In this document: one piece after another, positions 1 through 64,000 of the stretch | Layout of the letters: every line of letters begins with the position of its first letter | How positions within the stretch are numbered: the first letter of the stretch is position 1 | From: Ferrovibrio sp. | GTDB lineage: Bacteria; Pseudomonadota; Alphaproteobacteria; Ferrovibrionales; Ferrovibrionaceae | Assembly (NCBI RefSeq): GCF_041906005.1 | Contig: NZ_JAYRJY010000003.1 | Location: forward strand, 3,724-67,723 | Length of the DNA stretch: 64,000 nt | Reading direction: 5' to 3' | Notes under the pieces: model-generated | Told to the model about the DNA's origin: nothing | Database searches by the model: none | The model's input: the letters and a program-made list of their open reading frames with translations, nothing else | Made by a program: the position numbers and the translations under genes

Positions 1-1270
1 GGTCCTTGTCCTGCAGCACGCGGACATTGGCGGCCGGATCGCCATCGACCAGCAGCAGATCGGCCAGATAGCCTTCGCGGATCTGCCCCAATTCGTGGCC
101 CATGCCCATGATCTCGCCGCCATAGCGGGTGCCGGCGATGATGGCTTCCATCGGCGAGAAGCCCAGCATGTCGACGAAATATTCGAGGTCCTTGGCGTTG
201 GTGCCTTGCGGCGTCCAGGCAAAGCCGTAATCGCCGCCGATGAGGACGCGGATGCCGCGGCGATGCATCTTCTTCATCGTGTCGATCGCGCGCTCAAGCT
301 CCCGTTCATAGAGCATGGAGATTTCCGAACCCGGCTTGATGCCATATTCGCCGGCATTCCTGGCCGTGCCGATGAGCCAGGCGATTCCAGGTGCCACGAA
401 ATGCTTGTCCCTGGCCGCTTCCAGCATGTCGAGCGTCTGCTCGTCGCAGAAGGAGGCGTGATAGATGATCTGGATGCCGTGGCGGATGCATTGCTGCACC
501 GATTTCGACGAGCGCGCATGCGCCGAGAGCCATTTGTTGCGGGCGCGCGCTTCCTGCGCCGCCATCGCCACCTCTTCTTCCGACATCGGCGTTTCCTCGG
601 CGCCCATGCCGGTGATCTCCTCGCCGGAGAGGTTGAGCTTGATGGTATCGACGCCGTATTTGATCAGCATGCGGACGGTGGCGCGCACCTCTTCCGGCCC
701 GGAGATCACCATGCCGAGATTGAGGCCCGGATGCGGCATGTGCGGCAAGGTGAAGTCGCCAAGACCGCCGACCGTGGTGATTTCAGGGCCGGATGCCGTG
801 TAGCGCGGACCGGGAATTCGCCCGGCATTGATGAAGTCGCGCACCGCGACGTCCAGGCGCGGCTTGGCCGCAGCGGCGCCGCGCCCGGCGGTGAAGCCGG
901 CATCGAGCACCACCTTGGCCATTTCAGCGGTGACGAGCGTATGCTCCTCTACCGGCATTTTCTGAATGGGATCAATGCCCGGCGCATTGTTCCAGGAAAG
1001 ATGGAGATGTGCGTCGATGAGACCCGGCATCAAAGTGGCGCCCATGCCGTCGATGGTGGTGCTACCGCCGCCGATCGTGCCGCCGGCGCTGCTGCCGAAG
1101 CGCGAGCTGCCCTTCGTCACCTGCTTGATGCGGTTGCCTTGCACCAGCACTTCGCCGGTATAGGGATAGTCACCCGACCCGTCGAGGATGCGCACATTCG
1201 TGAAAAGAACGGAGTCAGAGTCCCGCCCGTTCGATCCCCAGCGATTGCTGGAGCTGCCATTGTCCGCCAT
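1..1270 (-). CDS. Metal-dependent amidohydrolase (Xaa-Pro dipeptidase-like subfamily), runs off the window edge
   Basis: Not in the ORF track because it has no stop inside the window. Hand translation from ATG 1270 (SD GGGAGG) gives VLFTNVRILDG...LMPGLIDAHLH (HxH), TIKLNLSG, SAHAR, IYHAS, GGDYG and GYLADLLLVDGDP, the amidohydrolase motif set. Confidence 0.9.
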   Translation of the reverse strand, partial: MADNGSSSNRWGSNGRDSDSVLFTNVRILDGSGDYPYTGEVLVQGNRIKQVTKGSSRFGSSAGGTIGGGSTTIDGMGATLMPGLIDAHLHLSWNNAPGIDPIQKMPVEEHTLVTAEMAKVVLDAGFTAGRGAAAAKPRLDVAVRDFINAGRIPGPRYTASGPEITTVGGLGDFTLPHMPHPGLNLGMVISGPEEVRATVRMLIKYGVDTIKLNLSGEEITGMGAEETPMSEEEVAMAAQEARARNKWLSAHARSSKSVQQCIRHGIQIIYHASFCDEQTLDMLEAARDKHFVAPGIAWLIGTARNAGEYGIKPGSEISMLYERELERAIDTMKKMHRRGIRVLIGGDYGFAWTPQGTNAKDLEYFVDMLGFSPMEAIIAGTRYGGEIMGMGHELGQIREGYLADLLLVDGDPAANVRVLQDKD

Positions 1271-1380
1271 CAAGCCCTCCCAGACTTTCGTTGTCGCCCC
1301 TCGTGGCTCTCGGCGCTGTGGCGCCGGATGCTCTTCTCTAAGGGATCAACTGCAAGCACTTAAGTTAAGCACATCTCCCG

Positions 1381-2154
1381 TCAGACGCGCCTCAGGAAAT
1401 TAGCAATCTTTTCGCTGCATTCAGCGGGTTTCTCGACTGTGGCCCAGTGGCCACAACGGTCGAGCAGATGCATGCTGGCCCCCGCAACACGGTCGCCGAT
1501 GAGTTGCGCCATGCTGGGCGGCGCTACCACGTCGGAATCGCCGGTCACCAGCAAAGTCGGCGCCTTGATGCGTTTGTGATCGACTGCCTGAAATTTAGAC
1601 AGCGCCTCGCAATGCTTGGCATAGCCCAGCGGGTCCTGGCGCATGATGGTCTCGCGCACGAAGGCAATGGCGGCCGGCCGGGTTGCTTTCGTTTCCGCCG
1701 AGACTGTGGCGTTAATGATCTGCTCGGCAATCGGCTCCATCCCCTGCTCGCGTGCCAGCCACGCCCGCGCCATCAGCCCGGTGCGGGCGGCCTCCGGCGG
1801 TTCCACCAGGGCGCCGAAGAGGGACAGCGACTGCACGCAGGCGCCATGTTCGACCGCAATCTGCTGGCAGATCAGCGTACCCATGGAATGGCCGACGAAA
1901 TGCGCCTTTTCGACACCCAGCGTTTTCGCCGCCGAAAGCACCGCGTTGGTGAATTTCTCAATACTGAGATCGTCATGCGGCACACGCGACCGGCCGGCAC
2001 CTGGCAGATCGACCCGGATGACGCGAAAGCCGGCCAGCGCATTCATCAGGGGCTGGAAGGTGTTGCTGGTGCCGCCAAGCCCGTGGATCATCACCACGGG
2101 GAAACCCTCGCCGGCCACCTCCGCCGTGATCTGGCCGAGATCGACGCTGCTCAT
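1381..2154 (-). CDS. Alpha/beta-fold hydrolase
   Basis: HGLGG oxyanion motif, GHSMG nucleophile elbow, GDSD acid and CGHW His; ATGA overlap with the upstream FAH gene. Confidence 0.9.
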   Translation of the reverse strand: MSSVDLGQITAEVAGEGFPVVMIHGLGGTSNTFQPLMNALAGFRVIRVDLPGAGRSRVPHDDLSIEKFTNAVLSAAKTLGVEKAHFVGHSMGTLICQQIAVEHGACVQSLSLFGALVEPPEAARTGLMARAWLAREQGMEPIAEQIINATVSAETKATRPAAIAFVRETIMRQDPLGYAKHCEALSKFQAVDHKRIKAPTLLVTGDSDVVAPPSMAQLIGDRVAGASMHLLDRCGHWATVEKPAECSEKIANFLRRV

Positions 2155-3023
2155 GCGGCAATATCCTCGAAACGGTTCTCGAGCGCGCCGATTCCATCGA
2201 TTTCAACCCGGACGACGTCGCCGGATTTCAGGTAACGCGGCGGGTTGAAGCCGATACCGACACCGGCCGGCGTGCCGGTGGCGATGATATCGCCCGGTTT
2301 CAGGCTCAAGCCGGCGGAAATGGTGGCGATCAGGGTCGGCACGTCGAAGATCAGCAGGCCGGTATTGGAATTCTGCCGCAGATCCCCGTTGACGAAGCAG
2401 CGAATGGCCGTATTGCCGATGTCGATCTCGTCCTTGGTCACGGCCCAGGGACCCATCGGGCAGAAGGTGTCCTGCGACTTGCCCACCAGCCACTGGCTGT
2501 AGCGTCCCTGGAGATCGCGCGCCGTCACATCGTTGACGATGGTATAGCCCCAGACATGGTCGAGCGCCTTTTCCTTGGAGATCCCGCGCCCGCCTTTGCC
2601 GATGATGACGGCCAGTTCCGCCTCGTAGTCGATGGCGGTCGAAACCTTGGCATCGATCAGCACTTTGGCCTGGTTCGGAATGACCGTCTCCGGCACCTTG
2701 GAGAAGATTATCGGTTCCTTCGGCACGGCGCCGGCCGCAGCACTGGAATCGAAGCCGCTCTTGGCGAATTCGTGGGCATGTTCGTGATAATTCTTGCCGA
2801 CGCAGAAGATGTTGCGGCGCGGGCGCGGCATGGGCGCTTCCAATGCGACCCGGTCGAGGGCGATCGGCGACAGGGTTGCCGGGACCGAGCCGCGTTCGAT
2901 GAGCGCCAGGATGCCTTCGCGCGCGGCATCGACCGGCAGATCGAACGGCCGGACTTCGCCGGCGGCCAGATCGACCAGACCGACGCGGCGTTCACCGCCC
3001 ACGGAGAATGTGGCAATGCGCAT
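2151..3023 (-). CDS. Fumarylacetoacetate hydrolase family protein
   Basis: CVGKNY, DYEAEL, NDVTARD, GKSQDTFCPMGP and GDIIATGTPAGVG motifs. Start placed at ATG 3023 (SD GGGGAGG) rather than 3053. Confidence 0.92.
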   Translation of the reverse strand: MRIATFSVGGERRVGLVDLAAGEVRPFDLPVDAAREGILALIERGSVPATLSPIALDRVALEAPMPRPRRNIFCVGKNYHEHAHEFAKSGFDSSAAAGAVPKEPIIFSKVPETVIPNQAKVLIDAKVSTAIDYEAELAVIIGKGGRGISKEKALDHVWGYTIVNDVTARDLQGRYSQWLVGKSQDTFCPMGPWAVTKDEIDIGNTAIRCFVNGDLRQNSNTGLLIFDVPTLIATISAGLSLKPGDIIATGTPAGVGIGFNPPRYLKSGDVVRVEIDGIGALENRFEDIAA

Positions 3024-3044
3024 GAATTCCTCCCCGGAACCTAT

Positions 3045-3166
3045 TTGAGCCATTCGGCGTCTGATTGGTTCAAGTTAAGAGCTTTTAGGCGCCACTGGCA
3101 AGACCAATTCGCATTTTCCGTGGACGAGTGGCCTGAATCATGCTAATTGGCTCAACATTGGATCAA
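3045..3166. promoter_or_regulatory. Candidate GntR/FadR operator half-sites (AWTGGNTCAA x4)
   Basis: Reverse copy at 3045-3054; forward copies ATTGGTTCAA 3064-3073, ATTGGCTCAA 3146-3155 and ATTGGATCAA 3157-3166, all in the divergent FAH/GntR intergenic region. Confidence 0.55.
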
Positions 3167-3178
3167 ACGAGCAAGACC

Positions 3179-3850
3179 ATGCCGAAACCGATTGCCGCCG
3201 ATATTGCCCGCAGCTTGCAGCAGCGCATCGACGCCGGCGAATGGGCCGATGGGCGCCAGGTACCGCCGGAGCGCGACCTCGCCGCCGATTTCGGCGTAGC
3301 CCGGAACACGATCCGCCGCGCAATGGACATGCTGCGCGATCAGGGAACGATTTCGCGCCATGTCGGGCGCGGCACCTTCGTCGCCAACGGCGCCAAGCAT
3401 TCCCTGAGCGAGATCGTTGCCGGCATGGAAGGGGCGAGCCCCGCCGACATGATGGAACTGCGCCTGCTGCTGGAACCCTTGTCGTCGGCCAATGCCGCGA
3501 TCAATGCCAGCGCGGCACAACTCGCCGGCATCGAGGAAGCGCACCGCGAGGCCAATGCCGCCACCGACATCATGACGTTCGAGCAGTGGGATTCAGCCCT
3601 GCACCACCGCATCTTTGCCTGCTCACGCAACGAATTGCTGCGCGGCATCTATGATCTCCTCCATGTCCTGCGCAATCAATCGCCCTGGTTCGACATGAAG
3701 AAGCGCTCCTTTTCGGAGGAGCGGCGGCAGAATTACTGCCAGCAGCACGACGCGATCGTGACGGCGATCCTCAACCGCGATCCGGAAGCGGCGCGCGCGG
3801 CGACGCTGGCGCATCTGAAGACGGTCGAGGCCAACCTGCTGGGGCGTTAG
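3179..3850 (+). CDS. GntR family regulator (FadR/FCD subfamily)
   Basis: wHTH VPPERDLAADFGVARNTIRRA and GRGTFV; FCD domain with DSALHHRI and QHDAIV. Alternative start at 3140. Confidence 0.92.
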   Translation: MPKPIAADIARSLQQRIDAGEWADGRQVPPERDLAADFGVARNTIRRAMDMLRDQGTISRHVGRGTFVANGAKHSLSEIVAGMEGASPADMMELRLLLEPLSSANAAINASAAQLAGIEEAHREANAATDIMTFEQWDSALHHRIFACSRNELLRGIYDLLHVLRNQSPWFDMKKRSFSEERRQNYCQQHDAIVTAILNRDPEAARAATLAHLKTVEANLLGR

Positions 3851-4905
3851 TGCTTCAACATCGCCTGGCGCCAGACGCGCGGGCTCGTCCCGGCCCAGCG
3901 CGTGAAGGCACGGGTGAAGGCGGAAAGCTCGGAATAGCCGAGCAATAAGGCAATCTCGCTCAAGGGCAGCTGGCTTTGCTGCAGATAATGCCGGGCGAGG
4001 TCGAAACGGGTCACTTCGACGGCCTCGCGATAGCCCATGCCGGCATCGGCCAGGGCACGCTGGATCGCATGCGGGCTGAGACGCAGCGTGTGAGCCACCT
4101 GTTCCAGCGTCGGCGCCCCTTCGGCCAGACGCAGCCGCACGGCACCGCGCACCCGGTCTATGAGCGAATCCGGCCGATCGCGGGACCCCAGCGATTCCAG
4201 GCAGGTCTGCATCATGGTGAGGAGTTTGAGGTCGCGGCCCGGCATCGGCCGGCTGAGCAGATCGGCATCGAAGATGATGGCATTGGTGGCGCAGCCGAAG
4301 AAAACCGGCGCGCCGAACGCCATCTCATGCTGCCGCCAATCGGGGGGCCGTGGATGCTCGAACTGGATTTCCAGCGGCGACCAATGCTTGCCGCAACATT
4401 CGCGGATGATGTTGGTGAATTGCCCCAAAGAGAGCTCGGCATCCTGGCGCCGGGCCACAATCGAGGGGGAAATAATCTGATATTCCAGGCGCATGCGCTT
4501 GTCCCCATCGCGCCGCAGCGACATCACGGACGAGCTTTGCTGGAAACGGAACAAGCCGACCAGATTTTCGAGAGCGCTGCCGAGGGTGGGCGAGGACAAG
4601 GAGGCATAGCCCCACATCCCCAGATCGCGCGGGGAGAATTGCTGGCCGAACCAGAGGCCGAAATTGTCACGGCCGGTCTGGCGGGCGGCCTCCTCGAACA
4701 GGGCGCAATAGGCGGCAAGGCGCAATTGCAGGGTCGGGGCCGCGGTCATTTCCGGCGCCAGGCCGCAATTGCCGAAGATGGAATCCACATCCCCGCCCTG
4801 GGCGTCGATGAATTCCACCAGACCGGCGGCGGCGGCGGAGAGCACGACCGGTGCCTTGTCGGCACTGCCCGCGTCTGAATTCGCCCGTCCGCCCAATTGG
4901 ATCAT
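3847..4905 (-). CDS. AraC family activator 1 (long ligand-binding domain, possibly QhpR-like)
   Basis: C-terminal EIALLLGYSELSAFTRAFTRWAGTSP AraC signature; divergent from the dehydratase operon. Confidence 0.9.
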   Translation of the reverse strand: MIQLGGRANSDAGSADKAPVVLSAAAAGLVEFIDAQGGDVDSIFGNCGLAPEMTAAPTLQLRLAAYCALFEEAARQTGRDNFGLWFGQQFSPRDLGMWGYASLSSPTLGSALENLVGLFRFQQSSSVMSLRRDGDKRMRLEYQIISPSIVARRQDAELSLGQFTNIIRECCGKHWSPLEIQFEHPRPPDWRQHEMAFGAPVFFGCATNAIIFDADLLSRPMPGRDLKLLTMMQTCLESLGSRDRPDSLIDRVRGAVRLRLAEGAPTLEQVAHTLRLSPHAIQRALADAGMGYREAVEVTRFDLARHYLQQSQLPLSEIALLLGYSELSAFTRAFTRWAGTSPRVWRQAMLKH

Positions 4906-4948
4906 GAAACCGTCCCTGATGGCTGGCTGTCATCGATAAGGGTCAGGA

Positions 4949-4977
4949 ATGATGGCATGGTGCCAGCCATGCTGCAA
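4949..4977 (-). promoter_or_regulatory. Putative sigma70 promoter of AraC1
   Basis: Minus strand TTGCAG-N17-CATCAT; the block ATGATGGCATGGYGC is also found upstream of AraC2. Confidence 0.4.
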
Positions 4978-5003
4978 GGCAGCAAGGCTCTCCTGAAGAA
5001 GAC

Positions 5004-5059
5004 GCTGTCAAACATGGTGGGTTTTCGGTCAAGCCGGCGGCGGGCCGTGATATTAGCCT
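5004..5059 (+). promoter_or_regulatory. AraC-type tandem site plus -10 element for the dehydratase operon
   Basis: TGTCAA 5006-5011, GGTCAA 5027-5032 (21-bp period) and TAGCCT 5054-5059; same architecture at 9712 and 15925. Confidence 0.7.
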
Positions 5060-5110
5060 GTCCGTAAAATCACAGAAATCTGCCCAAGGAACAGGCTGGG
5101 AGAATAAAGC

Positions 5111-7390
5111 ATGAGCGAGCGCCCGCAACAGAACGCCAATCGCTGGCGGCGCTTTGCCGATTGGGACGAACGGCCTCTGCGCCTCGATCGTTTCGCGGTG
5201 GAGGACCCCGAGAACGGCTTTGCCGCCTTCAAGGGTGCCAAGGACCCCAAGCCCGGCCTGGCCATTGCAGAGGGCAGGGTGGTGTCGATGGACGGCATCC
5301 CGGCGGCCGAATTCGACATGATCGATCATTTCGTCGCTCATCATCATCTCGATCTCGACCTCGCCCCGCAAGCGATGGCGATCCCCTCTGCCGACATCGC
5401 CCGCATGCTGGTCGACATTGCCGTGCCACGGACCGAACTGGCGCGCCTTGCCCATGGCCTCACCCCCGCTAAGCTTGCCGAGGTGGTGGCACAGCTCTCG
5501 GCGATCGAGCTCGCTTTCGCTTTCTCGAAGATGCGCACCCGCAAGACGCCCGGCAATCAGGGCCATGTCACCAATGCCAAGGACGACCCGCTGCAATTGG
5601 CGGCGGATGCCGCGACGGCGGTCGCTTTCGGCTTCGACGAGGTCGAGACGACCATGCGCGTCGCGAGGAATGCCTGGTCGAACGCTCTGGCCTGCGCCGT
5701 GGGTGCCTCGGTCGGCCGTTGGGGCACGCTTTTTCAATGTTCCAGCGAAGAATCCGAGGAATTGCAGATCGGCATGGCGGGCTTCACATCCTATGCCGAG
5801 ACGGTTTCCGTCTATGGGACGGAGCGCGCTTTTACCGACGGCGACGACACGCCCTGGTCGAAAGCGTTCCTGGCCGCTGCCTATGCCAGCCGCGGCATCA
5901 AGATGCGCTGCACGTCAGGGGCCGCATCCGAACTGCTGATGGGATTCCATGAATCGAAGTCCCTCCTTTATCTGGAAGCCCGCTGCCTGTGCCTGCAGCG
6001 TGCCATGGGCGTGCAGGGGACGCAGAATGGCGGCATCGATGGGGCCCCCCTGGCCTCGACCATGCCGGGCGGTGTCCGGGAGCTGATGGCGGAAAATCTC
6101 ATCGCTGTCTGGCTCGACCTCGAATGCGCCACCGGCAATGATGCGCGGCATTCGGAATCGGAAATCCGGGTGGGAGCCAAGATCCTGCCCTTCCTCATCG
6201 CCGGGTCCGATTTCATCTGCTCCGGCATGGGGTCGATCCTCGCCTATGACAATTCCTTCAACCCCTCCTCCTTCAATGGCGAGGAGATGGAGGATTTTCT
6301 GGTGCTGCAGCGCGATTTCGAGGCCGATGGCGGGCTGACCTCGGTCGGCGAATCCCGCGCCCTGGAACTGCGCCGGCGGGCGACCGATGCGCTGGGCGCG
6401 GTGTTCGAGGAGTTGGGCCTTGGCACGCCGAGCGCTGCAATGAAGCGCAGCGTCGTTGTGGCCTCCGGCTCCAACGAGACCGAGAGCTATCTGCCGCGCG
6501 ACGTCACCCTCATCAGCGAGAAAATCAAGGCGCGCGGGATCAACGTGCTCGACGTCATCAAGGCGCTGGCCGTGCGCGGCTTCCGGGAGGAAGCACAGAA
6601 TCTCCTCAATGTCGTGCGCCTGCGGGTGTCGGGCGATTATCTGCAGACGGCGGCGGTGGTACGCCAGGGACATGTCATCAGCGCCGTCAACGATCCCAAC
6701 GACTATGGCGGACCCGGCACCGGCTATCGGCTGAGCGGCCAGCGCCGCCAGGAACTGGCCGCTATCCGCGATGTGCTGACGCGCGAGGAGGTCTTGCGCA
6801 CAGAAGCCACCTTCGCCGGTGCCGAGAACCGGCGCATCCGCTACCGAGCCTTGGGCGATGCGGCAACGAGCGGGCCGAAAAACGAGATCGTCATTGGCGT
6901 CAGCCCAGCCTTCGGTCTGAAGCTCTTCCGGACATTGGCCGGCCATCCGCTTTCCGCCGTGCTGCGGGCGATGAGCGAGGGTATTGCCGAAAAGGGCGGC
7001 GTTGCCCGCATCGTGCGCATGCGACACACGGCCGATACCTCGTTCCTGGGGCTGAGTGCAGCGCGCCTCGCCGGCTCCGGTATCGGCATCGGCATCCAGG
7101 CCAAGGGGACCGCCGTCATCCACCAGGCCGACCGCCTGCCCCATCACAATCTGGAACTGTTCTCCAACGCGCCGATCACGTCGCTTGCGCATTACCGAAA
7201 GCTTGGGCAGAACGCGACCGCTTACGCCAAGGGCGAATTGCCGGAGCCGGTCGTGGTGCCGACCGAGGGCGAGGCCATGGGAGCCCGCTTCCATGCCCAG
7301 GTGGCCCTTATCTATGCGATCGAGACCTCGCTCGCGCAGGACGGCGCCAAGCCTGAGGAAATCGAGATCGCCTTCCTGGAGGTTCAATAA
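5111..7390 (+). CDS. Adenosylcobalamin-dependent diol/glycerol dehydratase, fused large (alpha) and medium (beta) subunits
   Basis: Alpha motifs QGHVTN, FDEVETT, YAETVSVYGTE, FTDGDDTPWSK and SAVNDPNDYGGPGTGYRL; from about residue 575, beta motifs EIVIGVSPAFG, GSGIGIGIQAKGTAVIHQ and NLELFSNAP. Confidence 0.95.
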   Translation: MSERPQQNANRWRRFADWDERPLRLDRFAVEDPENGFAAFKGAKDPKPGLAIAEGRVVSMDGIPAAEFDMIDHFVAHHHLDLDLAPQAMAIPSADIARMLVDIAVPRTELARLAHGLTPAKLAEVVAQLSAIELAFAFSKMRTRKTPGNQGHVTNAKDDPLQLAADAATAVAFGFDEVETTMRVARNAWSNALACAVGASVGRWGTLFQCSSEESEELQIGMAGFTSYAETVSVYGTERAFTDGDDTPWSKAFLAAAYASRGIKMRCTSGAASELLMGFHESKSLLYLEARCLCLQRAMGVQGTQNGGIDGAPLASTMPGGVRELMAENLIAVWLDLECATGNDARHSESEIRVGAKILPFLIAGSDFICSGMGSILAYDNSFNPSSFNGEEMEDFLVLQRDFEADGGLTSVGESRALELRRRATDALGAVFEELGLGTPSAAMKRSVVVASGSNETESYLPRDVTLISEKIKARGINVLDVIKALAVRGFREEAQNLLNVVRLRVSGDYLQTAAVVRQGHVISAVNDPNDYGGPGTGYRLSGQRRQELAAIRDVLTREEVLRTEATFAGAENRRIRYRALGDAATSGPKNEIVIGVSPAFGLKLFRTLAGHPLSAVLRAMSEGIAEKGGVARIVRMRHTADTSFLGLSAARLAGSGIGIGIQAKGTAVIHQADRLPHHNLELFSNAPITSLAHYRKLGQNATAYAKGELPEPVVVPTEGEAMGARFHAQVALIYAIETSLAQDGAKPEEIEIAFLEVQ

Positions 7391-7815
7391 TGGCCCGGAT
7401 CGACGATGTTGCCGATTATCCACTCGCCGAGAACCGGCCCGACCTGGTCAAAACCGCGCGCGGCAAGGCGCTGGAAGAACTCACGCTCGATGCCGTCATG
7501 GCCGGCGAGGTGACATTGGAAGATCTGCGCATCACCCCCCAGGCACTCAAGGACCAGGCGCGCGTGGCAACCCTGGCCGGCCGGCCGACCCTGGGGCGCA
7601 ATTTCGAGCGCGCCGCCGAACTGGTGGCAGTGCCGCAGGAGTTCCTGCTGCAGGTCTACGAACTGCTGCGTCCGGGCCGCGCCAAGACAAAGGCCGATCT
7701 GCTGGATGCCGCCAAGATCTTGCGTACGATCTATAAGGCGGAAAAGATGGCCACCTTTGTTGAGGAAGCAGCGGAAGTTTACGAAAAACGTGGCCTCTTT
7801 ACCTTCCGGTTTTGA
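7390..7815 (+). CDS. pduE: Diol/glycerol dehydratase small (gamma) subunit
   Basis: DYPLAE, DLRITPQAL, NFERAAELVAVP, YELLRPGR and EAAEVY motifs; 141 aa, translationally coupled to the fusion gene. Confidence 0.92.
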   Translation: MARIDDVADYPLAENRPDLVKTARGKALEELTLDAVMAGEVTLEDLRITPQALKDQARVATLAGRPTLGRNFERAAELVAVPQEFLLQVYELLRPGRAKTKADLLDAAKILRTIYKAEKMATFVEEAAEVYEKRGLFTFRF

Positions 7816-7915
7816 ACGACGCTGATGGATATGCGGCCCCCTCTCCGCGTGATATCCTTCTTACGTGCATACTGAACACACATGCACGCATTGGATACAT
7901 GGATGGAGGCATTCG

Positions 7916-8158
7916 ATGATAATATATGAGTTGATTGCCGCGGTTCCTGCGGGACCGGGGCATCCTGGGCACACCGTTCTCGCATTGAAACAAGGATCGC
8001 CTTTCATGGCGGCAAATGTAGGCGACTATTTCGATGTTGCCGATCCAGCCGGTACGCCCAACTATAGAATTACCGCAATCCGTCACGACATCTTCAAAGG
8101 ACCCGGCGGCCCGGATACCCATGTGTGCCGCACCTCGCTTGCACTGGGCATTGTCTAG
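7916..8158 (+). CDS. Small hypothetical protein (80 aa)
   Basis: Strong SD GGAGG 6 nt before ATG 7916; fills an otherwise empty gap; no family recognised. Confidence 0.55.
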   Translation: MIIYELIAAVPAGPGHPGHTVLALKQGSPFMAANVGDYFDVADPAGTPNYRITAIRHDIFKGPGGPDTHVCRTSLALGIV

Positions 8159-8182
8159 TCTTCTCAATTAGCCAAAAGCGAC

Positions 8183-8232
8183 TGCTCAGCATGATCTACA
8201 TTGCCGATCGCCCAAAATGATCATGCTGAGCA
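8183..8232. repeat. Perfect 14-bp inverted repeat
   Basis: TGCTCAGCATGATC 8183-8196 and GATCATGCTGAGCA 8219-8232, 22-nt spacer. Confidence 0.85.
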
Positions 8233-8254
8233 CCGCTCTACTACGAGCAAAGTC

Positions 8255-8950
8255 ATGAACTGGAAGACGCGACACCGATCCTTCTATTACCAAGGCGCGC
8301 CGGAGCCCGACGATCTTGCCTTCAAGCCCGCCGAGACGGCGCTCCTGGTCATCGATGTGCAGAACACCTATCTGGAACGGCCGGAGCGAGCCACGCTCGA
8401 TGCTGCCGGCAAGGCGCATTTCGACGCCTGGACGCCGTTTCACGAACGCATGAACGGCATGGTCATCCCGCGCACGGCGGAACTGCTGCGCCTGGCGCGC
8501 AAGCACGGTATCGAATGCCTGTTTGCGCGCATCGCCTGCCGGACCAAGGATGGCCGCGACCGGTCGTTGAGCCAGAAGATGCCCGGCTGGAACAATCTGC
8601 TGCTGCCCAAGAACGAGCATGCGTCGCAACTGGTGCCGCAACTGGAGCCCCAAGGCGACGAGATTGTCGTCACCAAGACAACCGACAGCGCGCTCACGGG
8701 CACCAACCTGCGCCTAATCCTGCACAATCTGGGCATCAGAAACGTCATCTGCGCCGGCATCTTCACCGACCAATGCGTCTCCTCGACCGTGCGGAGCCTC
8801 GCCGACGAAAGCTTCCAGGTCGTGGTGCTGGAGGATTGCTGCGCCGCCGGCTCAGATACGCTGCACGAACAGGAACTGGCGATCATCAACATGATCTACT
8901 GCCATGTCATGACCGCCGACGAACTCAAAGCGATGATGAAACTCACATGA
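8255..8950 (+). CDS. Isochorismatase-family cysteine hydrolase (amidase)
   Basis: Asp-Lys-Cys triad in VIDVQN, VVTKTT and GIFTDQCV; ATG 8255 preferred over the TTG at 8201. Confidence 0.9.
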   Translation: MNWKTRHRSFYYQGAPEPDDLAFKPAETALLVIDVQNTYLERPERATLDAAGKAHFDAWTPFHERMNGMVIPRTAELLRLARKHGIECLFARIACRTKDGRDRSLSQKMPGWNNLLLPKNEHASQLVPQLEPQGDEIVVTKTTDSALTGTNLRLILHNLGIRNVICAGIFTDQCVSSTVRSLADESFQVVVLEDCCAAGSDTLHEQELAIINMIYCHVMTADELKAMMKLT

Positions 8951-9675
8951 AACGCATCCTGATCATCGTTCCGGAACTGGTGGCCCCGCCGGGTATTCTC
9001 GGCCAGGCGCTGATCGCACAGGGTGTCCATTATGACGCCGTCTTCCCGGTGGCCCGCTTTGCCACCTATTCCCCGATGGACTATCCCGGCTTGCCACAGG
9101 GTCCCGCCAATTATGCCGGTCTGATCGTGCTGGGCGGGCCGATGAGCGCCAAGGATGAGCATCTCTATCCCTTCCTCACCGAGACCATGGCCCTGATACG
9201 GGCCTTCACAGCGGTGGAACGGCCGGTGCTGGGCGTGTGCCTGGGCGCCCAGATCATCGCCCATGCCTTCGGTGGCGAGATCTATCGCATGGGAAAACTG
9301 GAATCCGGTTTCTATCAATTGGCGCTGACGCCGGAAGGACGCAGCGACCCGCTGTTCCGGGACTTTGCCGAGCCGGTAACGGTCTTTGAAAACCATTACG
9401 AAGCGACACGCAACACACCGGGCGCTGTACCGCTGATGACCGGCGGCGCCTGTCCTATCCAGGCTTTCCGCGTCGGCGCCAAGACTTATGGCGTGCAATT
9501 CCATGTCGAGGTCACGATCGACATCGTGCGCGATTGGATCCGGATGTTCGGCGCGGATTTCTGCCGGGATGAGCCAAGATTGCTGACCGATCTCGACCGC
9601 CAGTTCGAGATCCATTTCGGCGACTATGTTCGCGCCTGCGATACGCTCACGCGGAATTGGTTGGCGTTAAGCTGA
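8947..9675 (+). CDS. Class I glutamine amidotransferase-like hydrolase
   Basis: LIVLGGP, GVCLGAQ (Cys) and QFHVE (His-Glu); ATGA-coupled to the upstream gene. The track's start at 8515 is an upstream extension. Confidence 0.9.
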   Translation: MKRILIIVPELVAPPGILGQALIAQGVHYDAVFPVARFATYSPMDYPGLPQGPANYAGLIVLGGPMSAKDEHLYPFLTETMALIRAFTAVERPVLGVCLGAQIIAHAFGGEIYRMGKLESGFYQLALTPEGRSDPLFRDFAEPVTVFENHYEATRNTPGAVPLMTGGACPIQAFRVGAKTYGVQFHVEVTIDIVRDWIRMFGADFCRDEPRLLTDLDRQFEIHFGDYVRACDTLTRNWLALS

Positions 9676-9711
9676 GGCCAGCGCCGACACTGAGGGCCGC
9701 CGGCAATCAAG

Positions 9712-9767
9712 GCTGTCAAGATTAACAGCCTAAATGTCAAGACCGGGTGGTAGGGGCGCCCTATCGT
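9712..9767 (+). promoter_or_regulatory. AraC-type tandem site plus -10 element for the ABC/SDR operon
   Basis: TGTCAA 9714-9719, TGTCAA 9735-9740 and TATCGT 9762-9767. Confidence 0.7.
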
Positions 9768-9928
9768 CCCTAGCGTGACCGACTTTAAGACGACTTGCGG
9801 CAAGCAAGCGACAGAATGAGCACACCACATTCGATGGAGTCCGGCCGGGTTTTGCGGACCGGTGCTCCAGCTTGGTCAACAGGGAAGCGGCACCGGCAAC
9901 AATCGACCGGGCCAACGGAGAGGGACAG

Positions 9929-11092
9929 ATGAGCAGCTTCAAGCAGTCACGTCGCAACTTCATGCAGAATTCGGCCCTGATGGCCGCGGCCTTTGCCACC
10001 AGCGGCGTAGCGGGCCTGCGCTCGGCCTATGCCGATCGCTCCAAGGAACTCAATATCCTGTGTTGGGAAGGCTATAACTCGGCGCAAGTCTTGGATCCAT
10101 TCCGCGAATCCAACGGCGCCACGGTGAAGGCGGAATCGCTCACCAACGACCCCACCATGATCAACCGCCTGCGTGCCGGCGAAACCAATGTCTGGGACCT
10201 GATCAACGTCAACAATCCCTGGGCACGCAAGATCATGTTTCCGGAGAAGCTGATCCAGCCGCTCGACCGGGCCAAAATGGAACCCTATTTCGAGAAGATG
10301 GCCCCCGCCTTCAAGCCGCCCTATGCGTGGGCCATGGACGAAAGTGGCAGCCAGCTCATCGGCATGGCACAGCGCTACGGTCCCTACAGCTTCGTCGTCA
10401 ACACCGACAAAGTGAGCCGCGCCACCGCCGAGGATCAGGGCTGGGATCTGTGGAACGACGCGGGCAATGCCGGCAAGTACGGCGTGCTTGAATCCGATGA
10501 TTGGAACGTCTTCAACCTGTGCTGCATCGCCGGCTTCGATCCCTTCAAGGAGCATACGCCGGAGGAAATCGCCAAGTTCACGGAAACCGCCAAGCGCGTC
10601 TTCAAGGGCGCCAAGGTGGTGGGCGACATCGCGACCATGAACCAGGCCCTTGTCTCGGGCGAGATCGATTTCCACATGACCGGCGGTACCTACTCCGCCT
10701 CGCCAGCCCGCGCCGATGGCGCCGGCAATATCCGCGCCATCACGCCGAAAAAGGGGCCGCTCGCTGGCGGCAAGGGCGGCATTTCCTGGATCGAGATCAC
10801 CTCGGTGGTCAACAATCCAGACGTCTCGCCGCTTGCCGTGCAGTTCCTGGAATATGTCCAAGACCCGAAAGTCGCCCATACGGTCGCTTTCGCCGAGGGC
10901 ACGTTCAACCCGGTGGCCCAGATGGGCAATCCGGATTGCTTCAGTCTCTTCACCAAGGAAGAACTCGATGCGATCCAGTATGACAGCCTGGAAGAGGAAA
11001 TGGCGCGTTCGGTCGAATACGACATTGTGCCGGACTACGACAAGCTGCTCGACATCATGACCGCTGCCAAGCGCGAAGCTTCGGGCGGCTGA
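9929..11092 (+). CDS. PotD/PotF-family ABC substrate-binding protein with Tat signal
   Basis: SRRNFM twin-arginine motif, AYA cleavage site, LNILCWEGY and YGPYSFVVNTD; SD GGAGAGGG before ATG 9929. Confidence 0.85.
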   Translation: MSSFKQSRRNFMQNSALMAAAFATSGVAGLRSAYADRSKELNILCWEGYNSAQVLDPFRESNGATVKAESLTNDPTMINRLRAGETNVWDLINVNNPWARKIMFPEKLIQPLDRAKMEPYFEKMAPAFKPPYAWAMDESGSQLIGMAQRYGPYSFVVNTDKVSRATAEDQGWDLWNDAGNAGKYGVLESDDWNVFNLCCIAGFDPFKEHTPEEIAKFTETAKRVFKGAKVVGDIATMNQALVSGEIDFHMTGGTYSASPARADGAGNIRAITPKKGPLAGGKGGISWIEITSVVNNPDVSPLAVQFLEYVQDPKVAHTVAFAEGTFNPVAQMGNPDCFSLFTKEELDAIQYDSLEEEMARSVEYDIVPDYDKLLDIMTAAKREASGG

Positions 11093-11119
11093 TCAATCGG
11101 CTGCTGCCACCACGACGTC

Positions 11120-11151
11120 GGATCGCCCGGTGCGTAGATGCCGGGCGATCC
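11120..11151 (+). terminator. Stem-loop after the SBP gene (terminator or mRNA-stabilising hairpin)
   Basis: GGATCGCCCGG / CCGGGCGATCC, 11-bp perfect stem. Confidence 0.6.
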
Positions 11152-11198
11152 CGTCTTGATCCCCCTCCATTTCATCACGATCCGGATTCCCAAGGACC

Positions 11199-12266
11199 AT
11201 GAACGGCCGATCGCCCATTCTGCAATTGCGCAATCTGACCAAGACCTTCGGCAACTTCACGGCCGTCAAAGGAATCAGCCTCGACATCTCCGAGGGCGAA
11301 TTCTTCACCATCGTCGGCCCGTCGGGCAGCGGCAAGACAACCTTGCTGCGCATGCTGACGGGCATGGAAAGCGCCACGGGCGGCGACATCTTGCTGCGAG
11401 GCGCCCGCATCAACGATCTGCCCGCCAACAAGCGGCCGACCTGCATGGTGTTCCAGTCGCTGGCCCTCTTCCCACATCGTACCGTCGGGCAGAACATCGA
11501 ATTTTCCCAGAAGATCAAGGGCGTGGCACCCGATAAGCGCAAGACGCGGGCCCTGCAGCTGATGGCGCAGCTGCGCTTGCCGGAAAACTACTACGACAAG
11601 AGTGTCACCAAATGCTCTGGCGGCGAGAGGCAGCGCGTGGCGCTCGCCCGGGCGCTGGCCTATGACCCGGACATCCTGTTCTTCGACGAGCCGTTGTCGG
11701 CCATCGATTACAAGCTGCGGAAAACACTGGAAAAAGAACTCAAGGACATTCACCGCGAAACCGGCAAGACCTTCATCTACATCACCCACAGCCTGGAAGA
11801 GGCGATGGTGATGAGCGACCGCATCGGCGTCATGCGCACGGGGCAATTGGTCCAGGTCGGTTCGCCACAGCAGATCTACAGCGCGCCGGAAACCAAGTTC
11901 GTCTCCGAATTCATCGGGGATGTGAACGTCATGGCCGTAACAGCAAACGGTGCCAGCGGCGTCCATGCTGCGGAGTTCGACGTGGATTTCGTGAGCCAGA
12001 CTGTGCCGGCGGGCTTCACCAATGGGCATCTGGTGGTGCGTCCGGAATCGTTGCGCTTCCTGAGCCATCGGGCCGAGGCGCAGAACTGCCTGGAAGGTCG
12101 CCTCTATAATGAATATGTGCTGGGTTCGCGCATCCAATACCAGGTGCGCGTGGGCGAGCATGTCTTCATCGTCGAAAAACTGCGCCAGCAGCAATTCGGC
12201 GGCAAGCTCGACGACCAGGTCCTCATCGGCTGGGATGCCAAGGACGGCATCCTGGTAACGGATTGA
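11199..12266 (+). CDS. PotA-type ABC ATPase
   Basis: GPSGSGKTT, CSGGERQRVALARA, LFFDEP and TOBE-like C-terminus. Confidence 0.92.
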   Translation: MNGRSPILQLRNLTKTFGNFTAVKGISLDISEGEFFTIVGPSGSGKTTLLRMLTGMESATGGDILLRGARINDLPANKRPTCMVFQSLALFPHRTVGQNIEFSQKIKGVAPDKRKTRALQLMAQLRLPENYYDKSVTKCSGGERQRVALARALAYDPDILFFDEPLSAIDYKLRKTLEKELKDIHRETGKTFIYITHSLEEAMVMSDRIGVMRTGQLVQVGSPQQIYSAPETKFVSEFIGDVNVMAVTANGASGVHAAEFDVDFVSQTVPAGFTNGHLVVRPESLRFLSHRAEAQNCLEGRLYNEYVLGSRIQYQVRVGEHVFIVEKLRQQQFGGKLDDQVLIGWDAKDGILVTD

Positions 12267-12279
12267 GCGGGGCCTCGCC

Positions 12280-13134
12280 ATGACCCTGCTCAAGATTTTC
12301 GGACCGGGTACGCGACATGCTCTGCCGCTGATCCTCTTCCTGCTTATCGGCTTTGCCGCGCCCCTGGCGGCCGTCATCGGCTTCAGTTTCACGCCGGCAC
12401 GAACCTTCTCGATCTGGCAAAGCTGGAGCCTCGACAATTATATCGAGATATTCAATTCGACGAGCTATCTCTCCTTCCTTTGGTCGCTGGGCCTCGCCGC
12501 TGTCACGGTACTGATCCTGGCCCTCATCTGCTATCCGATCGCCTATGGCCTGGCGCGCGTCTTCGGCAAATATTCGACGCTGGTGACGCTGCTCTTCACC
12601 ATTCCGCTGTTCGTCTCGGAAAATGTCCGTCTCTACGGCTGGGTCCTGTTCTTTATCAAGAACGGCGTGCTGCTGGGCACGCTCAAGGCTTGGTTCGGCA
12701 TCGAACCGGATAGCTGGCTTTTCACCAGCGGCATCATCGTTTTCGGCATGGTCTATGTCTATCTGCCGTTCATGCTGTTCCCGATGACGCTCGGCGTCTC
12801 GATGGTGCCGGACCAGACGCGGGACGCCGCCTTCGATCTGGGCGCTACGCGCTGGCAGGTGTTCAAAGAGGTGGAACTGCCGCTTTCCATGCCGGGCATC
12901 ATGATCGGCTTCCTGCTGTCCTTCGTGCTGGCGGTGGGCGCCATCGCCGAAGCCAAGGTACTGGGCGGGCAGCAAATCATACCGATCAGCCATGATATCG
13001 AGATCGCCTTCACCTATGCGCAGAACTGGCCGCTGGGCGCCGCCCTTGCCGTGCTGCTGATGCTGGTGGTGGGCAGCATGGTGCTGTTCGTGCTGCGCCG
13101 CTTCGATCTCGATGCCATTCTGGGGCGGAGATAG
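12280..13134 (+). CDS. PotB-type ABC permease
   Basis: Hydrophobic helices; YVYLPFM and DAAFDLGATRWQVF EAA-loop. Confidence 0.9.
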   Translation: MTLLKIFGPGTRHALPLILFLLIGFAAPLAAVIGFSFTPARTFSIWQSWSLDNYIEIFNSTSYLSFLWSLGLAAVTVLILALICYPIAYGLARVFGKYSTLVTLLFTIPLFVSENVRLYGWVLFFIKNGVLLGTLKAWFGIEPDSWLFTSGIIVFGMVYVYLPFMLFPMTLGVSMVPDQTRDAAFDLGATRWQVFKEVELPLSMPGIMIGFLLSFVLAVGAIAEAKVLGGQQIIPISHDIEIAFTYAQNWPLGAALAVLLMLVVGSMVLFVLRRFDLDAILGRR

Positions 13135-13137
13135 GCG

Positions 13138-13956
13138 ATGGATGGTCTTACCCCCCGCTGGCGGACGTCGCTGATCTGGGCCTGGACGGCGGCGATCGTC
13201 GTCTTCATGTATCTGCCGGGGCTCTGCCTGTTGCTCGCCTCCCTTACATCAAGCCGCTATTTCATCTTCCCCATCAACAAATGGGGTGTCGCTTGGTGGC
13301 AGAAGACTTTCGACTCGCTGGAAATTCATCAGCTTTTCAAGACCTCGATCTCGATTGCGCTGTGCGTCACGGTGATTGCCGTCGTGATCGCGCTCTTCGG
13401 GGCGCTGGCCTTTGCGCGCTATGACTGGAAGGGCCGGTCGATCTATCAGAAAATCGTGTTGCTGCCGATCTTCTTCCCGCAATCGGTCTTGGGGCTGGCG
13501 CTGCTGCTCTGGTTCAACGCCTTGGGCCTCACCATGTCGTGGCAGACGGCGGTCTTTGCGCATCTCGTCTGGATCATCCCCGTCTGCACGCTGGTCATCT
13601 CGATTCAGGTCTATTCCTTCGATCCGGCCTTGGAAGAAGCGGCTTTCGATCTCGGCGCCACGCGCTGGCAGGTGTTCCGCGAAGTGACCTTGCCGGTGCT
13701 GTTCCCCGGCATCTTCTCGGGTGCCCTCTTCGCGTTCCTTCTGAGTTGGGGCAATTTCCCGCTGTCGCTTTACACGACCGGCGCCGACACAACGATTCCG
13801 GAATATCTCTACGCGAAGATGGTTGCCGGCTATACCCCGGGCGTGCCGGTGCTCGGTACCGTTTCGACCTTCGGTGCGGCGACCCTGCTGCTCGCCGGCT
13901 ATGCCATCATCCTGATCCTGCGCCGGCGCCGCGCCAGCGCGCCGTCCGAGACCTGA
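13138..13956 (+). CDS. PotC-type ABC permease
   Basis: EEAAFDLGATRWQVFREVTLP and TIPEYLY. Confidence 0.9.
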   Translation: MDGLTPRWRTSLIWAWTAAIVVFMYLPGLCLLLASLTSSRYFIFPINKWGVAWWQKTFDSLEIHQLFKTSISIALCVTVIAVVIALFGALAFARYDWKGRSIYQKIVLLPIFFPQSVLGLALLLWFNALGLTMSWQTAVFAHLVWIIPVCTLVISIQVYSFDPALEEAAFDLGATRWQVFREVTLPVLFPGIFSGALFAFLLSWGNFPLSLYTTGADTTIPEYLYAKMVAGYTPGVPVLGTVSTFGAATLLLAGYAIILILRRRRASAPSET

Positions 13957-13978
13957 GAGAAAGCGGAGGAAACACGCC

Positions 13979-14761
13979 ATGTTGGGGCAATCAATCCAGG
14001 GGAAATCCGTCATCGTCACCGGCGCCAGCAAGGGCATCGGCAAGGGCATCGCCCGCGTCTTCGCGCGCCACGGTGCCAAGGTGCTGGTGGTGGGACGCGA
14101 CCTCAAATCGGCGGAAGCAACGGCGAAGGATTTCGTCGATTCCGGCTGGACGGCAAGTGGCTTTTCCGCCGACGTTACCAAGCTTGCCGACATGGAGAAG
14201 ATGGCCAAGACAGCAGCGGATCGTTACGGCGGCGTCGATGTGCTCTGCGCCAATGCCGGCGTTTTCCCGCAGGTGAAGATCGAGGATATGTCCCCGGAGA
14301 CCTGGGATGAGGTGCAGGCAACCAATCTCAAGGGCACGTTTCTTTCCGTGAAGGCCTGTATCCCCTACCTCAAGAAATCGGGCGAGGGACGCATCGTCAT
14401 CACCTCTTCTATCACCGGGCCGGTCACCGGCTTTCCCGGCTGGACCCATTACGGCGCTACCAAGGCCGGGCAATTGGGCTTCATGCGCACGGCCTGCATG
14501 GAAGTCGCCAAATATGGGATCACGGTCAATGCCGTGCTGCCGGGCAATGTGATGACCGAAGGCCTCATCGAGCTTGGCGAGGATTATGTGAAGGGCATGG
14601 CCGCGGCCGTGCCGATGGGCAAGCTTGGCAATGTCGAGGATATCGGCCATGCCGCCCTCTTCCTCGCCTCGCGCGAGGCCGGCTACATCACCGGGCAAAC
14701 GATCATCGTCGATGGCGGCCAGATCCTGCCCGAGAGCCAGGACGCGCTGTCGCAGATGTAA
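13979..14761 (+). CDS. SDR oxidoreductase, amino-alcohol (1-amino-2-propanol/aminoacetone) dehydrogenase-like
   Basis: TGASKGIG, NAG and YGATK. The SSITGP-TG-PGW-HYG, VLPGN-TEGL and DGGQILPES segments match my recollection of the RMM aminopropanol dehydrogenase. Confidence 0.75.
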   Translation: MLGQSIQGKSVIVTGASKGIGKGIARVFARHGAKVLVVGRDLKSAEATAKDFVDSGWTASGFSADVTKLADMEKMAKTAADRYGGVDVLCANAGVFPQVKIEDMSPETWDEVQATNLKGTFLSVKACIPYLKKSGEGRIVITSSITGPVTGFPGWTHYGATKAGQLGFMRTACMEVAKYGITVNAVLPGNVMTEGLIELGEDYVKGMAAAVPMGKLGNVEDIGHAALFLASREAGYITGQTIIVDGGQILPESQDALSQM

Positions 14762-14764
14762 AGG

Positions 14765-15832
14765 TCAGTGCCCCTGCTTCCGATAGGCGCGCGGGCTGAC
14801 ACCCGTCCAGCGGGTGAAGGCGCGGGTGAAGGCGGAGAGCTCCGAATAGCCGAGCAGCAGGGCGATCTCGGTCAGCGGTAGCTGGCGCTGATCGAGATAC
14901 ATCTGGGCAAGGCTCTGCCGTGTCGTTTCGACCGCATCCTTATAGGTGAGCCCCTGTTCAGCGAGTTCCCGCTGCACCACAGCGGCCGGCACGCGCAGGG
15001 AATGAGCGATCTGATCGAGGCTGGGGTAGCCGCCGGGCAGGCTCACGCGGATCGCCGTCTTGACCCGGTCGACCATACCGTCGGTCCCCTGCCGATGCGA
15101 ACCCAGAGATTCGAGGCAGGTCTGCATCATGGTCAGAAGCTGCAAATCGCGGCCCGGCATCGACCGCTCGAGGAGTTCGGGACGGAACAGCAGCGCATTG
15201 GTCGGCTGGCTGAAATAGACCGGCGCATCGAAGGCCGCCTCGTGCTCCTTCCAGAATTCCGGGCGCGGATGCTCGAAATGCACCTCGACCGGCGTCCATT
15301 TCGACCCGCAGCAATCGCGGATGACATTGGCGAACATGCCGAGCGAGAGTTCCGCATCCTGCCGGCGCTCGACGATTTCCGAGGAAAAGATCTGGTATTC
15401 GAGCCGCATCAGCCCGTCGGTGCCCTTCACCAGCTGCATCCCTGAGGATTCCTGGTGGTAGTGGAAAAGCCGCACCAGATTTTCGAGAGCCGCCCCCAGA
15501 TTTGGGGATGAGATCGCTGCATAGCCCCACATGCCGAGGTCGCGCGGCTGGAATTGCTGGCCGAAATGCAGACCGAAATTGCCCGGGCTGAACTTGTCGC
15601 CCTGGATCTGCTTGGCCGCTTGCTCGAAGAGGCGGCAATAAGAAGCGAGTTTTAGTTTCAGGGTGGGCGATCCGGCCATATCCGGTGCAATGCCGGAATT
15701 GCCGAAGATCGAATCCACATCACCGCGCTGACGCTCGATGAAGTCCACCAAGCCGGTGGCAGCCGCGGCAAGGACGATCGGTGCCCCGCTTTCGCGCGTC
15801 TCGGTCTTGTGATCCAGCAAAGCGGCAGCCAT
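14765..15832 (-). CDS. AraC family activator 2, paralog of 3847-4905
   Basis: Same C-terminal signature and shared GQQF-PRDLGMWGYA and RRQDAELSLG blocks; start moved to ATG 15832. Confidence 0.9.
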   Translation of the reverse strand: MAAALLDHKTETRESGAPIVLAAAATGLVDFIERQRGDVDSIFGNSGIAPDMAGSPTLKLKLASYCRLFEQAAKQIQGDKFSPGNFGLHFGQQFQPRDLGMWGYAAISSPNLGAALENLVRLFHYHQESSGMQLVKGTDGLMRLEYQIFSSEIVERRQDAELSLGMFANVIRDCCGSKWTPVEVHFEHPRPEFWKEHEAAFDAPVYFSQPTNALLFRPELLERSMPGRDLQLLTMMQTCLESLGSHRQGTDGMVDRVKTAIRVSLPGGYPSLDQIAHSLRVPAAVVQRELAEQGLTYKDAVETTRQSLAQMYLDQRQLPLTEIALLLGYSELSAFTRAFTRWTGVSPRAYRKQGH

Positions 15833-15877
15833 CGGAAATCCCCGGCTAAACGTCACGCACCAGACTGTGGATGCTTG

Positions 15878-15907
15878 ATGATGGCATGGCGCATGGCGCG
15901 GCTTCAA
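15878..15907 (-). promoter_or_regulatory. Putative sigma70 promoter of AraC2
   Basis: Minus strand TTGAAG-N18-CATCAT, same block as at 4949. Confidence 0.4.
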
Positions 15908-15924
15908 GGGTGCAAAGCTGATCA

Positions 15925-15981
15925 GCTGTCAAGATCGCCCCGTCACGGGTCAAGCGAGGCTTGGCGCCCGCACCCTAGCCT
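15925..15981 (+). promoter_or_regulatory. AraC-type tandem site plus -10 element for the microcompartment operon
   Basis: TGTCAA 15927-15932, GGTCAA 15948-15953 and TAGCCT 15976-15981. Confidence 0.7.
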
Positions 15982-16085
15982 GCACTTGGATGGAAATGCG
16001 CCTGCCGCCGTCAAGCGGCATGCCCGGACTTTAGTTAACGATCCTGGGTGAAGAGCCTGACCACCATCTGGGAGCAGGGAAATAA

Positions 16086-17084
16086 ATGAGCGGCATGCTC
16101 ACGACAGAACAATTGTTGCGCGCGATCGATGAGCTGGCTGCTGCCGCCTTGCCCCGCTGGGGGTTGGCTGGCGCCGAGCTGAAGCTGATCAATCATTCGG
16201 AAAATTGGACCTATCGCGTGACGCCCCGGGGCACCGCGCGTCCGGTCATCCTGCGCGTGCATCGGGAAGGCTATCACAGCGTCGACGGCATCCGCAGCGA
16301 GCTTGCCTGGATGCGCGCCCTGCAATCGCAAGCGGGTGTGAAGACGCCACAGGCCATTCCCGGCACCGACGGCGCCGATATCCAGACCGTGGCGCATCCG
16401 GCCCTCGCCACGCCGCGCAATTGCGTGCTGTTCGAATTCATCGACGGGACCGAGCCGCCGCAGGACAATCTCATTCCGCCTTTCCGTCAATTGGGCGAGG
16501 TAACGGCGCGCTGCCACAATCACAGCGAAACCTGGACGCGCCCCCCCTATTTCGAGCGCCTTTCCTGGGACTTTGAACATTCCCTGGGGAAGACCGCCAA
16601 TTGGGGTGCCTGGCAGGACGGGCCGGATTGCACGCCGGACCGCGCCCGGCTGTTGCAGCGCGCGGTCGATCTGATGGAGAAGCGGCTGACGGCTTTCGGA
16701 CAGGCCCGGAACCGTTACGGCCTCATCCATGCCGATTTCCGCCTCGCCAACCTGCTTGTTCACAATGGCGATGTGCGCGTCATCGATTTCGACGATTGCG
16801 GCCTCGGCTGGTTTCTCTATGACGCAGCAAGCGCGGTGAGTTTCTTCGAGGACCGCGCCGATGTGCCGGAACTGATGGAAGCCTGGAAGGAAGGCTATCG
16901 CCGCCAGCGCGCGCTGCCGAAGACGGACGATGACGAATTGTGGACCTTCATCCTGCTGCGTCGCATGACGCTCTTTGCCTGGATGGGGAGCCATGCCGAA
17001 ACGGATCTCGCCCGCACCGAGGGCCCCGGTTACAGCACCGGCACCTGCGAACTCGCTGAACGTTATCTGAGCCAATACAGCTGA
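16086..17084 (+). CDS. APH/choline-kinase-fold phosphotransferase, aminopropanol kinase-like
   Basis: SENWTY, ILRVHR, HADFRLANLL (HxDxxxxN) and VIDFDD; microcompartment context. Confidence 0.8.
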   Translation: MSGMLTTEQLLRAIDELAAAALPRWGLAGAELKLINHSENWTYRVTPRGTARPVILRVHREGYHSVDGIRSELAWMRALQSQAGVKTPQAIPGTDGADIQTVAHPALATPRNCVLFEFIDGTEPPQDNLIPPFRQLGEVTARCHNHSETWTRPPYFERLSWDFEHSLGKTANWGAWQDGPDCTPDRARLLQRAVDLMEKRLTAFGQARNRYGLIHADFRLANLLVHNGDVRVIDFDDCGLGWFLYDAASAVSFFEDRADVPELMEAWKEGYRRQRALPKTDDDELWTFILLRRMTLFAWMGSHAETDLARTEGPGYSTGTCELAERYLSQYS

Positions 17085-17108
17085 ACCCCGACGGGTCAGG
17101 AGTTACCG

Positions 17109-18398
17109 ATGGTCGATTACCCAGAGAGTCCCGAGAAGCGCGAGTTCATCGCCAAGTCGAAGCAATTCTGGAATCCAGGCAAGACCCAGGCTTGGCAGGA
17201 TATGGGCGTCGATCTGGTGATCGATCGGCGTGAGGGCTACCTGCTCTGGGACATGGATGGGCGGCGTCTTATTGATCTCCATCTCAACGGTGGCACCTAC
17301 AATATCGGTCATCGGCATCCGGAACTGATCGAGGTGCTCAATCGCGGCATGCAGCGCTTCGACATGGGCAATCACCACTTCCCAAATATGGGCCGCACGG
17401 CCTTGGCCGAGCGGCTGGCGCGCATCTGCGGCGGCGACATGCACTATACCATGTATGCCTCAGGCGGCGCCGAAGCCATCGACATCGCCCTCAAGACCGC
17501 GCGCCACGCCACACAGCGGCGCAAGATCGTCTCGATCATCAATGCCTATCATGGCCATACCGGCCTCGCCGTCGCCGCCGGCGCTGATCGCTTCAAGAAG
17601 ATCTTTCTGTCCGACCAGCCGGAAGATTTCGTGCATGTGCCTTTCAACGATCTCAACGCGATGGAAGATGCGCTGAAAGGCAAAGACGTCGCCTGCCTCA
17701 TCATGGAGACGATTCCCGCGACCTACGGCTTTCCGATGCCGCTGCCCGGCTACCTCACGGAAGTGAAGAAGTTGTGCGAGCGTTATGGCGCACTCTATGT
17801 CGCGGATGAAGTGCAGACGGGCCTGATGCGCTGCGGCGAAATGTGGGGCTATCAGCGCTATGGCATCCAGCCGGACATCATGGTGACCGGCAAGGGCATT
17901 TCCGGCGGTATGTATCCGATCGCCTGCGTCGTGGTGCGCGAGCCCTATGCCGGCTGGCTGAAACAGGACGGTTTTGCCCATATGTCGACCATGGGCGGCG
18001 CCGAGCTCGGCTGCCTGGTTGCCATGAAGACGCTAGAAATCCTCGAACGTCCGATGGTGAAGCCGATGGTCAACTATATCTCCGAGACGTTCCGCAACGG
18101 TCTTCACGAGATCATGCGGCTTTATCCCAGCTTCTTCGTGGGCTTGCGCCAATGTGGCGTCGTCATGGGGCTGGAATTCGATTTCCCCGAGGGCGCCAAA
18201 CCGGTGATGAAGCATCTCTATGAAAACGGCGTCTGGGCGATCTTCTCGACGCTCGATCCGCGCGTGCTGCAATTCAAGCCCGGTGTGTTGATGACCGCCG
18301 ATCTCTGCGCCGAGGTGCTGGAGCGGGTCGAACGCAGCATCGGTCTCGCCTATGCCGAATGCATGGGCAAAGGTCGCAGCGCCCATCGGGCCGCCTGA
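17109..18398 (+). CDS. Class III PLP-dependent enzyme, probably an amino-alcohol O-phosphate phospho-lyase (or aminotransferase)
   Basis: SGGAEA, YHGHT, ADEVQTG and PLP lysine in VTGKGISGG; adjacent to the kinase. Confidence 0.8.
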   Translation: MVDYPESPEKREFIAKSKQFWNPGKTQAWQDMGVDLVIDRREGYLLWDMDGRRLIDLHLNGGTYNIGHRHPELIEVLNRGMQRFDMGNHHFPNMGRTALAERLARICGGDMHYTMYASGGAEAIDIALKTARHATQRRKIVSIINAYHGHTGLAVAAGADRFKKIFLSDQPEDFVHVPFNDLNAMEDALKGKDVACLIMETIPATYGFPMPLPGYLTEVKKLCERYGALYVADEVQTGLMRCGEMWGYQRYGIQPDIMVTGKGISGGMYPIACVVVREPYAGWLKQDGFAHMSTMGGAELGCLVAMKTLEILERPMVKPMVNYISETFRNGLHEIMRLYPSFFVGLRQCGVVMGLEFDFPEGAKPVMKHLYENGVWAIFSTLDPRVLQFKPGVLMTADLCAEVLERVERSIGLAYAECMGKGRSAHRAA

Positions 18399-18411
18399 GG
18401 AGCGCCGCGAT

Positions 18412-20007
18412 ATGACTGCCATCATTGAAGAAATCCTCGCCGGCGACAAACGCGCCACCGGTACCGCCGACCTCATGCTGCAAATGGCGGAATGGGCCGC
18501 GGCGGCCTTTGCGCGCTTCGACCGAGCAAAGGTCGAAAAGATCGCCCGCGCCGCCGCCGATGTCGCCTATGCCCATGCCGGGGAACTCGCCGAAGCGGCG
18601 GTCAAGGAAACCGGCTTCGGTGTCGCCGCCCATAAGAAGATCAAGAACGAACTGACCTCACGCGGTCTTTTCGAGCTCTATTCGAAAGAGGATTTTTGTT
18701 CGGCCAAGATCGATCCTGCGCTGAAGATGGTCGAACTGCCCAAGCCGGCCGGCGTCATTTTCGCCCTGACGCCCTCGACCAACCCGGTCTGCAGCGTCTA
18801 TTACAAGGTGCTGATGGCGCTCTTCACCCGCAACGCCATCATCCTGTCGCCGCACCCGATGGCAAAGGGCTGTTCGGTGAAGGCTGCCAAACTGATGGCC
18901 GAAGCCGCAGAACAGGCCGGTGCACCCACCGGCATCATCCAGATCATCGAGCAGCCAAATCTGCCGCTGATTGACTATGTGATGAAAAGCCCGCGCGTCG
19001 GCGTCATCCTGGCGACCGGCGGCACACCCATGGTGCGCTCGGCCTATAGTTCCGGCAATCCGGCGATCGGCGTCGGTCCCGGCAATGCGCCGGTCCTGGT
19101 TGACGACAGCGCCGACCTCAATGAAGTGGCCAAGCGTATCGTCATGTCGAAGGCATTCGACAATTCGATCCTCTGTACGAATGAAAGCGTCGTCGTTGCG
19201 ATCGATAGCATCGCCGACCGGCTGCTGCAATCCTTGAAATCGGCGAGCGCCTATATCGCGAAGCCCGAGGAAGTCGTGGCCTTGCGCGACTTGCTGTTCG
19301 GCCTGGGCTCGTTCAACACGGCCGTCCTGGGCAAGTCTGCGGTCGAAATCGGCGCGCAGGCTGGCATTCGCCTACCTTCGAATACGCAGATCATTGTCGC
19401 CGAAATCGACCGCGTCGGGATCGACGAGCCGCTTTCCAAGGAAAAGCTCTGCCCTGTGCTGGGCTTCTTGCGAGTGCCGCATGCCGATGCCGGCATTACC
19501 CAGGCCCGCGCGCTCATCCGCCTGTCAGGTGCCGGTCATTCCGCTGCCATCCACAGCCGCCATGCACCGACCATCCTGAAATATGGCGCGGCGGTGAAGG
19601 CTTTGCGCGTCGCCGTCAACGCGCCATGCAGCCTGGGTGCCGCCGGCTATGGCACGCATCTGGCACCGGCCTTCACCATCGGCACCGGCTTCTTCGGGTC
19701 CTCCTCGATCGGCGAGAATGTGGGACCGCAACACCTCATCAACTGGACACGGATCGCCTATAACGACGATCCCAAGGAAGTGTTCGGCGATTTCAGCGGA
19801 CTCGACGCCAATGCCGGCGGCCCCGCTCTGGCACTGGGTCTGGAGGCGCCGATTTCACTGGGTCGCCTGCAGGAAGGGGCCGATGCGGCGCAGGATCCCC
19901 TGCCCTTGCCTCTTTCCAACAGTGGATCGACCGACGAGGTCGCCATCTTGCGCGAAGAAATCCGGCGCATGGTCCTTGAAGAACTGCGCGGGGCGCTCCG
20001 GTCATGA
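18412..20007 (+). CDS. CoA-acylating aldehyde dehydrogenase (EutE/PduP family) with C-terminal encapsulation peptide
   Basis: TPSTNP, ATGG, AYSSGNPAIGVGPGN, FDNSILC (catalytic Cys) and EKLCPVL; tail DEVAILREEIRRMVLEELRG; ATG 18412 with SD GAGGAG. Confidence 0.9.
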   Translation: MTAIIEEILAGDKRATGTADLMLQMAEWAAAAFARFDRAKVEKIARAAADVAYAHAGELAEAAVKETGFGVAAHKKIKNELTSRGLFELYSKEDFCSAKIDPALKMVELPKPAGVIFALTPSTNPVCSVYYKVLMALFTRNAIILSPHPMAKGCSVKAAKLMAEAAEQAGAPTGIIQIIEQPNLPLIDYVMKSPRVGVILATGGTPMVRSAYSSGNPAIGVGPGNAPVLVDDSADLNEVAKRIVMSKAFDNSILCTNESVVVAIDSIADRLLQSLKSASAYIAKPEEVVALRDLLFGLGSFNTAVLGKSAVEIGAQAGIRLPSNTQIIVAEIDRVGIDEPLSKEKLCPVLGFLRVPHADAGITQARALIRLSGAGHSAAIHSRHAPTILKYGAAVKALRVAVNAPCSLGAAGYGTHLAPAFTIGTGFFGSSSIGENVGPQHLINWTRIAYNDDPKEVFGDFSGLDANAGGPALALGLEAPISLGRLQEGADAAQDPLPLPLSNSGSTDEVAILREEIRRMVLEELRGALRS

Positions 20008-20025
20008 GAAGGCAGCACTGATATC

Positions 20026-20625
20026 ATGGCCGATCTGCGCTCCTTCATCTTCATCGACCAGCTGCAGCCGCAGACGCTCTGCTATATGGCGAGCGGCATG
20101 CGCGGGCGCTTGCCACGCACCCATATGGCCGCCCAGATCATCGAAGTGGCCCCCGGGCTCGATATCGAGGCGCTGACCGATACCGCCCTCAAGCATGCCG
20201 AGGTGAGCGGTGGCATGCTGGTGGTGGAACGCCAGTTCGGCTATCTCGAATTCCATTCCCGTTCGACGGCCGCCGTCAAGTCGGCCGCCGAGGCTGTGCT
20301 GGATGAGCTCGAGGCACGAACCGAACAGGCGATGAAACCGCAGATTCTCGCTTCCAAGATCGTGACCCGGATCGATAATGGCCACGCTTTCCTCATCAAC
20401 CGCAACAAATCGGGTTCGATGATCCTGCCCGGCGAATCGCTCTTCGTCCTCGAGATGCAGCCCGCCTCCTATGCCATCCTGGCCACCAATGAGGCGGAAA
20501 AAACGGCGGATATCAAAGTGATCGACTATCGCATGTTCGGCGCCACCGGCCGGGTCTACCTCTCCGGTGAAGAATCCAATGTGCGCATGGGCGCTGAAGC
20601 GGCCTTGGCCGCCTTGCAAGGATGA
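20026..20625 (+). CDS. BMC-T shell protein (permuted tandem, double-stacking type)
   Basis: [31 protein letters not shown] and [10 protein letters not shown]. Confidence 0.88.
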
Positions 20626-21044
20626 GCCAGATGGATAAGAGCCTCATCCGCAACCTGATCCGAGAAGTCATCGCCGAGGAAGTGAAGGCGATGAAGTCGG
20701 GTAAGTCGCCCGCCGCCACACCTTCCTCGGTGCGCATTGCTGGGGATGCCGATCTCGCGACTTTTGCCAAGGACGTCTTGCGCCTCGCTGACGATCCGCA
20801 GGTGCGCACTGCCATTCTGGCCGGGCGGCATCCGTTCCATCTGGCAAGCTCTGCTGCGCCAACGACGGCTGCGCCGTCCGGGCAAAGTCATCGCGTCGAC
20901 AAGGGCGTCGTTACGGAAGGCGCCATCGCCAAGCTCGGCAAGAATGTCTCGCGCCTGCTGCTGGGGCCGGGCGTCAGTATCACCCCCTTGGCCCGCGACA
21001 AGGCCAAGGCGCGCAACATCAGCGTCGAAAGGATCGGGCAATGA
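20622..21044 (+). CDS. BMC-associated hypothetical protein with N-terminal encapsulation peptide
   Basis: N-terminal DKSLIRNLIREVIAEEV amphipathic helix; C-terminal VVTEGAI...ITPLARDKAKARNISV module seen in BMC loci; ATGA-coupled on both sides. Confidence 0.75.
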   Translation: MSQMDKSLIRNLIREVIAEEVKAMKSGKSPAATPSSVRIAGDADLATFAKDVLRLADDPQVRTAILAGRHPFHLASSAAPTTAAPSGQSHRVDKGVVTEGAIAKLGKNVSRLLLGPGVSITPLARDKAKARNISVERIGQ

Positions 21045-21298
21045 TTCGCGGTCGGGTCGTGGGCCGATATTGGGCCACCAAGAAAATCGAGCACATCCCC
21101 TCGGGGGCGTTCCTGGAAGTGGAAAGCCCCGGCGGCGGGCGCATGATCGCCTTTGACGTGCTGGGCTGCGGCGAGGGCGAGGATGTCCTCATCGTCACCG
21201 GTTCCACCGCCGCCTCCTGGCTGGGCGGCGGCAAGATACCCATAGACGCACTCATCATCGGCTCGCTCGACGAGACGTCGAAATCCAAATCGAAATAG
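21041..21298 (+). CDS. BMC-P pentameric vertex protein (EutN/CcmL family)
   Basis: [22 protein letters not shown] and PIDALIIG. Confidence 0.92.
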
Positions 21299-21327
21299 CC
21301 AACACTGTTGAAAGCAAGGAGAGAACC

Positions 21328-21609
21328 ATGTCGAACGCTATCGGAATGATCGAGACCAAGGGTTTCGTCGCGGCCCTGGCCGCGGCCGATGCCATGGTCA
21401 AAGCCGCCAATGTCACGGTGGTCGGCCGCGAAGAAGTGGGTGACGGCCTCGTTGCCGTCATCATTAATGGCGATGTCGGTGCCGTGAAGGCAGCGACTGA
21501 AGCCGGTGCCGAAGCAGCGAGCAGCGTCGGTACGCTGGTCTCCGTCCACGTCATCCCGCGCCCGCATCCCGACCTTGGCAAGCATTTCTCGACCGCCAGC
21601 GGGAAGTAA
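21328..21609 (+). CDS. BMC-H hexameric shell protein
   Basis: [29 protein letters not shown] and HVIPRPH; SD AGGAG. Confidence 0.97.
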
Positions 21610-21628
21610 CTGATCGACGCAAGCTTGA

Positions 21629-21661
21629 CCGTCATGCCCCGACTGAGTGCGGGCATGACGG
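21629..21661 (+). repeat. REP-like GC-rich hairpin between BMC-H and the last BMC-T gene
   Basis: CCGTCATGCCC / GGGCATGACGG, 11-bp stem with no U-tract. Confidence 0.75.
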
Positions 21662-21703
21662 CAGATGTGTTGACGTTGCTCTAACGCCTTCCGGAATCAA
21701 TTT

Positions 21704-22339
21704 ATGACCGAGCTTCGCGTCTATCTGCTGGTGAAAGACCTGGCCCGCCAGTTCGCGGCATATATGTCGACGCCCACGCGGGCGCGCGGCTATCCGCCGA
21801 TGCAGGGCGAGCATAGCTTGATCATCGAGGTGGCGCCGGCTTTGGCCATTCACCGGATCTGCGATCTGGCACTAAAGACCGCGCCGGACATGGAGCCGGG
21901 CTTGCTCTATACCGAGCGGCAATACGGCATCCTGGAGCTGCATGCGGCGGATCTCGCGCATCTCAACTTCGCCGGCGAGGCGATCCTCAAAGGCATCGGC
22001 CACAAGCCCGAAGACCAGTTGAAACCCCGGACACTCTACGCCGACATCATTGACGATGTGTCGGACCAGCATGCGATCATCCTCAATCGCACGCGCGAGG
22101 CATCGATGCTGCTGCCGGGCAAATCTCTGCTGCTCTATGAGTTGGAGCCGGCGCTCTTTGCCTCGGTCGCTGCCAATGAGGCGGAGAAGGTCGCGCCCGG
22201 CATCACCCTCGTTGACGTGCAGATGATCGGCGCCAGCGGGAGATTGTTCCTTTCCGGTACACGCAAGGAATGCGAACGCGCCCGCGATCGCATCGATGAG
22301 GTGCTGGGTGCCGTGATCGGGCGGTCGGGGAAGGCGTAG
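21704..22339 (+). CDS. BMC-T shell protein (double-stacking type)
   Basis: RARGYPP, IIEVAPA, ERQYG, ANEAEK and GASGRLFLSG. Confidence 0.88.
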   Translation: MTELRVYLLVKDLARQFAAYMSTPTRARGYPPMQGEHSLIIEVAPALAIHRICDLALKTAPDMEPGLLYTERQYGILELHAADLAHLNFAGEAILKGIGHKPEDQLKPRTLYADIIDDVSDQHAIILNRTREASMLLPGKSLLLYELEPALFASVAANEAEKVAPGITLVDVQMIGASGRLFLSGTRKECERARDRIDEVLGAVIGRSGKA

Positions 22340-22437
22340 GGCGGCTACCGACGCGACCCTTTTCTCCCGCCGCGCCACATGCGAGTGATATAGTCTGGGC
22401 GATATAGAATCGACCCTGGACTGATGGATTCTTCCGC

Positions 22438-23205
22438 ATGATCCGGCTCGCCGCCAATCTCAGCATGATGTTCAACGAATGGTCCTTCATGGACCGTTTC
22501 CAGGTCGCAGCCGACGCCGGTTTCGAGGCGGTCGAGTACCTCTTTCCCTACGAGCACTCAGCCGAGGCGATCGGCGCAATGTTGCACAAGAATGGGCTTG
22601 CCCAGGCGCTGTTCAACCTGCCGCCCGGCGATTGGGTCGCGGGCGATCGCGGCATGGCCGCGATTCCGGCGCGCAGCGATGAATTTCGTGCCAGTGTCGC
22701 CCTCGCCTTGCGCTATGCAGCGGCGACCGGCGTGAAGCGGTTGCACATGATGAGCGGCATTGCCGATCGCAAGGCCCCGGATGCGCGGTCGGCATACGCC
22801 GATGCCTTGCGCTTTGCCTGCGATCAAGCGGGACCGCAAGGCATCGATATTCTCATCGAGCCGATCAACCAGCGCGACATGCCGGGCTATTTTCTCAATG
22901 ATTTCAATCTTGCCGCCGAGCTGATCGGCGAGCTCAGGCGTCCCAATCTGCGCCTGCAATTCGACATCTATCACCGCCAGATCATGCATGGCGATGTGCT
23001 GATCGGGATGAAGAGCCTATTCCCGCTCATTGGTCACGTGCAGATCGCCGCCGTGCCGACGCGTCATGAACCCGGCAGCGGTGAACTCGACGATTTCCGC
23101 GTGCTGCGTGAGCTGGACGGGCTGGGCTATGCCGGCTTCGTCGGCTGCGAATACCGGCCGGCGGCCGGCACGCTCGCCGGCCTCGGCTGGCGAGCCAGAG
23201 TCTAG
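22438..23205 (+). CDS. otnI: Hydroxypyruvate isomerase family protein (2-oxo-tetronate isomerase-like)
   Basis: AANLSMMF, GFEAVEYLFPY, LIEPINQRDMPGYFL, QFDIYHRQI and HVQIA. Confidence 0.75.
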   Translation: MIRLAANLSMMFNEWSFMDRFQVAADAGFEAVEYLFPYEHSAEAIGAMLHKNGLAQALFNLPPGDWVAGDRGMAAIPARSDEFRASVALALRYAAATGVKRLHMMSGIADRKAPDARSAYADALRFACDQAGPQGIDILIEPINQRDMPGYFLNDFNLAAELIGELRRPNLRLQFDIYHRQIMHGDVLIGMKSLFPLIGHVQIAAVPTRHEPGSGELDDFRVLRELDGLGYAGFVGCEYRPAAGTLAGLGWRARV

Positions 23206-23214
23206 CGGCTGGCT

Positions 23215-23967
23215 CTAGCCGCGACCGACGAAGGGCATCTGCGTCGCCATCACCGTCATGGTGAGGACATTGGCATCTAGCGGCAGGCTCGCCATATAGG
23301 CGACGGCATCGCCGACATGTTTGGCATCCATCGTGGCTTCGATCGCCGTCGAGCCATTGGCCTGCAGCACGCCTGTTGCCATCTTCCGTGTCATCTCGGT
23401 CGCCGCATTGCCGATGTCGATCTGGCCGCAGGCGATATCAAAAGGCCTGCCGTCGAGCGCCGTGGATTTGGTGAGCCCGGTGATCGCATGCTTGGTCGCC
23501 GTATAGGGCGCCGAATGGGGGCGCGGCGTGGTGGCCGAAATCGAGCCATTATTGATAATGCGGCCACCGCGCGGAGACTGCGCCTTCATGATCTTGAAGG
23601 CCTGCTGGGTGCAGAAGAAGGCCCCGTTGAGATTGGCCGCCACCACCGCCAGCCATTGCTCGGCCGACAATTCCTCGAGCGGGATCGCGGGGGCGCCAAT
23701 GCCGGCATTGTTGACCAGCAGATCCAGCCGGCCCCAACTCGCCTTGACCTGATCGAACATGCCGGCAACCGCGACCGGGTCGCCGATATCTGTCGGGACG
23801 GTCATGGTATTGGCGCCGGTCGGATCCAGTTCCTTTGCCGCAGCTTCGATCACGTCGCGCCGGCGGCCGATCATGGCGACCTTGTAGCCTTGCCCGAGCA
23901 GCGCTTTGACGATGGCCTTGCCGACACCTGTTCCGGCCCCGGTGACGATTGCCGTCTTGATGGTCAT
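23215..23967 (-). CDS. SDR family oxidoreductase
   Basis: [19 protein letters not shown] and YTATKH. Confidence 0.9.
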
Positions 23968-23990
23968 AACGATCCTCTTGGTATTGGATT

Positions 23991-24977
23991 TCAGACGAGC
24001 TTGCCGCCGAGTTCATCCTCGATATGCACGCGGATGATCTCATCAAACGAGCTTTCGGCACGGAAGCCAAGGGCCAGTGCGCGGGCCGGGTTGAAATCGC
24101 TGGGCCAGCCGGCGACAATTTTCTGGATCGTCGGATCCGCCTCGCGGCGAATGAGCTTCACCGCCTTCTCACCGGCGACGCGGCGCAGGGCCTCGATCTG
24201 CTCGCCGACCGTAGCCGAGAGACCCGGCAGACTAAGGTTGCGCCGGGGGCCAACGCGCTCAAGATCGAGTGTGGCCGCATGCAGCAGGAAACCAACCGCC
24301 GCGCGGGGGCTGGCGTGCCAATGGCGGACGGAATCGGCCACCGGCAGGATTGCTTCCTGGCCCGACAGGGGTTCTCGCAGAATGTTCGAGAAGAAGCCGG
24401 AGGCGGCTTTGTTGGGCTTGCCGGGTCGGATGCAGATGGTGGGCAAGCGAATGCCGATGCCGTCGAAGAAGCCGCGGCGCGAATAATCCGATAACAGCAA
24501 TTCGCCGATTGCCTTCTGCGTGCCATAGGAGGTCAGCGGCGCGCTAAGGAACGTATCGTCGATCTTGTCGGCAAAGGGTGCGCCGAAGACAGCGATCGAG
24601 GAGGTAAAGACCAGACGCGGGCGATAGGGCTGGCGCGCACCTTGCAAGCGGATCGCTTCAAAGAGATAGCGCGTGCCGTCGAGATTGATGCGATAGCCTT
24701 TCTCGAAATCTGCCTCCGCCTCACCTGAAACGATAGCGGCGAGGTGGAAGATGGCGTCCGGGCGTTCAGCGATCAGCTTCTCCGCTTCCCCCGGCCGCGA
24801 GAGATCCGCCGTCAGCGTCCTTGTCGTGCCGGTGAAGCCTTCCGGCATGCTGGGTGGAACGACATCGACCAAGGTCAGCTTCTCGACCGCCTTGCCATCC
24901 AGGCCGCCACTGGCGGCGAGCTGGTCGGTCAGCTTGCGCCCGACCATACCGGCGGCGCCGATAATGAGAATATGCAT
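23991..24977 (-). CDS. denD: D-erythronate dehydrogenase-like NAD-dependent epimerase/dehydratase
   Basis: [25 protein letters not shown] and [21 protein letters not shown]. Confidence 0.8.
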
Positions 24978-25099
24978 TGAGTTGAAACCTCGTATCTATC
25001 GTGACGCGCGCAAGCGCAGGGCAGCATAGGCGAAAAATGGTGCTGCACGTTCAAAAAACCGCCGGAATCGGCCGTGCGACACCGAATCGGTGACGGTCT

Positions 25100-25765
25100 T
25101 CACAGGATCACCCCTTCCTGATGAGCCAGCGCCGCTTCGATTTCCCGCCAGTCGGGTGAAAACTCGACCTTTGCCGGTGCATGGACATTCTCGGTCCAGG
25201 CGTAAAGGCACAGCAACGGCATGTCGCGCACCAAGGTTGCGTGAACACGGTGCGGCGGGTTCCAGACGGTCTCGCCCGGCATCTTCTCAGCCCACGGAGC
25301 CGTGGTGCCGAACCGCCAATAGGTCGGACCCGTTAAGGGCACATAGAGTTCCGACGCCAGATGGTGATGATCGCGGTAGAGCGTGCCCGGGGCGATGAGC
25401 AGGAAGCCGATATCGAAGTCACGGGCCCAATCCGGATCGGCCGCCGCGATCAGGCTGGTATAGGCGTGGCGGCGGGGGAAGAGCGTTCCGATCGTATCCG
25501 CCGCATAGGCGTTATAGCTGATCCAATGAAGGTCGATGTTGCCCAGAGCCTGCGCCAGTTCTGCCGCCGGTCCGATAACAGCCGCCGCCAGAGCTTCCTT
25601 GTAAGATCCGCATGTGGGCGACGCAGGTGGTATGGTCGCCGGCAATCTGCGCAGGTCCGCCATTTCGCCCAAGCGCATGCGTGTCCGTGCAACGCCGCCA
25701 TCGGCATCCGCTAAACCGCCGAGAAATCGGTCAATTTCATGCCACAGCAAGTCCAACCCATGCAT
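25100..25765 (-). CDS. Cupin, DMSP lyase (DddQ/DddL)-like family
   Basis: YRDHHHLASELY (HxHxxxExY) and WNPPHRVHAT...PLLCLYAW cupin motifs. Confidence 0.7.
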   Translation of the reverse strand: MHGLDLLWHEIDRFLGGLADADGGVARTRMRLGEMADLRRLPATIPPASPTCGSYKEALAAAVIGPAAELAQALGNIDLHWISYNAYAADTIGTLFPRRHAYTSLIAAADPDWARDFDIGFLLIAPGTLYRDHHHLASELYVPLTGPTYWRFGTTAPWAEKMPGETVWNPPHRVHATLVRDMPLLCLYAWTENVHAPAKVEFSPDWREIEAALAHQEGVIL

Positions 25766-25839
25766 GCCGCCCGCCCCATTCTATGCGGGCGAGACTATAG
25801 CGCATTCCACCGGCTGGCCAATGCCCTACCCCCGCCGGC

Positions 25840-26913
25840 TCAAGCGAGCAGAATGCCGTCGGCATAAATGCGCATCTTTTCCGGCGCCACCTTCAGCCAG
25901 ACCTTGCCCACCGGCAAATCGACATCCCGACCGACCTTCATGCTGGCGGTCGATTTTCCAACACGCAGGAGGACGACCCGATTGCTGCCATGGTCGCGCA
26001 CGGCGACGATTTCGGCCGGGAACTGCCCGGTCTCGGCGGCATCAGCCAATTGGATATGCTCTGGTCGCAGCCCCAATTGCAGCTTGCAGCCCGCCGCCTG
26101 GCGCTGGGCCTCGATCAGGCTCGGCACCGCCGGCAAGGCAAGCCCGCTGACGGAAAGGCGACCCGCCACATTCTCAATTTCCAGGAAATTCATCGCCGGA
26201 GAGCCGATGAAATAGCCGACATAGGCCGTGCGCGGCCGTTCGAACAGTTCGTCTGGCGTGCCACGCTGGACGACCGCACCATCCTTCATCACCAGAACTT
26301 CATGAGCAAAGGTCATGGCCTCGTTCTGGTCATGGGTGACATAGATGACCGTCAGCCTCGCCTGCTCGATGATCGATTTTATCTTGCGCCTGAGGGCAAA
26401 TTTGCTCTGCGGATCGATCACCGTCAACGGTTCGTCCATCAGCAAAGCTGCGACATCATCGCGAACCAGCCCGCGTCCCAGCGAAATAAGCTGCTTCTGA
26501 TCGGCGGTGAGGTTATTGGCGCGCTTACCGAGCGTGGCGGTCAGGCCCAGCAGTTCGGCAATCTCGCCTACCCGCGCGCGGATCCGGTCGGATGCCCAAC
26601 CCCGGCAAACCAGGGGAAAGGCCAGATTCTCGGCAACACTCTTGGCGCTATAGATGACTGGAAACTGGAAGACCTGGGCGATATTGCGCGCAGCAGTTTC
26701 CGTGCGCGTAACGTCGCGACCGTCAATCAGGACCCGACCGTCGCTGGGCTTGAGAAGCCCAGAGATGATGTTGAGCATGGTCGTCTTGCCGCAACCGGAT
26801 GGTCCCAACAGCGCATAGGTCCGGCCATGCTCGAAAATCATGTCGAGGGGCGCCAGCGCATAGTTGCGCAAGGCATAGCGGTGCCCGATGCCGGCCAGAG
26901 AGATTTCAGCCAT
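25840..26913 (-). CDS. ABC ATPase (GlpT-like)
   Basis: GPSGCGKTT, degenerate signature LTADQKQ, and LMDEP. Confidence 0.88.
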   Translation of the reverse strand: MAEISLAGIGHRYALRNYALAPLDMIFEHGRTYALLGPSGCGKTTMLNIISGLLKPSDGRVLIDGRDVTRTETAARNIAQVFQFPVIYSAKSVAENLAFPLVCRGWASDRIRARVGEIAELLGLTATLGKRANNLTADQKQLISLGRGLVRDDVAALLMDEPLTVIDPQSKFALRRKIKSIIEQARLTVIYVTHDQNEAMTFAHEVLVMKDGAVVQRGTPDELFERPRTAYVGYFIGSPAMNFLEIENVAGRLSVSGLALPAVPSLIEAQRQAAGCKLQLGLRPEHIQLADAAETGQFPAEIVAVRDHGSNRVVLLRVGKSTASMKVGRDVDLPVGKVWLKVAPEKMRIYADGILLA

Positions 26914-27994
26914 GATGTCCTCCTGGCACGCCTGTCAGCAACTTCCCGTCTGCAGAGAAGAGGAGCAGACGCTCCGGCGCGAAACCGACCCGCAAGCCGG
27001 CGCCCAGGGTCAAGTCGTGAATGCCCGCCATCTGGACGGCGAGTTCCCCAAAAGCGCTGTCGACATAGAGAAATGTCTCAGAGCCGGAAATTTCCGAGAA
27101 GGCAAGGCTGGCCCCGACACCCCCTTCCGAAACCAGATAGACATCTTGCGCGCGGATGCCGAGTTTATAAACGCCGTCGCTAAGGCCACCCATATGCGTC
27201 GGCAGGGGCAGGGCGAATTCGGTTCCAAGCCACAGCCGGCCCTGCCGGACCACGGCCGGAACGATGTTCATCGGCGGATCGTCGACAATGCGTGCGACGT
27301 CAACCGTGGCTGGTCTTTCGTAGATCTCATGCGGGGCGCCGATCTGGAGGACCCGTCCCTCATGCATGACAACGACCTGATCGCCAAGCATCATCGCTTC
27401 GGCAGGTTCGGTGGTCGCATAGACGATGATGGCATCCTGCTGGTCGGCGAACAGGCTGCGGAAATCCTCGCGTAACTGTTCGCGCAGCTTGTAGTCGAGG
27501 TTGGCCAGCGGCTCATCAAGGAGCAGGACATTGCTGCGGCGGACCAGCGCGCGGGCAAGCGCCACCCGTTGCTGCTGGCCGCCCGACATCTGCGACGGTC
27601 GCCGCTCGCTGAAATCGCTGAGGCCGACGCGCTCCAGCGCCGCCGCCACCCGTGACCGGATTTCTCCTGTCGCCACACCCTTGCGACGCAGGGGGAATGC
27701 CACGTTGTCGAAAACGGTGAGGTGCGGATAGTTGATGAATTGCTGGTAGACCATGGCCACATCGCGTTGCCAGACAGGCAGCTTGTCGATCGACTTTGCG
27801 TCAAGCTCAATGTGGCCCCGATCAGGCATTTGCAGCCCGGCCAGGCTGCGCAACAAAGTGGTCTTGCCGGCGAGTGTCCGCCCCAGGATCGTGGTCAGAC
27901 GACCGCGCGGAAAGCTGGTGGAGATCCCGCCCAGAAAAGTGACGTTATCCTGGATAACGGTGAGATCAGTGATCTTCAGCGACATGCGAGCCAA
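26906..27994 (-). CDS. ABC ATPase (GlpS-like)
   Basis: Deviant Walker A GRTLAGKTT, MSGGQQQR, and switch His replaced (YATTE). Confidence 0.85.
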   Translation of the reverse strand: MARMSLKITDLTVIQDNVTFLGGISTSFPRGRLTTILGRTLAGKTTLLRSLAGLQMPDRGHIELDAKSIDKLPVWQRDVAMVYQQFINYPHLTVFDNVAFPLRRKGVATGEIRSRVAAALERVGLSDFSERRPSQMSGGQQQRVALARALVRRSNVLLLDEPLANLDYKLREQLREDFRSLFADQQDAIIVYATTEPAEAMMLGDQVVVMHEGRVLQIGAPHEIYERPATVDVARIVDDPPMNIVPAVVRQGRLWLGTEFALPLPTHMGGLSDGVYKLGIRAQDVYLVSEGGVGASLAFSEISGSETFLYVDSAFGELAVQMAGIHDLTLGAGLRVGFAPERLLLFSADGKLLTGVPGGHHG

Positions 27995-27997
27995 CCT

Positions 27998-28840
27998 TCA
28001 GCGAATGGCGCCGGCAAGACTGCCGTGGGACAGGAAGCGTTCAACCAGGAAGGCGATAAGTACCAGTGGCGCCACCGAGATGAGGGCCGATGCCGAAAGA
28101 CTCCACCACGGTGTCACTGAGGAATTGAGCGCCACCACCGCAACGGGGAGAATCTGCGTATCCGTGAAGGTCAGCGTGAAGGCGAAGAAGAAATCGTTCC
28201 AGCCGAAGATGATGCAGAACATGCCAGCGACGACCAGGCCCGGAATGCTGTTGGGCAGAATGACGCGGAAGAAAGCGCCGAAGGGCGTGCAGCCGTCGAG
28301 CATCGCCATTTCGTCGATGGCGCGCGGGATATTGTTGAAGAAATCGATCAACACCCAGACGGCGATCGGTAGCAACAAGGCGATATAGACGATGATGAGG
28401 CCAAGCTTGGAATCGAGCAGGCCCAGGAATTGCAGCATCAGGAAGAAGGGAATTGCCAGCACGATGGGCGGCATGATGCGCTGAGAGATGAAGAAGAAGG
28501 TCAAGTCGGCATTGCGCACGAAGCCCCAGCGATACTGGAAACGCGACAGGCCATAAGCCGCGAAAGTGCCGAGGACAAGGCTGATGACACTGGCGCCCAG
28601 AGTCACGACGACGCTGTCCCAATAGGGGTCGACGATGTCGATGCCGCCAGCGCCGCCGAAAAGATTGCGCCAGCCTTCCGTTGATGGCTCGAATTGCATC
28701 CAGGGTATATAGGTGGGACCGCCGGTGACGCCATTGGCCGTCTTGAAACTGGTGCTGAGCGCCCAAAAGAACGGCGCCACCACGAAGGCCGACCAGGCGA
28801 AGATAGCTGTGTATTTAATCAGGCGATAGAGCATCGGCAT
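27998..28840 (-). CDS. Carbohydrate (CUT1) ABC permease
   Basis: DEMAMLDGC EAA-loop; true start ATG 28840 (TAATG overlap). The track ORF is N-terminally extended. Confidence 0.88.
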   Translation of the reverse strand: MPMLYRLIKYTAIFAWSAFVVAPFFWALSTSFKTANGVTGGPTYIPWMQFEPSTEGWRNLFGGAGGIDIVDPYWDSVVVTLGASVISLVLGTFAAYGLSRFQYRWGFVRNADLTFFFISQRIMPPIVLAIPFFLMLQFLGLLDSKLGLIIVYIALLLPIAVWVLIDFFNNIPRAIDEMAMLDGCTPFGAFFRVILPNSIPGLVVAGMFCIIFGWNDFFFAFTLTFTDTQILPVAVVALNSSVTPWWSLSASALISVAPLVLIAFLVERFLSHGSLAGAIR

Positions 28841-29721
28841 TATTTGCGCCCCTCCAAGACAAAGCGCACCAGCAGCTTGGTGGCGATGGTCAAGGTGATG
28901 ATCATGATGACGAGATAGGTGATGGAGAGGGCCGAGGCATAGCCGATCTCGAAATCGCGCAGGCCGCGGATATAAATGTAGTAGCCGGACGTCTCGGTTG
29001 CCGTGCCCGGTCCGCCGGAGGTCAGCACATAGACCGTTTCCATCAACTTCGAAGCCTCGATGAGGCGGATGATGATGGCGCCGACCGAGACCGGCATCAG
29101 CATGGGAAGGGTGACATTGAAAAAGGTGCGCACCGGGCCGGCACCGTCGATCGCGGCGGCCAGGAACGGCTCGCGCGGCAGGCTCAGCAGGCCGGCCAGC
29201 AGCAGCAGGAAAATGAACGGCGTCCATTGCCAGACTTCAACCACCATCACGCTGACAACAGCCATGGCGCTGGAAGTCAGCCACTGATAGGGGCCAAGGC
29301 CGATGAGGCCGAGGAGGTCGTTGGCTGGCCCCAGCGATTCATGAAAGATCGTGCGCCAAACGACCGACATCACCACCGGCGTCGTCATCATCGGCATCAG
29401 GAAAAGAACGCGAAACAGGCGTTGACCTCGGATATTGCGCCAGACCAGCAAGGCCATGGCAAAGCCCAGCACATATTCAATGAGCACCGTACCCGTGGCC
29501 ATGAGGCCGAGGCGACCGAGCGCCTGCCAATAGCGGACGTCACCAAAGACATTGGCGTAGTTCTTGCCGCCGACGAAATTGAGTTCGGGCGTGATTGCGT
29601 CCCAACCGGACAGGCTGACGCGGATCGTGAACAGCAACGGAAATAGAATGATCGCCAGCAGGATCAACAGGCCGGGGAGAAGAAAGGCCAGTTTGTATCC
29701 ACGGAACCAGGTACCGGTCAT
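28840..29721 (-). CDS. Carbohydrate (CUT1) ABC permease
   Basis: EVWQWTPF, AAAIDGA and TSGGPGTATE. Confidence 0.9.
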   Translation of the reverse strand: MTGTWFRGYKLAFLLPGLLILLAIILFPLLFTIRVSLSGWDAITPELNFVGGKNYANVFGDVRYWQALGRLGLMATGTVLIEYVLGFAMALLVWRNIRGQRLFRVLFLMPMMTTPVVMSVVWRTIFHESLGPANDLLGLIGLGPYQWLTSSAMAVVSVMVVEVWQWTPFIFLLLLAGLLSLPREPFLAAAIDGAGPVRTFFNVTLPMLMPVSVGAIIIRLIEASKLMETVYVLTSGGPGTATETSGYYIYIRGLRDFEIGYASALSITYLVIMIITLTIATKLLVRFVLEGRK

Positions 29722-29747
29722 AGAGGGAACCTTGTCAGGAAAAGTAT

Positions 29748-29775
29748 GGGCCGGGTGCCCGAAGGCACCCGGCCC
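29748..29775 (-). terminator. Hairpin after the SBP gene with C(UUCG)G tetraloop
   Basis: GGGCCGGGTGCC-TTCG-GGCACCCGGCCC on the minus strand, followed by ATACTTTT. Confidence 0.75.
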
Positions 29776-29781
29776 GAGACA

Positions 29782-31344
29782 TCAACGACCGTTGTCTTCC
29801 AGGGCGACAACGTTGGCATAAGCCTCGCGGACCTTGTCGGTGCCGATCTTCTCGACGATTTCCCGCCACTGTGCCGCAACACCGTCGAGCGCCTCCTGGG
29901 CGGACTTCTGGCCGGCCATGGCTTCGGCGACGCCGTTGGCAAGTGTCGACATGAACTGGTTCACGCCGGGCACGCGCAGGTCGAAGACGCGGTTGGTGCT
30001 GTCGTCCATACTGGACAGAGTTTCGACATAGCCGGTCGCCACCTTCTCGTCCCAGCCAAGCTTTTCCTGCCAGAATTTGGCGTCGAAATGGCCGTTGCGA
30101 TAGGGATTGACGCCGAAGCGGCCGATCTGGAGATCGAGATTGGCATTGGCTTCGTTGGAGAAGAAGCACAGGAAGTCGAAGGCGATGTCCTGGTTCTTCG
30201 ATTCCTTGTTCACCGCCGAAGTCCAGCCCCAGGTGATGTAAGGCGGGCGGTTGGCTTCATCGAAATGGTCCCACTTCTTCGTCGTGCGGTTCCATACCTC
30301 ATGGGAGCCGGGCAGCGGTGCCGCCATCACTTTGTTGCGGATCGGACTCTTCGCTTCCTGGGCCTGGATGAAGGCATCGTCCCAGCTGTAGCTCATCAAG
30401 GTCTGGCCGCCGCCGAAGGAGAAGATTTCGTCGCCGAGGCCGAAATTGGCGCCGCCCGGCGGAAAGCTCTTCTGCGCGTCGATAAACATCTCCAGGCCCT
30501 TGACCCAGCCCGGATTGTTGACCTGCGGTTCCATCGTCGCGAGATCGAAGAAGAAGCCGCCCTTCACGTTCGGGTTCTTGGCAAAGGCAGCAACGCGGCT
30601 GATGAAGGCCGAGAACATGAGATCGTCGCGCTTGGTCACTTCGGCCGACCCGAAATGGTCCTTGCCATCGCCGGCCCAATCCCAGCCGGAGAAGTATTTG
30701 GCGACTTCGTTGTATTCTTCCCAGGTGGTGGGAACGGCGAGGTCCTTGCCGGTATCCTTCTTGAACTTGGCCTGGAATTCCGGATTGCTGAAGATATCGG
30801 CGCGATATTTGAGATAGTGGCGGTCGCCATCCATCGGGTACTGCACCATCTGGTCGCCCCAGGTCGCCACGTCCTGGTAATTCTTGGTGACGTCCTTAAG
30901 GCCGCTGACTTCTTTGTAGCTGTCCGGCACGGGGGCCAGGAAGTTGTGCAGATCGCCGATCCAGAGCGAGGCATAGAACATCACGTCATAAGCCGCCTGA
31001 TGGGTCTGGAACGGGATCATGATACGCTGATAGAGGTCGCCGAAGGGGACGTGGACCACGTCGACCTTGGCGCCGGTCAAAGCTTCGAACTGCTTGGCAT
31101 GCAGATCGGTCGGTTCGCCGATGACCGGCACGGCATGGGTGATGATCTTCAGGCTGCGGCCGGAATAATCCTTCTTATCCGTATCGGCATAGGAGCAGGC
31201 GCCAGGCACATCCGCCGCCTTGCCATAGGCGCCGTAATCGCCATAGGGGGTGTAATCGATATCGTCTGCCATTGCCGGAGCCAGGGTCCCGGCGAGCAAG
31301 GCAAAGGCGCATGTCGTCGAAAGCAGTCGCGCAATCGTCTTCAT
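29782..31344 (-). CDS. CUT1 ABC substrate-binding protein
   Basis: Sec signal peptide ending AMA; DGDRHYLKYRAD and VPTTWEEY. Confidence 0.88.
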   Translation of the reverse strand: MKTIARLLSTTCAFALLAGTLAPAMADDIDYTPYGDYGAYGKAADVPGACSYADTDKKDYSGRSLKIITHAVPVIGEPTDLHAKQFEALTGAKVDVVHVPFGDLYQRIMIPFQTHQAAYDVMFYASLWIGDLHNFLAPVPDSYKEVSGLKDVTKNYQDVATWGDQMVQYPMDGDRHYLKYRADIFSNPEFQAKFKKDTGKDLAVPTTWEEYNEVAKYFSGWDWAGDGKDHFGSAEVTKRDDLMFSAFISRVAAFAKNPNVKGGFFFDLATMEPQVNNPGWVKGLEMFIDAQKSFPPGGANFGLGDEIFSFGGGQTLMSYSWDDAFIQAQEAKSPIRNKVMAAPLPGSHEVWNRTTKKWDHFDEANRPPYITWGWTSAVNKESKNQDIAFDFLCFFSNEANANLDLQIGRFGVNPYRNGHFDAKFWQEKLGWDEKVATGYVETLSSMDDSTNRVFDLRVPGVNQFMSTLANGVAEAMAGQKSAQEALDGVAAQWREIVEKIGTDKVREAYANVVALEDNGR

Positions 31345-31398
31345 TACTTTTCCTCCAAGTTTTGCTTCTTGTTGTTGGGTCGTCTGTTACCGGCGGGC

Positions 31399-32451
31399 TC
31401 AGGGGATAAGCACCGCCCGTCCATGGATGCGGCCGTGATGCAGGTCCTGCAGGGCCTTGTTGGCATCGGCGAGGCGATACTCGGCCGTCGCCAATTCGAC
31501 GAGGCCGCGATCGGCCAAGGCCATCAACTCGGTCAACTCGGCCCAGGTGCCGACCAGATTGCCGATGATGTTGCGTTCGGTGATGACCATGTCGACGGTG
31601 GGCACGCGAATGTCTTCGCCATAACCGATGACATAGTAGCTGCCCATCGGCCGGGTCATGGCGAGGCCCTTGGTGGTCGTCCCCTTTTCTCCGACGAAAT
31701 CGAGCACCGCTTCGGCACCCTTGCCATCGGTCAGAGCCAGCACAGCCTCGACCTCATTGCCGTCGGCTTTGACCAGATGGTCGGCACCGCATTTCTTGGC
31801 CAGCTGCAGGGAATCGTCGGAGAGATCGACGACGATGATGTCGGCTGCACACATGGCGCGCATGCACTGAATGCCGATATGGCCGAGGCCGCCGGCACCG
31901 ATGATGACGCAACGTTCGCCGGGCAGAAGCTGCTGCGCCGCCTTCTTCACCGCGCGATAGGCGGTAAGGCCCGCATCCGCATAAGGCGCCACTTCCTTGG
32001 GTGCCAGGCTGCGCGGCAATGGGATGATATTGCGTTCCGACGTCGCCAGATATTCGGCATAGCCGCCATTGCAATCGAGGCCCGGGAACTTACCAGGCCC
32101 GTGCATGTCGTGCCCGCGCCGGCAGGCGAGGCAGGTGCCGTTGCTGATCTTCGGATGGACGATGACGGGATCGCCCTTCTTGAAGCCTTCGACTTCCTTG
32201 CCGATTTCCTCGATCCAGCCGGCATTTTCATGGCCCATGATGAGCGGCAGCAATTTGTCGCCATTGGGGTCCATGTGCGGGCGCCAGACGCCCTCGATGA
32301 TGTGCAGATCGGTGCGGCAAACGCCCGCGCCGCCGATGCGCACGATGACATCGGTCGACTTCACCAGCTTCGGGTCCGCCACATCCTCGTAGCTCACCCA
32401 GTTGGGCGCCGTCAGATTGTCGTCATACGCTCTTAGAACCTGTGCCTTCAT
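31399..32451 (-). CDS. Zn-dependent (MDR) alcohol dehydrogenase
   Basis: GVCRTDLH, GHE and IIGAGGLG. Confidence 0.92.
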   Translation of the reverse strand: MKAQVLRAYDDNLTAPNWVSYEDVADPKLVKSTDVIVRIGGAGVCRTDLHIIEGVWRPHMDPNGDKLLPLIMGHENAGWIEEIGKEVEGFKKGDPVIVHPKISNGTCLACRRGHDMHGPGKFPGLDCNGGYAEYLATSERNIIPLPRSLAPKEVAPYADAGLTAYRAVKKAAQQLLPGERCVIIGAGGLGHIGIQCMRAMCAADIIVVDLSDDSLQLAKKCGADHLVKADGNEVEAVLALTDGKGAEAVLDFVGEKGTTTKGLAMTRPMGSYYVIGYGEDIRVPTVDMVITERNIIGNLVGTWAELTELMALADRGLVELATAEYRLADANKALQDLHHGRIHGRAVLIP

Positions 32452-32496
32452 ATGCTCCTCCTTGATCCCCTTGCAGGATTTTGGCGGGAGCCTAAG

Positions 32497-32512
32497 AGCA
32501 CGCTCTGTGCCA
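32497..32512 (-). promoter_or_regulatory. Sigma54 -24/-12 promoter of the ADH-ABC operon
   Basis: Minus strand TGGCAC-AGAGC-GTGCT; adjacent to a divergent sigma54 activator. Confidence 0.8.
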
Positions 32513-32576
32513 GCAATGAATTACGATTATTTTCAATTGGATAGAGCGTTTTTTCGCGACTGCTCACGCTCAGCTG

Positions 32577-32605
32577 CTGAACAGGCCAAGCGTACAAGTG
32601 TTCAG
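32577..32605. promoter_or_regulatory. Candidate upstream activator site
   Basis: CTGAACA-N15-TGTTCAG perfect inverted repeat, about 65-90 bp upstream of the -24 box. Confidence 0.5.
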
Positions 32606-32686
32606 AATCTGAATATTGCGCCAGGACCGCTTTCAGCCGATCCTGAGTCTAACAAAGAAGCCTTCATATGCCCCCTGGGAGGGTCA

Positions 32687-34552
32687 ATGGCGATCATGTC
32701 CGGCATCGAGCGCGCGCGGAGCGCCCTCGAACAGGGGAAGCGATTCCCCAACGGCGTCCTTACCGATCAGGTAGCGCGCAGTTGGGAACGCTGCGTGGAA
32801 AGCGGGCTTGACCCGCGCCGGGAACCCGAAGGGGTTGTCGTGACCGCCGAGGACCTGCAGCTTCGGCGCGACCGGAACGCCCTGCTGCGGCGCATGGCCA
32901 TCGCCGAAATGCAGTTGCTGCACTCGCAGATCGCCGGGTCGAACTTCATGATCGCCTTCGGCGATGCTGAGGGCGTGGTCCTGGACACGATCAGCGATCA
33001 TCAATTCGCCGAAAGCGATGCTGGCCGTTCGATCATTCCCGGCAGCATCTGGTGTGAAGGCAATCGCGGCACCAATGCACTGGGACTGACCCTGCTGGAA
33101 CGGGCGCCGATCGCCATCTATGGGCGCGAACACTATTTCACCAATCACGGTCATCTGAGCTGCATGGCGGCGCCTATTCTCGACTCCACTGGCGAGATCG
33201 TGGGCCTGCTGGATGCCTCTTGCGCCAATGATGCCAGGCAGCAGCATACCCACGCCCTGGTGCGGATGGCGGCGGCGCAGATCGAGAACAGCCTTATCTA
33301 TCAACAGCAATCAAATCTGCTGATCGTCGCCTTCCATCCGCGCGTCGAGTATCTGGACACATTGTCGGCCGGACTGCTGGCGCTGTCGCGCGACGGCATC
33401 GTCCGCTCGCTCAATCGGCCCAGCCAGGCGCTGCTGGCAGGCCTCGGCGCCAATGTCGGCAAGAAGTTCGAGGATCTGTTCGACGCCAAGCAAGGGAGTG
33501 CCTTCGACAGCCTGCTGCGTGGCGGCACCGTTCGCTTGCGCGACCGGTCCGGCAGCACGGTCTTCATGGTGTGCCGCCAGATCGGTAACCGCAACGGCGT
33601 CGTGCATGCCTTTGCCCAGAAGCGCGCCGTGGCCGAAACGGTCCCCTCCAGCGCGGATATCGGCTTCGTGCTGGAAGATCCGGGCCTGCGTCGGCAGGTG
33701 ACGACGCTGGCAACCAGCGTCAAAAGACGCATGCCGGTCCATATCAGCGGCGAGACCGGCACGGGCAAGGAACTGATGGCCCGCCATGTTCATTCCTTAA
33801 GCGAGCGCAAGGGCGAGTTCGTCGCAGTGAATTGCGGGGCCATCAGCGAAAGCCTCTTTATCGCGGAACTGTTCGGCCATGAGCGCGGCGCCTTCACCAA
33901 TGCGCGGTCGGAAGGATCCATCGGCCTTGCCCGGCAGGCACATAAGGGCACCTTGTTCCTCGACGAAGTGGCCGATATCCCGCTGGCGGCGCAAACCTCG
34001 CTGCTGCGCTTCCTCGATCTGATGGAAGTGCGGCCCGTAGGTGGGCAGAATGTGCACACGGTCGATGTCCAGATCGTCTCGGCCACCAACCGCAATCTCC
34101 AGGAAATGGTGACGCAGCGGCAGTTCCGCGCCGATCTGCTCTATCGGCTCAATGCGATCGAAGTGAAGCTGCCGGCCTTGCGTCAGCGTGCCGATTTCGC
34201 GGCCATCGTGCATCAATTGCTGCAAAAGATTGCGCCGGAAGTTGCGATCACCGATGCTGCGATTGAACGCCTGCGGGCGCTGCCTTGGCCAGGCAACATC
34301 CGCGAGCTCAATGCCGCCTTGCAGCGGGCGGTCGTGCAGGCCGATTCCGATTATCTGGATGAGACGAACGTCCTGGGTGATTTGGCGCCGTTGCAGGATG
34401 TCTGCCCGGATTGCGCCGGCCATGCCCTCAAGAGCCTGCGCTGCCAGCAGATTCGCGACACCTATGAAACGAGCGGCGCCAATATCGCCGAGGCGGCGCG
34501 CATCCTCGGCGTGTCACGGACGACGATCTATAAACATCTGCGCCCGGCTTGA
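32687..34552 (+). CDS. GAF-domain sigma54-dependent activator (AcoR-like, Fis HTH)
   Basis: RSWERC, GTNALG, GETGTGKE, GAFTNA, LFLDE, WPGNIREL and GVSRTTIYK; start ATG 32687 with SD GGAGGG. Confidence 0.92.
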   Translation: MAIMSGIERARSALEQGKRFPNGVLTDQVARSWERCVESGLDPRREPEGVVVTAEDLQLRRDRNALLRRMAIAEMQLLHSQIAGSNFMIAFGDAEGVVLDTISDHQFAESDAGRSIIPGSIWCEGNRGTNALGLTLLERAPIAIYGREHYFTNHGHLSCMAAPILDSTGEIVGLLDASCANDARQQHTHALVRMAAAQIENSLIYQQQSNLLIVAFHPRVEYLDTLSAGLLALSRDGIVRSLNRPSQALLAGLGANVGKKFEDLFDAKQGSAFDSLLRGGTVRLRDRSGSTVFMVCRQIGNRNGVVHAFAQKRAVAETVPSSADIGFVLEDPGLRRQVTTLATSVKRRMPVHISGETGTGKELMARHVHSLSERKGEFVAVNCGAISESLFIAELFGHERGAFTNARSEGSIGLARQAHKGTLFLDEVADIPLAAQTSLLRFLDLMEVRPVGGQNVHTVDVQIVSATNRNLQEMVTQRQFRADLLYRLNAIEVKLPALRQRADFAAIVHQLLQKIAPEVAITDAAIERLRALPWPGNIRELNAALQRAVVQADSDYLDETNVLGDLAPLQDVCPDCAGHALKSLRCQQIRDTYETSGANIAEAARILGVSRTTIYKHLRPA

Positions 34553-34564
34553 TCTGCCACGAGA

Positions 34565-36085
34565 TCAGGCCGGGGCGATGTCCGCCAAGGCCGGGTAGAA
34601 GGGCTGCAGGCGGCGATAGAGGTCGCGCCACAGCAGATATTTCCGATTGAGCACGGATTGGCTGGCAGGCATCGGCATGAAAGTGCGGCCGGGTGCCACG
34701 TAACGCTCGATCGCCGACCATTCCTTGATGAGACCAACGCCATACCCAGCGACGAAGGCAGCACCCAGCGACGACCCTGGGTGGCGGTCGATGCGCGTCA
34801 CCGGCATCCCTAAGCTGTCTGCCGCGATCTGCAGCCACAGGTCGCTGGCGGCACCACCATCGGCGGCAAAAATCCGATGTGTCGCAAGGCCGAGTTCGTG
34901 GAAGGTCTCGACATGATGGCGGAAACCAAAGACGACACCTTCAAGAGCGGCGCGCCAGACATGCCGGATGTCATGGTTGAGCCCCAGCCCCACCAATGTA
35001 CCGCGCGCATGCGGATCGTTGAGCGGTGTCTTTTCGCCCAGGAAATAGGGCAGGAACAGAATGCTGCTCTCGGCGCCGATTTCGGCCGATTGCCGGTCGA
35101 GCCATTGATGGGTCGAAAGGCCAGCGGCCTTTGCCTCATTGCGGGCACCGCCACCCCAATTGGCTACGACCCAATTGAGGAAGCTGCCGCTCGATGCCAT
35201 GCAGCCATTCGGGAAATAGAGCCCGGGAACAATGTGATAGTCGAGGAAGAGGCGCCGATCCGCCACCGGTTTGTCGGAAGAGAGGAGAATGTCGCCGGCC
35301 CCGCCGAATTTCAGCACCAGATCGCCATTGCGGGAAGCGCCGCAGACGAAGGCCGAGGCGACGTGATCGGCACAGCCCGCCACGACCGGCGTTCCGGCCT
35401 TCAGACCGGTATGAGAAGCAGCTGATGGCGTGACCTTCCCCACCACCTCGTGGCTCTTGCGGATCGGTGCCAGCAGAGCGGGATCGATCCCGCACAAGCT
35501 GATCAGGTCGGGGTGATATTGCCCGGTTGCCACTTCCACAAAGCCTGATTCCAGCGCCCAATTATGCTCGACCTGGATCGTGCCCGTAAGCTGGCTGGTG
35601 ACGTAGTCGGACGCCCCGACGACCTGACGGGTGCCGGCGAAATGCTGCGGCTCGTGCTCGCGCAGCCACATCAGTTTGGGCCCGACCAATTGCTGGCTGT
35701 AGCCCGTGCCGGAGAGCGCGAGGAACCTCGCCTCATCCATGCCCTGGCGGAACTGATCCAGCTGCCTGGTGGCGCGGGCATCGTTCTGCTGGATGCTGCG
35801 GCGCAGGGGCCGGCCGGCCTCATCCAGCAGGATCACCGTCGGCAGCATGCCGGTGACGCCGATTCCGGCGATATCGGCGGCAGCGATGCCGGTCTTGGCG
35901 AGGAGAGCACGGCAGATCTCGCCGACATTCGCCCACCATTGTGCCGGATCTTCCTCGGACCAATTGGCATGATCGGCATGAAGCGTCACCGGCCGGCTTT
36001 CGACGGCCAGTGAGTTGCCGTCGGTATCGATGATGATGCCGATGGTCGACGTCGTGCCGATGTCGAGGCCGAGGAGATAGGTCAT
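34565..36085 (-). CDS. FGGY-family carbohydrate kinase
   Basis: GLDIGTTS, QQNDARA, LPYFLGEKTP and ADGGAA. Confidence 0.92.
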   Translation of the reverse strand: MTYLLGLDIGTTSTIGIIIDTDGNSLAVESRPVTLHADHANWSEEDPAQWWANVGEICRALLAKTGIAAADIAGIGVTGMLPTVILLDEAGRPLRRSIQQNDARATRQLDQFRQGMDEARFLALSGTGYSQQLVGPKLMWLREHEPQHFAGTRQVVGASDYVTSQLTGTIQVEHNWALESGFVEVATGQYHPDLISLCGIDPALLAPIRKSHEVVGKVTPSAASHTGLKAGTPVVAGCADHVASAFVCGASRNGDLVLKFGGAGDILLSSDKPVADRRLFLDYHIVPGLYFPNGCMASSGSFLNWVVANWGGGARNEAKAAGLSTHQWLDRQSAEIGAESSILFLPYFLGEKTPLNDPHARGTLVGLGLNHDIRHVWRAALEGVVFGFRHHVETFHELGLATHRIFAADGGAASDLWLQIAADSLGMPVTRIDRHPGSSLGAAFVAGYGVGLIKEWSAIERYVAPGRTFMPMPASQSVLNRKYLLWRDLYRRLQPFYPALADIAPA

Positions 36086-36094
36086 GCCGGTATC

Positions 36095-36892
36095 TCAGCG
36101 GATCTTGCGCACCTTGTCCATGAAGCGACTGACGCGCGCCTTGTCGACCGCCTTCCAGGTATCGCCATCAACCTTGAAATGCGTGCCGATCACGGCGCCG
36201 TCGGCGATGCTCATGATGTCCGCCACATTGTCGATATTGACGCCGGTATTGGCAAAGACGGGGGTATCGGGCAGGACGTCCTTTACCTTCTTCAGATTGC
36301 CGGTTTCGACCGCTTCACCGGTCATCGGGCCGGAAACAAGCACTATATCGGCAAGGGATGAAAAAACGGCGCTCTTGGCACGGGCGGCGATGGACCGGTC
36401 GCCGATGGGCGAGGCAAATTCCGCATTGATATTGTACATCAGCTTCAGATCGGCACGATTGCAATCGGCGCGCAGTCGCACGGCGCTGGCCGCATCCGGC
36501 GCCCACAGCCCCATGTCGGAATCATAGACACCGGTGAAGATCTCGCGCACGAAGCGGGCGCCGCTGGCAACGCCCAAGGCGACGCTGGCGACCGGGTCCC
36601 ACAGGTAGTTGACGCCGAAGGGGATCCTGATCGTCCGCTTCAGTTCCCCCACGGCAAAGGACATGGCCGCCAAGGATTGCGGCGAGGCCTTGAGAAGATA
36701 GGGCCGGTCGCCTTCGTTGCCAAACATGACGGCATCGACGCCGCCATCCTGCAGGGCGGCAATATCCGCTGCCGCCAGATCGATCAGCTTCTGCATGCCG
36801 CCATCCTTGTCATAGAGCGGCGAGCCCGGCAGGGGGCCGAAATGAATCATGGCGATGATAGGCTTATGACTGCCGAAGGTTGTCTTGATCAT
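36095..36892 (-). CDS. BtpA/SgcQ family TIM-barrel protein
   Basis: MIHFGPLPGSP, GVDAVMFGNEGDRPY, GVNYLWD, VSGPMTG and ANTGV. Confidence 0.88.
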   Translation of the reverse strand: MIKTTFGSHKPIIAMIHFGPLPGSPLYDKDGGMQKLIDLAAADIAALQDGGVDAVMFGNEGDRPYLLKASPQSLAAMSFAVGELKRTIRIPFGVNYLWDPVASVALGVASGARFVREIFTGVYDSDMGLWAPDAASAVRLRADCNRADLKLMYNINAEFASPIGDRSIAARAKSAVFSSLADIVLVSGPMTGEAVETGNLKKVKDVLPDTPVFANTGVNIDNVADIMSIADGAVIGTHFKVDGDTWKAVDKARVSRFMDKVRKIR

Positions 36893-36918
36893 GCTGGACT
36901 CTCTGCTTTCAAAAAATG

Positions 36919-38040
36919 TCAGGCAATTTGCGGACGGGCCAGAACATTGCCGGTCTGCGCGTCGAAGAGATGCATTTGGGTGAGGTCGTAATGGAGCGTG
37001 AGGGCAGCGCCCGGACGCGCCAGGAAGTCGCGCGGCATGCGGGCCATGATCTCCGGTCCGCCCGCGCCACCAAGTTCCGCAACCAGGATCACTTCGGGAC
37101 CCAGCAATTCCACGGCGACGGCCTGGACGGCGACAGGTGTCGACCGTTCACCCATGGGGACGAGGTGGAAATCCTCGGGGCGCAGGCCGACGGTTACCGC
37201 CTTCCCGGCATGGCCAGCATAGCCCTGCCGGAAGGCCTGTGGGATTGGAAAACGGGCCGTTCCAACGATGGCGTCGAGCCCACCCTGCCCTGCGCTTTCC
37301 AGGCCGCCCGTCACCAGATTCATGGGTGGGCTGGCCAGGAATCCCGCAACGAAGGTATTGGCTGGATTGCGATAGACCTCCAAGGGAGCGCCCACCTGGA
37401 TGATATGGCCATCCTTCATGATGCAGATGCGCTGGCCCATGGTCATGGCCTCGATCTGGTCATGGGTAACATGGATGATGGTCGTACCCACCTTGTGATG
37501 CAGCTTGATGAGCTCGGTACGCATGGCGGCGCGCAATTTGGCGTCGAGATTGGAGAGCGGTTCGTCGAGCAGGAAGGCCTGCGGTTCGCGCACCAGGGCC
37601 CGCCCCAAAGCGACGCGCTGGCGCTGGCCGCCGGAGAGCTGCGCCGGCTTGCGTTCGAGCAGCGGTTCGATGCCCATCATGGTGGAAATCGCCTTGATGC
37701 GACGCTCGATCTCGCCCCTTTCGACGCCGCGCAGCTTCAGGCCGAAGCCGAGATTGCCAGCCACCGTCATGTGGGGATAGAGCGCATAGTTCTGGAAAAC
37801 GATGGCGATGTCGCGGTCGGCCGGGTCGACATCATTCATCCGCTTTCCACCGATGAGGAGATCGCCCTTCGAAATGGATTCGAGCCCGCCGATCATGCGC
37901 AAGGTGGTGGATTTTCCGCAACCCGACGGTCCCAGGAAGATCATGAACTCGCCGTCCTTGATCTCCAGACTGATATCGTCGACGGCGACGACCGAGCCGC
38001 CATAGACCTTGCTGATGTTCTTTAGCTCAATGCCGGCCAT
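36919..38040 (-). CDS. MalK/UgpC-type ABC ATPase
   Basis: GPSGCGKST, FQNYALYPHM, LSGGQRQR and LDEPLSNLD. Confidence 0.93.
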   Translation of the reverse strand: MAGIELKNISKVYGGSVVAVDDISLEIKDGEFMIFLGPSGCGKSTTLRMIGGLESISKGDLLIGGKRMNDVDPADRDIAIVFQNYALYPHMTVAGNLGFGLKLRGVERGEIERRIKAISTMMGIEPLLERKPAQLSGGQRQRVALGRALVREPQAFLLDEPLSNLDAKLRAAMRTELIKLHHKVGTTIIHVTHDQIEAMTMGQRICIMKDGHIIQVGAPLEVYRNPANTFVAGFLASPPMNLVTGGLESAGQGGLDAIVGTARFPIPQAFRQGYAGHAGKAVTVGLRPEDFHLVPMGERSTPVAVQAVAVELLGPEVILVAELGGAGGPEIMARMPRDFLARPGAALTLHYDLTQMHLFDAQTGNVLARPQIA

Positions 38041-38053
38041 GGACAGCGTATCC

Positions 38054-38953
38054 TTAATTCAGCGAACGCATGTAGCGATAGAGGTAGGCCGTGAGGCCGA
38101 GAATGGCCGTCAGCAGGATGATCGACATGGCGGATGCTTCGCCGATGTTGAGGCTGACGAAGGCCGTCCGATAGATGAAATAGCTGACGAAATCAGTCGC
38201 CGTGCCCGGGCCGCCGCGCGTCATGATGTAGATGAGATCGTAGGTCTTCACTGCGAAGATGAGGCGGATGAGCAGCGTCACCACGATCACCGTCCGCATC
38301 ATCGGCAGGGTGATATGGATGAAGCACTGGAAGGCATTGGCGCCGTCGATTCGTGCCGCCTCGTAGGGCTCTTTCGGGAGCGAGGAGAGGCCCGCCAACA
38401 GCAGCACGATCATGAACGAGACCTGGTGCCAGATATCGACCAGAATCACCGTCCAGATCGCGACCTTGGTGTCGCCCAGCCAATTGACCGGGCTGATGCC
38501 GATCGTACCCAGCAGATAGTTCACGATACCGAGATTCGGATGCAGGAACATGCGCCAGATGAGGCCGACGATCACTGGGTTCATCAACAACGGACAGAGC
38601 AGGATGGCGTAATAGACCGGCTTGAAGCGCTCGACCTTGTTGAGCATCAGAGCGACGGCGAAGCCGATGATGAATTCCAGCACCACCACGCCAATGACGA
38701 AACGCATGGTCAGCCAGGCGGAGTGACGGAATTCGGCATCGGCCAAGGCCAGCTTGAAATTCGTCAGTCCGGTGAAGGTATCGAAGTTCGGCGCAATCAG
38801 CGTGTATTCGTGGAGAGACGTGAACAGAGCCGAAAGAACGGGAAAGAGGATGATGAGAAACAGCACGATCAGACTGGGGCTCGCCATGGCGTAGCCGAAC
38901 CGGCGGTCACGCCGGTCGGCTGCGGTGGCTGCTTGTCCCATCCTGCCCATCAT
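38054..38953 (-). CDS. Carbohydrate ABC permease
   Basis: DIWHQVSF, YEAARIDGA and TRGGPG; start reassigned from the track's 39274. Confidence 0.88.
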   Translation of the reverse strand: MMGRMGQAATAADRRDRRFGYAMASPSLIVLFLIILFPVLSALFTSLHEYTLIAPNFDTFTGLTNFKLALADAEFRHSAWLTMRFVIGVVVLEFIIGFAVALMLNKVERFKPVYYAILLCPLLMNPVIVGLIWRMFLHPNLGIVNYLLGTIGISPVNWLGDTKVAIWTVILVDIWHQVSFMIVLLLAGLSSLPKEPYEAARIDGANAFQCFIHITLPMMRTVIVVTLLIRLIFAVKTYDLIYIMTRGGPGTATDFVSYFIYRTAFVSLNIGEASAMSIILLTAILGLTAYLYRYMRSLN

Positions 38954-38976
38954 GCCTGCTTCCCCGTTTCGTCTCG

Positions 38977-40254
38977 TTACTGCAACTTGCCGTCTTTCTT
39001 GGCGAGTTCGGTGAACTCGACCTCGATCGCGGCCAAGGCGTCTTGCGGGCTCTTCTCGCCGGCCACGGCAAGGCTCAGTTCGCGGCCAAGCACTTCCACC
39101 AGTTGCGGGGTGTAGGTGAAGACCGCGAAATTGTGGCTGGTGAGCAGGAGTTTCTTCAGCGCCGGATAATAGGGGTACTTGGCCAACACGTCCGGATCGT
39201 CGAACACGTCCGTGCGGGTCGGCGAACCGCCGGCAAGCGCGCGCTTCTTGGCGGTCTCCTTCGACTCGACCCATTTCAGGAAGGTCCAGGCCGCATCCGG
39301 ATTCGGGCTCGATTTCGGAATGGCCCAGCCCCAGGCACCGTTCAAGCTGCCGCCTTTGTCAGGCGAGACGCCCGGCACCGGCATGATTTCGACCTTGCCG
39401 ACAACGGCCGATTTCTTGGGGTCGTCATAGGATGTGCGGAAGAAGTTGTAGGTGATGTAGCTATAGGCCTTGCCCTGGGCCATCACGTTGAAAGCCTCGT
39501 CGAAGCCGAAGCTTGCCGAGCCGACGGGACCGTATTTGTTGATGGCGGTGGTGTATTGTTCCAGCGCCTTAACACCGGCCTCGGTGTTGAGCGTAGGCTT
39601 CCAATTGGCGTCGTGATACTCGCCGCCATTGGCAAAGAGATAGTTCGACCATTCCATGGCGATCGGATCAGGGCGCAGGCCCTGGTTGACCACGCCGTAA
39701 AAGCCATCCTTGGTGAAGAACTCGACCTGTTTGAGATACTCGTCCCAGGTCTGGGGGACGCGCAGGTCCATATTGTATTTGGCCTTGAAGCCGGCCTGGT
39801 TCTTCGCATCGGCCAGAAGATCGGTGCGATAGGTGAGACCCATCGCGTAATTGTAGAAAGGCAGCATATAGGTGGTGCCGTCGACCTTGCCGACCAGGTC
39901 CATCAACGCCGGCACATAGACGGACGTGTCGAAGTTGTCGGCCTTGATGCGCTCGTCGAGCGGCTGCATCCAGCCCGCCTTGGCAAACTCGCCGACCCAA
40001 TAGAAATCGACCACGATGGCTGAATAGCTGCCCTTGGGCGCCACCAACTGCGGCACCAGTTTGGTGTGCATTTCGGCATAGTTGACCACTTCAAGATTGA
40101 CGTCGATGCCGGTCTCCTTGGTGAATTCGGGCACCAGCGCCTTGACGTATTCAGTGTCCGGGACACCTTCCATCAGGATGTTCACTGTCTCGGCCGCGGC
40201 CGATCCGACAAAGCTCAGGGCCATTACCGAGCCCAGAAGCAGTTTCTTGAGCAT
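38977..40254 (-). CDS. Sugar/polyol ABC substrate-binding protein
   Basis: Signal peptide; LPFYNYAMGLTYRTD and GAWGWAIP. Confidence 0.9.
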   Translation of the reverse strand: MLKKLLLGSVMALSFVGSAAAETVNILMEGVPDTEYVKALVPEFTKETGIDVNLEVVNYAEMHTKLVPQLVAPKGSYSAIVVDFYWVGEFAKAGWMQPLDERIKADNFDTSVYVPALMDLVGKVDGTTYMLPFYNYAMGLTYRTDLLADAKNQAGFKAKYNMDLRVPQTWDEYLKQVEFFTKDGFYGVVNQGLRPDPIAMEWSNYLFANGGEYHDANWKPTLNTEAGVKALEQYTTAINKYGPVGSASFGFDEAFNVMAQGKAYSYITYNFFRTSYDDPKKSAVVGKVEIMPVPGVSPDKGGSLNGAWGWAIPKSSPNPDAAWTFLKWVESKETAKKRALAGGSPTRTDVFDDPDVLAKYPYYPALKKLLLTSHNFAVFTYTPQLVEVLGRELSLAVAGEKSPQDALAAIEVEFTELAKKDGKLQ

Positions 40255-40301
40255 GATCCAACCTCCCTTTTATAGGCCCCACGACAAGGCGCGCAGGCTC
40301 G

Positions 40302-41114
40302 TCATTTCAGGGCACCCAATGACAAGCCTTTGATCAGATATTTGCGCAGGAACGGCAGCAGCGCGAAGATCGGCAGCAACGAGACTACGGTCGCCGCGGC
40401 GAGCGGCGCGATCTCGACGCCGGCATGGGTTTCCATGCTGGCAAGACCGATCGGCAGGGTCTGGCTGTCGGCACCGCTCAAGACAAGCGCGAAGAGGAAC
40501 TCATTCCAGCTGAGGATGAAACCGAGGAGACCGGCAGCGAGGATGCCGGGTGCCGCCACCGGCACAGCAATCTTGATGAAGGCCTGCCAGCGCGTGGCGC
40601 CGTCGATGCGCGCCGCTTCTTCAAGACTCGCCGAATCCCCTTCAAAGAACGAGACCAGCATCCAGGCAAGGAACGGCAAGCTGATGGTGAGATGCGACAA
40701 GATGAGACCCAAATGGGTCTGCATCAGGCCGGTACTGAAAAACAGGGTGAAGAGCGGCAGGACCAGGATGATCGGCGGCAGCATCTGGCTGGCCAACACA
40801 CCGAGACGCAGGAAAGCGCCGCCCGTATTGAAGCGCGCGAAGGCATAGGCCATGGCCGTGGCCAGCGGCAAAGCAATGGCCGTCGAAGCCAGTGCCACGA
40901 TCAGACTGTTCAGAAACCAGCGCTCAAACGGATATTTCGAGAAGATTTCGACATAGTTTTCGAGCCCCAGATGACCGATTTCGGGCGGAATCTTATAGGC
41001 GGTGAGCTTGTCGGTGAGGCTGACGCGCAAAATCCAGATCAGCGGCAGCAGAATGCACAGCGAGAAGATCGAAAGCACGATATGCGGAACGATATGGCGC
41101 CAGCCCCGTCGCAT
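40302..41114 (-). CDS. Carbohydrate ABC permease
   Basis: LEEAARIDGA, WNEFLFA and QTLPIG; start reassigned to ATG 41114. Confidence 0.88.
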   Translation of the reverse strand: MRRGWRHIVPHIVLSIFSLCILLPLIWILRVSLTDKLTAYKIPPEIGHLGLENYVEIFSKYPFERWFLNSLIVALASTAIALPLATAMAYAFARFNTGGAFLRLGVLASQMLPPIILVLPLFTLFFSTGLMQTHLGLILSHLTISLPFLAWMLVSFFEGDSASLEEAARIDGATRWQAFIKIAVPVAAPGILAAGLLGFILSWNEFLFALVLSGADSQTLPIGLASMETHAGVEIAPLAAATVVSLLPIFALLPFLRKYLIKGLSLGALK

Positions 41115-41122
41115 GATGTGCC

Positions 41123-41899
41123 TCAATCCATCCTGACGCCGCCGGTGACATTGAGCGCCTCGCCCGTGACGAAGCCGGCGAGATCGCTGGCCAGGAAAAG
41201 CACGGTCTTGGCGACGTCTTCCGGCTGCTCCAGGCGGCCCATCGGTGTCTGGTTGATATAGTCGTCGATCACCGCCTGGGGCGACATCTGCCGCAGCTTG
41301 GCCTCCCACTCGACTTCGCGGGATTGCATGCCGGTCTTGACGAAACCGGGGCACACGCAATTGACGCGGATGCCATGCGGCGCCATCTCGCGCGCCAGGG
41401 CCTGGGTGAAGCCGACCACCGCGAACTTGCTGGCCGAATAGTGCGCCAGCCATGGCGCACCCCATTTGCCGGCAAGGGACGCGGTATTGACGATGACGCC
41501 CTGGCGCTTCTCGGCCAGGAAATGCCGCACCGCTGCCTGGTTCGTGAGGAAGATGCCCTTGGCGTTGACGTCGAAATTGAAGTCCCAATCCTCGTCCGTG
41601 AGGTCGGTGACGAGTTTCATCGACGAGACGCCGGCATTCGCCGCAAGGACATCGTAACCACCAAAACGCTCAATGACGGTTACGAAGGCGGCGGTCACAC
41701 TGGCGCGGTCGCGGACGTCGATCTTGAGACCGATATGCTGGTCACCCAGCCCCCTTGCGGCGGCAACGGCACCGGTTTCATCAAGATCGGCGATCGCCAC
41801 ACGCATGCCGGCAGCATGAAACTGGCGCGCGATCGCCAGCCCGATACCCGTAGCACCGCCGGTGACGATGGCACGCTTGCCCGCCAACTCCTTCAGCAT
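41123..41899 (-). CDS. SDR (polyol/sugar dehydrogenase-like)
   Basis: TGGATGIG, NAG, YSASKFAV and VCPGFVKT. Confidence 0.9.
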   Translation of the reverse strand: MLKELAGKRAIVTGGATGIGLAIARQFHAAGMRVAIADLDETGAVAAARGLGDQHIGLKIDVRDRASVTAAFVTVIERFGGYDVLAANAGVSSMKLVTDLTDEDWDFNFDVNAKGIFLTNQAAVRHFLAEKRQGVIVNTASLAGKWGAPWLAHYSASKFAVVGFTQALAREMAPHGIRVNCVCPGFVKTGMQSREVEWEAKLRQMSPQAVIDDYINQTPMGRLEQPEDVAKTVLFLASDLAGFVTGEALNVTGGVRMD

Positions 41900-41917
41900 C
41901 CCTATCACGCCTTTCGT

Positions 41918-42021
41918 TTTCGATCATTATAGATCGATTTCGATCATTAATACTGAAGCGAGTCCGCCTTGGCAAGTCCCGAGACTGGATTTTTCAACAA
42001 TCGCCGCTACTATGATCGAAA
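41918..42021. promoter_or_regulatory. Candidate DeoR operator repeats (TTTCGATCAT x3)
   Basis: Forward copies at 41918-41928 and 41938-41948 (20-bp period); reverse copy at 42012-42021. Confidence 0.55.
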
Positions 42022-42046
42022 ATGATCATGTTGGTGCCCGATTCGA

Positions 42047-42868
42047 ATGACCGCTAAAACTGCTGCCCCAGCGCGCGCGCAGATAACAATCCGCGATGGA
42101 TTGCTGCGCGACTTTGTCGAACGCCGGGGATTTGCGACCGTCAGTGAGATTGCGGCTGAACTGGGCGTGTCGGAGATCACCGTGCGGCGCGACCTGACCC
42201 GGCTGGAAAGCCAGGGCCTGCTGGTGCGGACCCATGGCGGAGCGCTGGCCGGCAAGCTCAGTTCCGCCGAGAGCTTCGACAGCGACGAACCGACCTTCGA
42301 GGCAAGACGCCGGCGCAATGCCGACGCCAAGACCCGGATCGGCGTCGCCGCCGCCGCGCTGGTACGCCCGGGCGCCACGATCGGCATCGATGTCGGCACA
42401 ACGACCTTGGAACTGGCGCGCCAGTTGGCGACGCGTGCCGATATCAAGATCTTCACCAACAATGTCCGCGCTGCGACTTTGCTGGCCGAGGGACCGGCCG
42501 CAGTCTACCTGCCAGGCGGCCAGTTGCGTGCCAAAGAACTGTCGGTCCACGGCTCAATCGCCATCGCTCAGTTGCGGCATTACTGGTTTGATCAGGCATT
42601 CATCGGCTTTTCAGGCCTGACCGACCAGGGCCTGTTCGACTATTCGCTGGAAGATACCGAGATCAAGCGCGTCTATATCGAGCGCGCCGCCCAGATCGTG
42701 GCGCTGTGCGATTCCTCGAAGTTCGGCCGCCTTTCCATGGCGCGTGTCGGCACGCTGGAGGAAATCGATACCCTCATCACCGACGCGCAGCCGCCTGCTG
42801 CCCTGCGCGATGCGCTGGAACAGGCCAATGTCTCGATCATCGTGGCAGAGGCGGCCGGCTCTGAGTGA
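42047..42868 (+). CDS. DeoR/GlpR family regulator
   Basis: VSEITVRRDL, RTHGGA, DVGTTT and CDSSKFG. Confidence 0.93.
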   Translation: MTAKTAAPARAQITIRDGLLRDFVERRGFATVSEIAAELGVSEITVRRDLTRLESQGLLVRTHGGALAGKLSSAESFDSDEPTFEARRRRNADAKTRIGVAAAALVRPGATIGIDVGTTTLELARQLATRADIKIFTNNVRAATLLAEGPAAVYLPGGQLRAKELSVHGSIAIAQLRHYWFDQAFIGFSGLTDQGLFDYSLEDTEIKRVYIERAAQIVALCDSSKFGRLSMARVGTLEEIDTLITDAQPPAALRDALEQANVSIIVAEAAGSE

Positions 42869-42874
42869 AAGGAC

Positions 42875-44101
42875 CTATCGCCGCGTGCGAACGAATAGAG
42901 CGCCCGCCAGCAGGACATTGAAGAGCGCCAAGCCGACGACGATCCCGAGTGCCGTATGGGCGCCCCAATATTCGATCATCAGGGCACCGACCGAAGGCGC
43001 CGCGGCCTGGGCCATCAGGCTGGGGCGGGCCAATTTGCCCATGATCGGCGCATAGTCGTCAGGGCCGAATAGGACCAGCGGCAAGGTTGCGCGCGCAATG
43101 GATTCCAGGCCGATGCCGGCACCGTAGAAGATCAGGGTCAGGAAGATAAAGGGCAGCCCGCCCCATAGCAGTCCAAGACCGATCGCCACCGCCGAGACCG
43201 AGGCCAGCTTGGTCCAGATCGGGTGATGGTATTTCCCGATCAGCATCTCGACGAAGCGAGCCCCGACCTGCGACGGACCGACCAAGGTGCCCAAGGCAAC
43301 CGCGGCAGCGAGCGTGATATCCCGCGCCTGCAGGATAGTGAGCAGATGCACTGAAATCACGGTCGATACCGTCGAGCCGATCATGATGGTCGCCGCCAGC
43401 AGAAGGAAAGTCGAGCGGGTCGGCCGATATGCGGGAACATCTACGACCGTTGCATCGGCAGCATGCATTGAGAGGTTGCGCCTGGCCGATCCATGCGGCA
43501 GGGCGAAAAGATAGAGCGGCAGGCAGAGGCCGAGGTGAATGAGCGCATAGGTCGCGCAAGCTCCTCGCCAACCGAGTTCCGAGACCAGAAAGGCCGAAAA
43601 GGGCCAGCAGGCGGTGCTGGCAAAGCCGCCGAAGAGAGTGAGGCTCGCGATCATCGGTCGCGCACCCTGGCCGTAAATATGACCCAAGGTAGAAAAGGCC
43701 GGATCATAGAGCCCGGCACCCATGCCAAGGCCGATGATCAGCCAGGCTATGAGGAACACCGGCAAGCTTGGGGCAACAGACAGGCCGAACAGGCCAACAG
43801 CCAGCAGGGTTGCGCTGACGGCAAGGATCGGACGCCCGCCATATTGCCTGATCTTCCGGCCGATGAAAGGCGACGCCAGACCAGCCGTCAGCAGGCCCAG
43901 CGAAAGCCCGCCGACAACCCAGGACAGGGACCACCCCGTATCGTTGGCGATGGGCTCTGCGAGAACCGCGGGAAGATAATAGGAGGAACCCCAAGCGATG
44001 ATCTGGGTCACGCCGAGAACCGGTACGACCAGACGTGGTGAGGTCTTTATGCGCGCCGCGTCTGTGATGTCCCTATTCAAGCAACCGCACCGCAACCGCA
44101 T
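42875..44101 (-). CDS. MFS transporter, ArsK-like candidate (arsenical efflux)
   Basis: TQIIAWGSSYY, LYDPAF, GGFAST and GPSQV; ars context. Start uncertain (ATG 44101 or TTG 44080 overlapping the upstream stop). Confidence 0.75.
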   Translation of the reverse strand: MRLRCGCLNRDITDAARIKTSPRLVVPVLGVTQIIAWGSSYYLPAVLAEPIANDTGWSLSWVVGGLSLGLLTAGLASPFIGRKIRQYGGRPILAVSATLLAVGLFGLSVAPSLPVFLIAWLIIGLGMGAGLYDPAFSTLGHIYGQGARPMIASLTLFGGFASTACWPFSAFLVSELGWRGACATYALIHLGLCLPLYLFALPHGSARRNLSMHAADATVVDVPAYRPTRSTFLLLAATIMIGSTVSTVISVHLLTILQARDITLAAAVALGTLVGPSQVGARFVEMLIGKYHHPIWTKLASVSAVAIGLGLLWGGLPFIFLTLIFYGAGIGLESIARATLPLVLFGPDDYAPIMGKLARPSLMAQAAAPSVGALMIEYWGAHTALGIVVGLALFNVLLAGALFVRTRR

Positions 44102-45459
44102 CCGGCCTTGCCGGCCGATTTGGCGACGACGTCGGCAACACAGCAGGCATTGCTTTCTAGCGGCGCCGGCCCGCCGCAGCAGCCGCTAGCGTCGGCGGCA
44201 CTGTCGGTCGAACAGATCCCGGTCTCGGGCAGCACAAGATGGACGTCGTCCGCCGCTTTCATATCGCCGGCAAGAGCCGCCGCCACGGAGCGCGCCTGTT
44301 CATAGCCGGTCAGCAACAGGAAAGTTGGGGCCCGGCCATAGCTTTTGACACCGATCGTGTAGAAGCCGGGTTCGGGATGCGATGTTTCCTTATGCCCATG
44401 TGGCGGCACTGATCCGCAGGAATGCAGATTGGGATCGATCAGCGGTCCCAAAGCCTTCACCCCTTCCAGCCATGGATCAAGTTCCAGACGAAGTTCGCGC
44501 GTGATTTCCAGGTCTGGCCTCTGTCCTGTTGCGACAATGATCCTGTCCACTGGCGCCAATGCCCGTTCCCCGCTGCTTGTGGTTCCGACCAGCTGCAAGC
44601 CACCTGCTTGTTCGCGAAGCGCCGTCGCGGAAAAATCCGTTATGAGCTCGATTCGCCCCTGGTCAACCAATTGCTTCAGCCTGGTCCCAAGGGCGCCTCG
44701 TGCTTCAAGTTCATCGGCCGAGCCGCCGCCATAGATGCGGTCCATGTTCGTGCCGCGCACGACCCAGACCGCCTTCGTTGCCGATTCGGCCTCCGCCAGC
44801 CGGACGAGATCGAGCAACACATTGATCGCCGAATAGCCACCACCGACCACGGCCACGCGCCGGCCGGCATATTCTGCTCTGCCAGCGCCAAGCACGTCCG
44901 GCATGCCATAGGCGATGCGCTCCGCAAAGGCCGCCTCACCCTGGATCTTGAGGCCCGAGGCACCGAGCGGGTTCGGGTTCTGCCAAGTGCCGGATGCATC
45001 GATGACGGCTCTGGCGAGATCAACCCGCAGTTTGCCGGTCGTCGTCTCGACACGCAATTCGAACGGCTTGGTCTCGCGCCCTTTGCTCGTCACCTTATCG
45101 AGCCCGGCGCGCGAAATTGCGACGATTCTGGCGCCCGTTTCTATCTGGCCTTTGAGCTCGGGCAAATCAGCTAAGGGCTGCAGATAGTCGCGCACAATCT
45201 CTTCTCCCGTGGGGAGCGCGTCAGGTCGCTTCACGTTCCAGCCATGGCGCTCCAGCAGCCGGCGAGATGCCGTATCGACATTCTGCTCCCAAGTCGTGAA
45301 GACGCGGACATGGCCCCAATTGCGGATGTTGGCGCCGACGCTCGCGCCGGCCTCGTAGACCTTGAAGGGAAGGCCACGTTCCGCAAGATGCGCCGCGGCG
45401 GCCAAGCCAATCGGGCCCGCACCAATGATCGCGACCGGAAGTTTCTCGAGAGTGGTCAT
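44077..45459 (-). CDS. Flavin-dependent oxidoreductase, ArsV-like methylarsenite monooxygenase candidate
   Basis: GAGPIG, DASGTW, second dinucleotide motif GGGYSA, KSYGRAPTFL and a Cys-pair-rich tail; sits between an ArsR and an MFS gene. Confidence 0.7.
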   Translation of the reverse strand: MTTLEKLPVAIIGAGPIGLAAAAHLAERGLPFKVYEAGASVGANIRNWGHVRVFTTWEQNVDTASRRLLERHGWNVKRPDALPTGEEIVRDYLQPLADLPELKGQIETGARIVAISRAGLDKVTSKGRETKPFELRVETTTGKLRVDLARAVIDASGTWQNPNPLGASGLKIQGEAAFAERIAYGMPDVLGAGRAEYAGRRVAVVGGGYSAINVLLDLVRLAEAESATKAVWVVRGTNMDRIYGGGSADELEARGALGTRLKQLVDQGRIELITDFSATALREQAGGLQLVGTTSSGERALAPVDRIIVATGQRPDLEITRELRLELDPWLEGVKALGPLIDPNLHSCGSVPPHGHKETSHPEPGFYTIGVKSYGRAPTFLLLTGYEQARSVAAALAGDMKAADDVHLVLPETGICSTDSAADASGCCGGPAPLESNACCVADVVAKSAGKAGCGCGAVA

Positions 45460-45472
45460 CTCGCATCTCCTC

Positions 45473-45494
45473 TATTTCCAACTTATTCGAAATA
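45473..45494. promoter_or_regulatory. ArsR operator upstream of the flavoprotein gene
   Basis: TATTTC-N10-GAAATA palindrome. Confidence 0.7.
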
Positions 45495-45514
45495 TCTGGG
45501 TAAAAAAAAGCCGA

Positions 45515-45829
45515 TCAGGCAGCCTTGCCTTTCGGCTTGCACTTAGCGTCCATGCAGCATTCGTCGACCAGGTAGCCGACTAGGTTTTGCATGGTCGGAT
45601 AGTGCGCATGACATACCAAGGTCGTCCCTTGTCGCTCCTGATAGATGAGCCCGGCCGACATCAGATGGCGGATATGATGCGACAGGGTCGATGCCGCAAT
45701 CTCCAGTTTTTCCTGGAGATCGCCGCAGGAGAGACCATCAGCGCCGGCCCGAACCAAGGCGCGATAAAGTTCGAGCCGGATCGGGTTGCCGAGGGACGAT
45801 AATTGCTGAGCTGCTATTTCGATTTTCAT
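45515..45829 (-). CDS. arsR: ArsR/SmtB regulator 1
   Basis: LGNPIRL, ASTLSHH and C-terminal ECC...C. Confidence 0.88.
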   Translation of the reverse strand: MKIEIAAQQLSSLGNPIRLELYRALVRAGADGLSCGDLQEKLEIAASTLSHHIRHLMSAGLIYQERQGTTLVCHAHYPTMQNLVGYLVDECCMDAKCKPKGKAA

Positions 45830-45973
45830 GGAAATAGAGTGGCCATCCGACGCGCGTCCGTCAAGACGTATTTCAATAATTTTCGAAATAACCGCCTGTC
45901 GTTTCCGGCAGTCACGGAATCTTCACATTGATCGCCTTGACAGAATATCAACATTTCTATGATTATCGAATTA
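45815..45973. promoter_or_regulatory. Three further ArsR operators in the divergent arsR1/arsR2 region
   Basis: TATTTC-N10-GAAATA at 45815-45836 and 45869-45890; CATTTC-N10-GAATTA at 45952-45973; TTGACA at 45937-45942. Confidence 0.7.
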
Positions 45974-46311
45974 TGGAAACGAAAAATGCAATTTCCGCCC
46001 TGTCCGCCCTCGCCCAGGAAACGCGGCTAGACGTGTTTCGCCTGCTCATGCAGTGCCTGCCGGACGGCATGCCGGCCGGCGATTTGGCGGAGAAATTCGG
46101 CGTACCGGCCAGTACCATGTCCACGCATCTCGCCATTCTGACGCGAGCGGGTCTGACGCGGTCTGATCGTGACGGCCGCACCATCTATTACGCAGCCGAA
46201 TTGGACGGCATCAAGAGCCTGCTCGAGTTCCTGGTCAAGGATTGCTGCAACGGCAAGTCCAGAGACTGCAACAAGCTTCTAGCGGCAGCCCTGTCGCCCT
46301 GCTGTTCCTGA
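45973..46311 (+). CDS. arsR: ArsR/SmtB regulator 2
   Basis: ALAQETRLDVFR, STMSTHL and KDCCNG...C; start ATG 45973. Confidence 0.9.
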   Translation: METKNAISALSALAQETRLDVFRLLMQCLPDGMPAGDLAEKFGVPASTMSTHLAILTRAGLTRSDRDGRTIYYAAELDGIKSLLEFLVKDCCNGKSRDCNKLLAAALSPCCS

Positions 46312-46335
46312 ACCATCCGATCTTTGAGGTGCCAT

Positions 46336-46845
46336 ATGGCCGAGCGCGTCTATAACGTACTCTTTCTTTGCACGGGCAATTCGGCCCGCAGCATTCTGGC
46401 TGAGAGCATTCTCAACCGCGATGGCCAGGGCCGTTTCAGGGCCTTCAGCGCCGGCAGCCAGCCGAAGGGTGAGGTGCACCCATTCGCCATTAGCCTCCTC
46501 AGGAAGATGAACCATCCGATCGACGGATTGCGTTCCAAGAGCTGGGATGAATTTGCCGCCGACGGCGCGCCGATCATGGACTTCGTCTTTACGGTTTGCG
46601 ACAACGCGGCCAATGAGGTCTGCCCCGTTTGGCCTGGTCAGCCGATGAGTGCCCATTGGGGGTTGCCGGATCCGGCGGCAGTAGAAGGCAGCGAGGCCGA
46701 GCGGCATCTTGCTTTTGCCGACACCTATCGACTGCTGGCCAATCGGATCGGCATCTTTACCAGCCTGCCGATGAAATCGCTGGACAGGCTCAGCCTGCAG
46801 AAGCGCCTCAGCGAAATCGGCCGGAATTTCACCCAAACAGCCTGA
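46336..46845 (+). CDS. arsC: Arsenate reductase, LMW-PTP/thioredoxin family
   Basis: CTGNSARS, FTVCDNAA, EVCPVWPG and HWGLPDP. Confidence 0.93.
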   Translation: MAERVYNVLFLCTGNSARSILAESILNRDGQGRFRAFSAGSQPKGEVHPFAISLLRKMNHPIDGLRSKSWDEFAADGAPIMDFVFTVCDNAANEVCPVWPGQPMSAHWGLPDPAAVEGSEAERHLAFADTYRLLANRIGIFTSLPMKSLDRLSLQKRLSEIGRNFTQTA

Positions 46846-46873
46846 CCCTTCGGGGCAATTGGAAGATCTGCCT

Positions 46874-47938
46874 GTGAACCTGTTTGAACGCTATCTGACG
46901 CTCTGGGTCGGTCTATGCATCATCGCCGGAATTGCCCTCGGCCATTTTCTGCCGACGGCTTTCCAGGCTATCGGGTCGGCCGAGATCGCCAAGGTCAACC
47001 TGCCGGTCGCACTCCTGATTTGGCTGATGATCATTCCGATGCTGATGAAGATCGACTTTGCGGCCCTCGCTCGCGTACGCGAACATTGGCGCGGCATCGG
47101 CGTCACCCTGTTCATCAACTGGGCAGTCAAGCCATTCTCCATGGCAGCCCTCGGCTGGCTCTTCATCAGTTGGCTATTCCGGCCCTATCTTCCCGCCGAT
47201 CAGATCGACAGCTATGTCGCCGGGCTGATTCTGCTGGCGGCGGCGCCCTGCACGGCCATGGTCTTCGTCTGGAGCAATCTCTCCCAAGGCGAGCCGCATT
47301 TCACGCTGAGTCAGGTGGCGCTCAATGACACCATCATGGTTCTCGCCTTTGCACCCATTGTCGGGCTGCTCCTCGGCCTGTCAGCGATCACGGTGCCCTG
47401 GGATACCTTGCTGCTCTCGGTCGTCCTTTATATCGTCATTCCGGTAGCGATCGCCCAGTTGCTCCGCCGCGCTCTGCTCGGCACTGGCGGCGATCCGGCT
47501 CTGCAACGCATGTTGGCGGTGTTGCAGCCGATCTCGCTGCTGGCGCTCCTGACGACACTTGTCCTGCTGTTCGGTTTTCAGGGTGAGCAGATCATTGCAC
47601 AGCCGGCAATCATCGCCTTGCTGGCAATCCCCATTCTCATCCAGGTCTATTTCAACGCCGGCCTTGCCTATCTCCTCAACCGATGGAGCGGCGAGGCGCA
47701 TTGTGTGGCCGCACCTTCGGCGTTGATCGGAGCCAGCAATTTCTTCGAGCTTGCCGTGGCAACTGCCATCAGCCTGTTCGGCTTCCATTCAGGTGCCGCG
47801 CTGGCGACCGTCGTCGGCGTGTTGATTGAAGTGCCGGTGATGCTGTCGGTCGTCAAGATCGCCAATGCCAGCAAGAATTGGTACGAATGCGGCCCGGCCG
47901 TGCGCCGGAATGCATCCGCGACCTTGACGCGAGGATAG
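46874..47938 (+). CDS. acr3: ACR3 family arsenite efflux transporter
   Basis: FERYLTLWV, INWAVKPF, APCTAMVFVW, SNFFELAVA and GVLIEVP; GTG 46874 or TTG 46859. Confidence 0.95.
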   Translation: MNLFERYLTLWVGLCIIAGIALGHFLPTAFQAIGSAEIAKVNLPVALLIWLMIIPMLMKIDFAALARVREHWRGIGVTLFINWAVKPFSMAALGWLFISWLFRPYLPADQIDSYVAGLILLAAAPCTAMVFVWSNLSQGEPHFTLSQVALNDTIMVLAFAPIVGLLLGLSAITVPWDTLLLSVVLYIVIPVAIAQLLRRALLGTGGDPALQRMLAVLQPISLLALLTTLVLLFGFQGEQIIAQPAIIALLAIPILIQVYFNAGLAYLLNRWSGEAHCVAAPSALIGASNFFELAVATAISLFGFHSGAALATVVGVLIEVPVMLSVVKIANASKNWYECGPAVRRNASATLTRG

Positions 47939-47959
47939 CTGGAGCTTCGGCCCAACTGC

Positions 47960-48784
47960 TCAGCTGCGATCGCCGAAATTGTATGAGAGAGAAACGATGC
48001 GGCGGGCCCGTTCCAGTACCGGCCGATCGATCATCATGCCATTCATCTGCACGGCACCGCCCTCGCCCGCCAATTCAATGACTTGGCGCGCCCACGCCAG
48101 GGCCTGTTGATCGGGCAGGAAGGCCTTCAAGGCCGGCGCGATCTGACGTGGATGAATCATCAGCTTGCCACCAAATCCAAGCGAGATGGCCCGTTCGGCA
48201 TCTGCCTGCACGACATCTGGATCATCCAGCACAGTGGTGACGCCGTCGATGGGCGCAGCGAGGCCGGCAAGTCGCGACCTGAAGACGATTTCGCTGCGCG
48301 CCATCAGCAGTGAATCCCAGCTTGGATTGCAGCCAAGATCCACAGCGTAGTCCAGGGCGCCGAAGGCGACGATCGCCACGCCCGAAGCGCCCATGATTTC
48401 CGGCAAACTCGCCAGGCCTGCTGCTGTTTCGATCAATGGAATGATTGGCACGATGCGGCCGAGCCCTTCATGGACGGCTCTCACATCGACCGCTCCATTC
48501 GTCTTTGGCAACATGATCGCCGAGAAGGGCACGCCGCCTAGAGCTGCCAAATCCTCATCGAAACACGGGGAATCGCAGGCATTGATGCGGACGATCACCG
48601 GCAGGCCACGAATGTCATGCCTGCTGAGGTTGGCCCGTGCCAAGGCTTTGTGATCCGGCGATACCGCATCTTCCAGATCGAGGATCACCGCATCGGCACC
48701 ACTTTGCGCGGCCTTGGCAAAGCGTTCCGGCCGGTCGCCCGGCACGAACAGGGGGACGATCGGGGGGTGGAAGTTGGCTACCAT
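47960..48784 (-). CDS. CitE/HpcH-family CoA-ester lyase (citramalyl-CoA lyase-like)
   Basis: LFVPGDRPERF, LDLEDAV, VRIN, LIET, FGALD and GKLMIHP; start ATG 48784. Confidence 0.88.
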   Translation of the reverse strand: MVANFHPPIVPLFVPGDRPERFAKAAQSGADAVILDLEDAVSPDHKALARANLSRHDIRGLPVIVRINACDSPCFDEDLAALGGVPFSAIMLPKTNGAVDVRAVHEGLGRIVPIIPLIETAAGLASLPEIMGASGVAIVAFGALDYAVDLGCNPSWDSLLMARSEIVFRSRLAGLAAPIDGVTTVLDDPDVVQADAERAISLGFGGKLMIHPRQIAPALKAFLPDQQALAWARQVIELAGEGGAVQMNGMMIDRPVLERARRIVSLSYNFGDRS

Positions 48785-49638
48785 TTGACCTCTCCCTGCA
48801 TATTGATCGGACCACCCGGCACCTGCGTCAGGCAATCCGCCTTCTCCCCATCAAATACGGCCCTCACGTCGAACGCCCTGCCAGCCACCAGCGGCGCCAG
48901 GCCGCGATAGCTGAAATGGCGCGGCGGAGCCGGTCGCTGCGATGCCGCGAGATTGAGCATCAGGGTCGCCTGCATGGGCCCATGGACGACCAGCCCCGCA
49001 TAGCCCTCAACGGTGGTCGCATAGGGTTGATCATAATGAATGCGGTGCCCGTTGAAGGTGATGGCGGAATAGCGGAACAGCAGAGTTGTCGTCGGCTCGA
49101 TCAGCCAGGATTCATGGCTTTCGCCACGGACCGGTTCTGCCTTTGCCATGGGAAGCGATGGTTCAAGTGACTTGGCGGCCGGCGACGGGGCCTCGCGGTA
49201 GACGATATTGTGCTGCTCCGAGATGGCAAGGCCGCGATCGGTGAAATATTCGTGCTGTACACCGACAAAGCACAGCGCACCGCTGCGGCCTTGCTTGAAA
49301 TCGATGCTGGCAATGGTCGAGCGGCGGCGGACATGGTCACCGCTGCGCAATGGCGCCAGGAAATCGACATGACCGCCGGCCCACATGCGACGCGGCAGCG
49401 GCACAGGCGGCAGGAAGCCGCCTTTGGCCGGATGGCCATCAGGACCTAAATCACCGGCAGGTGCCAGGAACGGCGACAGGCACCAGTGAAAGCCAAGCGG
49501 CACTTCCTGGCCCGGCAGCTTGGCGAGATGAGGATCGAATGTCACCCGGTACTCGTCCAAGAGGCGCGGGGTGATGATGTCCGTTTCCTCGACGGATCTG
49601 CCGATCCAGGGCGTGAAATCAATGCTGTCCAATGACAT
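48778..49638 (-). CDS. MaoC/FAS1-type hydratase (itaconyl-/mesaconyl-C4-CoA hydratase-like)
   Basis: DGHP--GGFLPP, RRMWAGG, FRYSAITFNGHRIHYD and VHGP. Confidence 0.85.
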   Translation of the reverse strand: MSLDSIDFTPWIGRSVEETDIITPRLLDEYRVTFDPHLAKLPGQEVPLGFHWCLSPFLAPAGDLGPDGHPAKGGFLPPVPLPRRMWAGGHVDFLAPLRSGDHVRRRSTIASIDFKQGRSGALCFVGVQHEYFTDRGLAISEQHNIVYREAPSPAAKSLEPSLPMAKAEPVRGESHESWLIEPTTTLLFRYSAITFNGHRIHYDQPYATTVEGYAGLVVHGPMQATLMLNLAASQRPAPPRHFSYRGLAPLVAGRAFDVRAVFDGEKADCLTQVPGGPINMQGEVKW

Positions 49639-49659
49639 GTCGGTACGCCCCCATACTTC

Positions 49660-50820
49660 TCAGAACGACCGCGGCAATTGCAGCACATGTTCCGAGAGAT
49701 AAGAGAGGATGAGATTCGTTGAAATCGGCGCCACCTGATAGAGCCGGGTTTCGCGGAACTTGCGCTCGACATCGTACTCCTCGGCAAAGCCGAAGCCGCC
49801 GAAAGTCTGGATGCAAGCGTTGGCTGCCTCAAACGAGGCATCTGCCGCCAACATCTTGGCCATATTGGCTTCGGCGCCGCAATTGGCACCGGTTTCATAG
49901 AGGCGGATGCCCTCATGAACCATCAATTCGGCCGCCCGCATATTGGCGTAGGCACGCGCCAGCGGGAATTGAATGCCCTGGTTCTGACCGATCGGCCGGC
50001 CAAAGAGAGTGCGCTCCCGCGCATAGGCGGTCGCCTTGTCGAGGAACCACTTGGCGTCGCCGACGCATTCGGCTGCAATCAGCAGGCGCTCGGCGTTCAT
50101 ACCGGAAAGAATGTAGCGGAATCCTTTCCCTTCCTCACCCACCAGATTGGCGGCGGGCACGCGGACATTGTCGAAGAAGACTTCGGTGGTCGAATGATTC
50201 ATCATCGTGCGGATCGGGCGGATCGTCAGGCCCTGCTGCCGCGCCGTGCGCATATCGAGGATGAAGACCGAGAGCCCTTCCGTGCGCTTTTCCACCTTGT
50301 CCTTTGGCGTCGTCCGCGCCAGCAGCAGCATCAGATCGGAATACTCGGCGCGGCTGGTCCAGATCTTCTGGCCGTTGATGACATAGTGGTCACCGTCGCG
50401 GACGGCGGTCGTGCGCAGGGAGGTGGTGTCCGATCCGCTGGTCGGCTCCGTCACGCCAAAGGCCTGCAATCGCAATTCACCCGCTGCGATGGGCGGCAGA
50501 TAGGCCGCCTTCTGCGCGTCCGACCCGTGCCGCAGGACGGTTCCCATGATGTACATCTGCGCGTGACATGTGGCGCCATTGCAGCCAGCGTGCTGGATTT
50601 CTTCCAGAATTGCTGCCGCTGCGGATAGTGGCAGGCCAGCACCGCCGAACTCCTCCGGAATGAGCGCTGCCAGAAAGCCAGATTCCGTCAGGGCGCCGAT
50701 GAATTCCTTCGGATAGGCCGCGTCGCGATCCAAACGGCGCCAGTATTCGCCCGGGAACTGTTCGCACAGCTTGCGGACCGAAGCGCGAATGTCACTGTGA
50801 TTTACTTCGTTCTGTACCAA
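49660..50820 (-). CDS. Acyl-CoA dehydrogenase
   Basis: FGVTEPTSGSD, NGQKIWTSR, NAERLL, FGGFGFAEEY and RLYQVAPIS. Confidence 0.92.
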   Translation of the reverse strand: MVQNEVNHSDIRASVRKLCEQFPGEYWRRLDRDAAYPKEFIGALTESGFLAALIPEEFGGAGLPLSAAAAILEEIQHAGCNGATCHAQMYIMGTVLRHGSDAQKAAYLPPIAAGELRLQAFGVTEPTSGSDTTSLRTTAVRDGDHYVINGQKIWTSRAEYSDLMLLLARTTPKDKVEKRTEGLSVFILDMRTARQQGLTIRPIRTMMNHSTTEVFFDNVRVPAANLVGEEGKGFRYILSGMNAERLLIAAECVGDAKWFLDKATAYARERTLFGRPIGQNQGIQFPLARAYANMRAAELMVHEGIRLYETGANCGAEANMAKMLAADASFEAANACIQTFGGFGFAEEYDVERKFRETRLYQVAPISTNLILSYLSEHVLQLPRSF

Positions 50821-50866
50821 GAGAGAGACCCTTTGAATGTGCGGCCGTTAACGAGAAAGCGGCGGT

Positions 50867-52177
50867 CTAAACGATCAATTCCTCCAACCTCAGTTGCCGG
50901 ACAGGGCGATCGTCGACCAATCCGAACACCGCTCCGATGAAGGCCTCGGCCTGCGCCGTGGAAATGTCGGCCGTCTCCATCAGGCCCAACGCCTTCTCCT
51001 TGAGATCAGCTGGCGTGACCGGATTGCCCGGATCACCTTTGCATTCGCGACGCGCCGTCCGCAGGCGCTGGCCATCCGTCGTTTCGACGCTGACAATGGT
51101 GCCCCAGGAATCCGGATAGGCAGCATCGACCTGCGCATCGGCATGCAACGTCACGCGATTGCGCAGATCCTTGACCGAGTCACGGCCGGCAGGTTCGAAA
51201 GATGACGGATCGACCTTGCCGGTCGCCAGGGCAATCGCCACGCAATGCTGAAGGGAAAATCGGGCGCCGTAAGGTTCGGTCGGCTCCGGGCGATCGCAGA
51301 CATCAATGGCCGCCTGATAGGTCCCAACCTCAATCCGTGCCAGTTCTCGCCCGCCGATTTCGTGGTGGAGAGCAATGGCGGCGTCGATCGTGGGGTGCGT
51401 ATGCCGACAGCAGGGCCAGGGCTTGATCGAAGTCTGCACCAATTGCCAATCCGCCGCCGGATCACGCAGCACTGCATCCGGATCCGGATCGGAGCACAGA
51501 CCCTTGAAGAACCCCTTCTCACCTTCAAGAATGCGGGCCGGTCCGGTAAACCCCTCTTTCGCCAGCCGCGCGGCCATCAATCCGGCTTGGGCGCCGCGCG
51601 CGGTATGGAGATGCTTGCTCATCGCACCGGCGGCGAGGAATTCCCACAAACCGGCGGATTGGGTTCCGGCATTGCCGAGCGCCCAGACGGTCTGCTCGCG
51701 GTTGAGGTCGGCCAGTTGCGCCACGGCCATCGCCGACCCGAAGGGGCCACAGGTCGCCGTATTGTGCCAGACGCGGTAATGCTCCTTCCCGACCGCCATG
51801 CCGATTCGGCAACAGGCTTCATAGCCCGCAAGGATTGCTTGCAGAAATGCCCGCCCGTTCATGTCCGAGAGATGCGCATAGGCCCAGGCCGCCGGTATGA
51901 CGACGCTGCCCGGATGCGTCACCGACGCGCGATGGAGGTCGTCCATCTCCAGGATATGCGACACGCCGCCCAGATAGAATGACATCTTGTCGACATCATC
52001 GAGCCGAAGTGGCGAGACCTTGGCGAGGATTTTGGCCGGCACCGAATTGCGCGCGCCGATAGCGCAGGCCAGTGTATCGAGGACGAACAAGGCCGCCTGG
52101 TCGAGATCGCGAGGCTTGATCGGCTTGCTCCTGATCAAGTCGACAAGGCCTTCCGTCAGGGTCATTGCGTCGCTCAT
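50867..52177 (-). CDS. MmgE/PrpD family protein
   Basis: HILEMDDLH, HPGSVV, WHNTAT, KHLH and KPWPCCRHTH. Confidence 0.9.
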   Translation of the reverse strand: MSDAMTLTEGLVDLIRSKPIKPRDLDQAALFVLDTLACAIGARNSVPAKILAKVSPLRLDDVDKMSFYLGGVSHILEMDDLHRASVTHPGSVVIPAAWAYAHLSDMNGRAFLQAILAGYEACCRIGMAVGKEHYRVWHNTATCGPFGSAMAVAQLADLNREQTVWALGNAGTQSAGLWEFLAAGAMSKHLHTARGAQAGLMAARLAKEGFTGPARILEGEKGFFKGLCSDPDPDAVLRDPAADWQLVQTSIKPWPCCRHTHPTIDAAIALHHEIGGRELARIEVGTYQAAIDVCDRPEPTEPYGARFSLQHCVAIALATGKVDPSSFEPAGRDSVKDLRNRVTLHADAQVDAAYPDSWGTIVSVETTDGQRLRTARRECKGDPGNPVTPADLKEKALGLMETADISTAQAEAFIGAVFGLVDDRPVRQLRLEELIV

Positions 52178-53337
52178 GATACGTTCGCCACAGCAGCCGG
52201 GGTAAACTCGCGCCGCAAGGGCAAATCGTGCTCGCCCAGTTCCGGCACACGGCCCAACACCGGCCTGCCACCGTCCACGATCACAGGTGGCGCCAGCACT
52301 TCGACCTCGCCGGCCGGTGTCGCAATAGACAGGAAGGTGGCGCTTTCATGCTTCAGCAGATCGCCCATAGTCGAGACCATGCCGAAGGCGATCTTCGCTT
52401 CCGCCAACTTCTTCGTCACATGCTCGGCCGATTGCTGCGACAGGGTCTCCTGGATGCGGCTATCAAGCTCCGTCCGGTTGCACACGCGCTTGACGTTGCT
52501 GTCAAAGCGATCGTCCCGGTAGAGCGCTTCATCCCCCAGCACCTCAAGGCAAAACGTCTTCCACTCCCGCTCGCTCTGAATCGACAGCAGGATGTTACCG
52601 TTCTGCAGATGGAAGCTGCCATATGGTGCGATCGATGGATGCGCCAGACCAAGACGCGACGGTTCGCGTCCGCCATAGCGTCGGGTGAGATAAGGCACAT
52701 TCATATAGTCGGCGATCGTGTCGAACAGCGACACCTGCAAATGCGATCCCTGACCGGTATGGCCACGCTTGATCAGCGCTTCGAGGATCGCGGCATAGGC
52801 AGCCTGTCCCGTGGTGATATCGCAGATCGAAATGCCGACACGGCTGGGGCCGGAAAGATCCGTGCCGGTAACATAAGCGAGGCCCACTTCAGCCTGCACC
52901 AGCAGATCATAGGCCTTTCTGAAATAGCTCGGCGTGCCCGGCGCGTAGCCACTGACGTCGCAGACGATCAGGCGCGGAAAGCGTGTACGCAGATCCTTGC
53001 TGCCAAGGCCTAACCGGTCGGTGGCACCGGGCGCCAAGTTCTGAATGAAGATATCCGCCTTGGCGATCATCGCCTCGACCAGAGCCAGATCCTCGGCCTT
53101 GGTGAGGTCGACGCGGCAGGATTCCTTGCCACGGTTCATCCAGACAAAATACGAAGACTGGCCCAACGCATAATCGTCATAGCCGCGCGCGAAATCACCT
53201 TCGGGCCGTTCCAGCTTGATTACCCGCGCACCGGCATCCGCCAGGCGCGAGGTCGCAATCGGGGCTGCCACCGCCTGTTCCAGCGCAACAACAAGTACGT
53301 CTTTCAGAGCGTGAGTCATAAGAGATCCGGCTACCAT
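52174..53337 (-). CDS. Family III (CaiB/BaiF) CoA-transferase
   Basis: LEQAVAAP, VIKLERPEGDFAR, NRGKES, YDLLVQAE and HPSIAPYG; start ATG 53337 with SD AGGAG. Confidence 0.92.
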   Translation of the reverse strand: MVAGSLMTHALKDVLVVALEQAVAAPIATSRLADAGARVIKLERPEGDFARGYDDYALGQSSYFVWMNRGKESCRVDLTKAEDLALVEAMIAKADIFIQNLAPGATDRLGLGSKDLRTRFPRLIVCDVSGYAPGTPSYFRKAYDLLVQAEVGLAYVTGTDLSGPSRVGISICDITTGQAAYAAILEALIKRGHTGQGSHLQVSLFDTIADYMNVPYLTRRYGGREPSRLGLAHPSIAPYGSFHLQNGNILLSIQSEREWKTFCLEVLGDEALYRDDRFDSNVKRVCNRTELDSRIQETLSQQSAEHVTKKLAEAKIAFGMVSTMGDLLKHESATFLSIATPAGEVEVLAPPVIVDGGRPVLGRVPELGEHDLPLRREFTPAAVANVS

Positions 53338-53601
53338 TTTCGCTCCTGAAACTCGCTGATCCGCCCATGAAGTCAAATAGGATTTCGCGATAAAACATAT
53401 ATGGAAACGTTAACTCGATAGGTTCTGAGCTGCACCCAGCGCCATAGCGCCCTGCTCTAGCAGGCATAGCAATTTGTTCATTGTCGCCACGCGCGGATGC
53501 GGTCCATTCTGTCGCTCGTCTGTTACGACCAACAAGCATCGAGACAGGTCCGGCAGCGTGGATGCGCCGCGGCAACTGCTTCGATCATCGAGGAAACATC
53601 C

Positions 53602-55035
53602 ATGAAACAACACTTCATCAACGGCACCAGCCTTGCCAGCGCCGATGGCGACAGCATGCCGGTCCTGGCACCTGCGACCGGAGAGATCATCGAAACCATC
53701 AGCTGCGGCAAAGCCACCGATGTCGACCGTGCCGTCGCTGCCGCACGGGGCGCGTTCGACGGCCCCTGGGGCCGCCTGACCGCAACCGAACGCGGTCGTC
53801 TTCTCACGCGCCTGGGCGTGCGCATTCTTGACCATCTCGATGAACTCGCCCGGACCGAGGCGACAGATACCGGCAAACCGATGACGACGGCGCGCGTTGA
53901 TATCGAGACGACGGCTCGCTATTTCGAGTTCTACGGCACTGCCGCCGACAAGGTGCATGGCGAGGTCATTCCGTTCATGGCCGGCTATACGGTGACGGTG
54001 GTTCATGAGCCCTTTGGCGTCACCGGGCATATCCTGCCCTGGAACTATCCGGCGCAGATGTTCGGGCGCTCGCTGGCACCGTCGCTCGCGATGGGCAACG
54101 CGGTTGTGCTGAAACCGGCCGAAGACGGGTGCCTTTCGGCACTGCGTATTGCGGAATTGGCGACCGAGATCGGGTTTCCGGATGGCAGCATCAATATCGT
54201 GACCGGACGCGGCAGCGAGGCAGGCGCGGCACTTGCCGGTCATCCCGGCATCGGCTTCCTCTCCTTCACCGGGTCGCCCGAAATCGGCCGGCTGGTACAG
54301 CAGGCGGCCGCCAACAACTATGTGCCCTGCACTTTGGAACTGGGTGGCAAATCGCCCCAGATCGTCTTCGAAGATGCCGATTTCGACGCTGCGATCCCAG
54401 TCGTCTGCAAGGCCATCGTGCAGAATACCGGCCAGACCTGTTCGGCCGGCAGCCGAGTACTGGTGCAAGAGAGCATCTACGACCGCTTCATAAGCGCACT
54501 CGCCGAGAGGTTCGCACAATTGCGCGCCGGCACGCCGGAAATGGATCTCGACTGCGGACCCGTCATCAATGCCAGGCAGCAGCAGCGCGTCCAGCGCTTC
54601 ATCGACCTCGCCCGCCAGGACGGCATCGCCGTGATCGCTGAGGGCAGCATCGCCGCTGACGCGCCCAAGGGTGGTTTCTACATCAAACCGACCTTGTTCG
54701 GCCCGGTGCCGAGGGCCAATCGTCTGGCCTGCGATGAAGTATTCGGTCCGGTCCTCGCCGCCCTGCCGTTCAAGGATGAGGCTGATGCGGTGGCTCTTGC
54801 CAACGGCACCGATTATGGCCTCCTCGCCGGCGTTTGGACTCGCGATGGTGGCCGCCAGCAGCGCATGGCCAGGAAAATCCGCGCCGGCCAGGTCTATATC
54901 AACGGCTATGGTGCCGGTGGTGGTGTCGAGCTTCCCTTCGGCGGTACCGGCAAGAGCGGTCATGGTCGCGAGAAGGGCTTCCTGGCGCTGCACGAATTCG
55001 CAGCGACCAAGACGATCGTCAATCGGCACGGCTGA
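53602..55035 (+). CDS. NAD-dependent aldehyde dehydrogenase
   Basis: PWNYP, LKPAE, FTGS, LELGGKSP, GQTCSAG, EVFGPV and FGGTGKSG; start ATG 53602. Confidence 0.93.
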   Translation: MKQHFINGTSLASADGDSMPVLAPATGEIIETISCGKATDVDRAVAAARGAFDGPWGRLTATERGRLLTRLGVRILDHLDELARTEATDTGKPMTTARVDIETTARYFEFYGTAADKVHGEVIPFMAGYTVTVVHEPFGVTGHILPWNYPAQMFGRSLAPSLAMGNAVVLKPAEDGCLSALRIAELATEIGFPDGSINIVTGRGSEAGAALAGHPGIGFLSFTGSPEIGRLVQQAAANNYVPCTLELGGKSPQIVFEDADFDAAIPVVCKAIVQNTGQTCSAGSRVLVQESIYDRFISALAERFAQLRAGTPEMDLDCGPVINARQQQRVQRFIDLARQDGIAVIAEGSIAADAPKGGFYIKPTLFGPVPRANRLACDEVFGPVLAALPFKDEADAVALANGTDYGLLAGVWTRDGGRQQRMARKIRAGQVYINGYGAGGGVELPFGGTGKSGHGREKGFLALHEFAATKTIVNRHG

Positions 55036-55076
55036 GCCATGGCGCGGGAGCGGCCGGATGTGCCGCTCCCCCTTCA

Positions 55077-56582
55077 TCAGTGCACCGCGGCATACATGAT
55101 GTTTTCTTCAGTCGCTTCCTCAACGGCGAATTCCTCCACGATGCGGCCCTGGCGCGACACGAGGATGCGGTCCGCCAGATTGAGGATTTCCGGCAGATAA
55201 GACGAAATCACGACGACGGCGATGCCCGATTCCGCGAGATCCTTGATGATCTGGTGAAGTTCGGCAATCGCACCCACATCGACACCGCGCGTCGGTTCAT
55301 CAAAGATGACGACGCGCGGCTTTTGCACCAGCGAGCGGGCAATCACCACTTTCTGCTGATTTCCGCCGGAGAGTTCGATGACCCGGGCCGAACTGTCGAT
55401 CGCCCGCACTTTCAGGGTCGTTGTCCATTCCTTGGCAAGATTGAGCATTTCTGAGCGGCTGACGATCATGCTTTTGTTGAGGTCTGCGGACAGCAGGCTC
55501 GTATAGATGTTCTCAGCAATCGACATGGTTTCGAAGAAACCTTCGATTTTGCGATCTTCAGTCACATAGACGATGCCACTTTTGACCGCCGGGCGCGGCA
55601 CACGGAAACGCACGGCCTTGCCGTCCAGCCGCACCTCTCCGCCATGAAACAGGTCGCGCTTGACGACACCGGCGATGATCTTGGCCGTTTCCGTACGGCC
55701 CGAACCGATAAGACCGAAGATGCCGGTGATCTGCCCGCTATAGATGGAGAAGGAGGTGTTGCGCACCATCCGCCCCATCGACAGGTTCTGGATGCTCAAC
55801 ACCTTGCGGCCATAGGGACGCGCCTGCCGCTTGCCTGCGCCGCCACCATAGAGTTCGTCGGACAAAGTGCGTCCGACCATGGCGCGAATGATCATGTCGC
55901 GGTCGAATTTCTTGGCATCATCGGTAATGATATGCTGCCCGTCGCGCAGAATGGTGATGCGGTCAGAGATCGCCAACGCCTCTTCCAGCGCATGGGAAAT
56001 GAAGATGATCGAGACGCCGCTCTTCTTCAGGCGGTCGACCAGCGCGAAGAAATGGTGTTTCTCCTCCGGCGTCAATGTTGCCGTCGGTTCATCGAAGATG
56101 ATGACCTTGGCCTTGTGATGAACGGCACGGGCGATTTCGACCATCTGCTTCTGCGCCGCACCCAGCGCTGAGACGTTCATGGTCGGATCGACGGCGAAGT
56201 TCAGCGATTGCAGAAATTGCTGCGCCGCGATGTAAATGCCGCGCAATCTGTTGAGAAACTTCTCATTCCCCAGATAGATATTCTGCGCTACGGTCAATGA
56301 GGGAATGAGGCTCGTTTCCTGGAACACCATGGCAATGCCGTGGCGGAGTGCTTCGGCAGGGTTGGCGAAGGAAACAGCCCGGCCGCCGAACATCATCTCG
56401 CCTCTGGTGATCTCGGTGACGCCGGCGATCATCTTGGTGAGGGTCGATTTCCCCGCGCCGTTCTCACCAAGAAGCGCGTGCACCTCGCCCGGCATCAGTG
56501 AAAAGCTCACGTCCCGCAGGGCTGGAACACCATGGTATTCCTTGGAGACAGCCTTCATCTCAAGCAATGGCTGCATGTTCAT
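55077..56582 (-). CDS. RbsA/MglA-type sugar ABC ATPase (two NBDs)
   Basis: [19 protein letters not shown] and LSGGNQQK; ATGA overlap sets the start at 56582. Confidence 0.92.
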
Positions 56583-57679
56583 GGCTGCACCGTCGCGACA
56601 TCGCATTTCAATACTTCGTCACCGCCTTTGCTCGACAGCCATAGGGCGCCACCCATTTCAACCGCGCTGGTGATTCCGTGCCGTCGGCCCGCGGCGCGGC
56701 TATGGAGGCTGCGGAGCGCTTCAAATTGCCTATCGAGTTCGACGACCAGTCCGTAGGAGCGCGTCGGCGCCCATGGCTTGAGGATGCCCATCTGCTTAAG
56801 CGCGCCGCCCTGCATCGGTTCCTGGAAAGAGATGCCACTGCGCAAGGCCGGGGCGATCCACAGCTCCGACGGCACTTCCGCCATCATGGCATTGCGATAT
56901 TTTCGTTCCCGCAGAACGAATTCGATCAGCTGGCTGCGCGGCGCAAAGACGGTAAGCCAGGCACCGCCACGACTGGAGGAAGAGATACGGGAGGGATAGC
57001 CCGGAAGATCGTCAAGCACGACCTCGGAGCGGCCGTTGGCGATATCGATGCGGAGGAGGCGCTTCCCCCAGCTTTCGCTGATCACAACATGTCGTCCGCC
57101 GGACTCGATAAAGATCCCATTTGGATAGGCCAGATTGCCGGCAACCTTCTTGGCATGGCCGGTCGCAAGATCAAAGCGCCAGAGCGAGCCAGACCGCCCG
57201 CCCATCAGCAGGTCACGCTGCCACGCGGCGATCGGATTTTCGGCAGAGCCGATACAGACCAGCAGGGTCAAGGGATCGAGGAACGCCAGGGCTGTGACAG
57301 AGGCCCGTGGCTGTTCGCCGGCCTTGCCGAGCACGCGCCCCACCGCGCCGCCGAAGAACCGGATCTCACCGCTGGCGGTCGCTACCGCCAAATGTTCGGC
57401 GCCGCCCGTGGCCATAGCCGTGACCGGTCCATCGAAACGTTGCAGGACCTCGGTTCGACCGGCGGCCGGATCGATCTTGAGCAATTCGGCGCCGCTGGAG
57501 CAGACAAGTGCGCCATCGTGGAACAACAGATTGTCCGGCTCGGTCAACATGGCGACGGATTGCGCTTCGTCGAGCAGATTGTTCGGTTTCAGCGCGCCGT
57601 CCATCGGCGGCACGGTCACCGAGGCATCGCCGCGCCCGAGGAAGCGATCAAGACAAGCGTTGAGAGCTTGGACGATCAT
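56579..57679 (-). CDS. Strictosidine-synthase/SMP-30-like beta-propeller, apparently degenerate metal site
   Basis: YPNGI, ISESWGKR and LDDLPGYPSRI; collinear with the C-terminal domain of 57676-59796. Confidence 0.75.
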   Translation of the reverse strand: MIVQALNACLDRFLGRGDASVTVPPMDGALKPNNLLDEAQSVAMLTEPDNLLFHDGALVCSSGAELLKIDPAAGRTEVLQRFDGPVTAMATGGAEHLAVATASGEIRFFGGAVGRVLGKAGEQPRASVTALAFLDPLTLLVCIGSAENPIAAWQRDLLMGGRSGSLWRFDLATGHAKKVAGNLAYPNGIFIESGGRHVVISESWGKRLLRIDIANGRSEVVLDDLPGYPSRISSSSRGGAWLTVFAPRSQLIEFVLRERKYRNAMMAEVPSELWIAPALRSGISFQEPMQGGALKQMGILKPWAPTRSYGLVVELDRQFEALRSLHSRAAGRRHGITSAVEMGGALWLSSKGGDEVLKCDVATVQP

Positions 57680-59796
57680 GGCTGCCCCCAATAGGTCTGC
57701 GGGCCGGTCCAGTTCGGATCGGCATCGGGCAGGCGATAGCGACCAATGCGATTGTTGGCGATACCACCCAGATAGAGCCAGCCGCGATGCTCGCGCATTG
57801 AGGTGATCATCGGATGATTGGCGCCGCCAATATCCCAGAGCGATTCAAGCACCTCGCCCTTGTCGTTGAAACGGACAACACAGCCGGTATTGAGGTTGGG
57901 ATAGAGCCATTCATCCGGCGCGATTCGGCGTGCCATGCGACGGCGGAAATCCGGCATGCGCAGGGCAACGTCCAGGGCCGGCGAGCGCATGCCGAGCAAG
58001 GCCAGCCAGTAGGTCCCGTCGGAGCCACGGTTGATGTTGTCCGGATAGCCCGGCAGATTGTCGAGCACTACTTCGACCTTGCCCGCTTTCGGCCCGTCAA
58101 ACCAGTAGCGGCTGACGCGGCAGGCCCAGCTCTCCGCAAACAGGATCGACTGCTTATCGTAGGACAGGCAAATGCCGTTGGGGAAGATCAGGCCACGGAG
58201 GACCGTCTTCGTCTGGCCGTTGCGCGGGTCATAGCAGATGATGCGACCATTGCCGCGGCTTTCCAGGGCATCGACCGGCCAGCTATGCATTTCATAGCGG
58301 ATAGTCGCTTCACTGAAGAAGATGCGGCCGTCCGGCGCGATGTCGAGATCGTCAGCGAGCCGCAGCCGTGAATCGTCGATGATGGAAAGGAGCGAGCGGT
58401 TCGTCTCGTCCGTGACCTTGCTGACCGTCCGGTCACGCGCCACCTTGTAGAGACCCATTCCGCCCACACAAACGAGCAGATTCTGATCGCGATCGATCGA
58501 CATGCCGAGTGGCTGGCCGCCGATATGCGCATAGATTTCATGCTTCTCATAGGTCGGCGCAAAGAAGCGGACTATGTCACCATGCCGGGTGCCGCAATAG
58601 AGATTGTCATCGGCGTCGAGGATCACATCCTCCGGCGCCTCGACCTGGCCCAAGCCGATGATTTCGACCTGACGCAGCCGGTCATTGACTGCAAAGGGCG
58701 ATCCCGACCCGGGCACGGTGGAGGCCGGCTTGGGCAATTCGATATAGGCCGGCGAGACATAGACCTTGGACAGGATCTTGTCGCGATTCTTCAGCCACCT
58801 CACATCAACAAAGACGGCGAAGATCAGCGTCAGCCCCAGGACCATCGGGCCTGAGCCGCTGTTGAGGCCGAGCCTGATCACGCCATTGGTCATCAGCAGG
58901 ACCGTAACGGCGCCGATCATCGCCTTGGCAATCGACCCACGACCGCCGCCCAGGCTGTTACCGCCCAGAACCACGGCCGTGAGTGCCGCGATTTCAAGAC
59001 CCATGCCGGTATCTGTGCCCGCGCCGCCCAGGCGTGCTGCATAGAGGAGGCCACCGAGGCCGCACAGCATGCCGGATATCACATAAGTGGCGCAGACGGT
59101 GCGACGCACCGAGATACCGATATTGTGCGCCGAGCGCCGCGACCCGCCGATGGCCATGGCGCGCCAGCCGGGCCGGCTGCGCGTGAGCAGGATATGGCCG
59201 ATGAGGGTCAGGACGACGAGGACGATGAAGCTGAATGGGAAGCCAAGGATGCTGCCCATCCCCATGTAATCCCAGGTATCGGACTGGACGAAGGCCACGG
59301 ACATGTCCTGGGCATAGCGCAGCAGCAGCATGTCGACGATGGCGCGGACGATGATGAGCGTCACCAGAGTCGTCAGAAACGCACGCAGGCGCAGATAGCC
59401 GACCAGGATGCCGTTGACCAGCCCGACCGTGCCGCAGATGAGGATGACGACGGGGATGACAAATCCGATCGGCCAGCCAGCCAGATTGAGCAAGGCCAGA
59501 GCCACGAAATTTCCCAGCGCGAAATTCGAACCGACGCTGAGGTCGATACCGCCGCCGATCAGGACCGTCATCATGGCGAGGCAGACCAGGGCGAATTCGC
59601 CGAGCTGGCGCGCATTGATCGCGAGATTGCCGGCCGTGAAGAAATTGGGAATGAGACTGCCGAAGACGGCGATCACCAGCAGGAGAACCATGAATGGAAT
59701 CGCGTTATCGATCCATTTCTTCGACAGAATTTCACCGATGATATGGTCCGGGATCAGGCGATAGCGCCATTTCACCAGACTGCTGGAAGCGGCCAA
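57676..59796 (-). CDS. Fusion: RbsC-type ABC permease plus SMP-30/gluconolactonase/strictosidine-synthase domain
   Basis: About 335 aa of permease (GIDLSVG, MAIGGS, AVVLGG), then EAPEDV, ADDLD, FPNG and LPGYPDNI in a single frame. Confidence 0.9.
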   Translation of the reverse strand: MAASSSLVKWRYRLIPDHIIGEILSKKWIDNAIPFMVLLLVIAVFGSLIPNFFTAGNLAINARQLGEFALVCLAMMTVLIGGGIDLSVGSNFALGNFVALALLNLAGWPIGFVIPVVILICGTVGLVNGILVGYLRLRAFLTTLVTLIIVRAIVDMLLLRYAQDMSVAFVQSDTWDYMGMGSILGFPFSFIVLVVLTLIGHILLTRSRPGWRAMAIGGSRRSAHNIGISVRRTVCATYVISGMLCGLGGLLYAARLGGAGTDTGMGLEIAALTAVVLGGNSLGGGRGSIAKAMIGAVTVLLMTNGVIRLGLNSGSGPMVLGLTLIFAVFVDVRWLKNRDKILSKVYVSPAYIELPKPASTVPGSGSPFAVNDRLRQVEIIGLGQVEAPEDVILDADDNLYCGTRHGDIVRFFAPTYEKHEIYAHIGGQPLGMSIDRDQNLLVCVGGMGLYKVARDRTVSKVTDETNRSLLSIIDDSRLRLADDLDIAPDGRIFFSEATIRYEMHSWPVDALESRGNGRIICYDPRNGQTKTVLRGLIFPNGICLSYDKQSILFAESWACRVSRYWFDGPKAGKVEVVLDNLPGYPDNINRGSDGTYWLALLGMRSPALDVALRMPDFRRRMARRIAPDEWLYPNLNTGCVVRFNDKGEVLESLWDIGGANHPMITSMREHRGWLYLGGIANNRIGRYRLPDADPNWTGPQTYWGQP

Positions 59797-59847
59797 AGCG
59801 GACTTTCCCTTATTCTTCTAACGGTACCAAGGCGGGATAGAAAAGAG

Positions 59848-59872
59848 GGGCGGCCGCCAGAGACGGCCGCCC
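59848..59872 (-). terminator. Hairpin/terminator after the SBP gene
   Basis: GGGCGGCCG / CGGCCGCCC stem followed by CTCTTTTCT on the minus strand. Confidence 0.7.
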
Positions 59873-59881
59873 GCAGGACAG

Positions 59882-60907
59882 TTAGCGCAGGAGCTTGGCA
59901 TACTGTTCGGGATCCCAGCAGGTGCCGGGCTTCACGTCATCCTTGGTCATCAGACGCGTCGGCGAATAGATCTGGGCCTTGAAGGCGCCCGGCTCCTGCT
60001 TGGCCTGCAGCAGGGTGCTGATCGCCGTGAAGATGTCGCGACCCATGCCTTCGGCATTGTAGTTGATCGCCGCGGAATAGGTGCCATCCGCCAGGCCGTC
60101 GCACATGCTCTGCGCACCGCCGCCCGAGGTCAGGAAATAGACCTGGCCTTGCTTGCCGGCCTGCTTGATCGCGGCGCCCGTGCCGATGCCCTGTCCGTCC
60201 CAGACGTCGATGACGCCGCAGAGATCCGGATGCTGCTGCAGTACGGTTTCGGTGATGGCGCGCGCCTTGCTGGCATCCCAATCAGCTGCCTGGCTGGAGA
60301 CGACTTCAATCTCCGGATGATCCTTGAGCACATTCATGATGCCCTGCACCTGGTAATAGCTGACGCCGCCGGTGAGGACGCCCTGCACGATGGAAATCTT
60401 GCCCGACTTGCCGCTGTCCTTGCCGCAGGCCTTGATCATCAGATTCGCTTCCTGCTCGCCCATGGCAATAAAGTCGGGACCGACAAAGGCGTCGGTCTGC
60501 ACCGCACCCTGCATGTTCACCTGAATGACGTAGATGCCTTCGGCATTGGCCTGTTTCAGGAGGCGCGCCAGCGATTGCAGATCGGGATTCTGGGTGACGA
60601 TGACGTCGGGATGATCGGCGATCAGCGAGGTGAATGCCTGCGCCATCGCATCCGTGTTCCAGTTGGGATCCTGCACCGAGAAGTTCATGCCGTGCCGGTC
60701 GGCGCCGAGCTTGGTGACGCCGCCCCAGGCCTGCGCAAGATCGAAACCGGCCGAGATCGGCAGATAGGCGATCGTCTTGCCCTTCAGCGCATCCAGCGCC
60801 GGCTGGCGGAACGGATCATTCATATCGTCCGCCATGGCGGCGGCGGAACCGAGGAATGACGCGAACAAGGCCGTGGTGACAAAGCGCGCGAACTTGAAGC
60901 TACCCAT
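59882..60907 (-). CDS. RbsB-type ABC substrate-binding protein
   Basis: Signal peptide ending AMA; periplasmic binding protein type 1 pattern; start ATG 60907 with SD GGGAGG. Confidence 0.88.
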   Translation of the reverse strand: MGSFKFARFVTTALFASFLGSAAAMADDMNDPFRQPALDALKGKTIAYLPISAGFDLAQAWGGVTKLGADRHGMNFSVQDPNWNTDAMAQAFTSLIADHPDVIVTQNPDLQSLARLLKQANAEGIYVIQVNMQGAVQTDAFVGPDFIAMGEQEANLMIKACGKDSGKSGKISIVQGVLTGGVSYYQVQGIMNVLKDHPEIEVVSSQAADWDASKARAITETVLQQHPDLCGVIDVWDGQGIGTGAAIKQAGKQGQVYFLTSGGGAQSMCDGLADGTYSAAINYNAEGMGRDIFTAISTLLQAKQEPGAFKAQIYSPTRLMTKDDVKPGTCWDPEQYAKLLR

Positions 60908-60959
60908 TGCAACCTCCCAGTTGTTGATCGCCGGCTTATGCCGCGATCGAGATTTGGGG

Positions 60960-61961
60960 CTAGATATCCCCTTGTTGTCCTGTCTGCTCGTCACGCGGAT
61001 TGACGACACTGTCGGTTATGATGGCGAGCAGCAGGATGAGACTCTTGATGACGTTTTGAACGGTGTATTGAATGTCCATGATCGTCATGCCATTGAGCAG
61101 CGTGCCGATGAGCAGCGTGCCGACGATGACGTTGCGAACCCCGCCCTTGCCGCCGCTGAGGCCGACGCCGCCCAGCACGACCACCAGGATGACGTCATAG
61201 ATCATGTTGGAATTGACGATGCGCGTGTTCATCGCCTCGACCGAAGTCGCGGTGATGATGCCGGCAAGATAGGCGATGCCGCCGGCCAGCACATATTGGA
61301 AGACGAGCATGGGTCGGACCGCGATGCCGCCGATCCGGGCTGCCGCGAAATTGTCGCCCATCGCATAGATGAAGCGGCCGTGCTTCGTATAGCGCAGGAA
61401 TCCGAAGGCAATGAGCGCCGTGGCTGCAGCAACGATGATCGGCATGGGGATGCTGAACAGCCCGCCCTGCCCAACGGCAGCGATCCAGCCGATATCGCGC
61501 GGCATGTAGACGACGTCGGTGCCGGTGATGAGATGGGCACGGCCGAAGCCATAGATGAAAGTCGCCATCGCCAGGGTGGCGAAGAGCGCCGGAATCTCGG
61601 CATAAGCCACCAGAATGCCGCTCGCCAACCCCATGCCGACGGCAAAGGCAAGACCGATGGCCATGGCGGGGCCAAGCGCCATGCCGGTATTGATCAGCTG
61701 GAACGTCCAGGCGACCGAGATCGCCATGTTTGCCACCAAGGAAAGGTCGATGCCGCGCCCCAGCACGACGATAACCATGGCCAGCCCAAGCACACCCAGC
61801 ACGGCGACGCTGCGCAGCAGCGAGACGATGTTCTCCGGCGTCAGAAATCGATCGAGACTGAGGGAAAAGGTCACGAAAAGGATGATCGCCAGACTGAAGA
61901 CGATCCGTTCCTGGTTGAATTTCCTGAGGCTGCCGCGGAGGTTCATTACGATCGCTTTCAC
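60960..61961 (-). CDS. RbsC-type ABC permease
   Basis: GRGIDLS, YAMGDN and VVVLGGVGLSGGKG; start GTG 61961 or ATG 61946. Confidence 0.9.
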   Translation of the reverse strand: MKAIVMNLRGSLRKFNQERIVFSLAIILFVTFSLSLDRFLTPENIVSLLRSVAVLGVLGLAMVIVVLGRGIDLSLVANMAISVAWTFQLINTGMALGPAMAIGLAFAVGMGLASGILVAYAEIPALFATLAMATFIYGFGRAHLITGTDVVYMPRDIGWIAAVGQGGLFSIPMPIIVAAATALIAFGFLRYTKHGRFIYAMGDNFAAARIGGIAVRPMLVFQYVLAGGIAYLAGIITATSVEAMNTRIVNSNMIYDVILVVVLGGVGLSGGKGGVRNVIVGTLLIGTLLNGMTIMDIQYTVQNVIKSLILLLAIITDSVVNPRDEQTGQQGDI

Positions 61962-61976
61962 TTGGCCGTCAGGCGC

Positions 61977-63059
61977 TCAGAAGGGTGCCGATGCAAGCAC
62001 AAGGCGCCCTTTGACATCTCCCCGGCGAACACGATCAATGGCGTCATTGGCAAGCGCCCGATCGACCCGTTCGACCGGCAGCGGTTCTAGTCCGCCGGTC
62101 TTGGCCAGTTCGACCAGTTCACGCAATTCCTGCAGGCTACCGACGTAACTGCCGCGGATCGATTGAGCCTTCAACGGCAGCATCGGCAAGGACAAGGTGA
62201 TATCACCGCCATAGAGGCCGACCAGAACCAGCGTTCCGCCCTTGTTGAGGACGTCGACGCCGACCCGCGCGGTATCCGTGCTGTTGACGAAATCGATGAC
62301 GCCCATGACTGAACCGCCGGCTGCCTTGATGACATCGGCCGTGATATCCGTACCCTTGCCGCCGACGGCAGCGCTGGCCCCGGCCTGCAAGGCAATCTGC
62401 TGCTTGGCCTTGTCCTGATCGACCACGATGATGGCCTTATGCTTCAACGCCTTCAGAATCTTGATGGCGGCAATGCCGAGCCCGCCGCCGCCGATGAGGA
62501 CGATCGGTTCGTCGGCCTCCAGCGGCATAACCTTGGCGATGGCGGAATAGGCGGTGACGCCGGAACAGGCGTAGGTCGCGGCCACGGCCGGGTCCACGCC
62601 GCCGAGATCGACCAGGAATTCGCTGCTCGGCACCATCACATGAGTTCCGTAGCCGCCGGCACGAAAGACGCCGATCGTGCGGGGTGTCAGGCAGATATGG
62701 CCATTGCCACTGCTGCAACGCTTGCAGGCACCGCAACCGATCCAAGGATAGACGATACGCTGGTCGCCGACGGCGACACCCTTGGCATCCGGCCCCAGCT
62801 TGGCGACGCGGCCGACGGTCTCATGCCCCAGAACCAGCGGCAACTTCACGCCGCGATCTTCCAGTGATAGACGCTTGCCACCACCCAGATTGTAGTAGCC
62901 ATCCTGGAAATAGAGGTCCGAATGGCACACGCCGCAATGCGTCACCTCGACCAGGATTTCGCTGCCCTGCGGTTCAGGCGTGGGCGCACTGATCTCTTTG
63001 AGCGGCGCACCAATCTCGACGACGGCCCAACCCTGCATTCTCTTGAACTCCCCTGACAT
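61977..63059 (-). CDS. Zn-dependent alcohol dehydrogenase
   Basis: CGVCHSD, GHE, full structural-Zn motif CGACKRCSSGNGHIC and IGGGGLG; start ATG 63059. Confidence 0.92.
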   Translation of the reverse strand: MSGEFKRMQGWAVVEIGAPLKEISAPTPEPQGSEILVEVTHCGVCHSDLYFQDGYYNLGGGKRLSLEDRGVKLPLVLGHETVGRVAKLGPDAKGVAVGDQRIVYPWIGCGACKRCSSGNGHICLTPRTIGVFRAGGYGTHVMVPSSEFLVDLGGVDPAVAATYACSGVTAYSAIAKVMPLEADEPIVLIGGGGLGIAAIKILKALKHKAIIVVDQDKAKQQIALQAGASAAVGGKGTDITADVIKAAGGSVMGVIDFVNSTDTARVGVDVLNKGGTLVLVGLYGGDITLSLPMLPLKAQSIRGSYVGSLQELRELVELAKTGGLEPLPVERVDRALANDAIDRVRRGDVKGRLVLASAPF

Positions 63060-63143
63060 CGCCGTCCTTTTGGACTGACTTTTTGTTGCCGGCACGATAA
63101 CACCGGGCCGGAATAGGAAAATGAACAGATTTGTTCTAAGGCA

Positions 63144-63160
63144 CATAAGCCAAAATTATG
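63144..63160. promoter_or_regulatory. LysR recognition box upstream of the ADH-ABC operon
   Basis: CATAA-N7-TTATG inverted repeat containing T-N11-A; a second palindrome GAACA-N4-TGTTC lies at 63123-63136. Confidence 0.55.
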
Positions 63161-63239
63161 GCTCTATGTGCAGGCGGGACGGCCGCAGACATGGTGGCGT
63201 ACTGATGGTTGCGCCGGCGCCACTATCCGCACATCTAAA

Positions 63240-64000
63240 TCACAGATAGAGCGAGGGCCGATTACTCTCGTCGGCAAGATTGGCGGCCCAGGCACCGTCC
63301 TGCACCAATTGACGCAATGTTTCCCAGGCAAGCTGCCCGATGGCGCGGACGGCCGCCGGTAAAGGTCGCTCAGTCGAATAAGCAAGAAACACCTTGCGTG
63401 TCAGCGGCGGTGCCGTCAGCGGCCAGCTGTTGAACATGCCTGCCTTCACTTCGCGCGCGATGGCCGTGCGCGGCAGGATGCCGAAGCCGCGGCCCCGCTG
63501 CACCAATTGCTTGATCTGCCCATAGGAATCGATCTCGATCGCCGGCCAGATCGGCGCATTGATGGAAAGGGCAGCCTCTTCAATGAGATCACGCAGGCCG
63601 TGCGCCGGGCCGGGAAGGATGAGATCTAGGTTTGCGGCTTCGGCCAATGTCACCGGATTGCCGGTCGCGACCTGACAAGTCTCAAGCTCGGTCGAGCCGA
63701 AAAGGCATAGTTCCTCGGTCAAGGCATGATGAATGGCAAGGCCGCCCGGGTTCGATGTGCTGTAGATCATGGCGAGATCGACCTCACCGCGCCGCAGCCA
63801 GTCCAGGATATACCCGCTCATCGCCTCGGCGATGCGGATACGCACGGTCGGATAGCGCGCCTGGGCGGCTTCGATCAGCGGCACGCTGAGCAACTCGCTG
63901 ACTGTGCCGGGTATGCCGAAGCAGACTTCGCCGACGGGAGCGCTTTTCTCGCCGCGCACCGTATCGCGCAGTTCACCGAATTCGGTGAGGATCGCCTTGG
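63240..64000 (-). CDS. LysR family regulator, 5' end outside the window
   Basis: Substrate-binding domain pattern (GEVDLAM, LILP, IEIDS, GFGILP); the HTH lies beyond 64000. Confidence 0.85.
   Translation of the reverse strand, partial: KAILTEFGELRDTVRGEKSAPVGEVCFGIPGTVSELLSVPLIEAAQARYPTVRIRIAEAMSGYILDWLRRGEVDLAMIYSTSNPGGLAIHHALTEELCLFGSTELETCQVATGNPVTLAEAANLDLILPGPAHGLRDLIEEAALSINAPIWPAIEIDSYGQIKQLVQRGRGFGILPRTAIAREVKAGMFNSWPLTAPPLTRKVFLAYSTERPLPAAVRAIGQLAWETLRQLVQDGAWAANLADESNRPSLYL

Follow-up and report, generated by a model that had tools for sequence, protein, structure and literature searches.

The region 3847-22339 of the window (the whole 64,000-nucleotide stretch of DNA that was analysed) contains three operons and two AraC genes. 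Judged by its sequence, it is a real and well-conserved gene cluster for the use of small amino alcohols in a shelled organelle of the type RMM2/AAUM2. We give an even chance to the reading that AraC control unites the region into a single regulon, which would serve the breakdown of small vicinal amino alcohols and diols around this microcompartment, with the dehydratase operon as an integral feeder. Pfam and NCBIfam models recovered all the genes named in the original prediction where it had placed them. With limits set by gene orientation and gaps only, operon 1 comprises a fused B12 dehydratase and two cysteine hydrolases, operon 2 a PotD-type ABC importer and an SDR, and operon 3 a kinase, a class-III PLP enzyme, an acylating aldehyde dehydrogenase (ALDH) and five shell genes. 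A promoter and terminator scan of the window performed no better than on shuffled sequences. The features are:

3847..4905, minus strand: AraC1, AraC-family regulator (Pfam Arabinose_bd and HTH_18), divergent from the dehydratase operon
5005..5033, plus strand: operator O1, CTGTCAA-N16-GTCAAG, 78 nt ahead of the dehydratase start codon
5111..7390, plus strand: B12 diol/glycerol-family dehydratase, a 759-aa fusion of the large and the medium subunit (Pfam/NCBIfam)
7390..7815, plus strand: dehydratase small subunit of the short type, 141 aa, lacking the N-terminal extension of PduE (NF011975 match)
7816..8254, no strand: unexplained spacer of about 440 nt between the dehydratase small subunit and the isochorismatase-family gene
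8255..8950, plus strand: isochorismatase-family cysteine amidohydrolase, 249-aa ORF (Asp52/Lys159/Cys192)
8947..9675, plus strand: stand-alone class-I glutamine-amidotransferase-like hydrolase (GATase; Cys98/His186/Glu188)
9713..9741, plus strand: operator O2, ahead of the ABC/SDR operon
9929..13956, plus strand: PotD/PotF-type ABC importer (SBP, ATPase and two permeases)
9929-11092, plus strand: PotD-like SBP (Pfam/NCBIfam)
11199-12266, plus strand: ABC ATPase (Pfam/NCBIfam)
12280-13134 and 13138-13956, plus strand: ABC permeases (Pfam/NCBIfam)
13979..14761, plus strand: SDR, ortholog of the M. smegmatis (S)-1-amino-2-propanol dehydrogenase (structure matches)
14765..15832, minus strand: AraC2, AraC1 paralog, divergent from the kinase/shell operon
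15926..15954, plus strand: operator O3, ahead of the kinase/PLP/ALDH/shell operon
16086..17084, plus strand: amino-alcohol kinase (APH family), ortholog of the M. smegmatis aminopropanol kinase
17109..18398, plus strand: class-III PLP enzyme, RMM signature enzyme, presumed amino-alcohol-phosphate phospho-lyase
18352..20007, plus strand: CoA-acylating ALDH (EutE/AdhE-type models)
20026..20625, plus strand: BMC-Tdp shell protein 1, 40% identical to the second Tdp
20622..21044, plus strand: orf140, conserved protein of 140 aa that begins with an encapsulation-peptide-like helix
21041..21298, plus strand: BMC-P vertex protein (EutN_CcmL; Pfam/NCBIfam)
21328..21609, plus strand: BMC-H hexamer protein (MSM0272 match)
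21704..22339, plus strand: BMC-Tdp shell protein 2, CcmP-like (MSM0271 match)

The spacer at 7816..8254 holds a perfect 14-nt inverted repeat at 8183-8232 and a 97-aa ORF (7865-8158) that matched no Pfam or NCBIfam family. In Dongia sp. (locus L009) only 10 nt lie between the two genes that flank the spacer here.

The three operons share one operator. The pattern CTGTCAA-N16-GTCAAG occurs at three plus-strand sites in the window against an expectation of 0.06, and three matches were reached in 0 of 100 shuffles. Across the whole 4.09 Mb assembly, TGTCAA-N16-GTCAAG has exactly three matches, one before each operon, each with GTCAA half-sites 22 bp apart in direct orientation. We then surveyed 80 related loci (1.35 Mb), allowing at most one mismatch. 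Of 111 matches, 105 were correctly oriented and lay no more than 400 nt upstream of SBP, APK, AT, ALDH or DhLM (the dehydratase gene), while the reversed control pattern gave 6 matches and none upstream of pathway genes. Overall, the operator precedes pathway operons in 61 of the 80 loci; it was found upstream of APK in 45, of SBP in 25, of AT in 21 and of ALDH in 11, and among 12 Dongiaceae genomes, 10 keep it ahead of DhLM. The predicted common motif before three operons thus holds genome-wide and across taxa. The two AraC genes, also predicted as paralogs, encode proteins 63% identical over 336 residues (the AraC2 start was placed by comparison with a 355-aa protein of the same Dongia sp.), and their DNA-reading helices are near-identical. 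An AraC gene adjoins 44 of the 80 loci, an ortholog with 48-55% identity is encoded elsewhere in three of five genomes that have no adjacent copy, and seven Dongiaceae genomes have an AraC1 ortholog ahead of the dehydratase gene. An activator of the AraC/XylS family would read a direct repeat with half-sites about two helical turns apart, next to the -35 region, by means of two HTH units. The AraC paralogs are predicted to bind the direct repeat in this way; it would overlap the -35 region at each of the three promoters, and the three operons would be switched on together. AraC1 and AraC2 may answer different inducers.

The core of the cluster closely matches that of Mycobacterium smegmatis. 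The kinase aligned with the M. smegmatis aminopropanol kinase 6EF6 at E 7e-85, and the SDR with 3PK0, 6CI8 and 6CI9 at E 1e-89 to 1e-92, compared with about 1e-48 for generic FabG. BMC-Tdp 2 matched MSM0271 (5SUH) at 1e-88 and MSM0275 (5L39) at 2.5e-37, and BMC-H matched MSM0272 (5L38) at 3e-41. The expectation of an RMM-type core is therefore borne out by the kinase, the SDR and the shell proteins alike. The nearest solved relative of the class-III PLP enzyme is putrescine aminotransferase (E 1e-54), and its assignment as a phospho-lyase follows from the adjacent kinase. The ALDH, the translation of which probably begins at Met21 (18412), ends in a linker and an amphipathic helix that resembles an encapsulation peptide (...VAILREEIRRMVLEELRGALRS). 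In a microcompartment of this type the shell would enclose the lyase and the ALDH; such helices are found on the ALDH and orf140 only. Every shell-bearing relative has orf140, in which no recognisable fold was found.

These parts define the RMM2/AAUM2 type: one BMC-H, one BMC-P and two BMC-Tdp of RMM clades, the class-III aminotransferase-like enzyme together with an APH kinase and an SDR, and an acylating ALDH as the sole core metabolosome enzyme, with no PduL/Pta or Fe-ADH domain (PTAC, AlcDH) among the locus ORFs. An RMM core with a diol dehydratase was described as the RMM2/PDU2 type by Axen et al. in 2014 (PMC4207490), and Sutter et al. in 2021 re-listed the type as RMM2/AAUM2 in Proteobacteria (PMC8217296, Supplementary Data 2). 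The original prediction did not recognise the complete combination as a described pathway, and this does not hold. Nor is the combination peculiar to this locus: of the 80 related loci, at least 14 carry the full gene set, and at the level of species it recurs in no fewer than 14 other genomes. As in the 2014 definition, diol dehydratase genes lie nearby. The 2021 catalogue, however, found PDU enzymes near only 4 of 32 RMM2 loci and dismissed them as incidental (PMC8217296), whereas here the dehydratase is co-regulated and recurrently linked. The locus further differs from the catalogued type in its twin AraC genes and defined operator instead of GntR, its PotD-type ABC system where the catalogued type has an amino-acid permease, and the two cysteine amidohydrolases attached to the dehydratase. 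RMM1/AAUM1 of M. smegmatis mc2 155 (Mallette & Kimber 2017, 2018; 6EF6, 6CI8/6CI9, 5L38, 5L39, 5SUH) has orthologous kinase, SDR, BMC-H and BMC-Tdp and the same presumed chemistry, from aminoacetone through aminopropanol and its phosphate to propionaldehyde and propionyl-CoA. On the other hand, its host belongs to another phylum, its gene order, regulator (GntR) and transporter differ, and it has alpha/beta hydrolases and no dehydratase. With PDU (PduCDE, PduGH, PduL, PduP, PduQ) the locus shares a dehydratase of the B12 diol family in which every catalytic residue is kept, an acylating ALDH, BMC shell genes and, likely, propionaldehyde as the sequestered intermediate. By contrast with PDU, alpha and beta are fused here, PduD/PduE targeting extensions are absent, the locus has no PduL, PduQ, PduO or PduS and no recognisable reactivase gene, the pocket carries Asp301/Ala336, and the shell proteins are RMM-type rather than PduA/B/J/K-type.

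The linkage of the dehydratase to the kinase cluster proved to be recurrent. The dehydratase is present in 36 of the 80 kinase-anchored loci and just outside the fetched flank in four more, and its linkage to the kinase genes persists through no fewer than five gene orders, some with a shell and some without. In one of these orders (L041, L043, L047 and L066) it lies co-directionally and directly downstream of the shell genes; among others, L010, L081 and L088 carry it without a shell, and on a Shinella plasmid it is linked with a non-orthologous kinase. Many loci (Arenicellales, Marinobacter) have a shell without the dehydratase and many others the dehydratase without a shell, so that neither is obligatory for the other. 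The original prediction would have failed had the dehydratase and ABC genes not accompanied the core in related genomes; they do.

The same fused architecture is known from the glycerol dehydratases of Mesorhizobium loti and M. smegmatis, alpha-gamma heterodimers in which alpha carries the beta sequence (Liu et al. 2010, cited in PMC7674605); as cited there, they are noted only as candidates for glycerol conversion, with no amino-alcohol link or pocket signature described. In our dehydratase the medium-subunit profile (219 positions) is matched only from position 29 onward, which indicates that a PduD-type N-terminal extension is absent, and the small subunit matches NF011975 (139 aa) end to end and the PduE model only from profile position 38. 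To read the active-site residues, we aligned the protein with 9VI2, a fused enzyme from K. pneumoniae. All catalytic and substrate/Ca2+ residues (Q142, H144, E171, E222, T223, Q297, D336, S363 and F375 in K. pneumoniae numbering) are kept, here and in the relatives' dehydratases. The predicted rewiring of the pocket is nevertheless there: S302 is replaced by Asp and Q337 by Ala, which puts Asp310 at the Ser301 position and Ala345 at the Gln336 position in K. oxytoca numbering, so that the canonical C3 pocket residues are absent. Ser301 touches the C3-OH of glycerol (PMC7674605). Asp at position 301 is invariant in all kinase-cluster-linked dehydratases in which the site was readable, whereas Ser is kept by another fused paralog (45% identical) that the same genomes encode in a hemerythrin/SDR context without amine genes. 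Ala at position 336 also occurs in this non-amine paralog, and engineered S301A and Q336A variants have a lower kinact with glycerol and resist inactivation by it (PMC7674605). It is possible, then, that the pocket was altered to let the enzyme work with no reactivase and not to give it a new specificity. For the reactivase PduGH/DdrAB, no PF08841 match above the cut-off was found in the assembly or in five locus-bearing genomes, in a search in which no positive control scored; the contig that carries the window may also come from another organism than the main one of the assembly.

The two hydrolases keep company with the dehydratase rather than with the importer in related loci: the cysteine amidohydrolase adjoins the dehydratase in 22 of 22, and the class-I GATase is found with it in 15 of 16. 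Their catalytic triads are intact. The nearest solved structures to the isochorismatase-family hydrolase are 3OT4/3UAO ("putative isochorismatase"), the 6AZO group ("putative amidases"), 6XIX ("cysteine hydrolase") and RutB; we take the 3OT4/3UAO, 6AZO and 6XIX entries to be maleamate amidohydrolase and biuret/triuret hydrolases. The proposed import of an N-blocked amine, followed by its deblocking by the pair, would be one possible role. For the SBP of the importer, no solved relative was found at E<=1e-8.

Three other explanations must be weighed. If the dehydratase/hydrolase and ABC operons were unrelated to the microcompartment, as Sutter et al. held for PDU genes near RMM2, the low count of 4 in 32 and the independent occurrence of shell and dehydratase would be expected. 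But the operator is unique in the genome to these three promoters and retained before the dehydratase in most of the Dongiaceae genomes surveyed, and the linkage survives repeated rearrangement. Moreover, the catalogue looked no further than 12 ORFs from a shell gene when it gathered genes; here the fused dehydratase is the 13th ORF from the first one, so that the catalogue would miss it. This reading is already disfavoured, and we regard it as highly improbable. A linear pathway from a serinol-type substrate (2-amino-1,3-diol) would use each enzyme once: kinase and PLP lyase to hydroxyacetone, SDR to 1,2-propanediol, B12 dehydratase to propionaldehyde, and ALDH to propionyl-CoA. Its chemistry, itself conjectural, would account for the repeated joint occurrence of dehydratase, SDR, kinase and class-III enzyme in shell-less loci (L010, L081, L088) and, with a non-orthologous kinase, on the Shinella plasmid. 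Yet 1-amino-2-propanol and aminoacetone are the compounds on which the close orthologs of kinase and SDR have been characterised, many RMM loci operate with no dehydratase at all, Asp301 would be superfluous if the intermediate were plain propanediol, and the hydrolases are left unexplained. We consider this route improbable.

The third alternative is somewhat unlikely, though the most serious of these. It takes the enzyme as a plain dehydratase of 1,2-propanediol (or glycerol or ethylene glycol), with diol and amino alcohol as separate substrates that give the same aldehyde to the same ALDH and shell, and with Asp301/Ala336 and the fusion curbing suicide inactivation without a reactivase. Axen et al. 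already proposed it as a "bifunctional BMC" (PMC4207490). Chemically, R-CH(OH)-CH2OH through the dehydratase and R-CH(OH)-CH2NH2 through kinase and lyase would give the same aldehyde. The intact catalytic and Ca-binding residues, Ala336 in the non-amine paralog and the reactivase search (with its silent positive control) agree with it, as do the reduced kinact of S301A and Q336A with glycerol and the slower inactivation brought by alpha-beta fusion (PMC7674605). However, the invariant residue at 301 is Asp, not Ala, and only in the amine-linked clade; the strict coupling to cysteine amidohydrolases has no role in plain diol use; the cluster has no gene for a diol transporter or facilitator, its importers being amine-type; and the dehydratase has no encapsulation peptide.

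In the preferred reading of a single regulon, the amine would be imported by the PotD-type ABC system, the SDR would interconvert aminoacetone and (S)-1-amino-2-propanol, the APH kinase would phosphorylate the hydroxyl group, and the class-III PLP enzyme would remove phosphate and ammonia to yield propionaldehyde. The tagged ALDH, inside a shell of BMC-H, BMC-P and two BMC-Tdp, would convert this aldehyde to propionyl-CoA. The dehydratase operon would be a co-regulated and probably cytosolic feeder branch, in which the fused B12 enzyme, without a targeting peptide and apparently without a reactivase, would turn a vicinal diol into an aldehyde for the same sink; without an encapsulation peptide, it would form this aldehyde outside the shell. 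Whether amino diol or plain diol, the substrate has to be read from the gene context and the pocket. The invariant Asp at the Ser301 position and the obligatory cysteine-amidohydrolase partners suggest a diol with a nitrogen-containing C3 substituent, which makes the predicted B12 chemistry on an amino diol reasonable. Our best guess is 3-amino-1,2-propanediol or an amide of it. Against this, the 3-aminopropanal formed from an amino diol would have no obvious next enzyme in the cluster except the ALDH.

Taken together, there is strong evidence that, contrary to the current catalogue, a dehydratase with an altered pocket belongs to the same genetic switch as the microcompartment cluster. The conservation of the operator, the recurrent linkage of dehydratase and kinase, and the Asp signature at the Ser301 position go beyond the searchable literature.

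Pfam and NCBIfam scans of the window recovered every gene that the original prediction had described. The genes are arranged in three operons with two divergent regulators, as follows.

Genes of the three operons and their regulators (window positions)
3847-4905, minus strand: AraC1, regulator gene divergent from the dehydratase operon (first operon)
5111-7390: DhLM, B12 diol/glycerol dehydratase with fused large and medium subunits, 759 aa (first operon)
7390-7815: dehydratase small subunit, 141 aa (first operon)
8255-8950: isochorismatase-family cysteine hydrolase (first operon)
8947-9675: stand-alone class-I GATase (first operon)
9929-13956: PotD/PotF-type ABC importer, 254-nt gap after the GATase gene
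13979-14761: SDR, after the ABC importer genes
14765-15832, minus strand: AraC2, regulator gene divergent from the third operon
16086-22339: third operon, with APH-family kinase, class-III PLP enzyme, CoA-acylating aldehyde dehydrogenase (ALDH), BMC-Tdp, 140-aa protein, BMC-P, BMC-H and a second BMC-Tdp

AraC1 and AraC2 are 63% identical over 336 residues, with almost identical C-terminal recognition helices. On one side of this region, a GntR/FCD regulator gene (3140-3850) is convergent with AraC1 and ends 4 nt inside its end; a GntR/FCD regulator occupies the equivalent place in Dongia sp. L009, where the FAA-hydrolase and alpha/beta-hydrolase genes upstream of it are kept as well. On the other side, 3' of the shell genes, 22438-26913 encodes a xylose-isomerase-like TIM barrel, two SDR/epimerase proteins, a DMSP-lyase-like cupin and a MalK-type ABC ATPase, and holds no copy of the operator described below.

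A promoter and terminator scan of the window gave a result no better than shuffles. The common promoter motif proposed for all three operons, by contrast with a window expectation of 0.06, was found three times: CTGTCAA-N16-GTCAAG lies at 5005-5033, 9713-9741 and 15926-15954, always on the plus strand and each time in the gap preceding an operon. Over the whole 4.09 Mb assembly these were the only three matches and the reversed control pattern gave one, a count that, like every assembly-wide ("host") statement here, is to be read with the caveat that the window contig may be mis-binned or on a transferred element. The motif is built of two GTCAA half-sites that are repeated in the same direction at a spacing of 22 bp, as one would expect of the site of an AraC/XylS activator. 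The shared motif is real, and we regard it as the predicted operator of the three operons.

Overall, the motif was also kept far beyond the window. Among 80 related loci (1.35 Mb in total) retrieved via alignment of the kinase, it occurred 111 times with at most one mismatch, distributed over 61 loci that include gammaproteobacterial Arenicellales. Nearly all of these matches (105) were at most 400 nt upstream of a pathway gene and in the right orientation: the kinase (45), the importer's PotD-like binding protein (25), the class-III PLP enzyme (21), the ALDH (11) and DhLM (3). The reversed control pattern gave six matches, none upstream of a pathway gene. Since most fetched flanks ended within the dehydratase gene, the region upstream of DhLM was fetched separately from 12 Dongiaceae genomes; the motif (at most one mismatch) preceded DhLM in 10, and an AraC1 ortholog was divergently placed there in seven. 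Conservation this wide marks the motif as a deep phylogenetic footprint. An AraC gene was adjacent in 44 of the 80 loci, and an ortholog (48-55% identity) was found elsewhere in three of five genomes checked among those without one. We infer that AraC binds the motif.

The caveat about the assembly arises from the contig itself. Among 39 other species of the assembly's own GTDB family none had the dehydratase, and among the 36 species of that family tested for the shell none had it. In the family of Dongia mobilis, the dehydratase was present in 53 of 81 sampled genomes, the best match having 96% amino-acid identity, and the best-matching genome (G115) is collinear with the window over 44-62 kb at 91% nucleotide identity. 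By tetranucleotide usage, the window contig (C12, 82 kb) groups with contigs C23 and C24 (0.988); its correlation with the 3.46 Mb main contig is 0.966, as against 0.998 for C8 and C10. The window is probably DNA of Dongiaceae (Alphaproteobacteria) that was mis-binned or else sits on a transferred element. Because a Dongiaceae-like contig makes mis-binning equally likely, we dropped the claim of horizontal transfer into the assembly's own organism.

The microcompartment core resembles a known mycobacterial system. The kinase matched 6EF6, the structure of the M. smegmatis (S)-1-amino-2-propanol kinase, with an E-value of 7e-85, and the SDR matched structures of the aminopropanol dehydrogenase from M. 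smegmatis (3PK0, 6CI8, 6CI9) with E-values near 1e-89, far better than generic FabG. Of the shell proteins, the second BMC-Tdp matched MSM0271 (1e-88) and BMC-H matched MSM0272 (3e-41). The route that Mallette and Kimber reportedly described in 2018 runs from aminoacetone through aminopropanol, its O-phosphate and propionaldehyde to propionyl-CoA, and includes the phospho-lyase step. Judging from sequence, the core is of the catalogued RMM2/AAUM2 type. Amphipathic helices on flexible linkers occur only on the ALDH (C-terminal, ...VAILREEIRRMVLEELRGAL) and on the 140-aa protein (N-terminal, SLIRNLIREVIAEEVKAM); these two are the likely cargo. The 140-aa protein (20622-21044) accompanies every shell among the relatives. 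Its alignment displays an N-terminal helix like an encapsulation peptide, linkers that vary and, at the C terminus, the invariant motif ...GVVTE...TPLARD...ER. It belongs to no Pfam family, and a Foldseek search of its AlphaFold model (mean pLDDT 76.7) against the PDB gave no match at E<=0.001. The binding protein of the importer, compared with the PDB for a clue to the ligand, likewise gave no matches.

The original prediction held the complete combination to be undescribed, which is only partly right: the pairing of the core with a dehydratase is already on record, because RMM2, in the definition of Axen et al. 2014 (PMC4207490), comprises diol dehydratase genes in addition to the RMM gene set; these authors also suggested a possible bifunctional compartment. 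The type was re-listed by Sutter et al. 2021 (PMC8217296), with 32 RMM2/AAUM2 loci "in a variety of Proteobacteria". That catalogue gathered genes at most 12 ORFs from a shell gene. Counted from the first shell gene, DhLM of the window is the 13th ORF, and the low dehydratase count of the catalogue (PDU enzymes near 4 of 32 RMM2 loci) is probably due to this reach.

We quantified the association of the dehydratase with the pathway by tblastn of 20 window proteins against the 80 related loci. The dehydratase was present in 36, the shell in 47 and both in 23; for the 49 full-length loci the corresponding counts were 27, 35 and 19. As the genomes behind the loci are related, the loci were not sampled independently, and these counts express recurrence rather than statistics. 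The complete window set (dehydratase, hydrolase, ABC importer, AraC and shell) recurred in 14 of the 80, including Dongia mobilis CGMCC 1.7660 and D. soli. Of 23 genomes examined whose locus lacked the dehydratase, 11 have the fused enzyme elsewhere, in four of them just beyond the fetched flank. The linkage of the dehydratase was kept through at least five gene orders.

Gene orders that keep the dehydratase linked to the pathway
Order 1: Dongia order, as in the window
Order 2: Rhodospirillales L041/43/47/66, dehydratase after the shell genes on the same strand
Order 3: Hyphomicrobiales orders, L048/61/84 and L054
Order 4: shell-less Hyphomicrobium clusters, L010, L081, L088 and others
Order 5: Shinella plasmid operon, with fused dehydratase, SDR, non-orthologous phosphotransferase and class-III enzyme

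A plasmid megablast of the locus returned partial matches only, and gave the Shinella variant and one from Agrobacterium. The shell-less Shinella zoogloeoides operon (plasmid NZ_CP132313, L007:14531-25583) has a sugar-type ABC system, a fused dehydratase with Asp at position 301, an SDR, a class-III enzyme and a GntR regulator; its phosphotransferase is only 23% identical to the window kinase, and the operon has the look of an analogous pathway that uses another kinase and another importer. In L090, from an uncultured alphaproteobacterium, the module of dehydratase, small subunit and isochorismatase genes occurs twice in tandem. The genome-unique shared operator, its retention across two proteobacterial classes, the linkage through repeated rearrangement and a clade-specific active-site Asp argue that the dehydratase belongs to the pathway. 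The evidence likewise points to the shell as a non-essential addition to a broader amino-alcohol/diol cluster, which is common in Dongiaceae (the 53 genomes with the fused dehydratase), Hyphomicrobiales and Rhodospirillales.

The medium-subunit part of DhLM matches its profile from position 29 of 219 and the small subunit is of the short 139-aa type, so both are without the N-terminal extensions of PduD and PduE. Those extensions target the subunits to PDU shells. Provisionally, as no positive control rang, the DDR reactivase domain (PF08841) was not found in the assembly or in five locus-bearing genomes. Compared with the K. pneumoniae enzyme, Q142, H144, E171, E222, T223, Q297, D336, S363 and F375 are all retained, and the pocket differs by Ser302 to Asp and Gln337 to Ala (Asp301 and Ala336 in K. 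oxytoca numbering, Asp310 and Ala345 in the window protein). Asp at position 301 is invariant in all linked dehydratases with a readable site, including the 63%-identical Shinella enzyme. A second fused paralog in Dongiaceae genomes (45% identity), located between hemerythrin and dehydrogenase genes with no amine genes around it, keeps Ser301 but shares Ala336, so that Asp301, and not Ala336, is the signature of the amine-linked clade. The loci of this paralog clade (L092-L095; for example L092:8553-12664, Dongia sedimenti) read hemerythrin, dehydratase, SDR and 3-hydroxyisobutyrate-dehydrogenase-like, with no reactivase near the dehydratases.

Two readings of the pocket have to be weighed. 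The C3 hydroxyl of glycerol points to Ser301 in the inactivation-prone conformation (PMC7674605), and Asp301 may find its partner in a cationic or N-H group at C3 of a substrate that would then be an amino- or amido-diol. The substitutions S301A and Q336A reduce the inactivation rate in the same study, and the pocket may alternatively have been reshaped so that the dehydratase works without a reactivase.

The catalytic triads of both hydrolases are intact (Asp52/Lys159/Cys192 in the isochorismatase-family protein; Cys98/His186/Glu188 in the GATase). The former is closest to small-amide hydrolases, under the PDB names 'putative isochorismatase' (3OT4/3UAO), 'putative amidase', 'cysteine hydrolase' and RutB, which we take to be maleamate, biuret and triuret hydrolases. 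Among the 80 loci it occurred only beside the dehydratase (22/22), and the GATase accompanied the dehydratase in 15 of 16 cases. The only exception to the pairing is an Agrobacterium pAt cluster, in which the hydrolase follows a PotD-type importer. This distribution argues that the predicted amide-cleaving step belongs to the wider system and goes with the dehydratase branch, not with import. The exceptional cluster (A. tumefaciens pAtCG920, L008:8439-19268) contains the kinase, class-III enzyme, SDR, PotD-type ABC importer, isochorismatase-family hydrolase, a CbiZ-like 'adenosylcobinamide amidohydrolase', DeoR and a P1 peptidase; it has neither dehydratase nor shell, and the same binding protein is present on pAtC58. 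It hints at amide conjugates of aminopropanol as substrates. In the window, the isochorismatase gene is separated from the small-subunit gene by a 440-nt spacer (7816-8254), unique in the assembly, with a perfect 14-nt inverted repeat (8183-8196 / 8219-8232) shortly 5' of the hydrolase start; the two genes are 10 nt apart in Dongia sp. L009. A 97-aa ORF at 7865-8158, without a family and kept in one relative only, is probably not a gene.

The interpretation originally proposed is partly supported: the shared operator, the linkage and Asp301 speak for one regulon that joins a catalogued RMM2/AAUM2 core to a co-regulated, specialised B12 dehydratase branch; the amino-diol chemistry and the N-deblocking step are hypotheses. 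It is possible, though we hold it rather doubtful, that the Asp301 fused, reactivase-less B12 dehydratases have a new specificity as amino-diol/amido-diol dehydratases. Their substrate would be 3-amino-1,2-propanediol or a similar vicinal diol bearing an N-substituent; they would work with dedicated Cys-amidohydrolases and feed the kinase/phospho-lyase/ALDH pathway, possibly via aminoacetone by reversed regiochemistry. The hypotheses are directly testable in cultured strains, among them Dongia mobilis, D. soli and Hyphomicrobium facile. Relevant to B12 enzymology and to glycerol/diol biocatalysis is a B12 dehydratase with naturally fused subunits and an altered pocket, which may work without a reactivase. 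RMM/AAUM are among the least understood metabolosome types, and the standard catalogue advises disregarding the adjoining dehydratase. If the amino-diol specificity is true, a longer amino-polyol pathway under one conserved AraC operator would end in the AAUM microcompartment.

Follow-up and report, generated by a model that had tools for sequence, protein, structure and literature searches.

Three operons in the window, the 64,000-nucleotide stretch of Ferrovibrio sp. DNA analyzed here, are each preceded by a direct repeat, TGTCAA-N15-KGTCAAG, which is very probably the operator of the local QhpR-like AraC/XylS regulators (AraC1, AraC2 or both) and would serve to co-activate the three units. 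The original prediction had assigned the repeat to the local AraC pair and the three units to one regulon, and this reading is supported by conservation in orthologous loci, co-occurrence with one AraC clade, confinement within the genome and promoter geometry. As a regulon prediction it is well supported, but conventional. The repeat is best read as the site of an AraC-type switch because it lies upstream of the putative -10 elements, is unique to these promoters genome-wide and recurs in all related loci.

The three predicted operators lie on the plus strand. Operator 1 (TGTCAA-N15-GGTCAAG, 5006..5033) is found 5' of the dehydratase operon, operator 2 (TGTCAA-N15-TGTCAAG, 9714..9741) 5' of the operon encoding a PotD-like ABC importer and an SDR, and operator 3 (TGTCAA-N15-GGTCAAG, 15927..15954) 5' of the kinase/lyase/AldDH/shell operon. 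The box pairs were confirmed exactly as first described (TGTCAA/GGTCAA at 5006/5027, TGTCAA/TGTCAA at 9714/9735, TGTCAA/GGTCAA at 15927/15948), and the claimed 21-bp period is the same at 3/3 sites. The GC said to precede the first box is present at all three window sites but is a preference rather than a rule, orthologues having G in 21/32 and C in 23/32 cases; similarly, a second box of the form KGTCAAG describes the window sites, but K is too strict for the orthologues, which have G or T and, in the single case of L023, A, so that the general form is nGTCAAG. A G follows box 2 at 3/3 window sites and, without exception, at 40/40 sites across loci. The -10-like hexamers were also borne out, 21, 21 and 22 nt past box 2: on the plus strand, putative -10 elements are TAGCCT in the dehydratase promoter (5054..5059, predicted TSS ~5066), TATCGT in the transporter promoter (9762..9767, predicted TSS ~9774) and TAGCCT in the microcompartment promoter (15976..15981, predicted TSS ~15988). 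Sites 1 and 3 show extra similarity beyond the boxes. A third GTCAAG at 16010 was discarded as an additional site: it is not conserved, and its distance of 61 nt from box 2 puts it out of phase.

Even with one mismatch permitted, the window contains 3 matches against 0.29 expected. The genome-wide scan proposed for finding more regulon members returned only the three window sites from the 4.09 Mb genome, and the reversed pattern, run as a control over the whole 4.09 Mb, gave 0 matches. In the 39 further genomes from this family, matches are scattered, at ~0.4 per genome. With a weight matrix (PWM) trained on the orthologous sites alone, the window sites being left out, operators 1, 2 and 3 scored 33.8, 42.5 and 38.4 bits, versus 17.1 at the next best genomic position. 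Chance is excluded by the window count, the genome count, the reversed control and the PWM gap, and a random or repeat-element origin is ruled out by the presence of just 3 genomic copies.

Lack of conservation in orthologous loci had been named beforehand as grounds for refutation; every examinable dehydratase, transporter and kinase/microcompartment promoter was found to carry the repeat. In total, 40 sites were collected in 16 loci, namely the window locus and 15 related ones (Dongia and Rhodospirillales MAGs/genomes), with operator 1 conserved in 12 loci, operator 2 in 11 and operator 3 in 15; for G075, G251, G377 and G379, the locus segments compared do not take in the dehydratase and SBP promoters. 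The orthologous repeats are oriented with the operon and have a TAnnnT element 21-22 nt further downstream (37/39 sites). Boxes are invariant and the 21-bp period is kept over the 40 sites, with spacer information of ~0-1 bit per position, and spacers and flanks have diverged past alignment across loci whose boxes stay invariant. Unbiased 6-mer and dyad counts in 32 upstream regions recovered TGTCAA/GTCAAG and GTCAA-(21)-GTCAA in 31/32. In the rearranged locus L032, three operons of differing composition each have their own copy in their own orientation.

AraC1 (3847..4905, minus strand) is divergent from the dehydratase operon, and its paralogue AraC2 (14765..15832, minus strand; 63% identical) is divergent from the microcompartment operon. 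Each contains an N-terminal VirS/CdpR-type sensor/dimerisation domain, PF12625 (E 2.8e-48 for AraC1 and 2.5e-45 for AraC2), and a C-terminal double HTH matched by both PF12833 and PF00165; their PDB relatives are VirS 8rcx and 5chh. AraC2 probably starts at the ATG at 15832 and not at the TTG at 15907, because the orthologues all align from there. A probable araC1 promoter, TTGCAG-N17-CATCAT, was read from the sequence at 4949..4977 (minus strand); its ATGCTGCAAGGCA is kept wherever AraC1 adjoins and is missing in L030, a locus without AraC1. The probable araC2 promoter, TTGAAG-N18-CATCAT (15878..15907, minus strand), is partly conserved. In the regulator tree (FastTree, no support values), L032 and L043, which have a single regulator each, diverge ahead of the AraC1/AraC2 split and both carry the motif; the operator therefore predates the duplication. 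Spacer features differ with promoter class, the dehydratase promoter having TTTC ahead of box 2 and the other two having GAT behind box 1, and AraC1 and AraC2 may therefore not be interchangeable.

The motif accompanies QhpR-like AraC orthologues that are at least 57% identical and is absent beside QhpR-like relatives of 49% identity or less, the best-scoring of which have others instead; a family-wide QhpR motif is thereby ruled out. Some family members without the motif have their own direct repeats of 21-bp period in the divergent region, and the locus of one QhpR-like relative, L033, has TGTCCGGAA-N12-TGTCCGGAA instead. In HTH1, the recognition helix is xxA(I/V)QRxL here versus RTLQRRL in the relatives of 49% identity or less. 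Plasmid loci of Agrobacterium and Shinella, in which homologous enzymes and transporter are found under DeoR or GntR, also lack the motif. The motif thus tracks the regulator clade rather than the target enzymes. When plasmids were searched for the locus, no more than partial homologues were found, 75% identical at the DNA level.

From the predicted starts, the boxes lie at about -60/-55 and -39/-33. The -35 positions hold no usable hexamer (AAGCCG, AAGACC, AAGCGA), and a search for a full sigma-70 consensus at the sites found none. Placement of the proximal box at the -35 of a promoter poor in that element is suggested by the conserved TAnnnT and the lack of a consensus promoter, and such a geometry fits AraC/XylS class II activation. 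Counted against the operator-promoter reading are the weak predicted -10 hexamers (TAGCCT, TATCGT), and against an AraC operator the conserved span of only ~7-9 bp per half-site; an AraC monomer, with its two HTH motifs, usually contacts ~17 bp. The stretch between operons 1 and 2 showed no terminator-like site, and the three units may therefore not be fully independent. The leaders matched no riboswitch or known RNA in Rfam, and RNAalifold gave only weak covariation for the kinase leader.

Binding, activation over repression, the TSSs and the inducer are inferred, as is any division of labour between the paralogues at the individual promoters. A regulator dimer would bind both boxes on the same DNA face, 21 bp corresponding to two helical turns, with the boxes centred at ~-57 and ~-36 from the predicted start and the proximal one abutting or overlapping the place of the -35 in promoters without a recognisable one. 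The PotD-like system would import the inducer, which is probably a related amine or an amino alcohol, and the regulator, once inducer-bound, would bring sigma-70 RNA polymerase to the conserved CTAnnnT -10. The B12 dehydratase, importer/SDR and kinase-lyase-AldDH-shell units would then be switched on together.

A proximal box covering the -35 position could also occlude polymerase, and some AraC-family members repress. The local AraC proteins might then bind the boxes as repressors or dual regulators, with induction by de-repression; we consider this improbable, since no promoter has a usable -35, so that all would be weak unless activated, and since the direct-repeat class II geometry matches that of the activators AraC at I1-I2, XylS at Pm and ArgR. 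GntR/FadR-type operators are typically palindromes and not 21-bp direct repeats, which argues against binding by another regulator, unlinked or neighbouring, such as the GntR/FCD protein encoded at 3140-3850, with the AraC proteins acting elsewhere. The GntR gene adjoins AraC1 and actinobacterial RMM loci have been reported under GntR control (PMC4207490), but this explanation appears even less probable than repression, because none of the orthologous loci contains an equivalent of the gene, whereas the motif and an AraC gene are always there, and because loci where GntR or DeoR governs homologous enzymes are without the motif. The GntR protein itself was rejected as the binder, its gene not being conserved.

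The boxes could also be regarded as core promoter elements, either the target of an alternative sigma factor or minus-strand -35 elements of the divergent araC genes: TGTCAAG reads CTTGACA on the minus strand, TTGACA being the sigma-70 -35 consensus, and sites 1 and 3 lie within divergent intergenic regions. This is highly improbable. Site 2 has no divergent gene; both boxes are always co-oriented with the downstream operon, the rearranged locus included; no -10-like hexamer is found on the minus strand 16-18 nt past either box (CCTTGC, CCTTGA), and better, separate araC promoters (TTGCAG-N17-CATCAT) are present. Box 2 and the -10 are 21-22 nt apart, which is too long for a -35/-10 pair. The minus-strand TTGACA in particular is ruled out by the missing -10 partner and by site 2. 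That the similarity is a non-functional leftover of the duplication that gave the AraC1 and AraC2 promoter modules is scarcely credible, even though sites 1 and 3 are alike outside the boxes and the two regulators are paralogous: no araC gene adjoins site 2, the boxes stayed invariant while spacers and flanks diverged beyond alignment, and the motif is older than the duplication.

Within the preferred reading, an operator bound by the local AraC proteins, a two-input version is rather doubtful. Two paralogous sensors that inherited one operator core would respond to different inducers, AraC1 for example to a vicinal diol or amino-diol and AraC2 for example to an amino alcohol, and would converge on the same three promoters, perhaps via heterodimers or class-specific differences in spacer and K position. 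If true, the microcompartment would be a bifunctional RMM-type one, in which the B12 dehydratase and the kinase/phospho-lyase routes both supply propionaldehyde to one shell.

The textbook class II AraC/XylS operators are I1-I2 of araBAD, bound by AraC, and the TGCA-N6-GGNTA repeats of Pm, bound by XylS. As in these, the present sites have two direct-repeat half-sites of 21-bp period, a proximal half-site that would touch a poor -35 and an adjacent, divergent regulator gene. They differ in the predicted KGTCAAG box, of which only ~7-9 bp per half-site are conserved, and in the presence of two paralogous regulators for three target promoters. QhpR, the quinohemoprotein amine dehydrogenase regulator, is represented by the NCBIfam equivalog NF049968, whose cut-off of 250 bits is exceeded by both AraC1 (332.8 bits) and AraC2 (300.3 bits), and an amine-type inducer is plausible here too. 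However, no qhp genes are found near the window regulators, whose neighbours are a dehydratase, an ABC importer and a microcompartment, and AraC1 and AraC2 are for this reason considered QhpR-like paralogues and not QhpR. A literature search for a QhpR operator found nothing relevant among the papers covered. In enterobacteria, EutR is the AraC-family activator of the eut microcompartment operon; EutR models did not match AraC1 or AraC2. PocR, the AraC-family activator of the enterobacterial pdu microcompartment operon (PMC4207490), has a model that matches the HTH region only (E 1e-8), far under cut-off. Both systems resemble this one in the AraC-family control of a catabolic microcompartment and a B12-dependent enzyme, and differ in sensor domain and operator. 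In Pseudomonas aeruginosa, the ARG box of the AraC/XylS protein ArgR (tandem copies of TGTCGC-N6-GNAA, 5 bp apart, hence a 21-bp period; PMC10963909) shares the period, the direct tandem and boxes starting with TGTC, whereas the GNAA sub-box is missing here and the effector class is other.

The target units are encoded on the plus strand. Operon 1 (5111..9675) comprises the B12 diol/glycerol dehydratase, with a fused large and medium subunit (5111-7390) and a small subunit (7390-7815), small ORFs and a class I GATase-like gene (8515-9675); PF02286, PF02288 and PF02287 match at 5111-7815. Operon 2 (9872..14761) encodes the PotD-like binding protein, an ABC ATPase, two permeases and the SDR. Operon 3 (16086..22339) encodes an APH-type kinase, a class III aminotransferase-like enzyme, an acylating AldDH, BMC-T, orf140, BMC-P, BMC-H and a second BMC-T-like protein, recognised solely as a paralogue of the first. 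According to Pfam and NCBIfam, the RMM2/AAUM2-type core is complete (APH-type kinase, aminotransferase-like enzyme, AldDH, BMC-H, BMC-P, tandem-domain BMC-T and SDR). The locus thus resembles the catalogued RMM2/AAUM2 loci, also of Proteobacteria, in its kinase, class III aminotransferase-like enzyme, AldDH, BMC-T/P/H/T, SDR and nearby dehydratase (PMC4207490, PMC8217296), and differs from the actinobacterial RMM2 loci, where GntR is found, in its predicted AraC-type control (PMC4207490).

Axen 2014 left it open whether the diol dehydratase nearby is used by RMM2 (PMC4207490), and Sutter 2021 considered it unlikely that the dehydratase belongs to the RMM2/AAUM2 locus (PMC8217296). Here, in contrast to that catalogue, the dehydratase and shell operons of this clade share an operator. 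The dehydratase genes lie near the RMM2-type locus, which was Axen's original RMM2 criterion, and are present in 12/13 loci with the region covered. The genome-unique operator common to the dehydratase, importer and shell operons, together with a Shinella plasmid on which dehydratase, kinase and lyase are joined within one operon, argues that the diol dehydratase belongs to the RMM2-type microcompartment regulon, in what would be a single pathway. Regulation of RMM2/AAUM2-type microcompartments has so far been discussed for actinobacterial loci only (GntR), and the present data map the cis-elements and regulators of an alphaproteobacterial one in a precise, testable form. The compact 28-bp operator and its sensor pair could double as an inducible expression module.

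Re-reading of the three regions agreed with every coordinate of the original prediction, in which one promoter motif, a 21-bp direct repeat followed by a -10-like hexamer, preceded three operons and was taken for an AraC operator. The half-sites (boxes 1 and 2) read TGTCAA/GGTCAA at 5006/5027 (site 1), TGTCAA/TGTCAA at 9714/9735 (site 2) and TGTCAA/GGTCAA at 15927/15948 (site 3). The predicted period of 21 bp and the GC ahead of box 1 were borne out at all three, as was the spacing of the hexamers TAGCCT (5054), TATCGT (9762) and TAGCCT (15976), which start 21, 21 and 22 nt past box 2, respectively; a G follows box 2 each time. Site 1 lies between the divergent AraC-family gene AraC1 (3847-4905, minus strand) and an operon for a B12 diol/glycerol dehydratase, with the large and medium subunits fused (5111-7390) and the small subunit separate (7390-7815); the operon also includes small ORFs and a GATase-like gene whose end is at 9675. 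Site 2 falls within the 196-bp gap ahead of a PotD-like ABC importer and SDR (9872-14761), and site 3 between a second divergent gene, AraC2 (14765-15832, minus strand), and an operon (16086-22339) of an APH-type kinase, a class III aminotransferase-like enzyme, an acylating aldehyde dehydrogenase and BMC-T/P/H shell genes. This kinase/lyase/AldDH/shell locus matches the RMM2/AAUM2 type (Axen 2014, PMC4207490; Sutter 2021, PMC8217296). AraC1 and AraC2 are 63% identical, both carry a PF12625 sensor domain and the AraC double HTH, and both score above the NCBIfam QhpR cut-off; no linkage of either to qhp genes was found at the window locus. A GntR gene beside AraC1 has no counterpart in any orthologous locus.

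With AraC2 as query, a genome-collection scan recovered 11 loci (AraC2 identity 60-94%) in Dongia and Rhodospirillales MAGs, and four further genomes came from a class-wide sample of 401. The motif is kept in these loci: 40 sites were found over 16 loci, window included, in operon orientation at all dehydratase, importer and kinase/shell promoters that fall on the available contigs, which supports the proposal that dehydratase, transporter and microcompartment form one regulon. The one seeming exception, the dehydratase promoter of locus L023, reads TGTCAA-N15-AGTCAAG, so that box 2 becomes nGTCAAG. When all 6-mers and spaced 5-mer dyads were counted without prior assumption in 32 upstream regions, TGTCAA, GTCAAG and GTCAA-(21)-GTCAA ranked first (31/32 regions). 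In locus L032 (AraC 60% identical), the genes are regrouped into an SBP unit, an AldDH-shell unit and, on the opposite strand, a lyase-kinase unit, and each unit has a separate repeat copy oriented with its operon. L032 (CBDDCC010000003.1) has one AraC, three operators and no dehydratase, and L030 (SSEL01000051.1) keeps the dehydratase operator, and the 1.26 kb ahead of it holds no AraC1 gene; judging from this gene content, a single regulator would evidently be enough for several operators.

Even with one mismatch permitted, the window contains 3 matches to TGTCAA-N15-KGTCAA, where 0.29 are expected. Sites 1-3 are the pattern's sole matches on both strands of the whole 4.09 Mb assembly, where the reversed-pattern control gave none; across 39 other members of this GTDB family, scattered matches average about 0.4 per genome. 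A PWM built solely on orthologous sites (29, taken from the first 11 loci, window left out) scored site 2 at 42.5, site 3 at 38.4 and site 1 at 33.8 bits and the next genomic position at 17.1, and the regulon thus appears limited to these promoters. The genome-wide scan proposed originally, run here by pattern and PWM, added no further member.

The repeat itself belongs to a well-known kind of element. We consider it very probable that the repeat is the operator of the local AraC protein(s) and that they activate the three operons from it, with binding, start sites, inducer and paralogue roles being what we infer. In 37 of the 39 sites TAnnnT, mostly with C before it, lies 21-22 nt past box 2. 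If it is placed at -12 to -7, the predicted extents are about -60 to -55 for box 1 and about -39 to -33 for box 2; the hexamers 17 bp upstream of the -10 (AAGCCG, AAGACC, AAGCGA) are poor -35 elements, and a consensus scan found no complete sigma-70 promoter at the sites. This would be the layout known classically from AraC/XylS activators of class II. Repression by the same proteins is disfavoured, as is the reading of the boxes as core-promoter elements. Both boxes and the trailing G are invariant and spacer positions carry 0-1 bit, and we do not favour a relic of duplication. The literature offers a close parallel in the box of P. aeruginosa ArgR (PMC10963909): tandem TGTCGC-N6-GNAA units, 5 bp apart, share the 21-bp period and the TGTC start.

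Binding of the repeat by a different regulator is also disfavoured, and the motif follows the regulator rather than the target genes. On Agrobacterium fabrum C58 pAtC58, the kinase, lyase, FabG-like SDR, PotD-ABC importer and isochorismatase are under DeoR; on Shinella zoogloeoides plasmid NZ_CP132313.1, dehydratase, kinase and lyase share one operon with GntR, in a co-directional cluster of fused dehydratase, small subunit, SDR, phosphotransferase and aminotransferase-like enzyme with no shell genes. AraC gene and repeat are both absent from these two loci despite homologous targets. In them the same pathway occurs without a shell, and they support the functional link between dehydratase and kinase/lyase. 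Regulators of the motif-bearing clade have xxA(I/V)QRxL as recognition helix of HTH1, and other relatives have RTLQRRL; HTH2 is generic in the compared regulators. The repeat was not found within 1.5 kb of QhpR-like relatives of <=49% identity, several of which carry different direct repeats, 20-21 bp in period, in their divergent region, suggesting a family-wide operator architecture with clade-specific boxes. Different repeats of 20-21-bp period were seen in L045 and L053. The best-scoring QhpR-like gene (L033, G132:C69) has the direct repeat TGTCCGGAA-N12-TGTCCGGAA, 21-bp period, in its divergent region, ahead of a divergent gene for an FAD-binding protein; this repeat is a candidate for the operator of a true QhpR-type regulator. 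In a FastTree phylogeny (support not evaluated), the single regulators of L032 and L043 branch before the AraC1/AraC2 split, so the operator would be older than the duplication and inherited by both paralogues.

Through these promoters, the regulon of a proteobacterial RMM2-type microcompartment can be cleanly defined. Diol dehydratase is taken as peripheral in the current microcompartment catalogue (Sutter 2021, PMC8217296); the repeat at its promoter argues for its co-regulation with the shell operon in this clade.

The 82-kb contig holding the locus (C12, of which the window is 3724-67723) has 61.4% GC versus 63.9% for the main replicon. Of the 39 other genomes in the same GTDB family, 37 gave no match to the kinase, and hence none to the locus; the two matches (G038, G039) are only 44-45% identical, and a genome of a different family (G251) encodes AraC2 and kinase with 99% and 95% protein identity. 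Together these suggest that the locus was acquired horizontally in recent times, that it sits on a plasmid or island, or that there is a binning problem.

Sites 1 and 3 are alike beyond the boxes (GATGGCATGG, CAAGG). This extra similarity of the two divergent regions is best explained by probable, constitutive-type minus-strand promoters of araC1 (4949-4977, TTGCAG-N17-CATCAT) and araC2 (15878-15907, TTGAAG-N18-CATCAT). The longest AraC2 ORF begins at TTG 15907 and every orthologue aligns from ATG 15832 (355 aa); the 25 extra codons of the longer ORF run into the predicted araC2 promoter and probably go untranslated.

The transporter mRNA leader (9762-9808) is highly conserved, with two -10-like hexamers, TATCGT (9762) and TAGCGT (9773). 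It also has a small hairpin at 9794-9808, CTTGC-GGCAA-GCAAG, whose pairing is kept by compensatory changes in L029 (CGTGC/GCACG) and L031 (CTCGC/GCGAG). The kinase leader of about 100 nt (15988-16085) contains conserved GGATGGAAA, and conserved CATCTGGGAGC at the ribosome-binding site. It had no Rfam match; in RNAalifold GGATGG pairs with CCATCT, with weak covariation, and the leader may be a second, post-transcriptional control layer. Its hairpin GCCGC...GCGGC (16004-16019) shows compensatory changes in L026 and L027, and a second hairpin has a GTTAAC loop.

Follow-up and report, generated by a model that had tools for sequence, protein, structure and literature searches.

A fused B12-dependent diol dehydratase of Ferrovibrio sp. 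with an aspartate in its substrate pocket, and the probable coupling of its subfamily to amino-alcohol catabolism

B12-dependent diol dehydratases rank among the best-studied radical enzymes, and to our knowledge they act in nature only on diols that are small and neutral. The window analysed here, a stretch of 64,000 nucleotides from contig NZ_JAYRJY010000003.1 of Ferrovibrio sp., encodes a member of the family with an aspartate at the pocket position that is Ser-301 in Klebsiella oxytoca. Which substrate does such a pocket serve? An earlier note on this DNA had suggested a diol carrying an ammonium group, and the locus is examined here residue by residue and gene by gene with this question in view.

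The gene (5,111-7,390, + strand, 759 aa) encodes an alpha-beta fused AdoCbl dehydratase of the diol/glycerol family, Asp-301 type, with the large- and medium-subunit domains PF02286 (1.5e-208) and PF02288 (3.3e-25). The small-subunit domain PF02287 (4.5e-48), which completes the set, is found in a separate gamma subunit (7,390-7,815, + strand, 141 aa; NF011975, 197 bits, cut-off 196), whose start overlaps the alpha-beta stop codon; the two genes are neighbours in 77 of the 80 alphaproteobacterial loci sampled. The fused protein passes the NCBIfam model NF011979 for the propanediol/glycerol large subunit (820 bits, cut-off 788), matches PDB entries 9vi2, 1iwp and 1dio, and contains no EutB domain according to Pfam. 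It shares its three-subunit set with Klebsiella PddABC/DhaB123 (1DIO, 3AUJ, 1IWP), to which the alpha part is 46-49% identical, but alpha and beta form one polypeptide here, the genome of the window has no reactivase gene, the gene context is not of the Pdu/Dha kind, and the N-terminal targeting extensions are absent. At the N-terminus the fusion is longer by no more than about 8 residues, and gamma begins at its core; an encapsulation peptide is probably missing from the fused dehydratase.

Phmmer aligns the fused protein with the K. pneumoniae glycerol dehydratase 9vi2 without gaps from residue 11 to about residue 459 at an offset of 8, equivalent to an offset of 9 in K. oxytoca numbering since 1dio_A 2-549 matches query 11-557. 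At this offset the Ca2+ ligands Q141, E170, E221, Q296 and S362, the catalytic residues H143 and D335, and likewise T222 and F374 are all kept (9/9), in agreement with the by-eye alignment of the earlier note. The AlphaFold model superimposes on 1DIO_A and 3AUJ_A in 551 columns for 551 residues (TM 0.94, rmsd 2.2 A), and its beta part on 1IWP_B with a TM of 0.9. PduO-type and CobA-type adenosyltransferases are encoded in the genome, so that a supply of AdoCbl is available. The gene product is predicted to be an intact diol dehydratase dependent on AdoCbl and Ca2+, consisting of an alpha-beta fusion and a separate gamma subunit.

The motifs GTQNGGIDG and TGNDARH both occur in the ORF 5,111-7,390. 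Because the alignment is ungapped at an offset of +9, the in-frame codon GAT at 6,038-6,040 (+ strand; D310) corresponds to S301 and the codon GCG at 6,143-6,145 (+ strand; A345) to Q336. Both assignments had been proposed before; D310 falls on the pocket position and not outside it, and the equivalence, as read from the alignment, appears almost certain. The codon GAA at 6,155-6,157 (+ strand; E349) corresponds to H340 and represents a second acidic clade-specific change, near D335/Q336 in sequence. Compared with the Klebsiella enzymes, the pocket differs by S301 to Asp, Q336 to Ala, I303 to Ala and H340 to Glu. Near the pocket the AlphaFold model is of moderate confidence (mean pLDDT 70 at residues 301-310, 57 at 341-350).

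D310 occurs without exception in 141 homologues of 42-99% identity, in which A345 is at least 90% conserved; the Asp/Ala pair is not a product of chance. E349 is likewise at least 90% conserved in this Asp-type set, with H or N at its position in Ser-type sequences, and Asp is present in all 79 readable loci of the 80 alphaproteobacterial ones. Only 8 positions separate Asp-type from Ser-type enzymes, D310 being the clade-defining one among them, and two of the 8 are acidic gains; further differences between the two types lie at S299, C302 and I303.

In the canonical pocket S301 and Q336 touch the C3 substituent of the substrate; S301 hydrogen-bonds the 3-OH of glycerol in 3AUJ, and the S301A/Q336A exchange enlarges the pocket, lowers glycerol inactivation and lets longer diols and 1,2,4-butanetriol be accepted (reviews PMC7674605, PMC9850924), so that the mutant literature is upheld as cited before. 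Those engineered variants (with V300M as well; Yamanishi et al. 2012 and subsequent studies covered by the two reviews) are altered at two positions that are also changed in the natural enzyme, Q336A identically. Their enlarged pocket admits C3-extended diols and was designed for neutral longer ones, whereas the natural enzyme possesses an invariant carboxylate instead of Ala at 301. Our literature search found no paper describing a pocket Asp.

Asp-type sequences (141, from Alphaproteobacteria and Actinobacteria) form a single clade with an SH-aLRT of 99, and a Ser/Ala fused clade is its sister. In this sister, Ser-301, Cys-302 and His-340 are still present, but Ala-336 is common to it and the Asp type; the Asp is therefore a clade-specific change and the Ala is not. 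The Asp type is carried by at least 563 species genomes, and the enzyme was found in 3 of 300 other alphaproteobacterial genomes sampled. The Mesorhizobium enzymes and the window protein belong to one group of 73-76% identity, and the relatives are alphaproteobacterial. Natural alpha-beta fusions of the same architecture come from Mesorhizobium loti and Mycobacterium smegmatis (Liu et al. 2010, as given in the review PMC7674605); the review presents them only as fusion candidates for glycerol conversion, and its account of them makes no mention of a pocket Asp or an amino-alcohol context. The Asp-301 subfamily is widespread and uncharacterised.

The dehydratase operon stands divergent from an AraC-family regulator gene (3,847-4,905, - strand; Pfam Arabinose_bd and HTH_18), which is QhpR-like according to NCBIfam (332.8 bits, cut-off 250). 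QhpR is the regulator of an amine dehydrogenase operon. A 438-bp insert between the gamma and amidase genes is single-copy in the genome, which rules it out as a repeat family. The amidase gene (8,255-8,950 with an alternative start at 8,201, + strand; PF00857, 2.7e-34) encodes an isochorismatase-family cysteine amidohydrolase with nearest solved structures of the NicF/BiuH/TrtA/RutB type. The following gene for a stand-alone class-I glutamine amidotransferase-like protein (8,947-9,675, + strand; PF00117, NCBIfam GATase models below cut-off) was considered as a core partner and rejected, as it occurs in just 3 of the 42 alphaproteobacterial loci that have 8 kb or more of flank on either side (hereafter full loci). 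A polyamine-type ABC importer (9,872-13,956, + strand; Pfam, with only distant similarity to PotD/PotF) comprises a binding protein (9,872-11,092), an ATPase (11,199-12,266) and two permeases (12,280-13,134 and 13,138-13,956).

The importer is followed by genes known from RMM microcompartment loci. A short-chain dehydrogenase (SDR; 13,979-14,761, + strand) matches PDB 3pk0, 6ci8 and 6ci9 at 5e-92 to 1e-88, which we take to be the 1-amino-2-propanol dehydrogenase of the M. smegmatis RMM, and is considered its orthologue. Beyond a second AraC-family regulator (14,765-15,907, - strand; Pfam), a paralogue of that at 3,847-4,905, an APH-family kinase (16,086-17,084, + strand; PF01636) matches PDB 6ef6 at 7e-85 as the orthologue of the (S)-1-amino-2-propanol kinase; judging from reference titles, 6EF6 is presumably the M. 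smegmatis kinase. A class-III PLP enzyme (17,109-18,398, + strand; PF00202, 6e-73), presumed to be the amino-alcohol-phosphate phospho-lyase of RMM loci, a CoA-acylating aldehyde dehydrogenase of the microcompartment type (18,352-20,007, + strand; PF00171, NCBIfam EutE/AdhE-type models below their cut-offs) and the shell genes (20,026-22,339, + strand; PF00936, PF03319) complete the series. The shell genes encode BMC-T, a 140-aa hypothetical protein, BMC-P, BMC-H and a second BMC-T-like protein, the last of which has no Pfam match but has orthologues of 58-68% identity in other loci. The RMM core at 16,086-22,339 shares its locus with the dehydratase at 5,111-7,815, and the RMM2-type gene set is complete.

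The actinobacterial RMM2 locus (Axen et al. 2014, PMC4207490) likewise combines a class-III PLP enzyme, aldehyde dehydrogenase, BMC-T/P/H, APH kinase, SDR and diol dehydratase homologues. The present locus differs from it, as described, by its alphaproteobacterial host, AraC-type instead of GntR regulators, an ABC importer instead of AA_permease, an isochorismatase-type instead of FmdA/AmdA amidase and the absence of a reactivase. Axen et al. preferred the view that the dehydratase plays no part in the compartment (PMC4207490). Our search of the literature on RMM1/RMM2 after 2017 and on aminoacetone utilisation found nothing on dehydratase function.

Orthologues of the SDR, kinase or PLP enzyme lie beside the Asp-type enzyme in 40 of the 42 full loci. 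Counted singly, the SDR is present in 35, the kinase in 31, the amidohydrolase (next to gamma) in 33, the ABC importer in 23-25 and shell genes in 13 of the 42, while PLP-enzyme orthologues were detected in 36 of all 80 loci, often slightly past the fetched flank. Many loci, some of Mesorhizobium and Hyphomicrobium among them, yielded neither an aldehyde dehydrogenase nor a shell orthologue within the flanks that were fetched. Of the loci without the ABC importer, the one checked, from Mesorhizobium, has an AA_permease gene in its place; the transporters belong to the amine or amino-acid class, with non-orthologous replacement between ABC and AA_permease. A DdrA-type reactivase (PF08841) was found neither in any of the 80 alphaproteobacterial loci nor in the genome of the window (100% complete) and three further genomes (G213, G036 and G084; 94-100% for the four).

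Six actinobacterial Asp-type loci were read. Three of these are RMM2-type (Microbispora, Dactylosporangium and a metagenome contig), and on the contig the Asp-type gene is co-directional with its neighbours with overlapping gene ends. Two of these three have FmdA/AmdA amidases beside the permease gene. The other three loci contain no RMM genes within 10 kb. Actinobacterial Asp-type enzymes have a reactivase gene directly downstream. One divergent Asp-type enzyme is paired with a PLP decarboxylase, and the two Ser/Ala fused loci read lie in unrelated contexts with no aminopropanol-pathway neighbours.

The Asp-301 subfamily is genomically tied to an aminoacetone/1-amino-2-propanol module and to amine-type importers and regulators. 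As judged from gene content, this module would comprise the dehydrogenase, kinase and PLP phospho-lyase, to which an acylating aldehyde dehydrogenase and microcompartment genes of the RMM type are often added. Amine-related neighbours of the Asp-301 clade in two phyla include the aminopropanol dehydrogenase and kinase orthologues, the class-III PLP enzyme, the amine-type transporters and the QhpR-like regulator. The possibility, raised at the outset, that the pocket residues are general in fused enzymes without amine context holds for Ala-336 and fails for Asp-301, which is confined to the clade with these neighbours. The Asp-301 type very probably constitutes a distinct subfamily coupled to amino-alcohol catabolism.

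What the enzyme of this subfamily dehydrates can be proposed at several levels. Its radical and metal machinery is retained as a whole, and the part of the pocket facing the C2 substituent of the substrate has been rebuilt by S301 to Asp, I303 to Ala and, nearby in sequence, H340 to Glu, over an older Q336 to Ala. On the most likely reading, the Asp-301 type would dehydrate a small vicinal diol that bears an amine and is positively charged. The carboxylate would presumably pair with the substrate ammonium, and an amino-carbonyl compound would be formed and enter the neighbouring aminoacetone/1-amino-2-propanol pathway. The position of Asp-type enzymes beside amino-alcohol breakdown genes in two phyla argues for action on an amine-bearing diol. 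We give the amino-diol dehydratase explanation as a whole a probability of about one in two; that the substrate itself is amine-bearing has, in our estimation, a little under an even chance, and 3-amino-1,2-propanediol would be the best guess. We know of no source in which the latter is an abundant natural metabolite, and no paper linking aminopropanediol to B12 dehydratases was found in our literature search.

With canonical regiochemistry, a C3-ammonium diol would yield 3-aminopropanal, for which the kinase and phospho-lyase route has no obvious use. Aminoacetone would require reversed regiochemistry, with hydrogen abstracted at C2; the aminomethyl group would then sit on the opposite carbon, at a distance from residue 301. 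As a product, aminoacetone seems doubtful. Equally tentative is the more specific proposal of a new AdoCbl eliminase in which Asp and Glu would bind the ammonium of 3-amino-1,2-propanediol, or a close diol, and H-abstraction at the secondary carbinol would give aminoacetone, as a B12-dependent entry to the microcompartment pathway, reactivase-free in Alphaproteobacteria. The amino-diol model in its simple form also leaves the conserved neighbouring amidases unaccounted for.

Ethanolamine ammonia-lyase EutBC is likewise an AdoCbl radical eliminase, acts on an amine-bearing two-carbon substrate and has a related TIM-barrel (TM about 0.6), but it is no more than 12-14% identical to the present enzyme, lacks a Ca2+ site and has the amine as its migrating group. 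A mechanism of this kind on a vicinal amino-alcohol is judged unlikely because the diol-binding Ca2+ ligands are all intact.

The main rival to an amine-bearing substrate is 1,2-propanediol. Propionaldehyde is also the product of the phospho-lyase, so that an ordinary propanediol dehydratase could let diol and amino-alcohol routes converge on a shared aldehyde dehydrogenase and microcompartment, a chemically economical arrangement. RMM2 loci consist of RMM genes plus diol dehydratase homologues, for which Axen et al. 2014 (PMC4207490) raised the option of a 'bifunctional BMC'. The wholly canonical catalytic and Ca2+ residues and the score above the NCBIfam propanediol/glycerol cut-off also agree with it. 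However, it does not account for an invariant Asp, or for Glu in place of His, in two phyla; the linkage to SDR, kinase, PLP enzyme, amidase and transporter persists in the many loci without detected aldehyde dehydrogenase or shell in the fetched flanks, and no diol facilitator is present among the annotated genes of window positions 1-24,000 and one Mesorhizobium locus. Furthermore, without an encapsulation peptide, propionaldehyde would be freed outside the shell meant to confine it. We regard a plain propanediol role as unlikely.

The missing alphaproteobacterial reactivase would be explained if the enzyme were a glycerol or neutral-polyol dehydratase in which Asp-301 and Ala-336 lock the 3-OH in one orientation and avoid suicide inactivation; none of the DdrA type was found in the four enzyme-bearing genomes or the 80 loci. 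In the Klebsiella enzymes S301A and Q336A each lower glycerol inactivation, and the double mutant takes 1,2,4-butanetriol. Actinobacterial Asp-type enzymes, however, have the same pocket and retain the downstream reactivase gene; the pocket therefore does not abolish the need for one. The S301 hydrogen bond is moreover tied to the inactivating conformer (review), so a stronger acceptor is expected to worsen inactivation, and the annotated neighbours include no genes for glycerol, 3-hydroxypropanal or 1,3-propanediol in a context of amine catabolism. A polyol substrate is improbable on this evidence.

The amidases point to a further alternative, in which the substrate is a diol with a primary amide or ureido group, or is imported as such; Asp would bond the amide N-H, and the amidase would act before or after the dehydratase. 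The isochorismatase-type and FmdA/AmdA neighbours both resemble primary-amide or ureido hydrolases, and the recurrence of such non-homologous enzymes in both phyla (33 of 42 full loci and two actinobacterial loci, respectively) is in favour of it. Some loci nevertheless lack an amidase, the transporters look like polyamine or amino-acid importers, and no nameable metabolite of this kind would feed the aminopropanol dehydrogenase, kinase and lyase, which leaves only a slim chance for an amide-bearing substrate. Least probable is that the substitutions are a structural adjustment to the alpha-beta fusion with unchanged specificity: Ala-336 is common to all fused clades, and the type-dependent S299, C302 and I303 suggest local backbone remodelling, but fusion as their cause is rejected since the fused Ser/Ala sister clade retains Ser-301, Cys-302 and His-340 and so does not demand Asp. 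That Asp is invariant among sequences sharing about 45-50% identity and has a clade-specific gene context argues for a functional role.

If the Asp-301 type does act on amine-bearing diols, a monophyletic subfamily with an acidic pocket would extend the dehydratase family to charged substrates. The dehydratase genes of RMM2 microcompartment loci, a question since 2014, would gain a role, and the alphaproteobacterial members would be naturally fused, reactivase-free enzymes of interest for dehydratase engineering.

The dehydratase alpha-beta gene (5111-7390, + strand) translates into a product of 759 aa, in which Dehydratase_LU (residues 11-558, E 1.5e-208) is followed by Dehydratase_MU (598-711); its ORF overlaps that of the gamma (small) subunit (7390-7815). 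GAT at 6038-6040 encodes D310, and GCG at 6143-6145 encodes A345. In phmmer alignments, query residues 11 to about 459 match the K. pneumoniae glycerol dehydratase (PDB 9vi2) ungapped at an offset of 8, and residues 11-557 correspond to residues 2-549 of 1dio_A. Both matches lead to an offset of +9 to the K. oxytoca diol dehydratase, so D310 is the equivalent of S301 and A345 that of Q336. This register is validated by Q141, H143, E170, E221, T222, Q296, D335, S362 and F374, all nine of which are conserved at +9. The earlier note had made the same two assignments and regarded the catalytic and metal residues as kept, and these observations were right throughout. An AlphaFold2 model (mean pLDDT 82.6) aligns to 1DIO_A and to the glycerol complex 3AUJ_A over 551 columns of 551 residues (TM 0.94, rmsd 2.2 Å). 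The role that the note called established for S301 and Q336 likewise holds: S301 is the hydrogen-bond partner of the glycerol 3-OH in 3AUJ, glycerol inactivation is about 2.7-fold lower in S301A, and S301A/Q336A, where longer alkyl groups have more room, accepts 1,2,4-butanetriol (PMC7674605, PMC9850924).

The motif QNGG[IV]D is present in 120 of the 120 closest homologues (>=75% identity). Four pocket types occur among 50%-identity representatives of the family: the canonical Ser-301/Gln-336; Ser-301/Ala-336 in fused enzymes with alpha and beta on one polypeptide, e.g. of Gaiellales; Asp-301 with Ala, Ser or Thr at 336 and then Arg, which includes the window enzyme; and Asp-301 with Ala, Ser, Thr or Asn at 336 and then Leu. 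The last type, recovered in a second homologue search, is largely actinobacterial and also fused (e.g. Dactylosporangium, Microbispora). Across 141 Asp-type sequences of both Asp groups (identity to the query 42-99%), D310 never varies, and conservation of A345 and E349 is 90% or higher. In a maximum-likelihood tree built from the alpha region, with three canonical-type outgroup rows only, a branch with SH-aLRT 99 sets apart the full set of 33 Asp-type rows, and the Ser/Ala fused clade is their sister. Ala-336, common to both clades, is older than Asp-301. Only eight alpha positions discriminate every Asp-type from every Ser-type sequence, namely 181, 202, 301 (S to D), 303 (V/I to A), 316, 340 (H to E), 357 and 485 in K. 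oxytoca numbering. Invariance, a single clade and these positions together make Asp-301 the hallmark of a distinct subfamily. E349 (6155-6157), the equivalent of H340, is a second clade-specific acidic gain, with His or Asn in Ser-type enzymes.

In the window, an AraC regulator exceeding the NCBIfam QhpR cut-off (3847-4905, - strand) precedes the dehydratase. Downstream lie an isochorismatase-family amidohydrolase (8255-8950), a class-I amidotransferase-like protein (8947-9675), a polyamine-type ABC importer (9872-13956), a short-chain dehydrogenase (13979-14761), a second AraC regulator (14765-15907, - strand) and, at 16086-22339, in this order, an APH kinase, a class-III PLP enzyme, an acylating aldehyde dehydrogenase, BMC-T, a hypothetical protein, BMC-P, BMC-H and BMC-T. 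The kinase matches PDB 6ef6 (7e-85) and the short-chain dehydrogenase matches 3pk0, 6ci8 and 6ci9 (about 1e-89 to 5e-92), which we take to be the M. smegmatis (S)-1-amino-2-propanol kinase and dehydrogenase of Mallette and Kimber 2018. The stop of gamma and the start of the amidohydrolase are 438 bp apart (7816-8253), compared with only 3-55 bp in four Dongia relatives. This stretch, single-copy in the genome, contains a perfect inverted repeat of 14 nt (8183-8196 / 8219-8232) and an unannotated ORF of 97 codons for which Pfam gave no hit; it may represent a small gene or an insert with a regulatory role.

With one genome per species scanned, relatives of the dehydratase are present in at least 563 species. 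The best 80 loci are all alphaproteobacterial, including Dongia, Hyphomicrobium, Methyloceanibacter, Aestuariivirga, Mesorhizobium and Roseovarius, with Asp-301 in 79 of 79 readable loci. Among the 42 of them with at least 8 kb on either side, gamma is found in all 42, the dehydrogenase in 35, the amidohydrolase in 33, the kinase in 31 and shell genes in 13; 40 possess at least one of dehydrogenase, kinase and PLP enzyme. In the single locus lacking an ABC importer that was checked (L063, Mesorhizobium), an AA_permease gene occupies the importer position. The enzyme is sporadic: of 300 other alphaproteobacterial genomes sampled, 3 carry it. Two enzyme-carrying genomes labelled as a different family, G213 and G036, encode dehydratases 96% and 89% identical to that of the window; DNA identity to 40000-46000 is 90% across all of it in G213 and 83% across about half in G036. 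G271, labelled as the same genus, is without any similarity to the contig. The kinship labels of the window assembly look inconsistent; possible causes are wrong labels or mis-binning of the contig.

In Actinobacteria, Asp-type enzymes lie inside complete loci of the RMM type, the mycobacterial aminoacetone/1-amino-2-propanol microcompartment locus, in Microbispora, Dactylosporangium and one metagenome contig. These three loci contain a class-III PLP enzyme, aldehyde dehydrogenase, shell genes, kinase, SDR, GntR and AA_permease, a DdrA-type reactivase and, in two of three, an FmdA/AmdA amidase. They correspond to RMM2, i.e. RMM with diol dehydratase homologues, an association known since 2014 (Axen et al. 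2014, PMC4207490), where the dehydratase was considered probably unused by the compartment, partly since it is encoded on the opposite strand. In the actinobacterial locus L090 (1830-14125), however, RMM genes, GntR, Asp-type dehydratase and reactivase are all co-directional, and gene ends overlap at GntR/dehydratase and alpha-beta/gamma, which counters the argument for separate transcription. RMM genes were not found within 10 kb in three actinobacterial Asp-type loci; an amidohydrolase, an amino-acid-type ABC importer or a PLP decarboxylase is among the genes near these dehydratases. Gene contexts of the two Ser/Ala fused loci read are unrelated. In a divergent Asp-301/Thr-336 locus (L082:10001-17147), gamma carries a fused Peptidase_S58 (DmpA-like) domain, and genes for a PLP-dependent decarboxylase and for a reactivase of the DdrA/DdrB type come next; here this pocket type occurs in a different, possibly amine-generating setting. 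Locus L083 (9354-12013) appears to have all three subunits in one reading frame (Pfam LU, MU and SU on a 670-aa product), with a separate LU fragment of 196 aa ahead of it, which suggests either that all three are fused or that the gene is frameshifted.

Asp-301 is equivalent in position to S301, invariant and of single origin, and in both phyla the enzymes that have it are recurrently linked to the amino-alcohol module. Because this linkage holds even where regulator, transporter and amidase have been replaced by non-orthologous ones, the Asp-type dehydratase is very likely functionally coupled to aminoacetone / 1-amino-2-propanol catabolism. An amino-diol, as the note proposed, is the best single hypothesis for its substrate, since a carboxylate at the C3-substituent contact and a second acidic gain nearby in sequence would fit a cationic substituent; the amine-type importers and the QhpR-like regulator are consistent with it. 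It carries an internal tension between product regiochemistry and residue-301 contact. Canonical regiochemistry would convert 3-amino-1,2-propanediol to 3-aminopropanal, not obviously of use to the neighbouring dehydrogenase/kinase/lyase route, whose known entry metabolite is aminoacetone. To form aminoacetone, the enzyme would have to abstract H from C2 and let the primary OH migrate; the aminomethyl group would then sit on the other carbon, where it need not touch residue 301. The conserved amidases have no role in a simple amino-diol model. Non-homologous small-amide/ureido-type hydrolases recur by the Asp-type dehydratase or its permease (window 8255-8950, L087:8994-10004, L086:19741-20745), isochorismatase-type in Alphaproteobacteria and FmdA/AmdA in Actinobacteria, and point to a step of amide hydrolysis for which this model does not account.

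The strongest rival is a plain 1,2-propanediol dehydratase, whose product propionaldehyde would converge with the phospho-lyase product, propionaldehyde as well. It leaves both the invariant acidic pocket and the amine-type gene context unexplained, and its propionaldehyde would escape outside the shell, as the fused protein and gamma are without N-terminal extensions. A natural glycerol enzyme resistant to inactivation would account for the missing reactivase, found neither in four genomes (94-100% complete, the relatives with inconsistent kinship labels included) nor in 80 loci, but actinobacterial enzymes with the same pocket retain a reactivase, so the pocket does not abolish the need for one. 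AdoCbl supply is plausible, given PduO-type and CobA-type adenosyltransferases in the genome.

Natural alpha-beta fusions have been known since 2010 (Liu et al. 2010, cited in PMC7674605); we found no paper noting the pocket Asp or proposing a substrate for Asp-type enzymes. These enzymes form a defined and widespread putative specificity subfamily.
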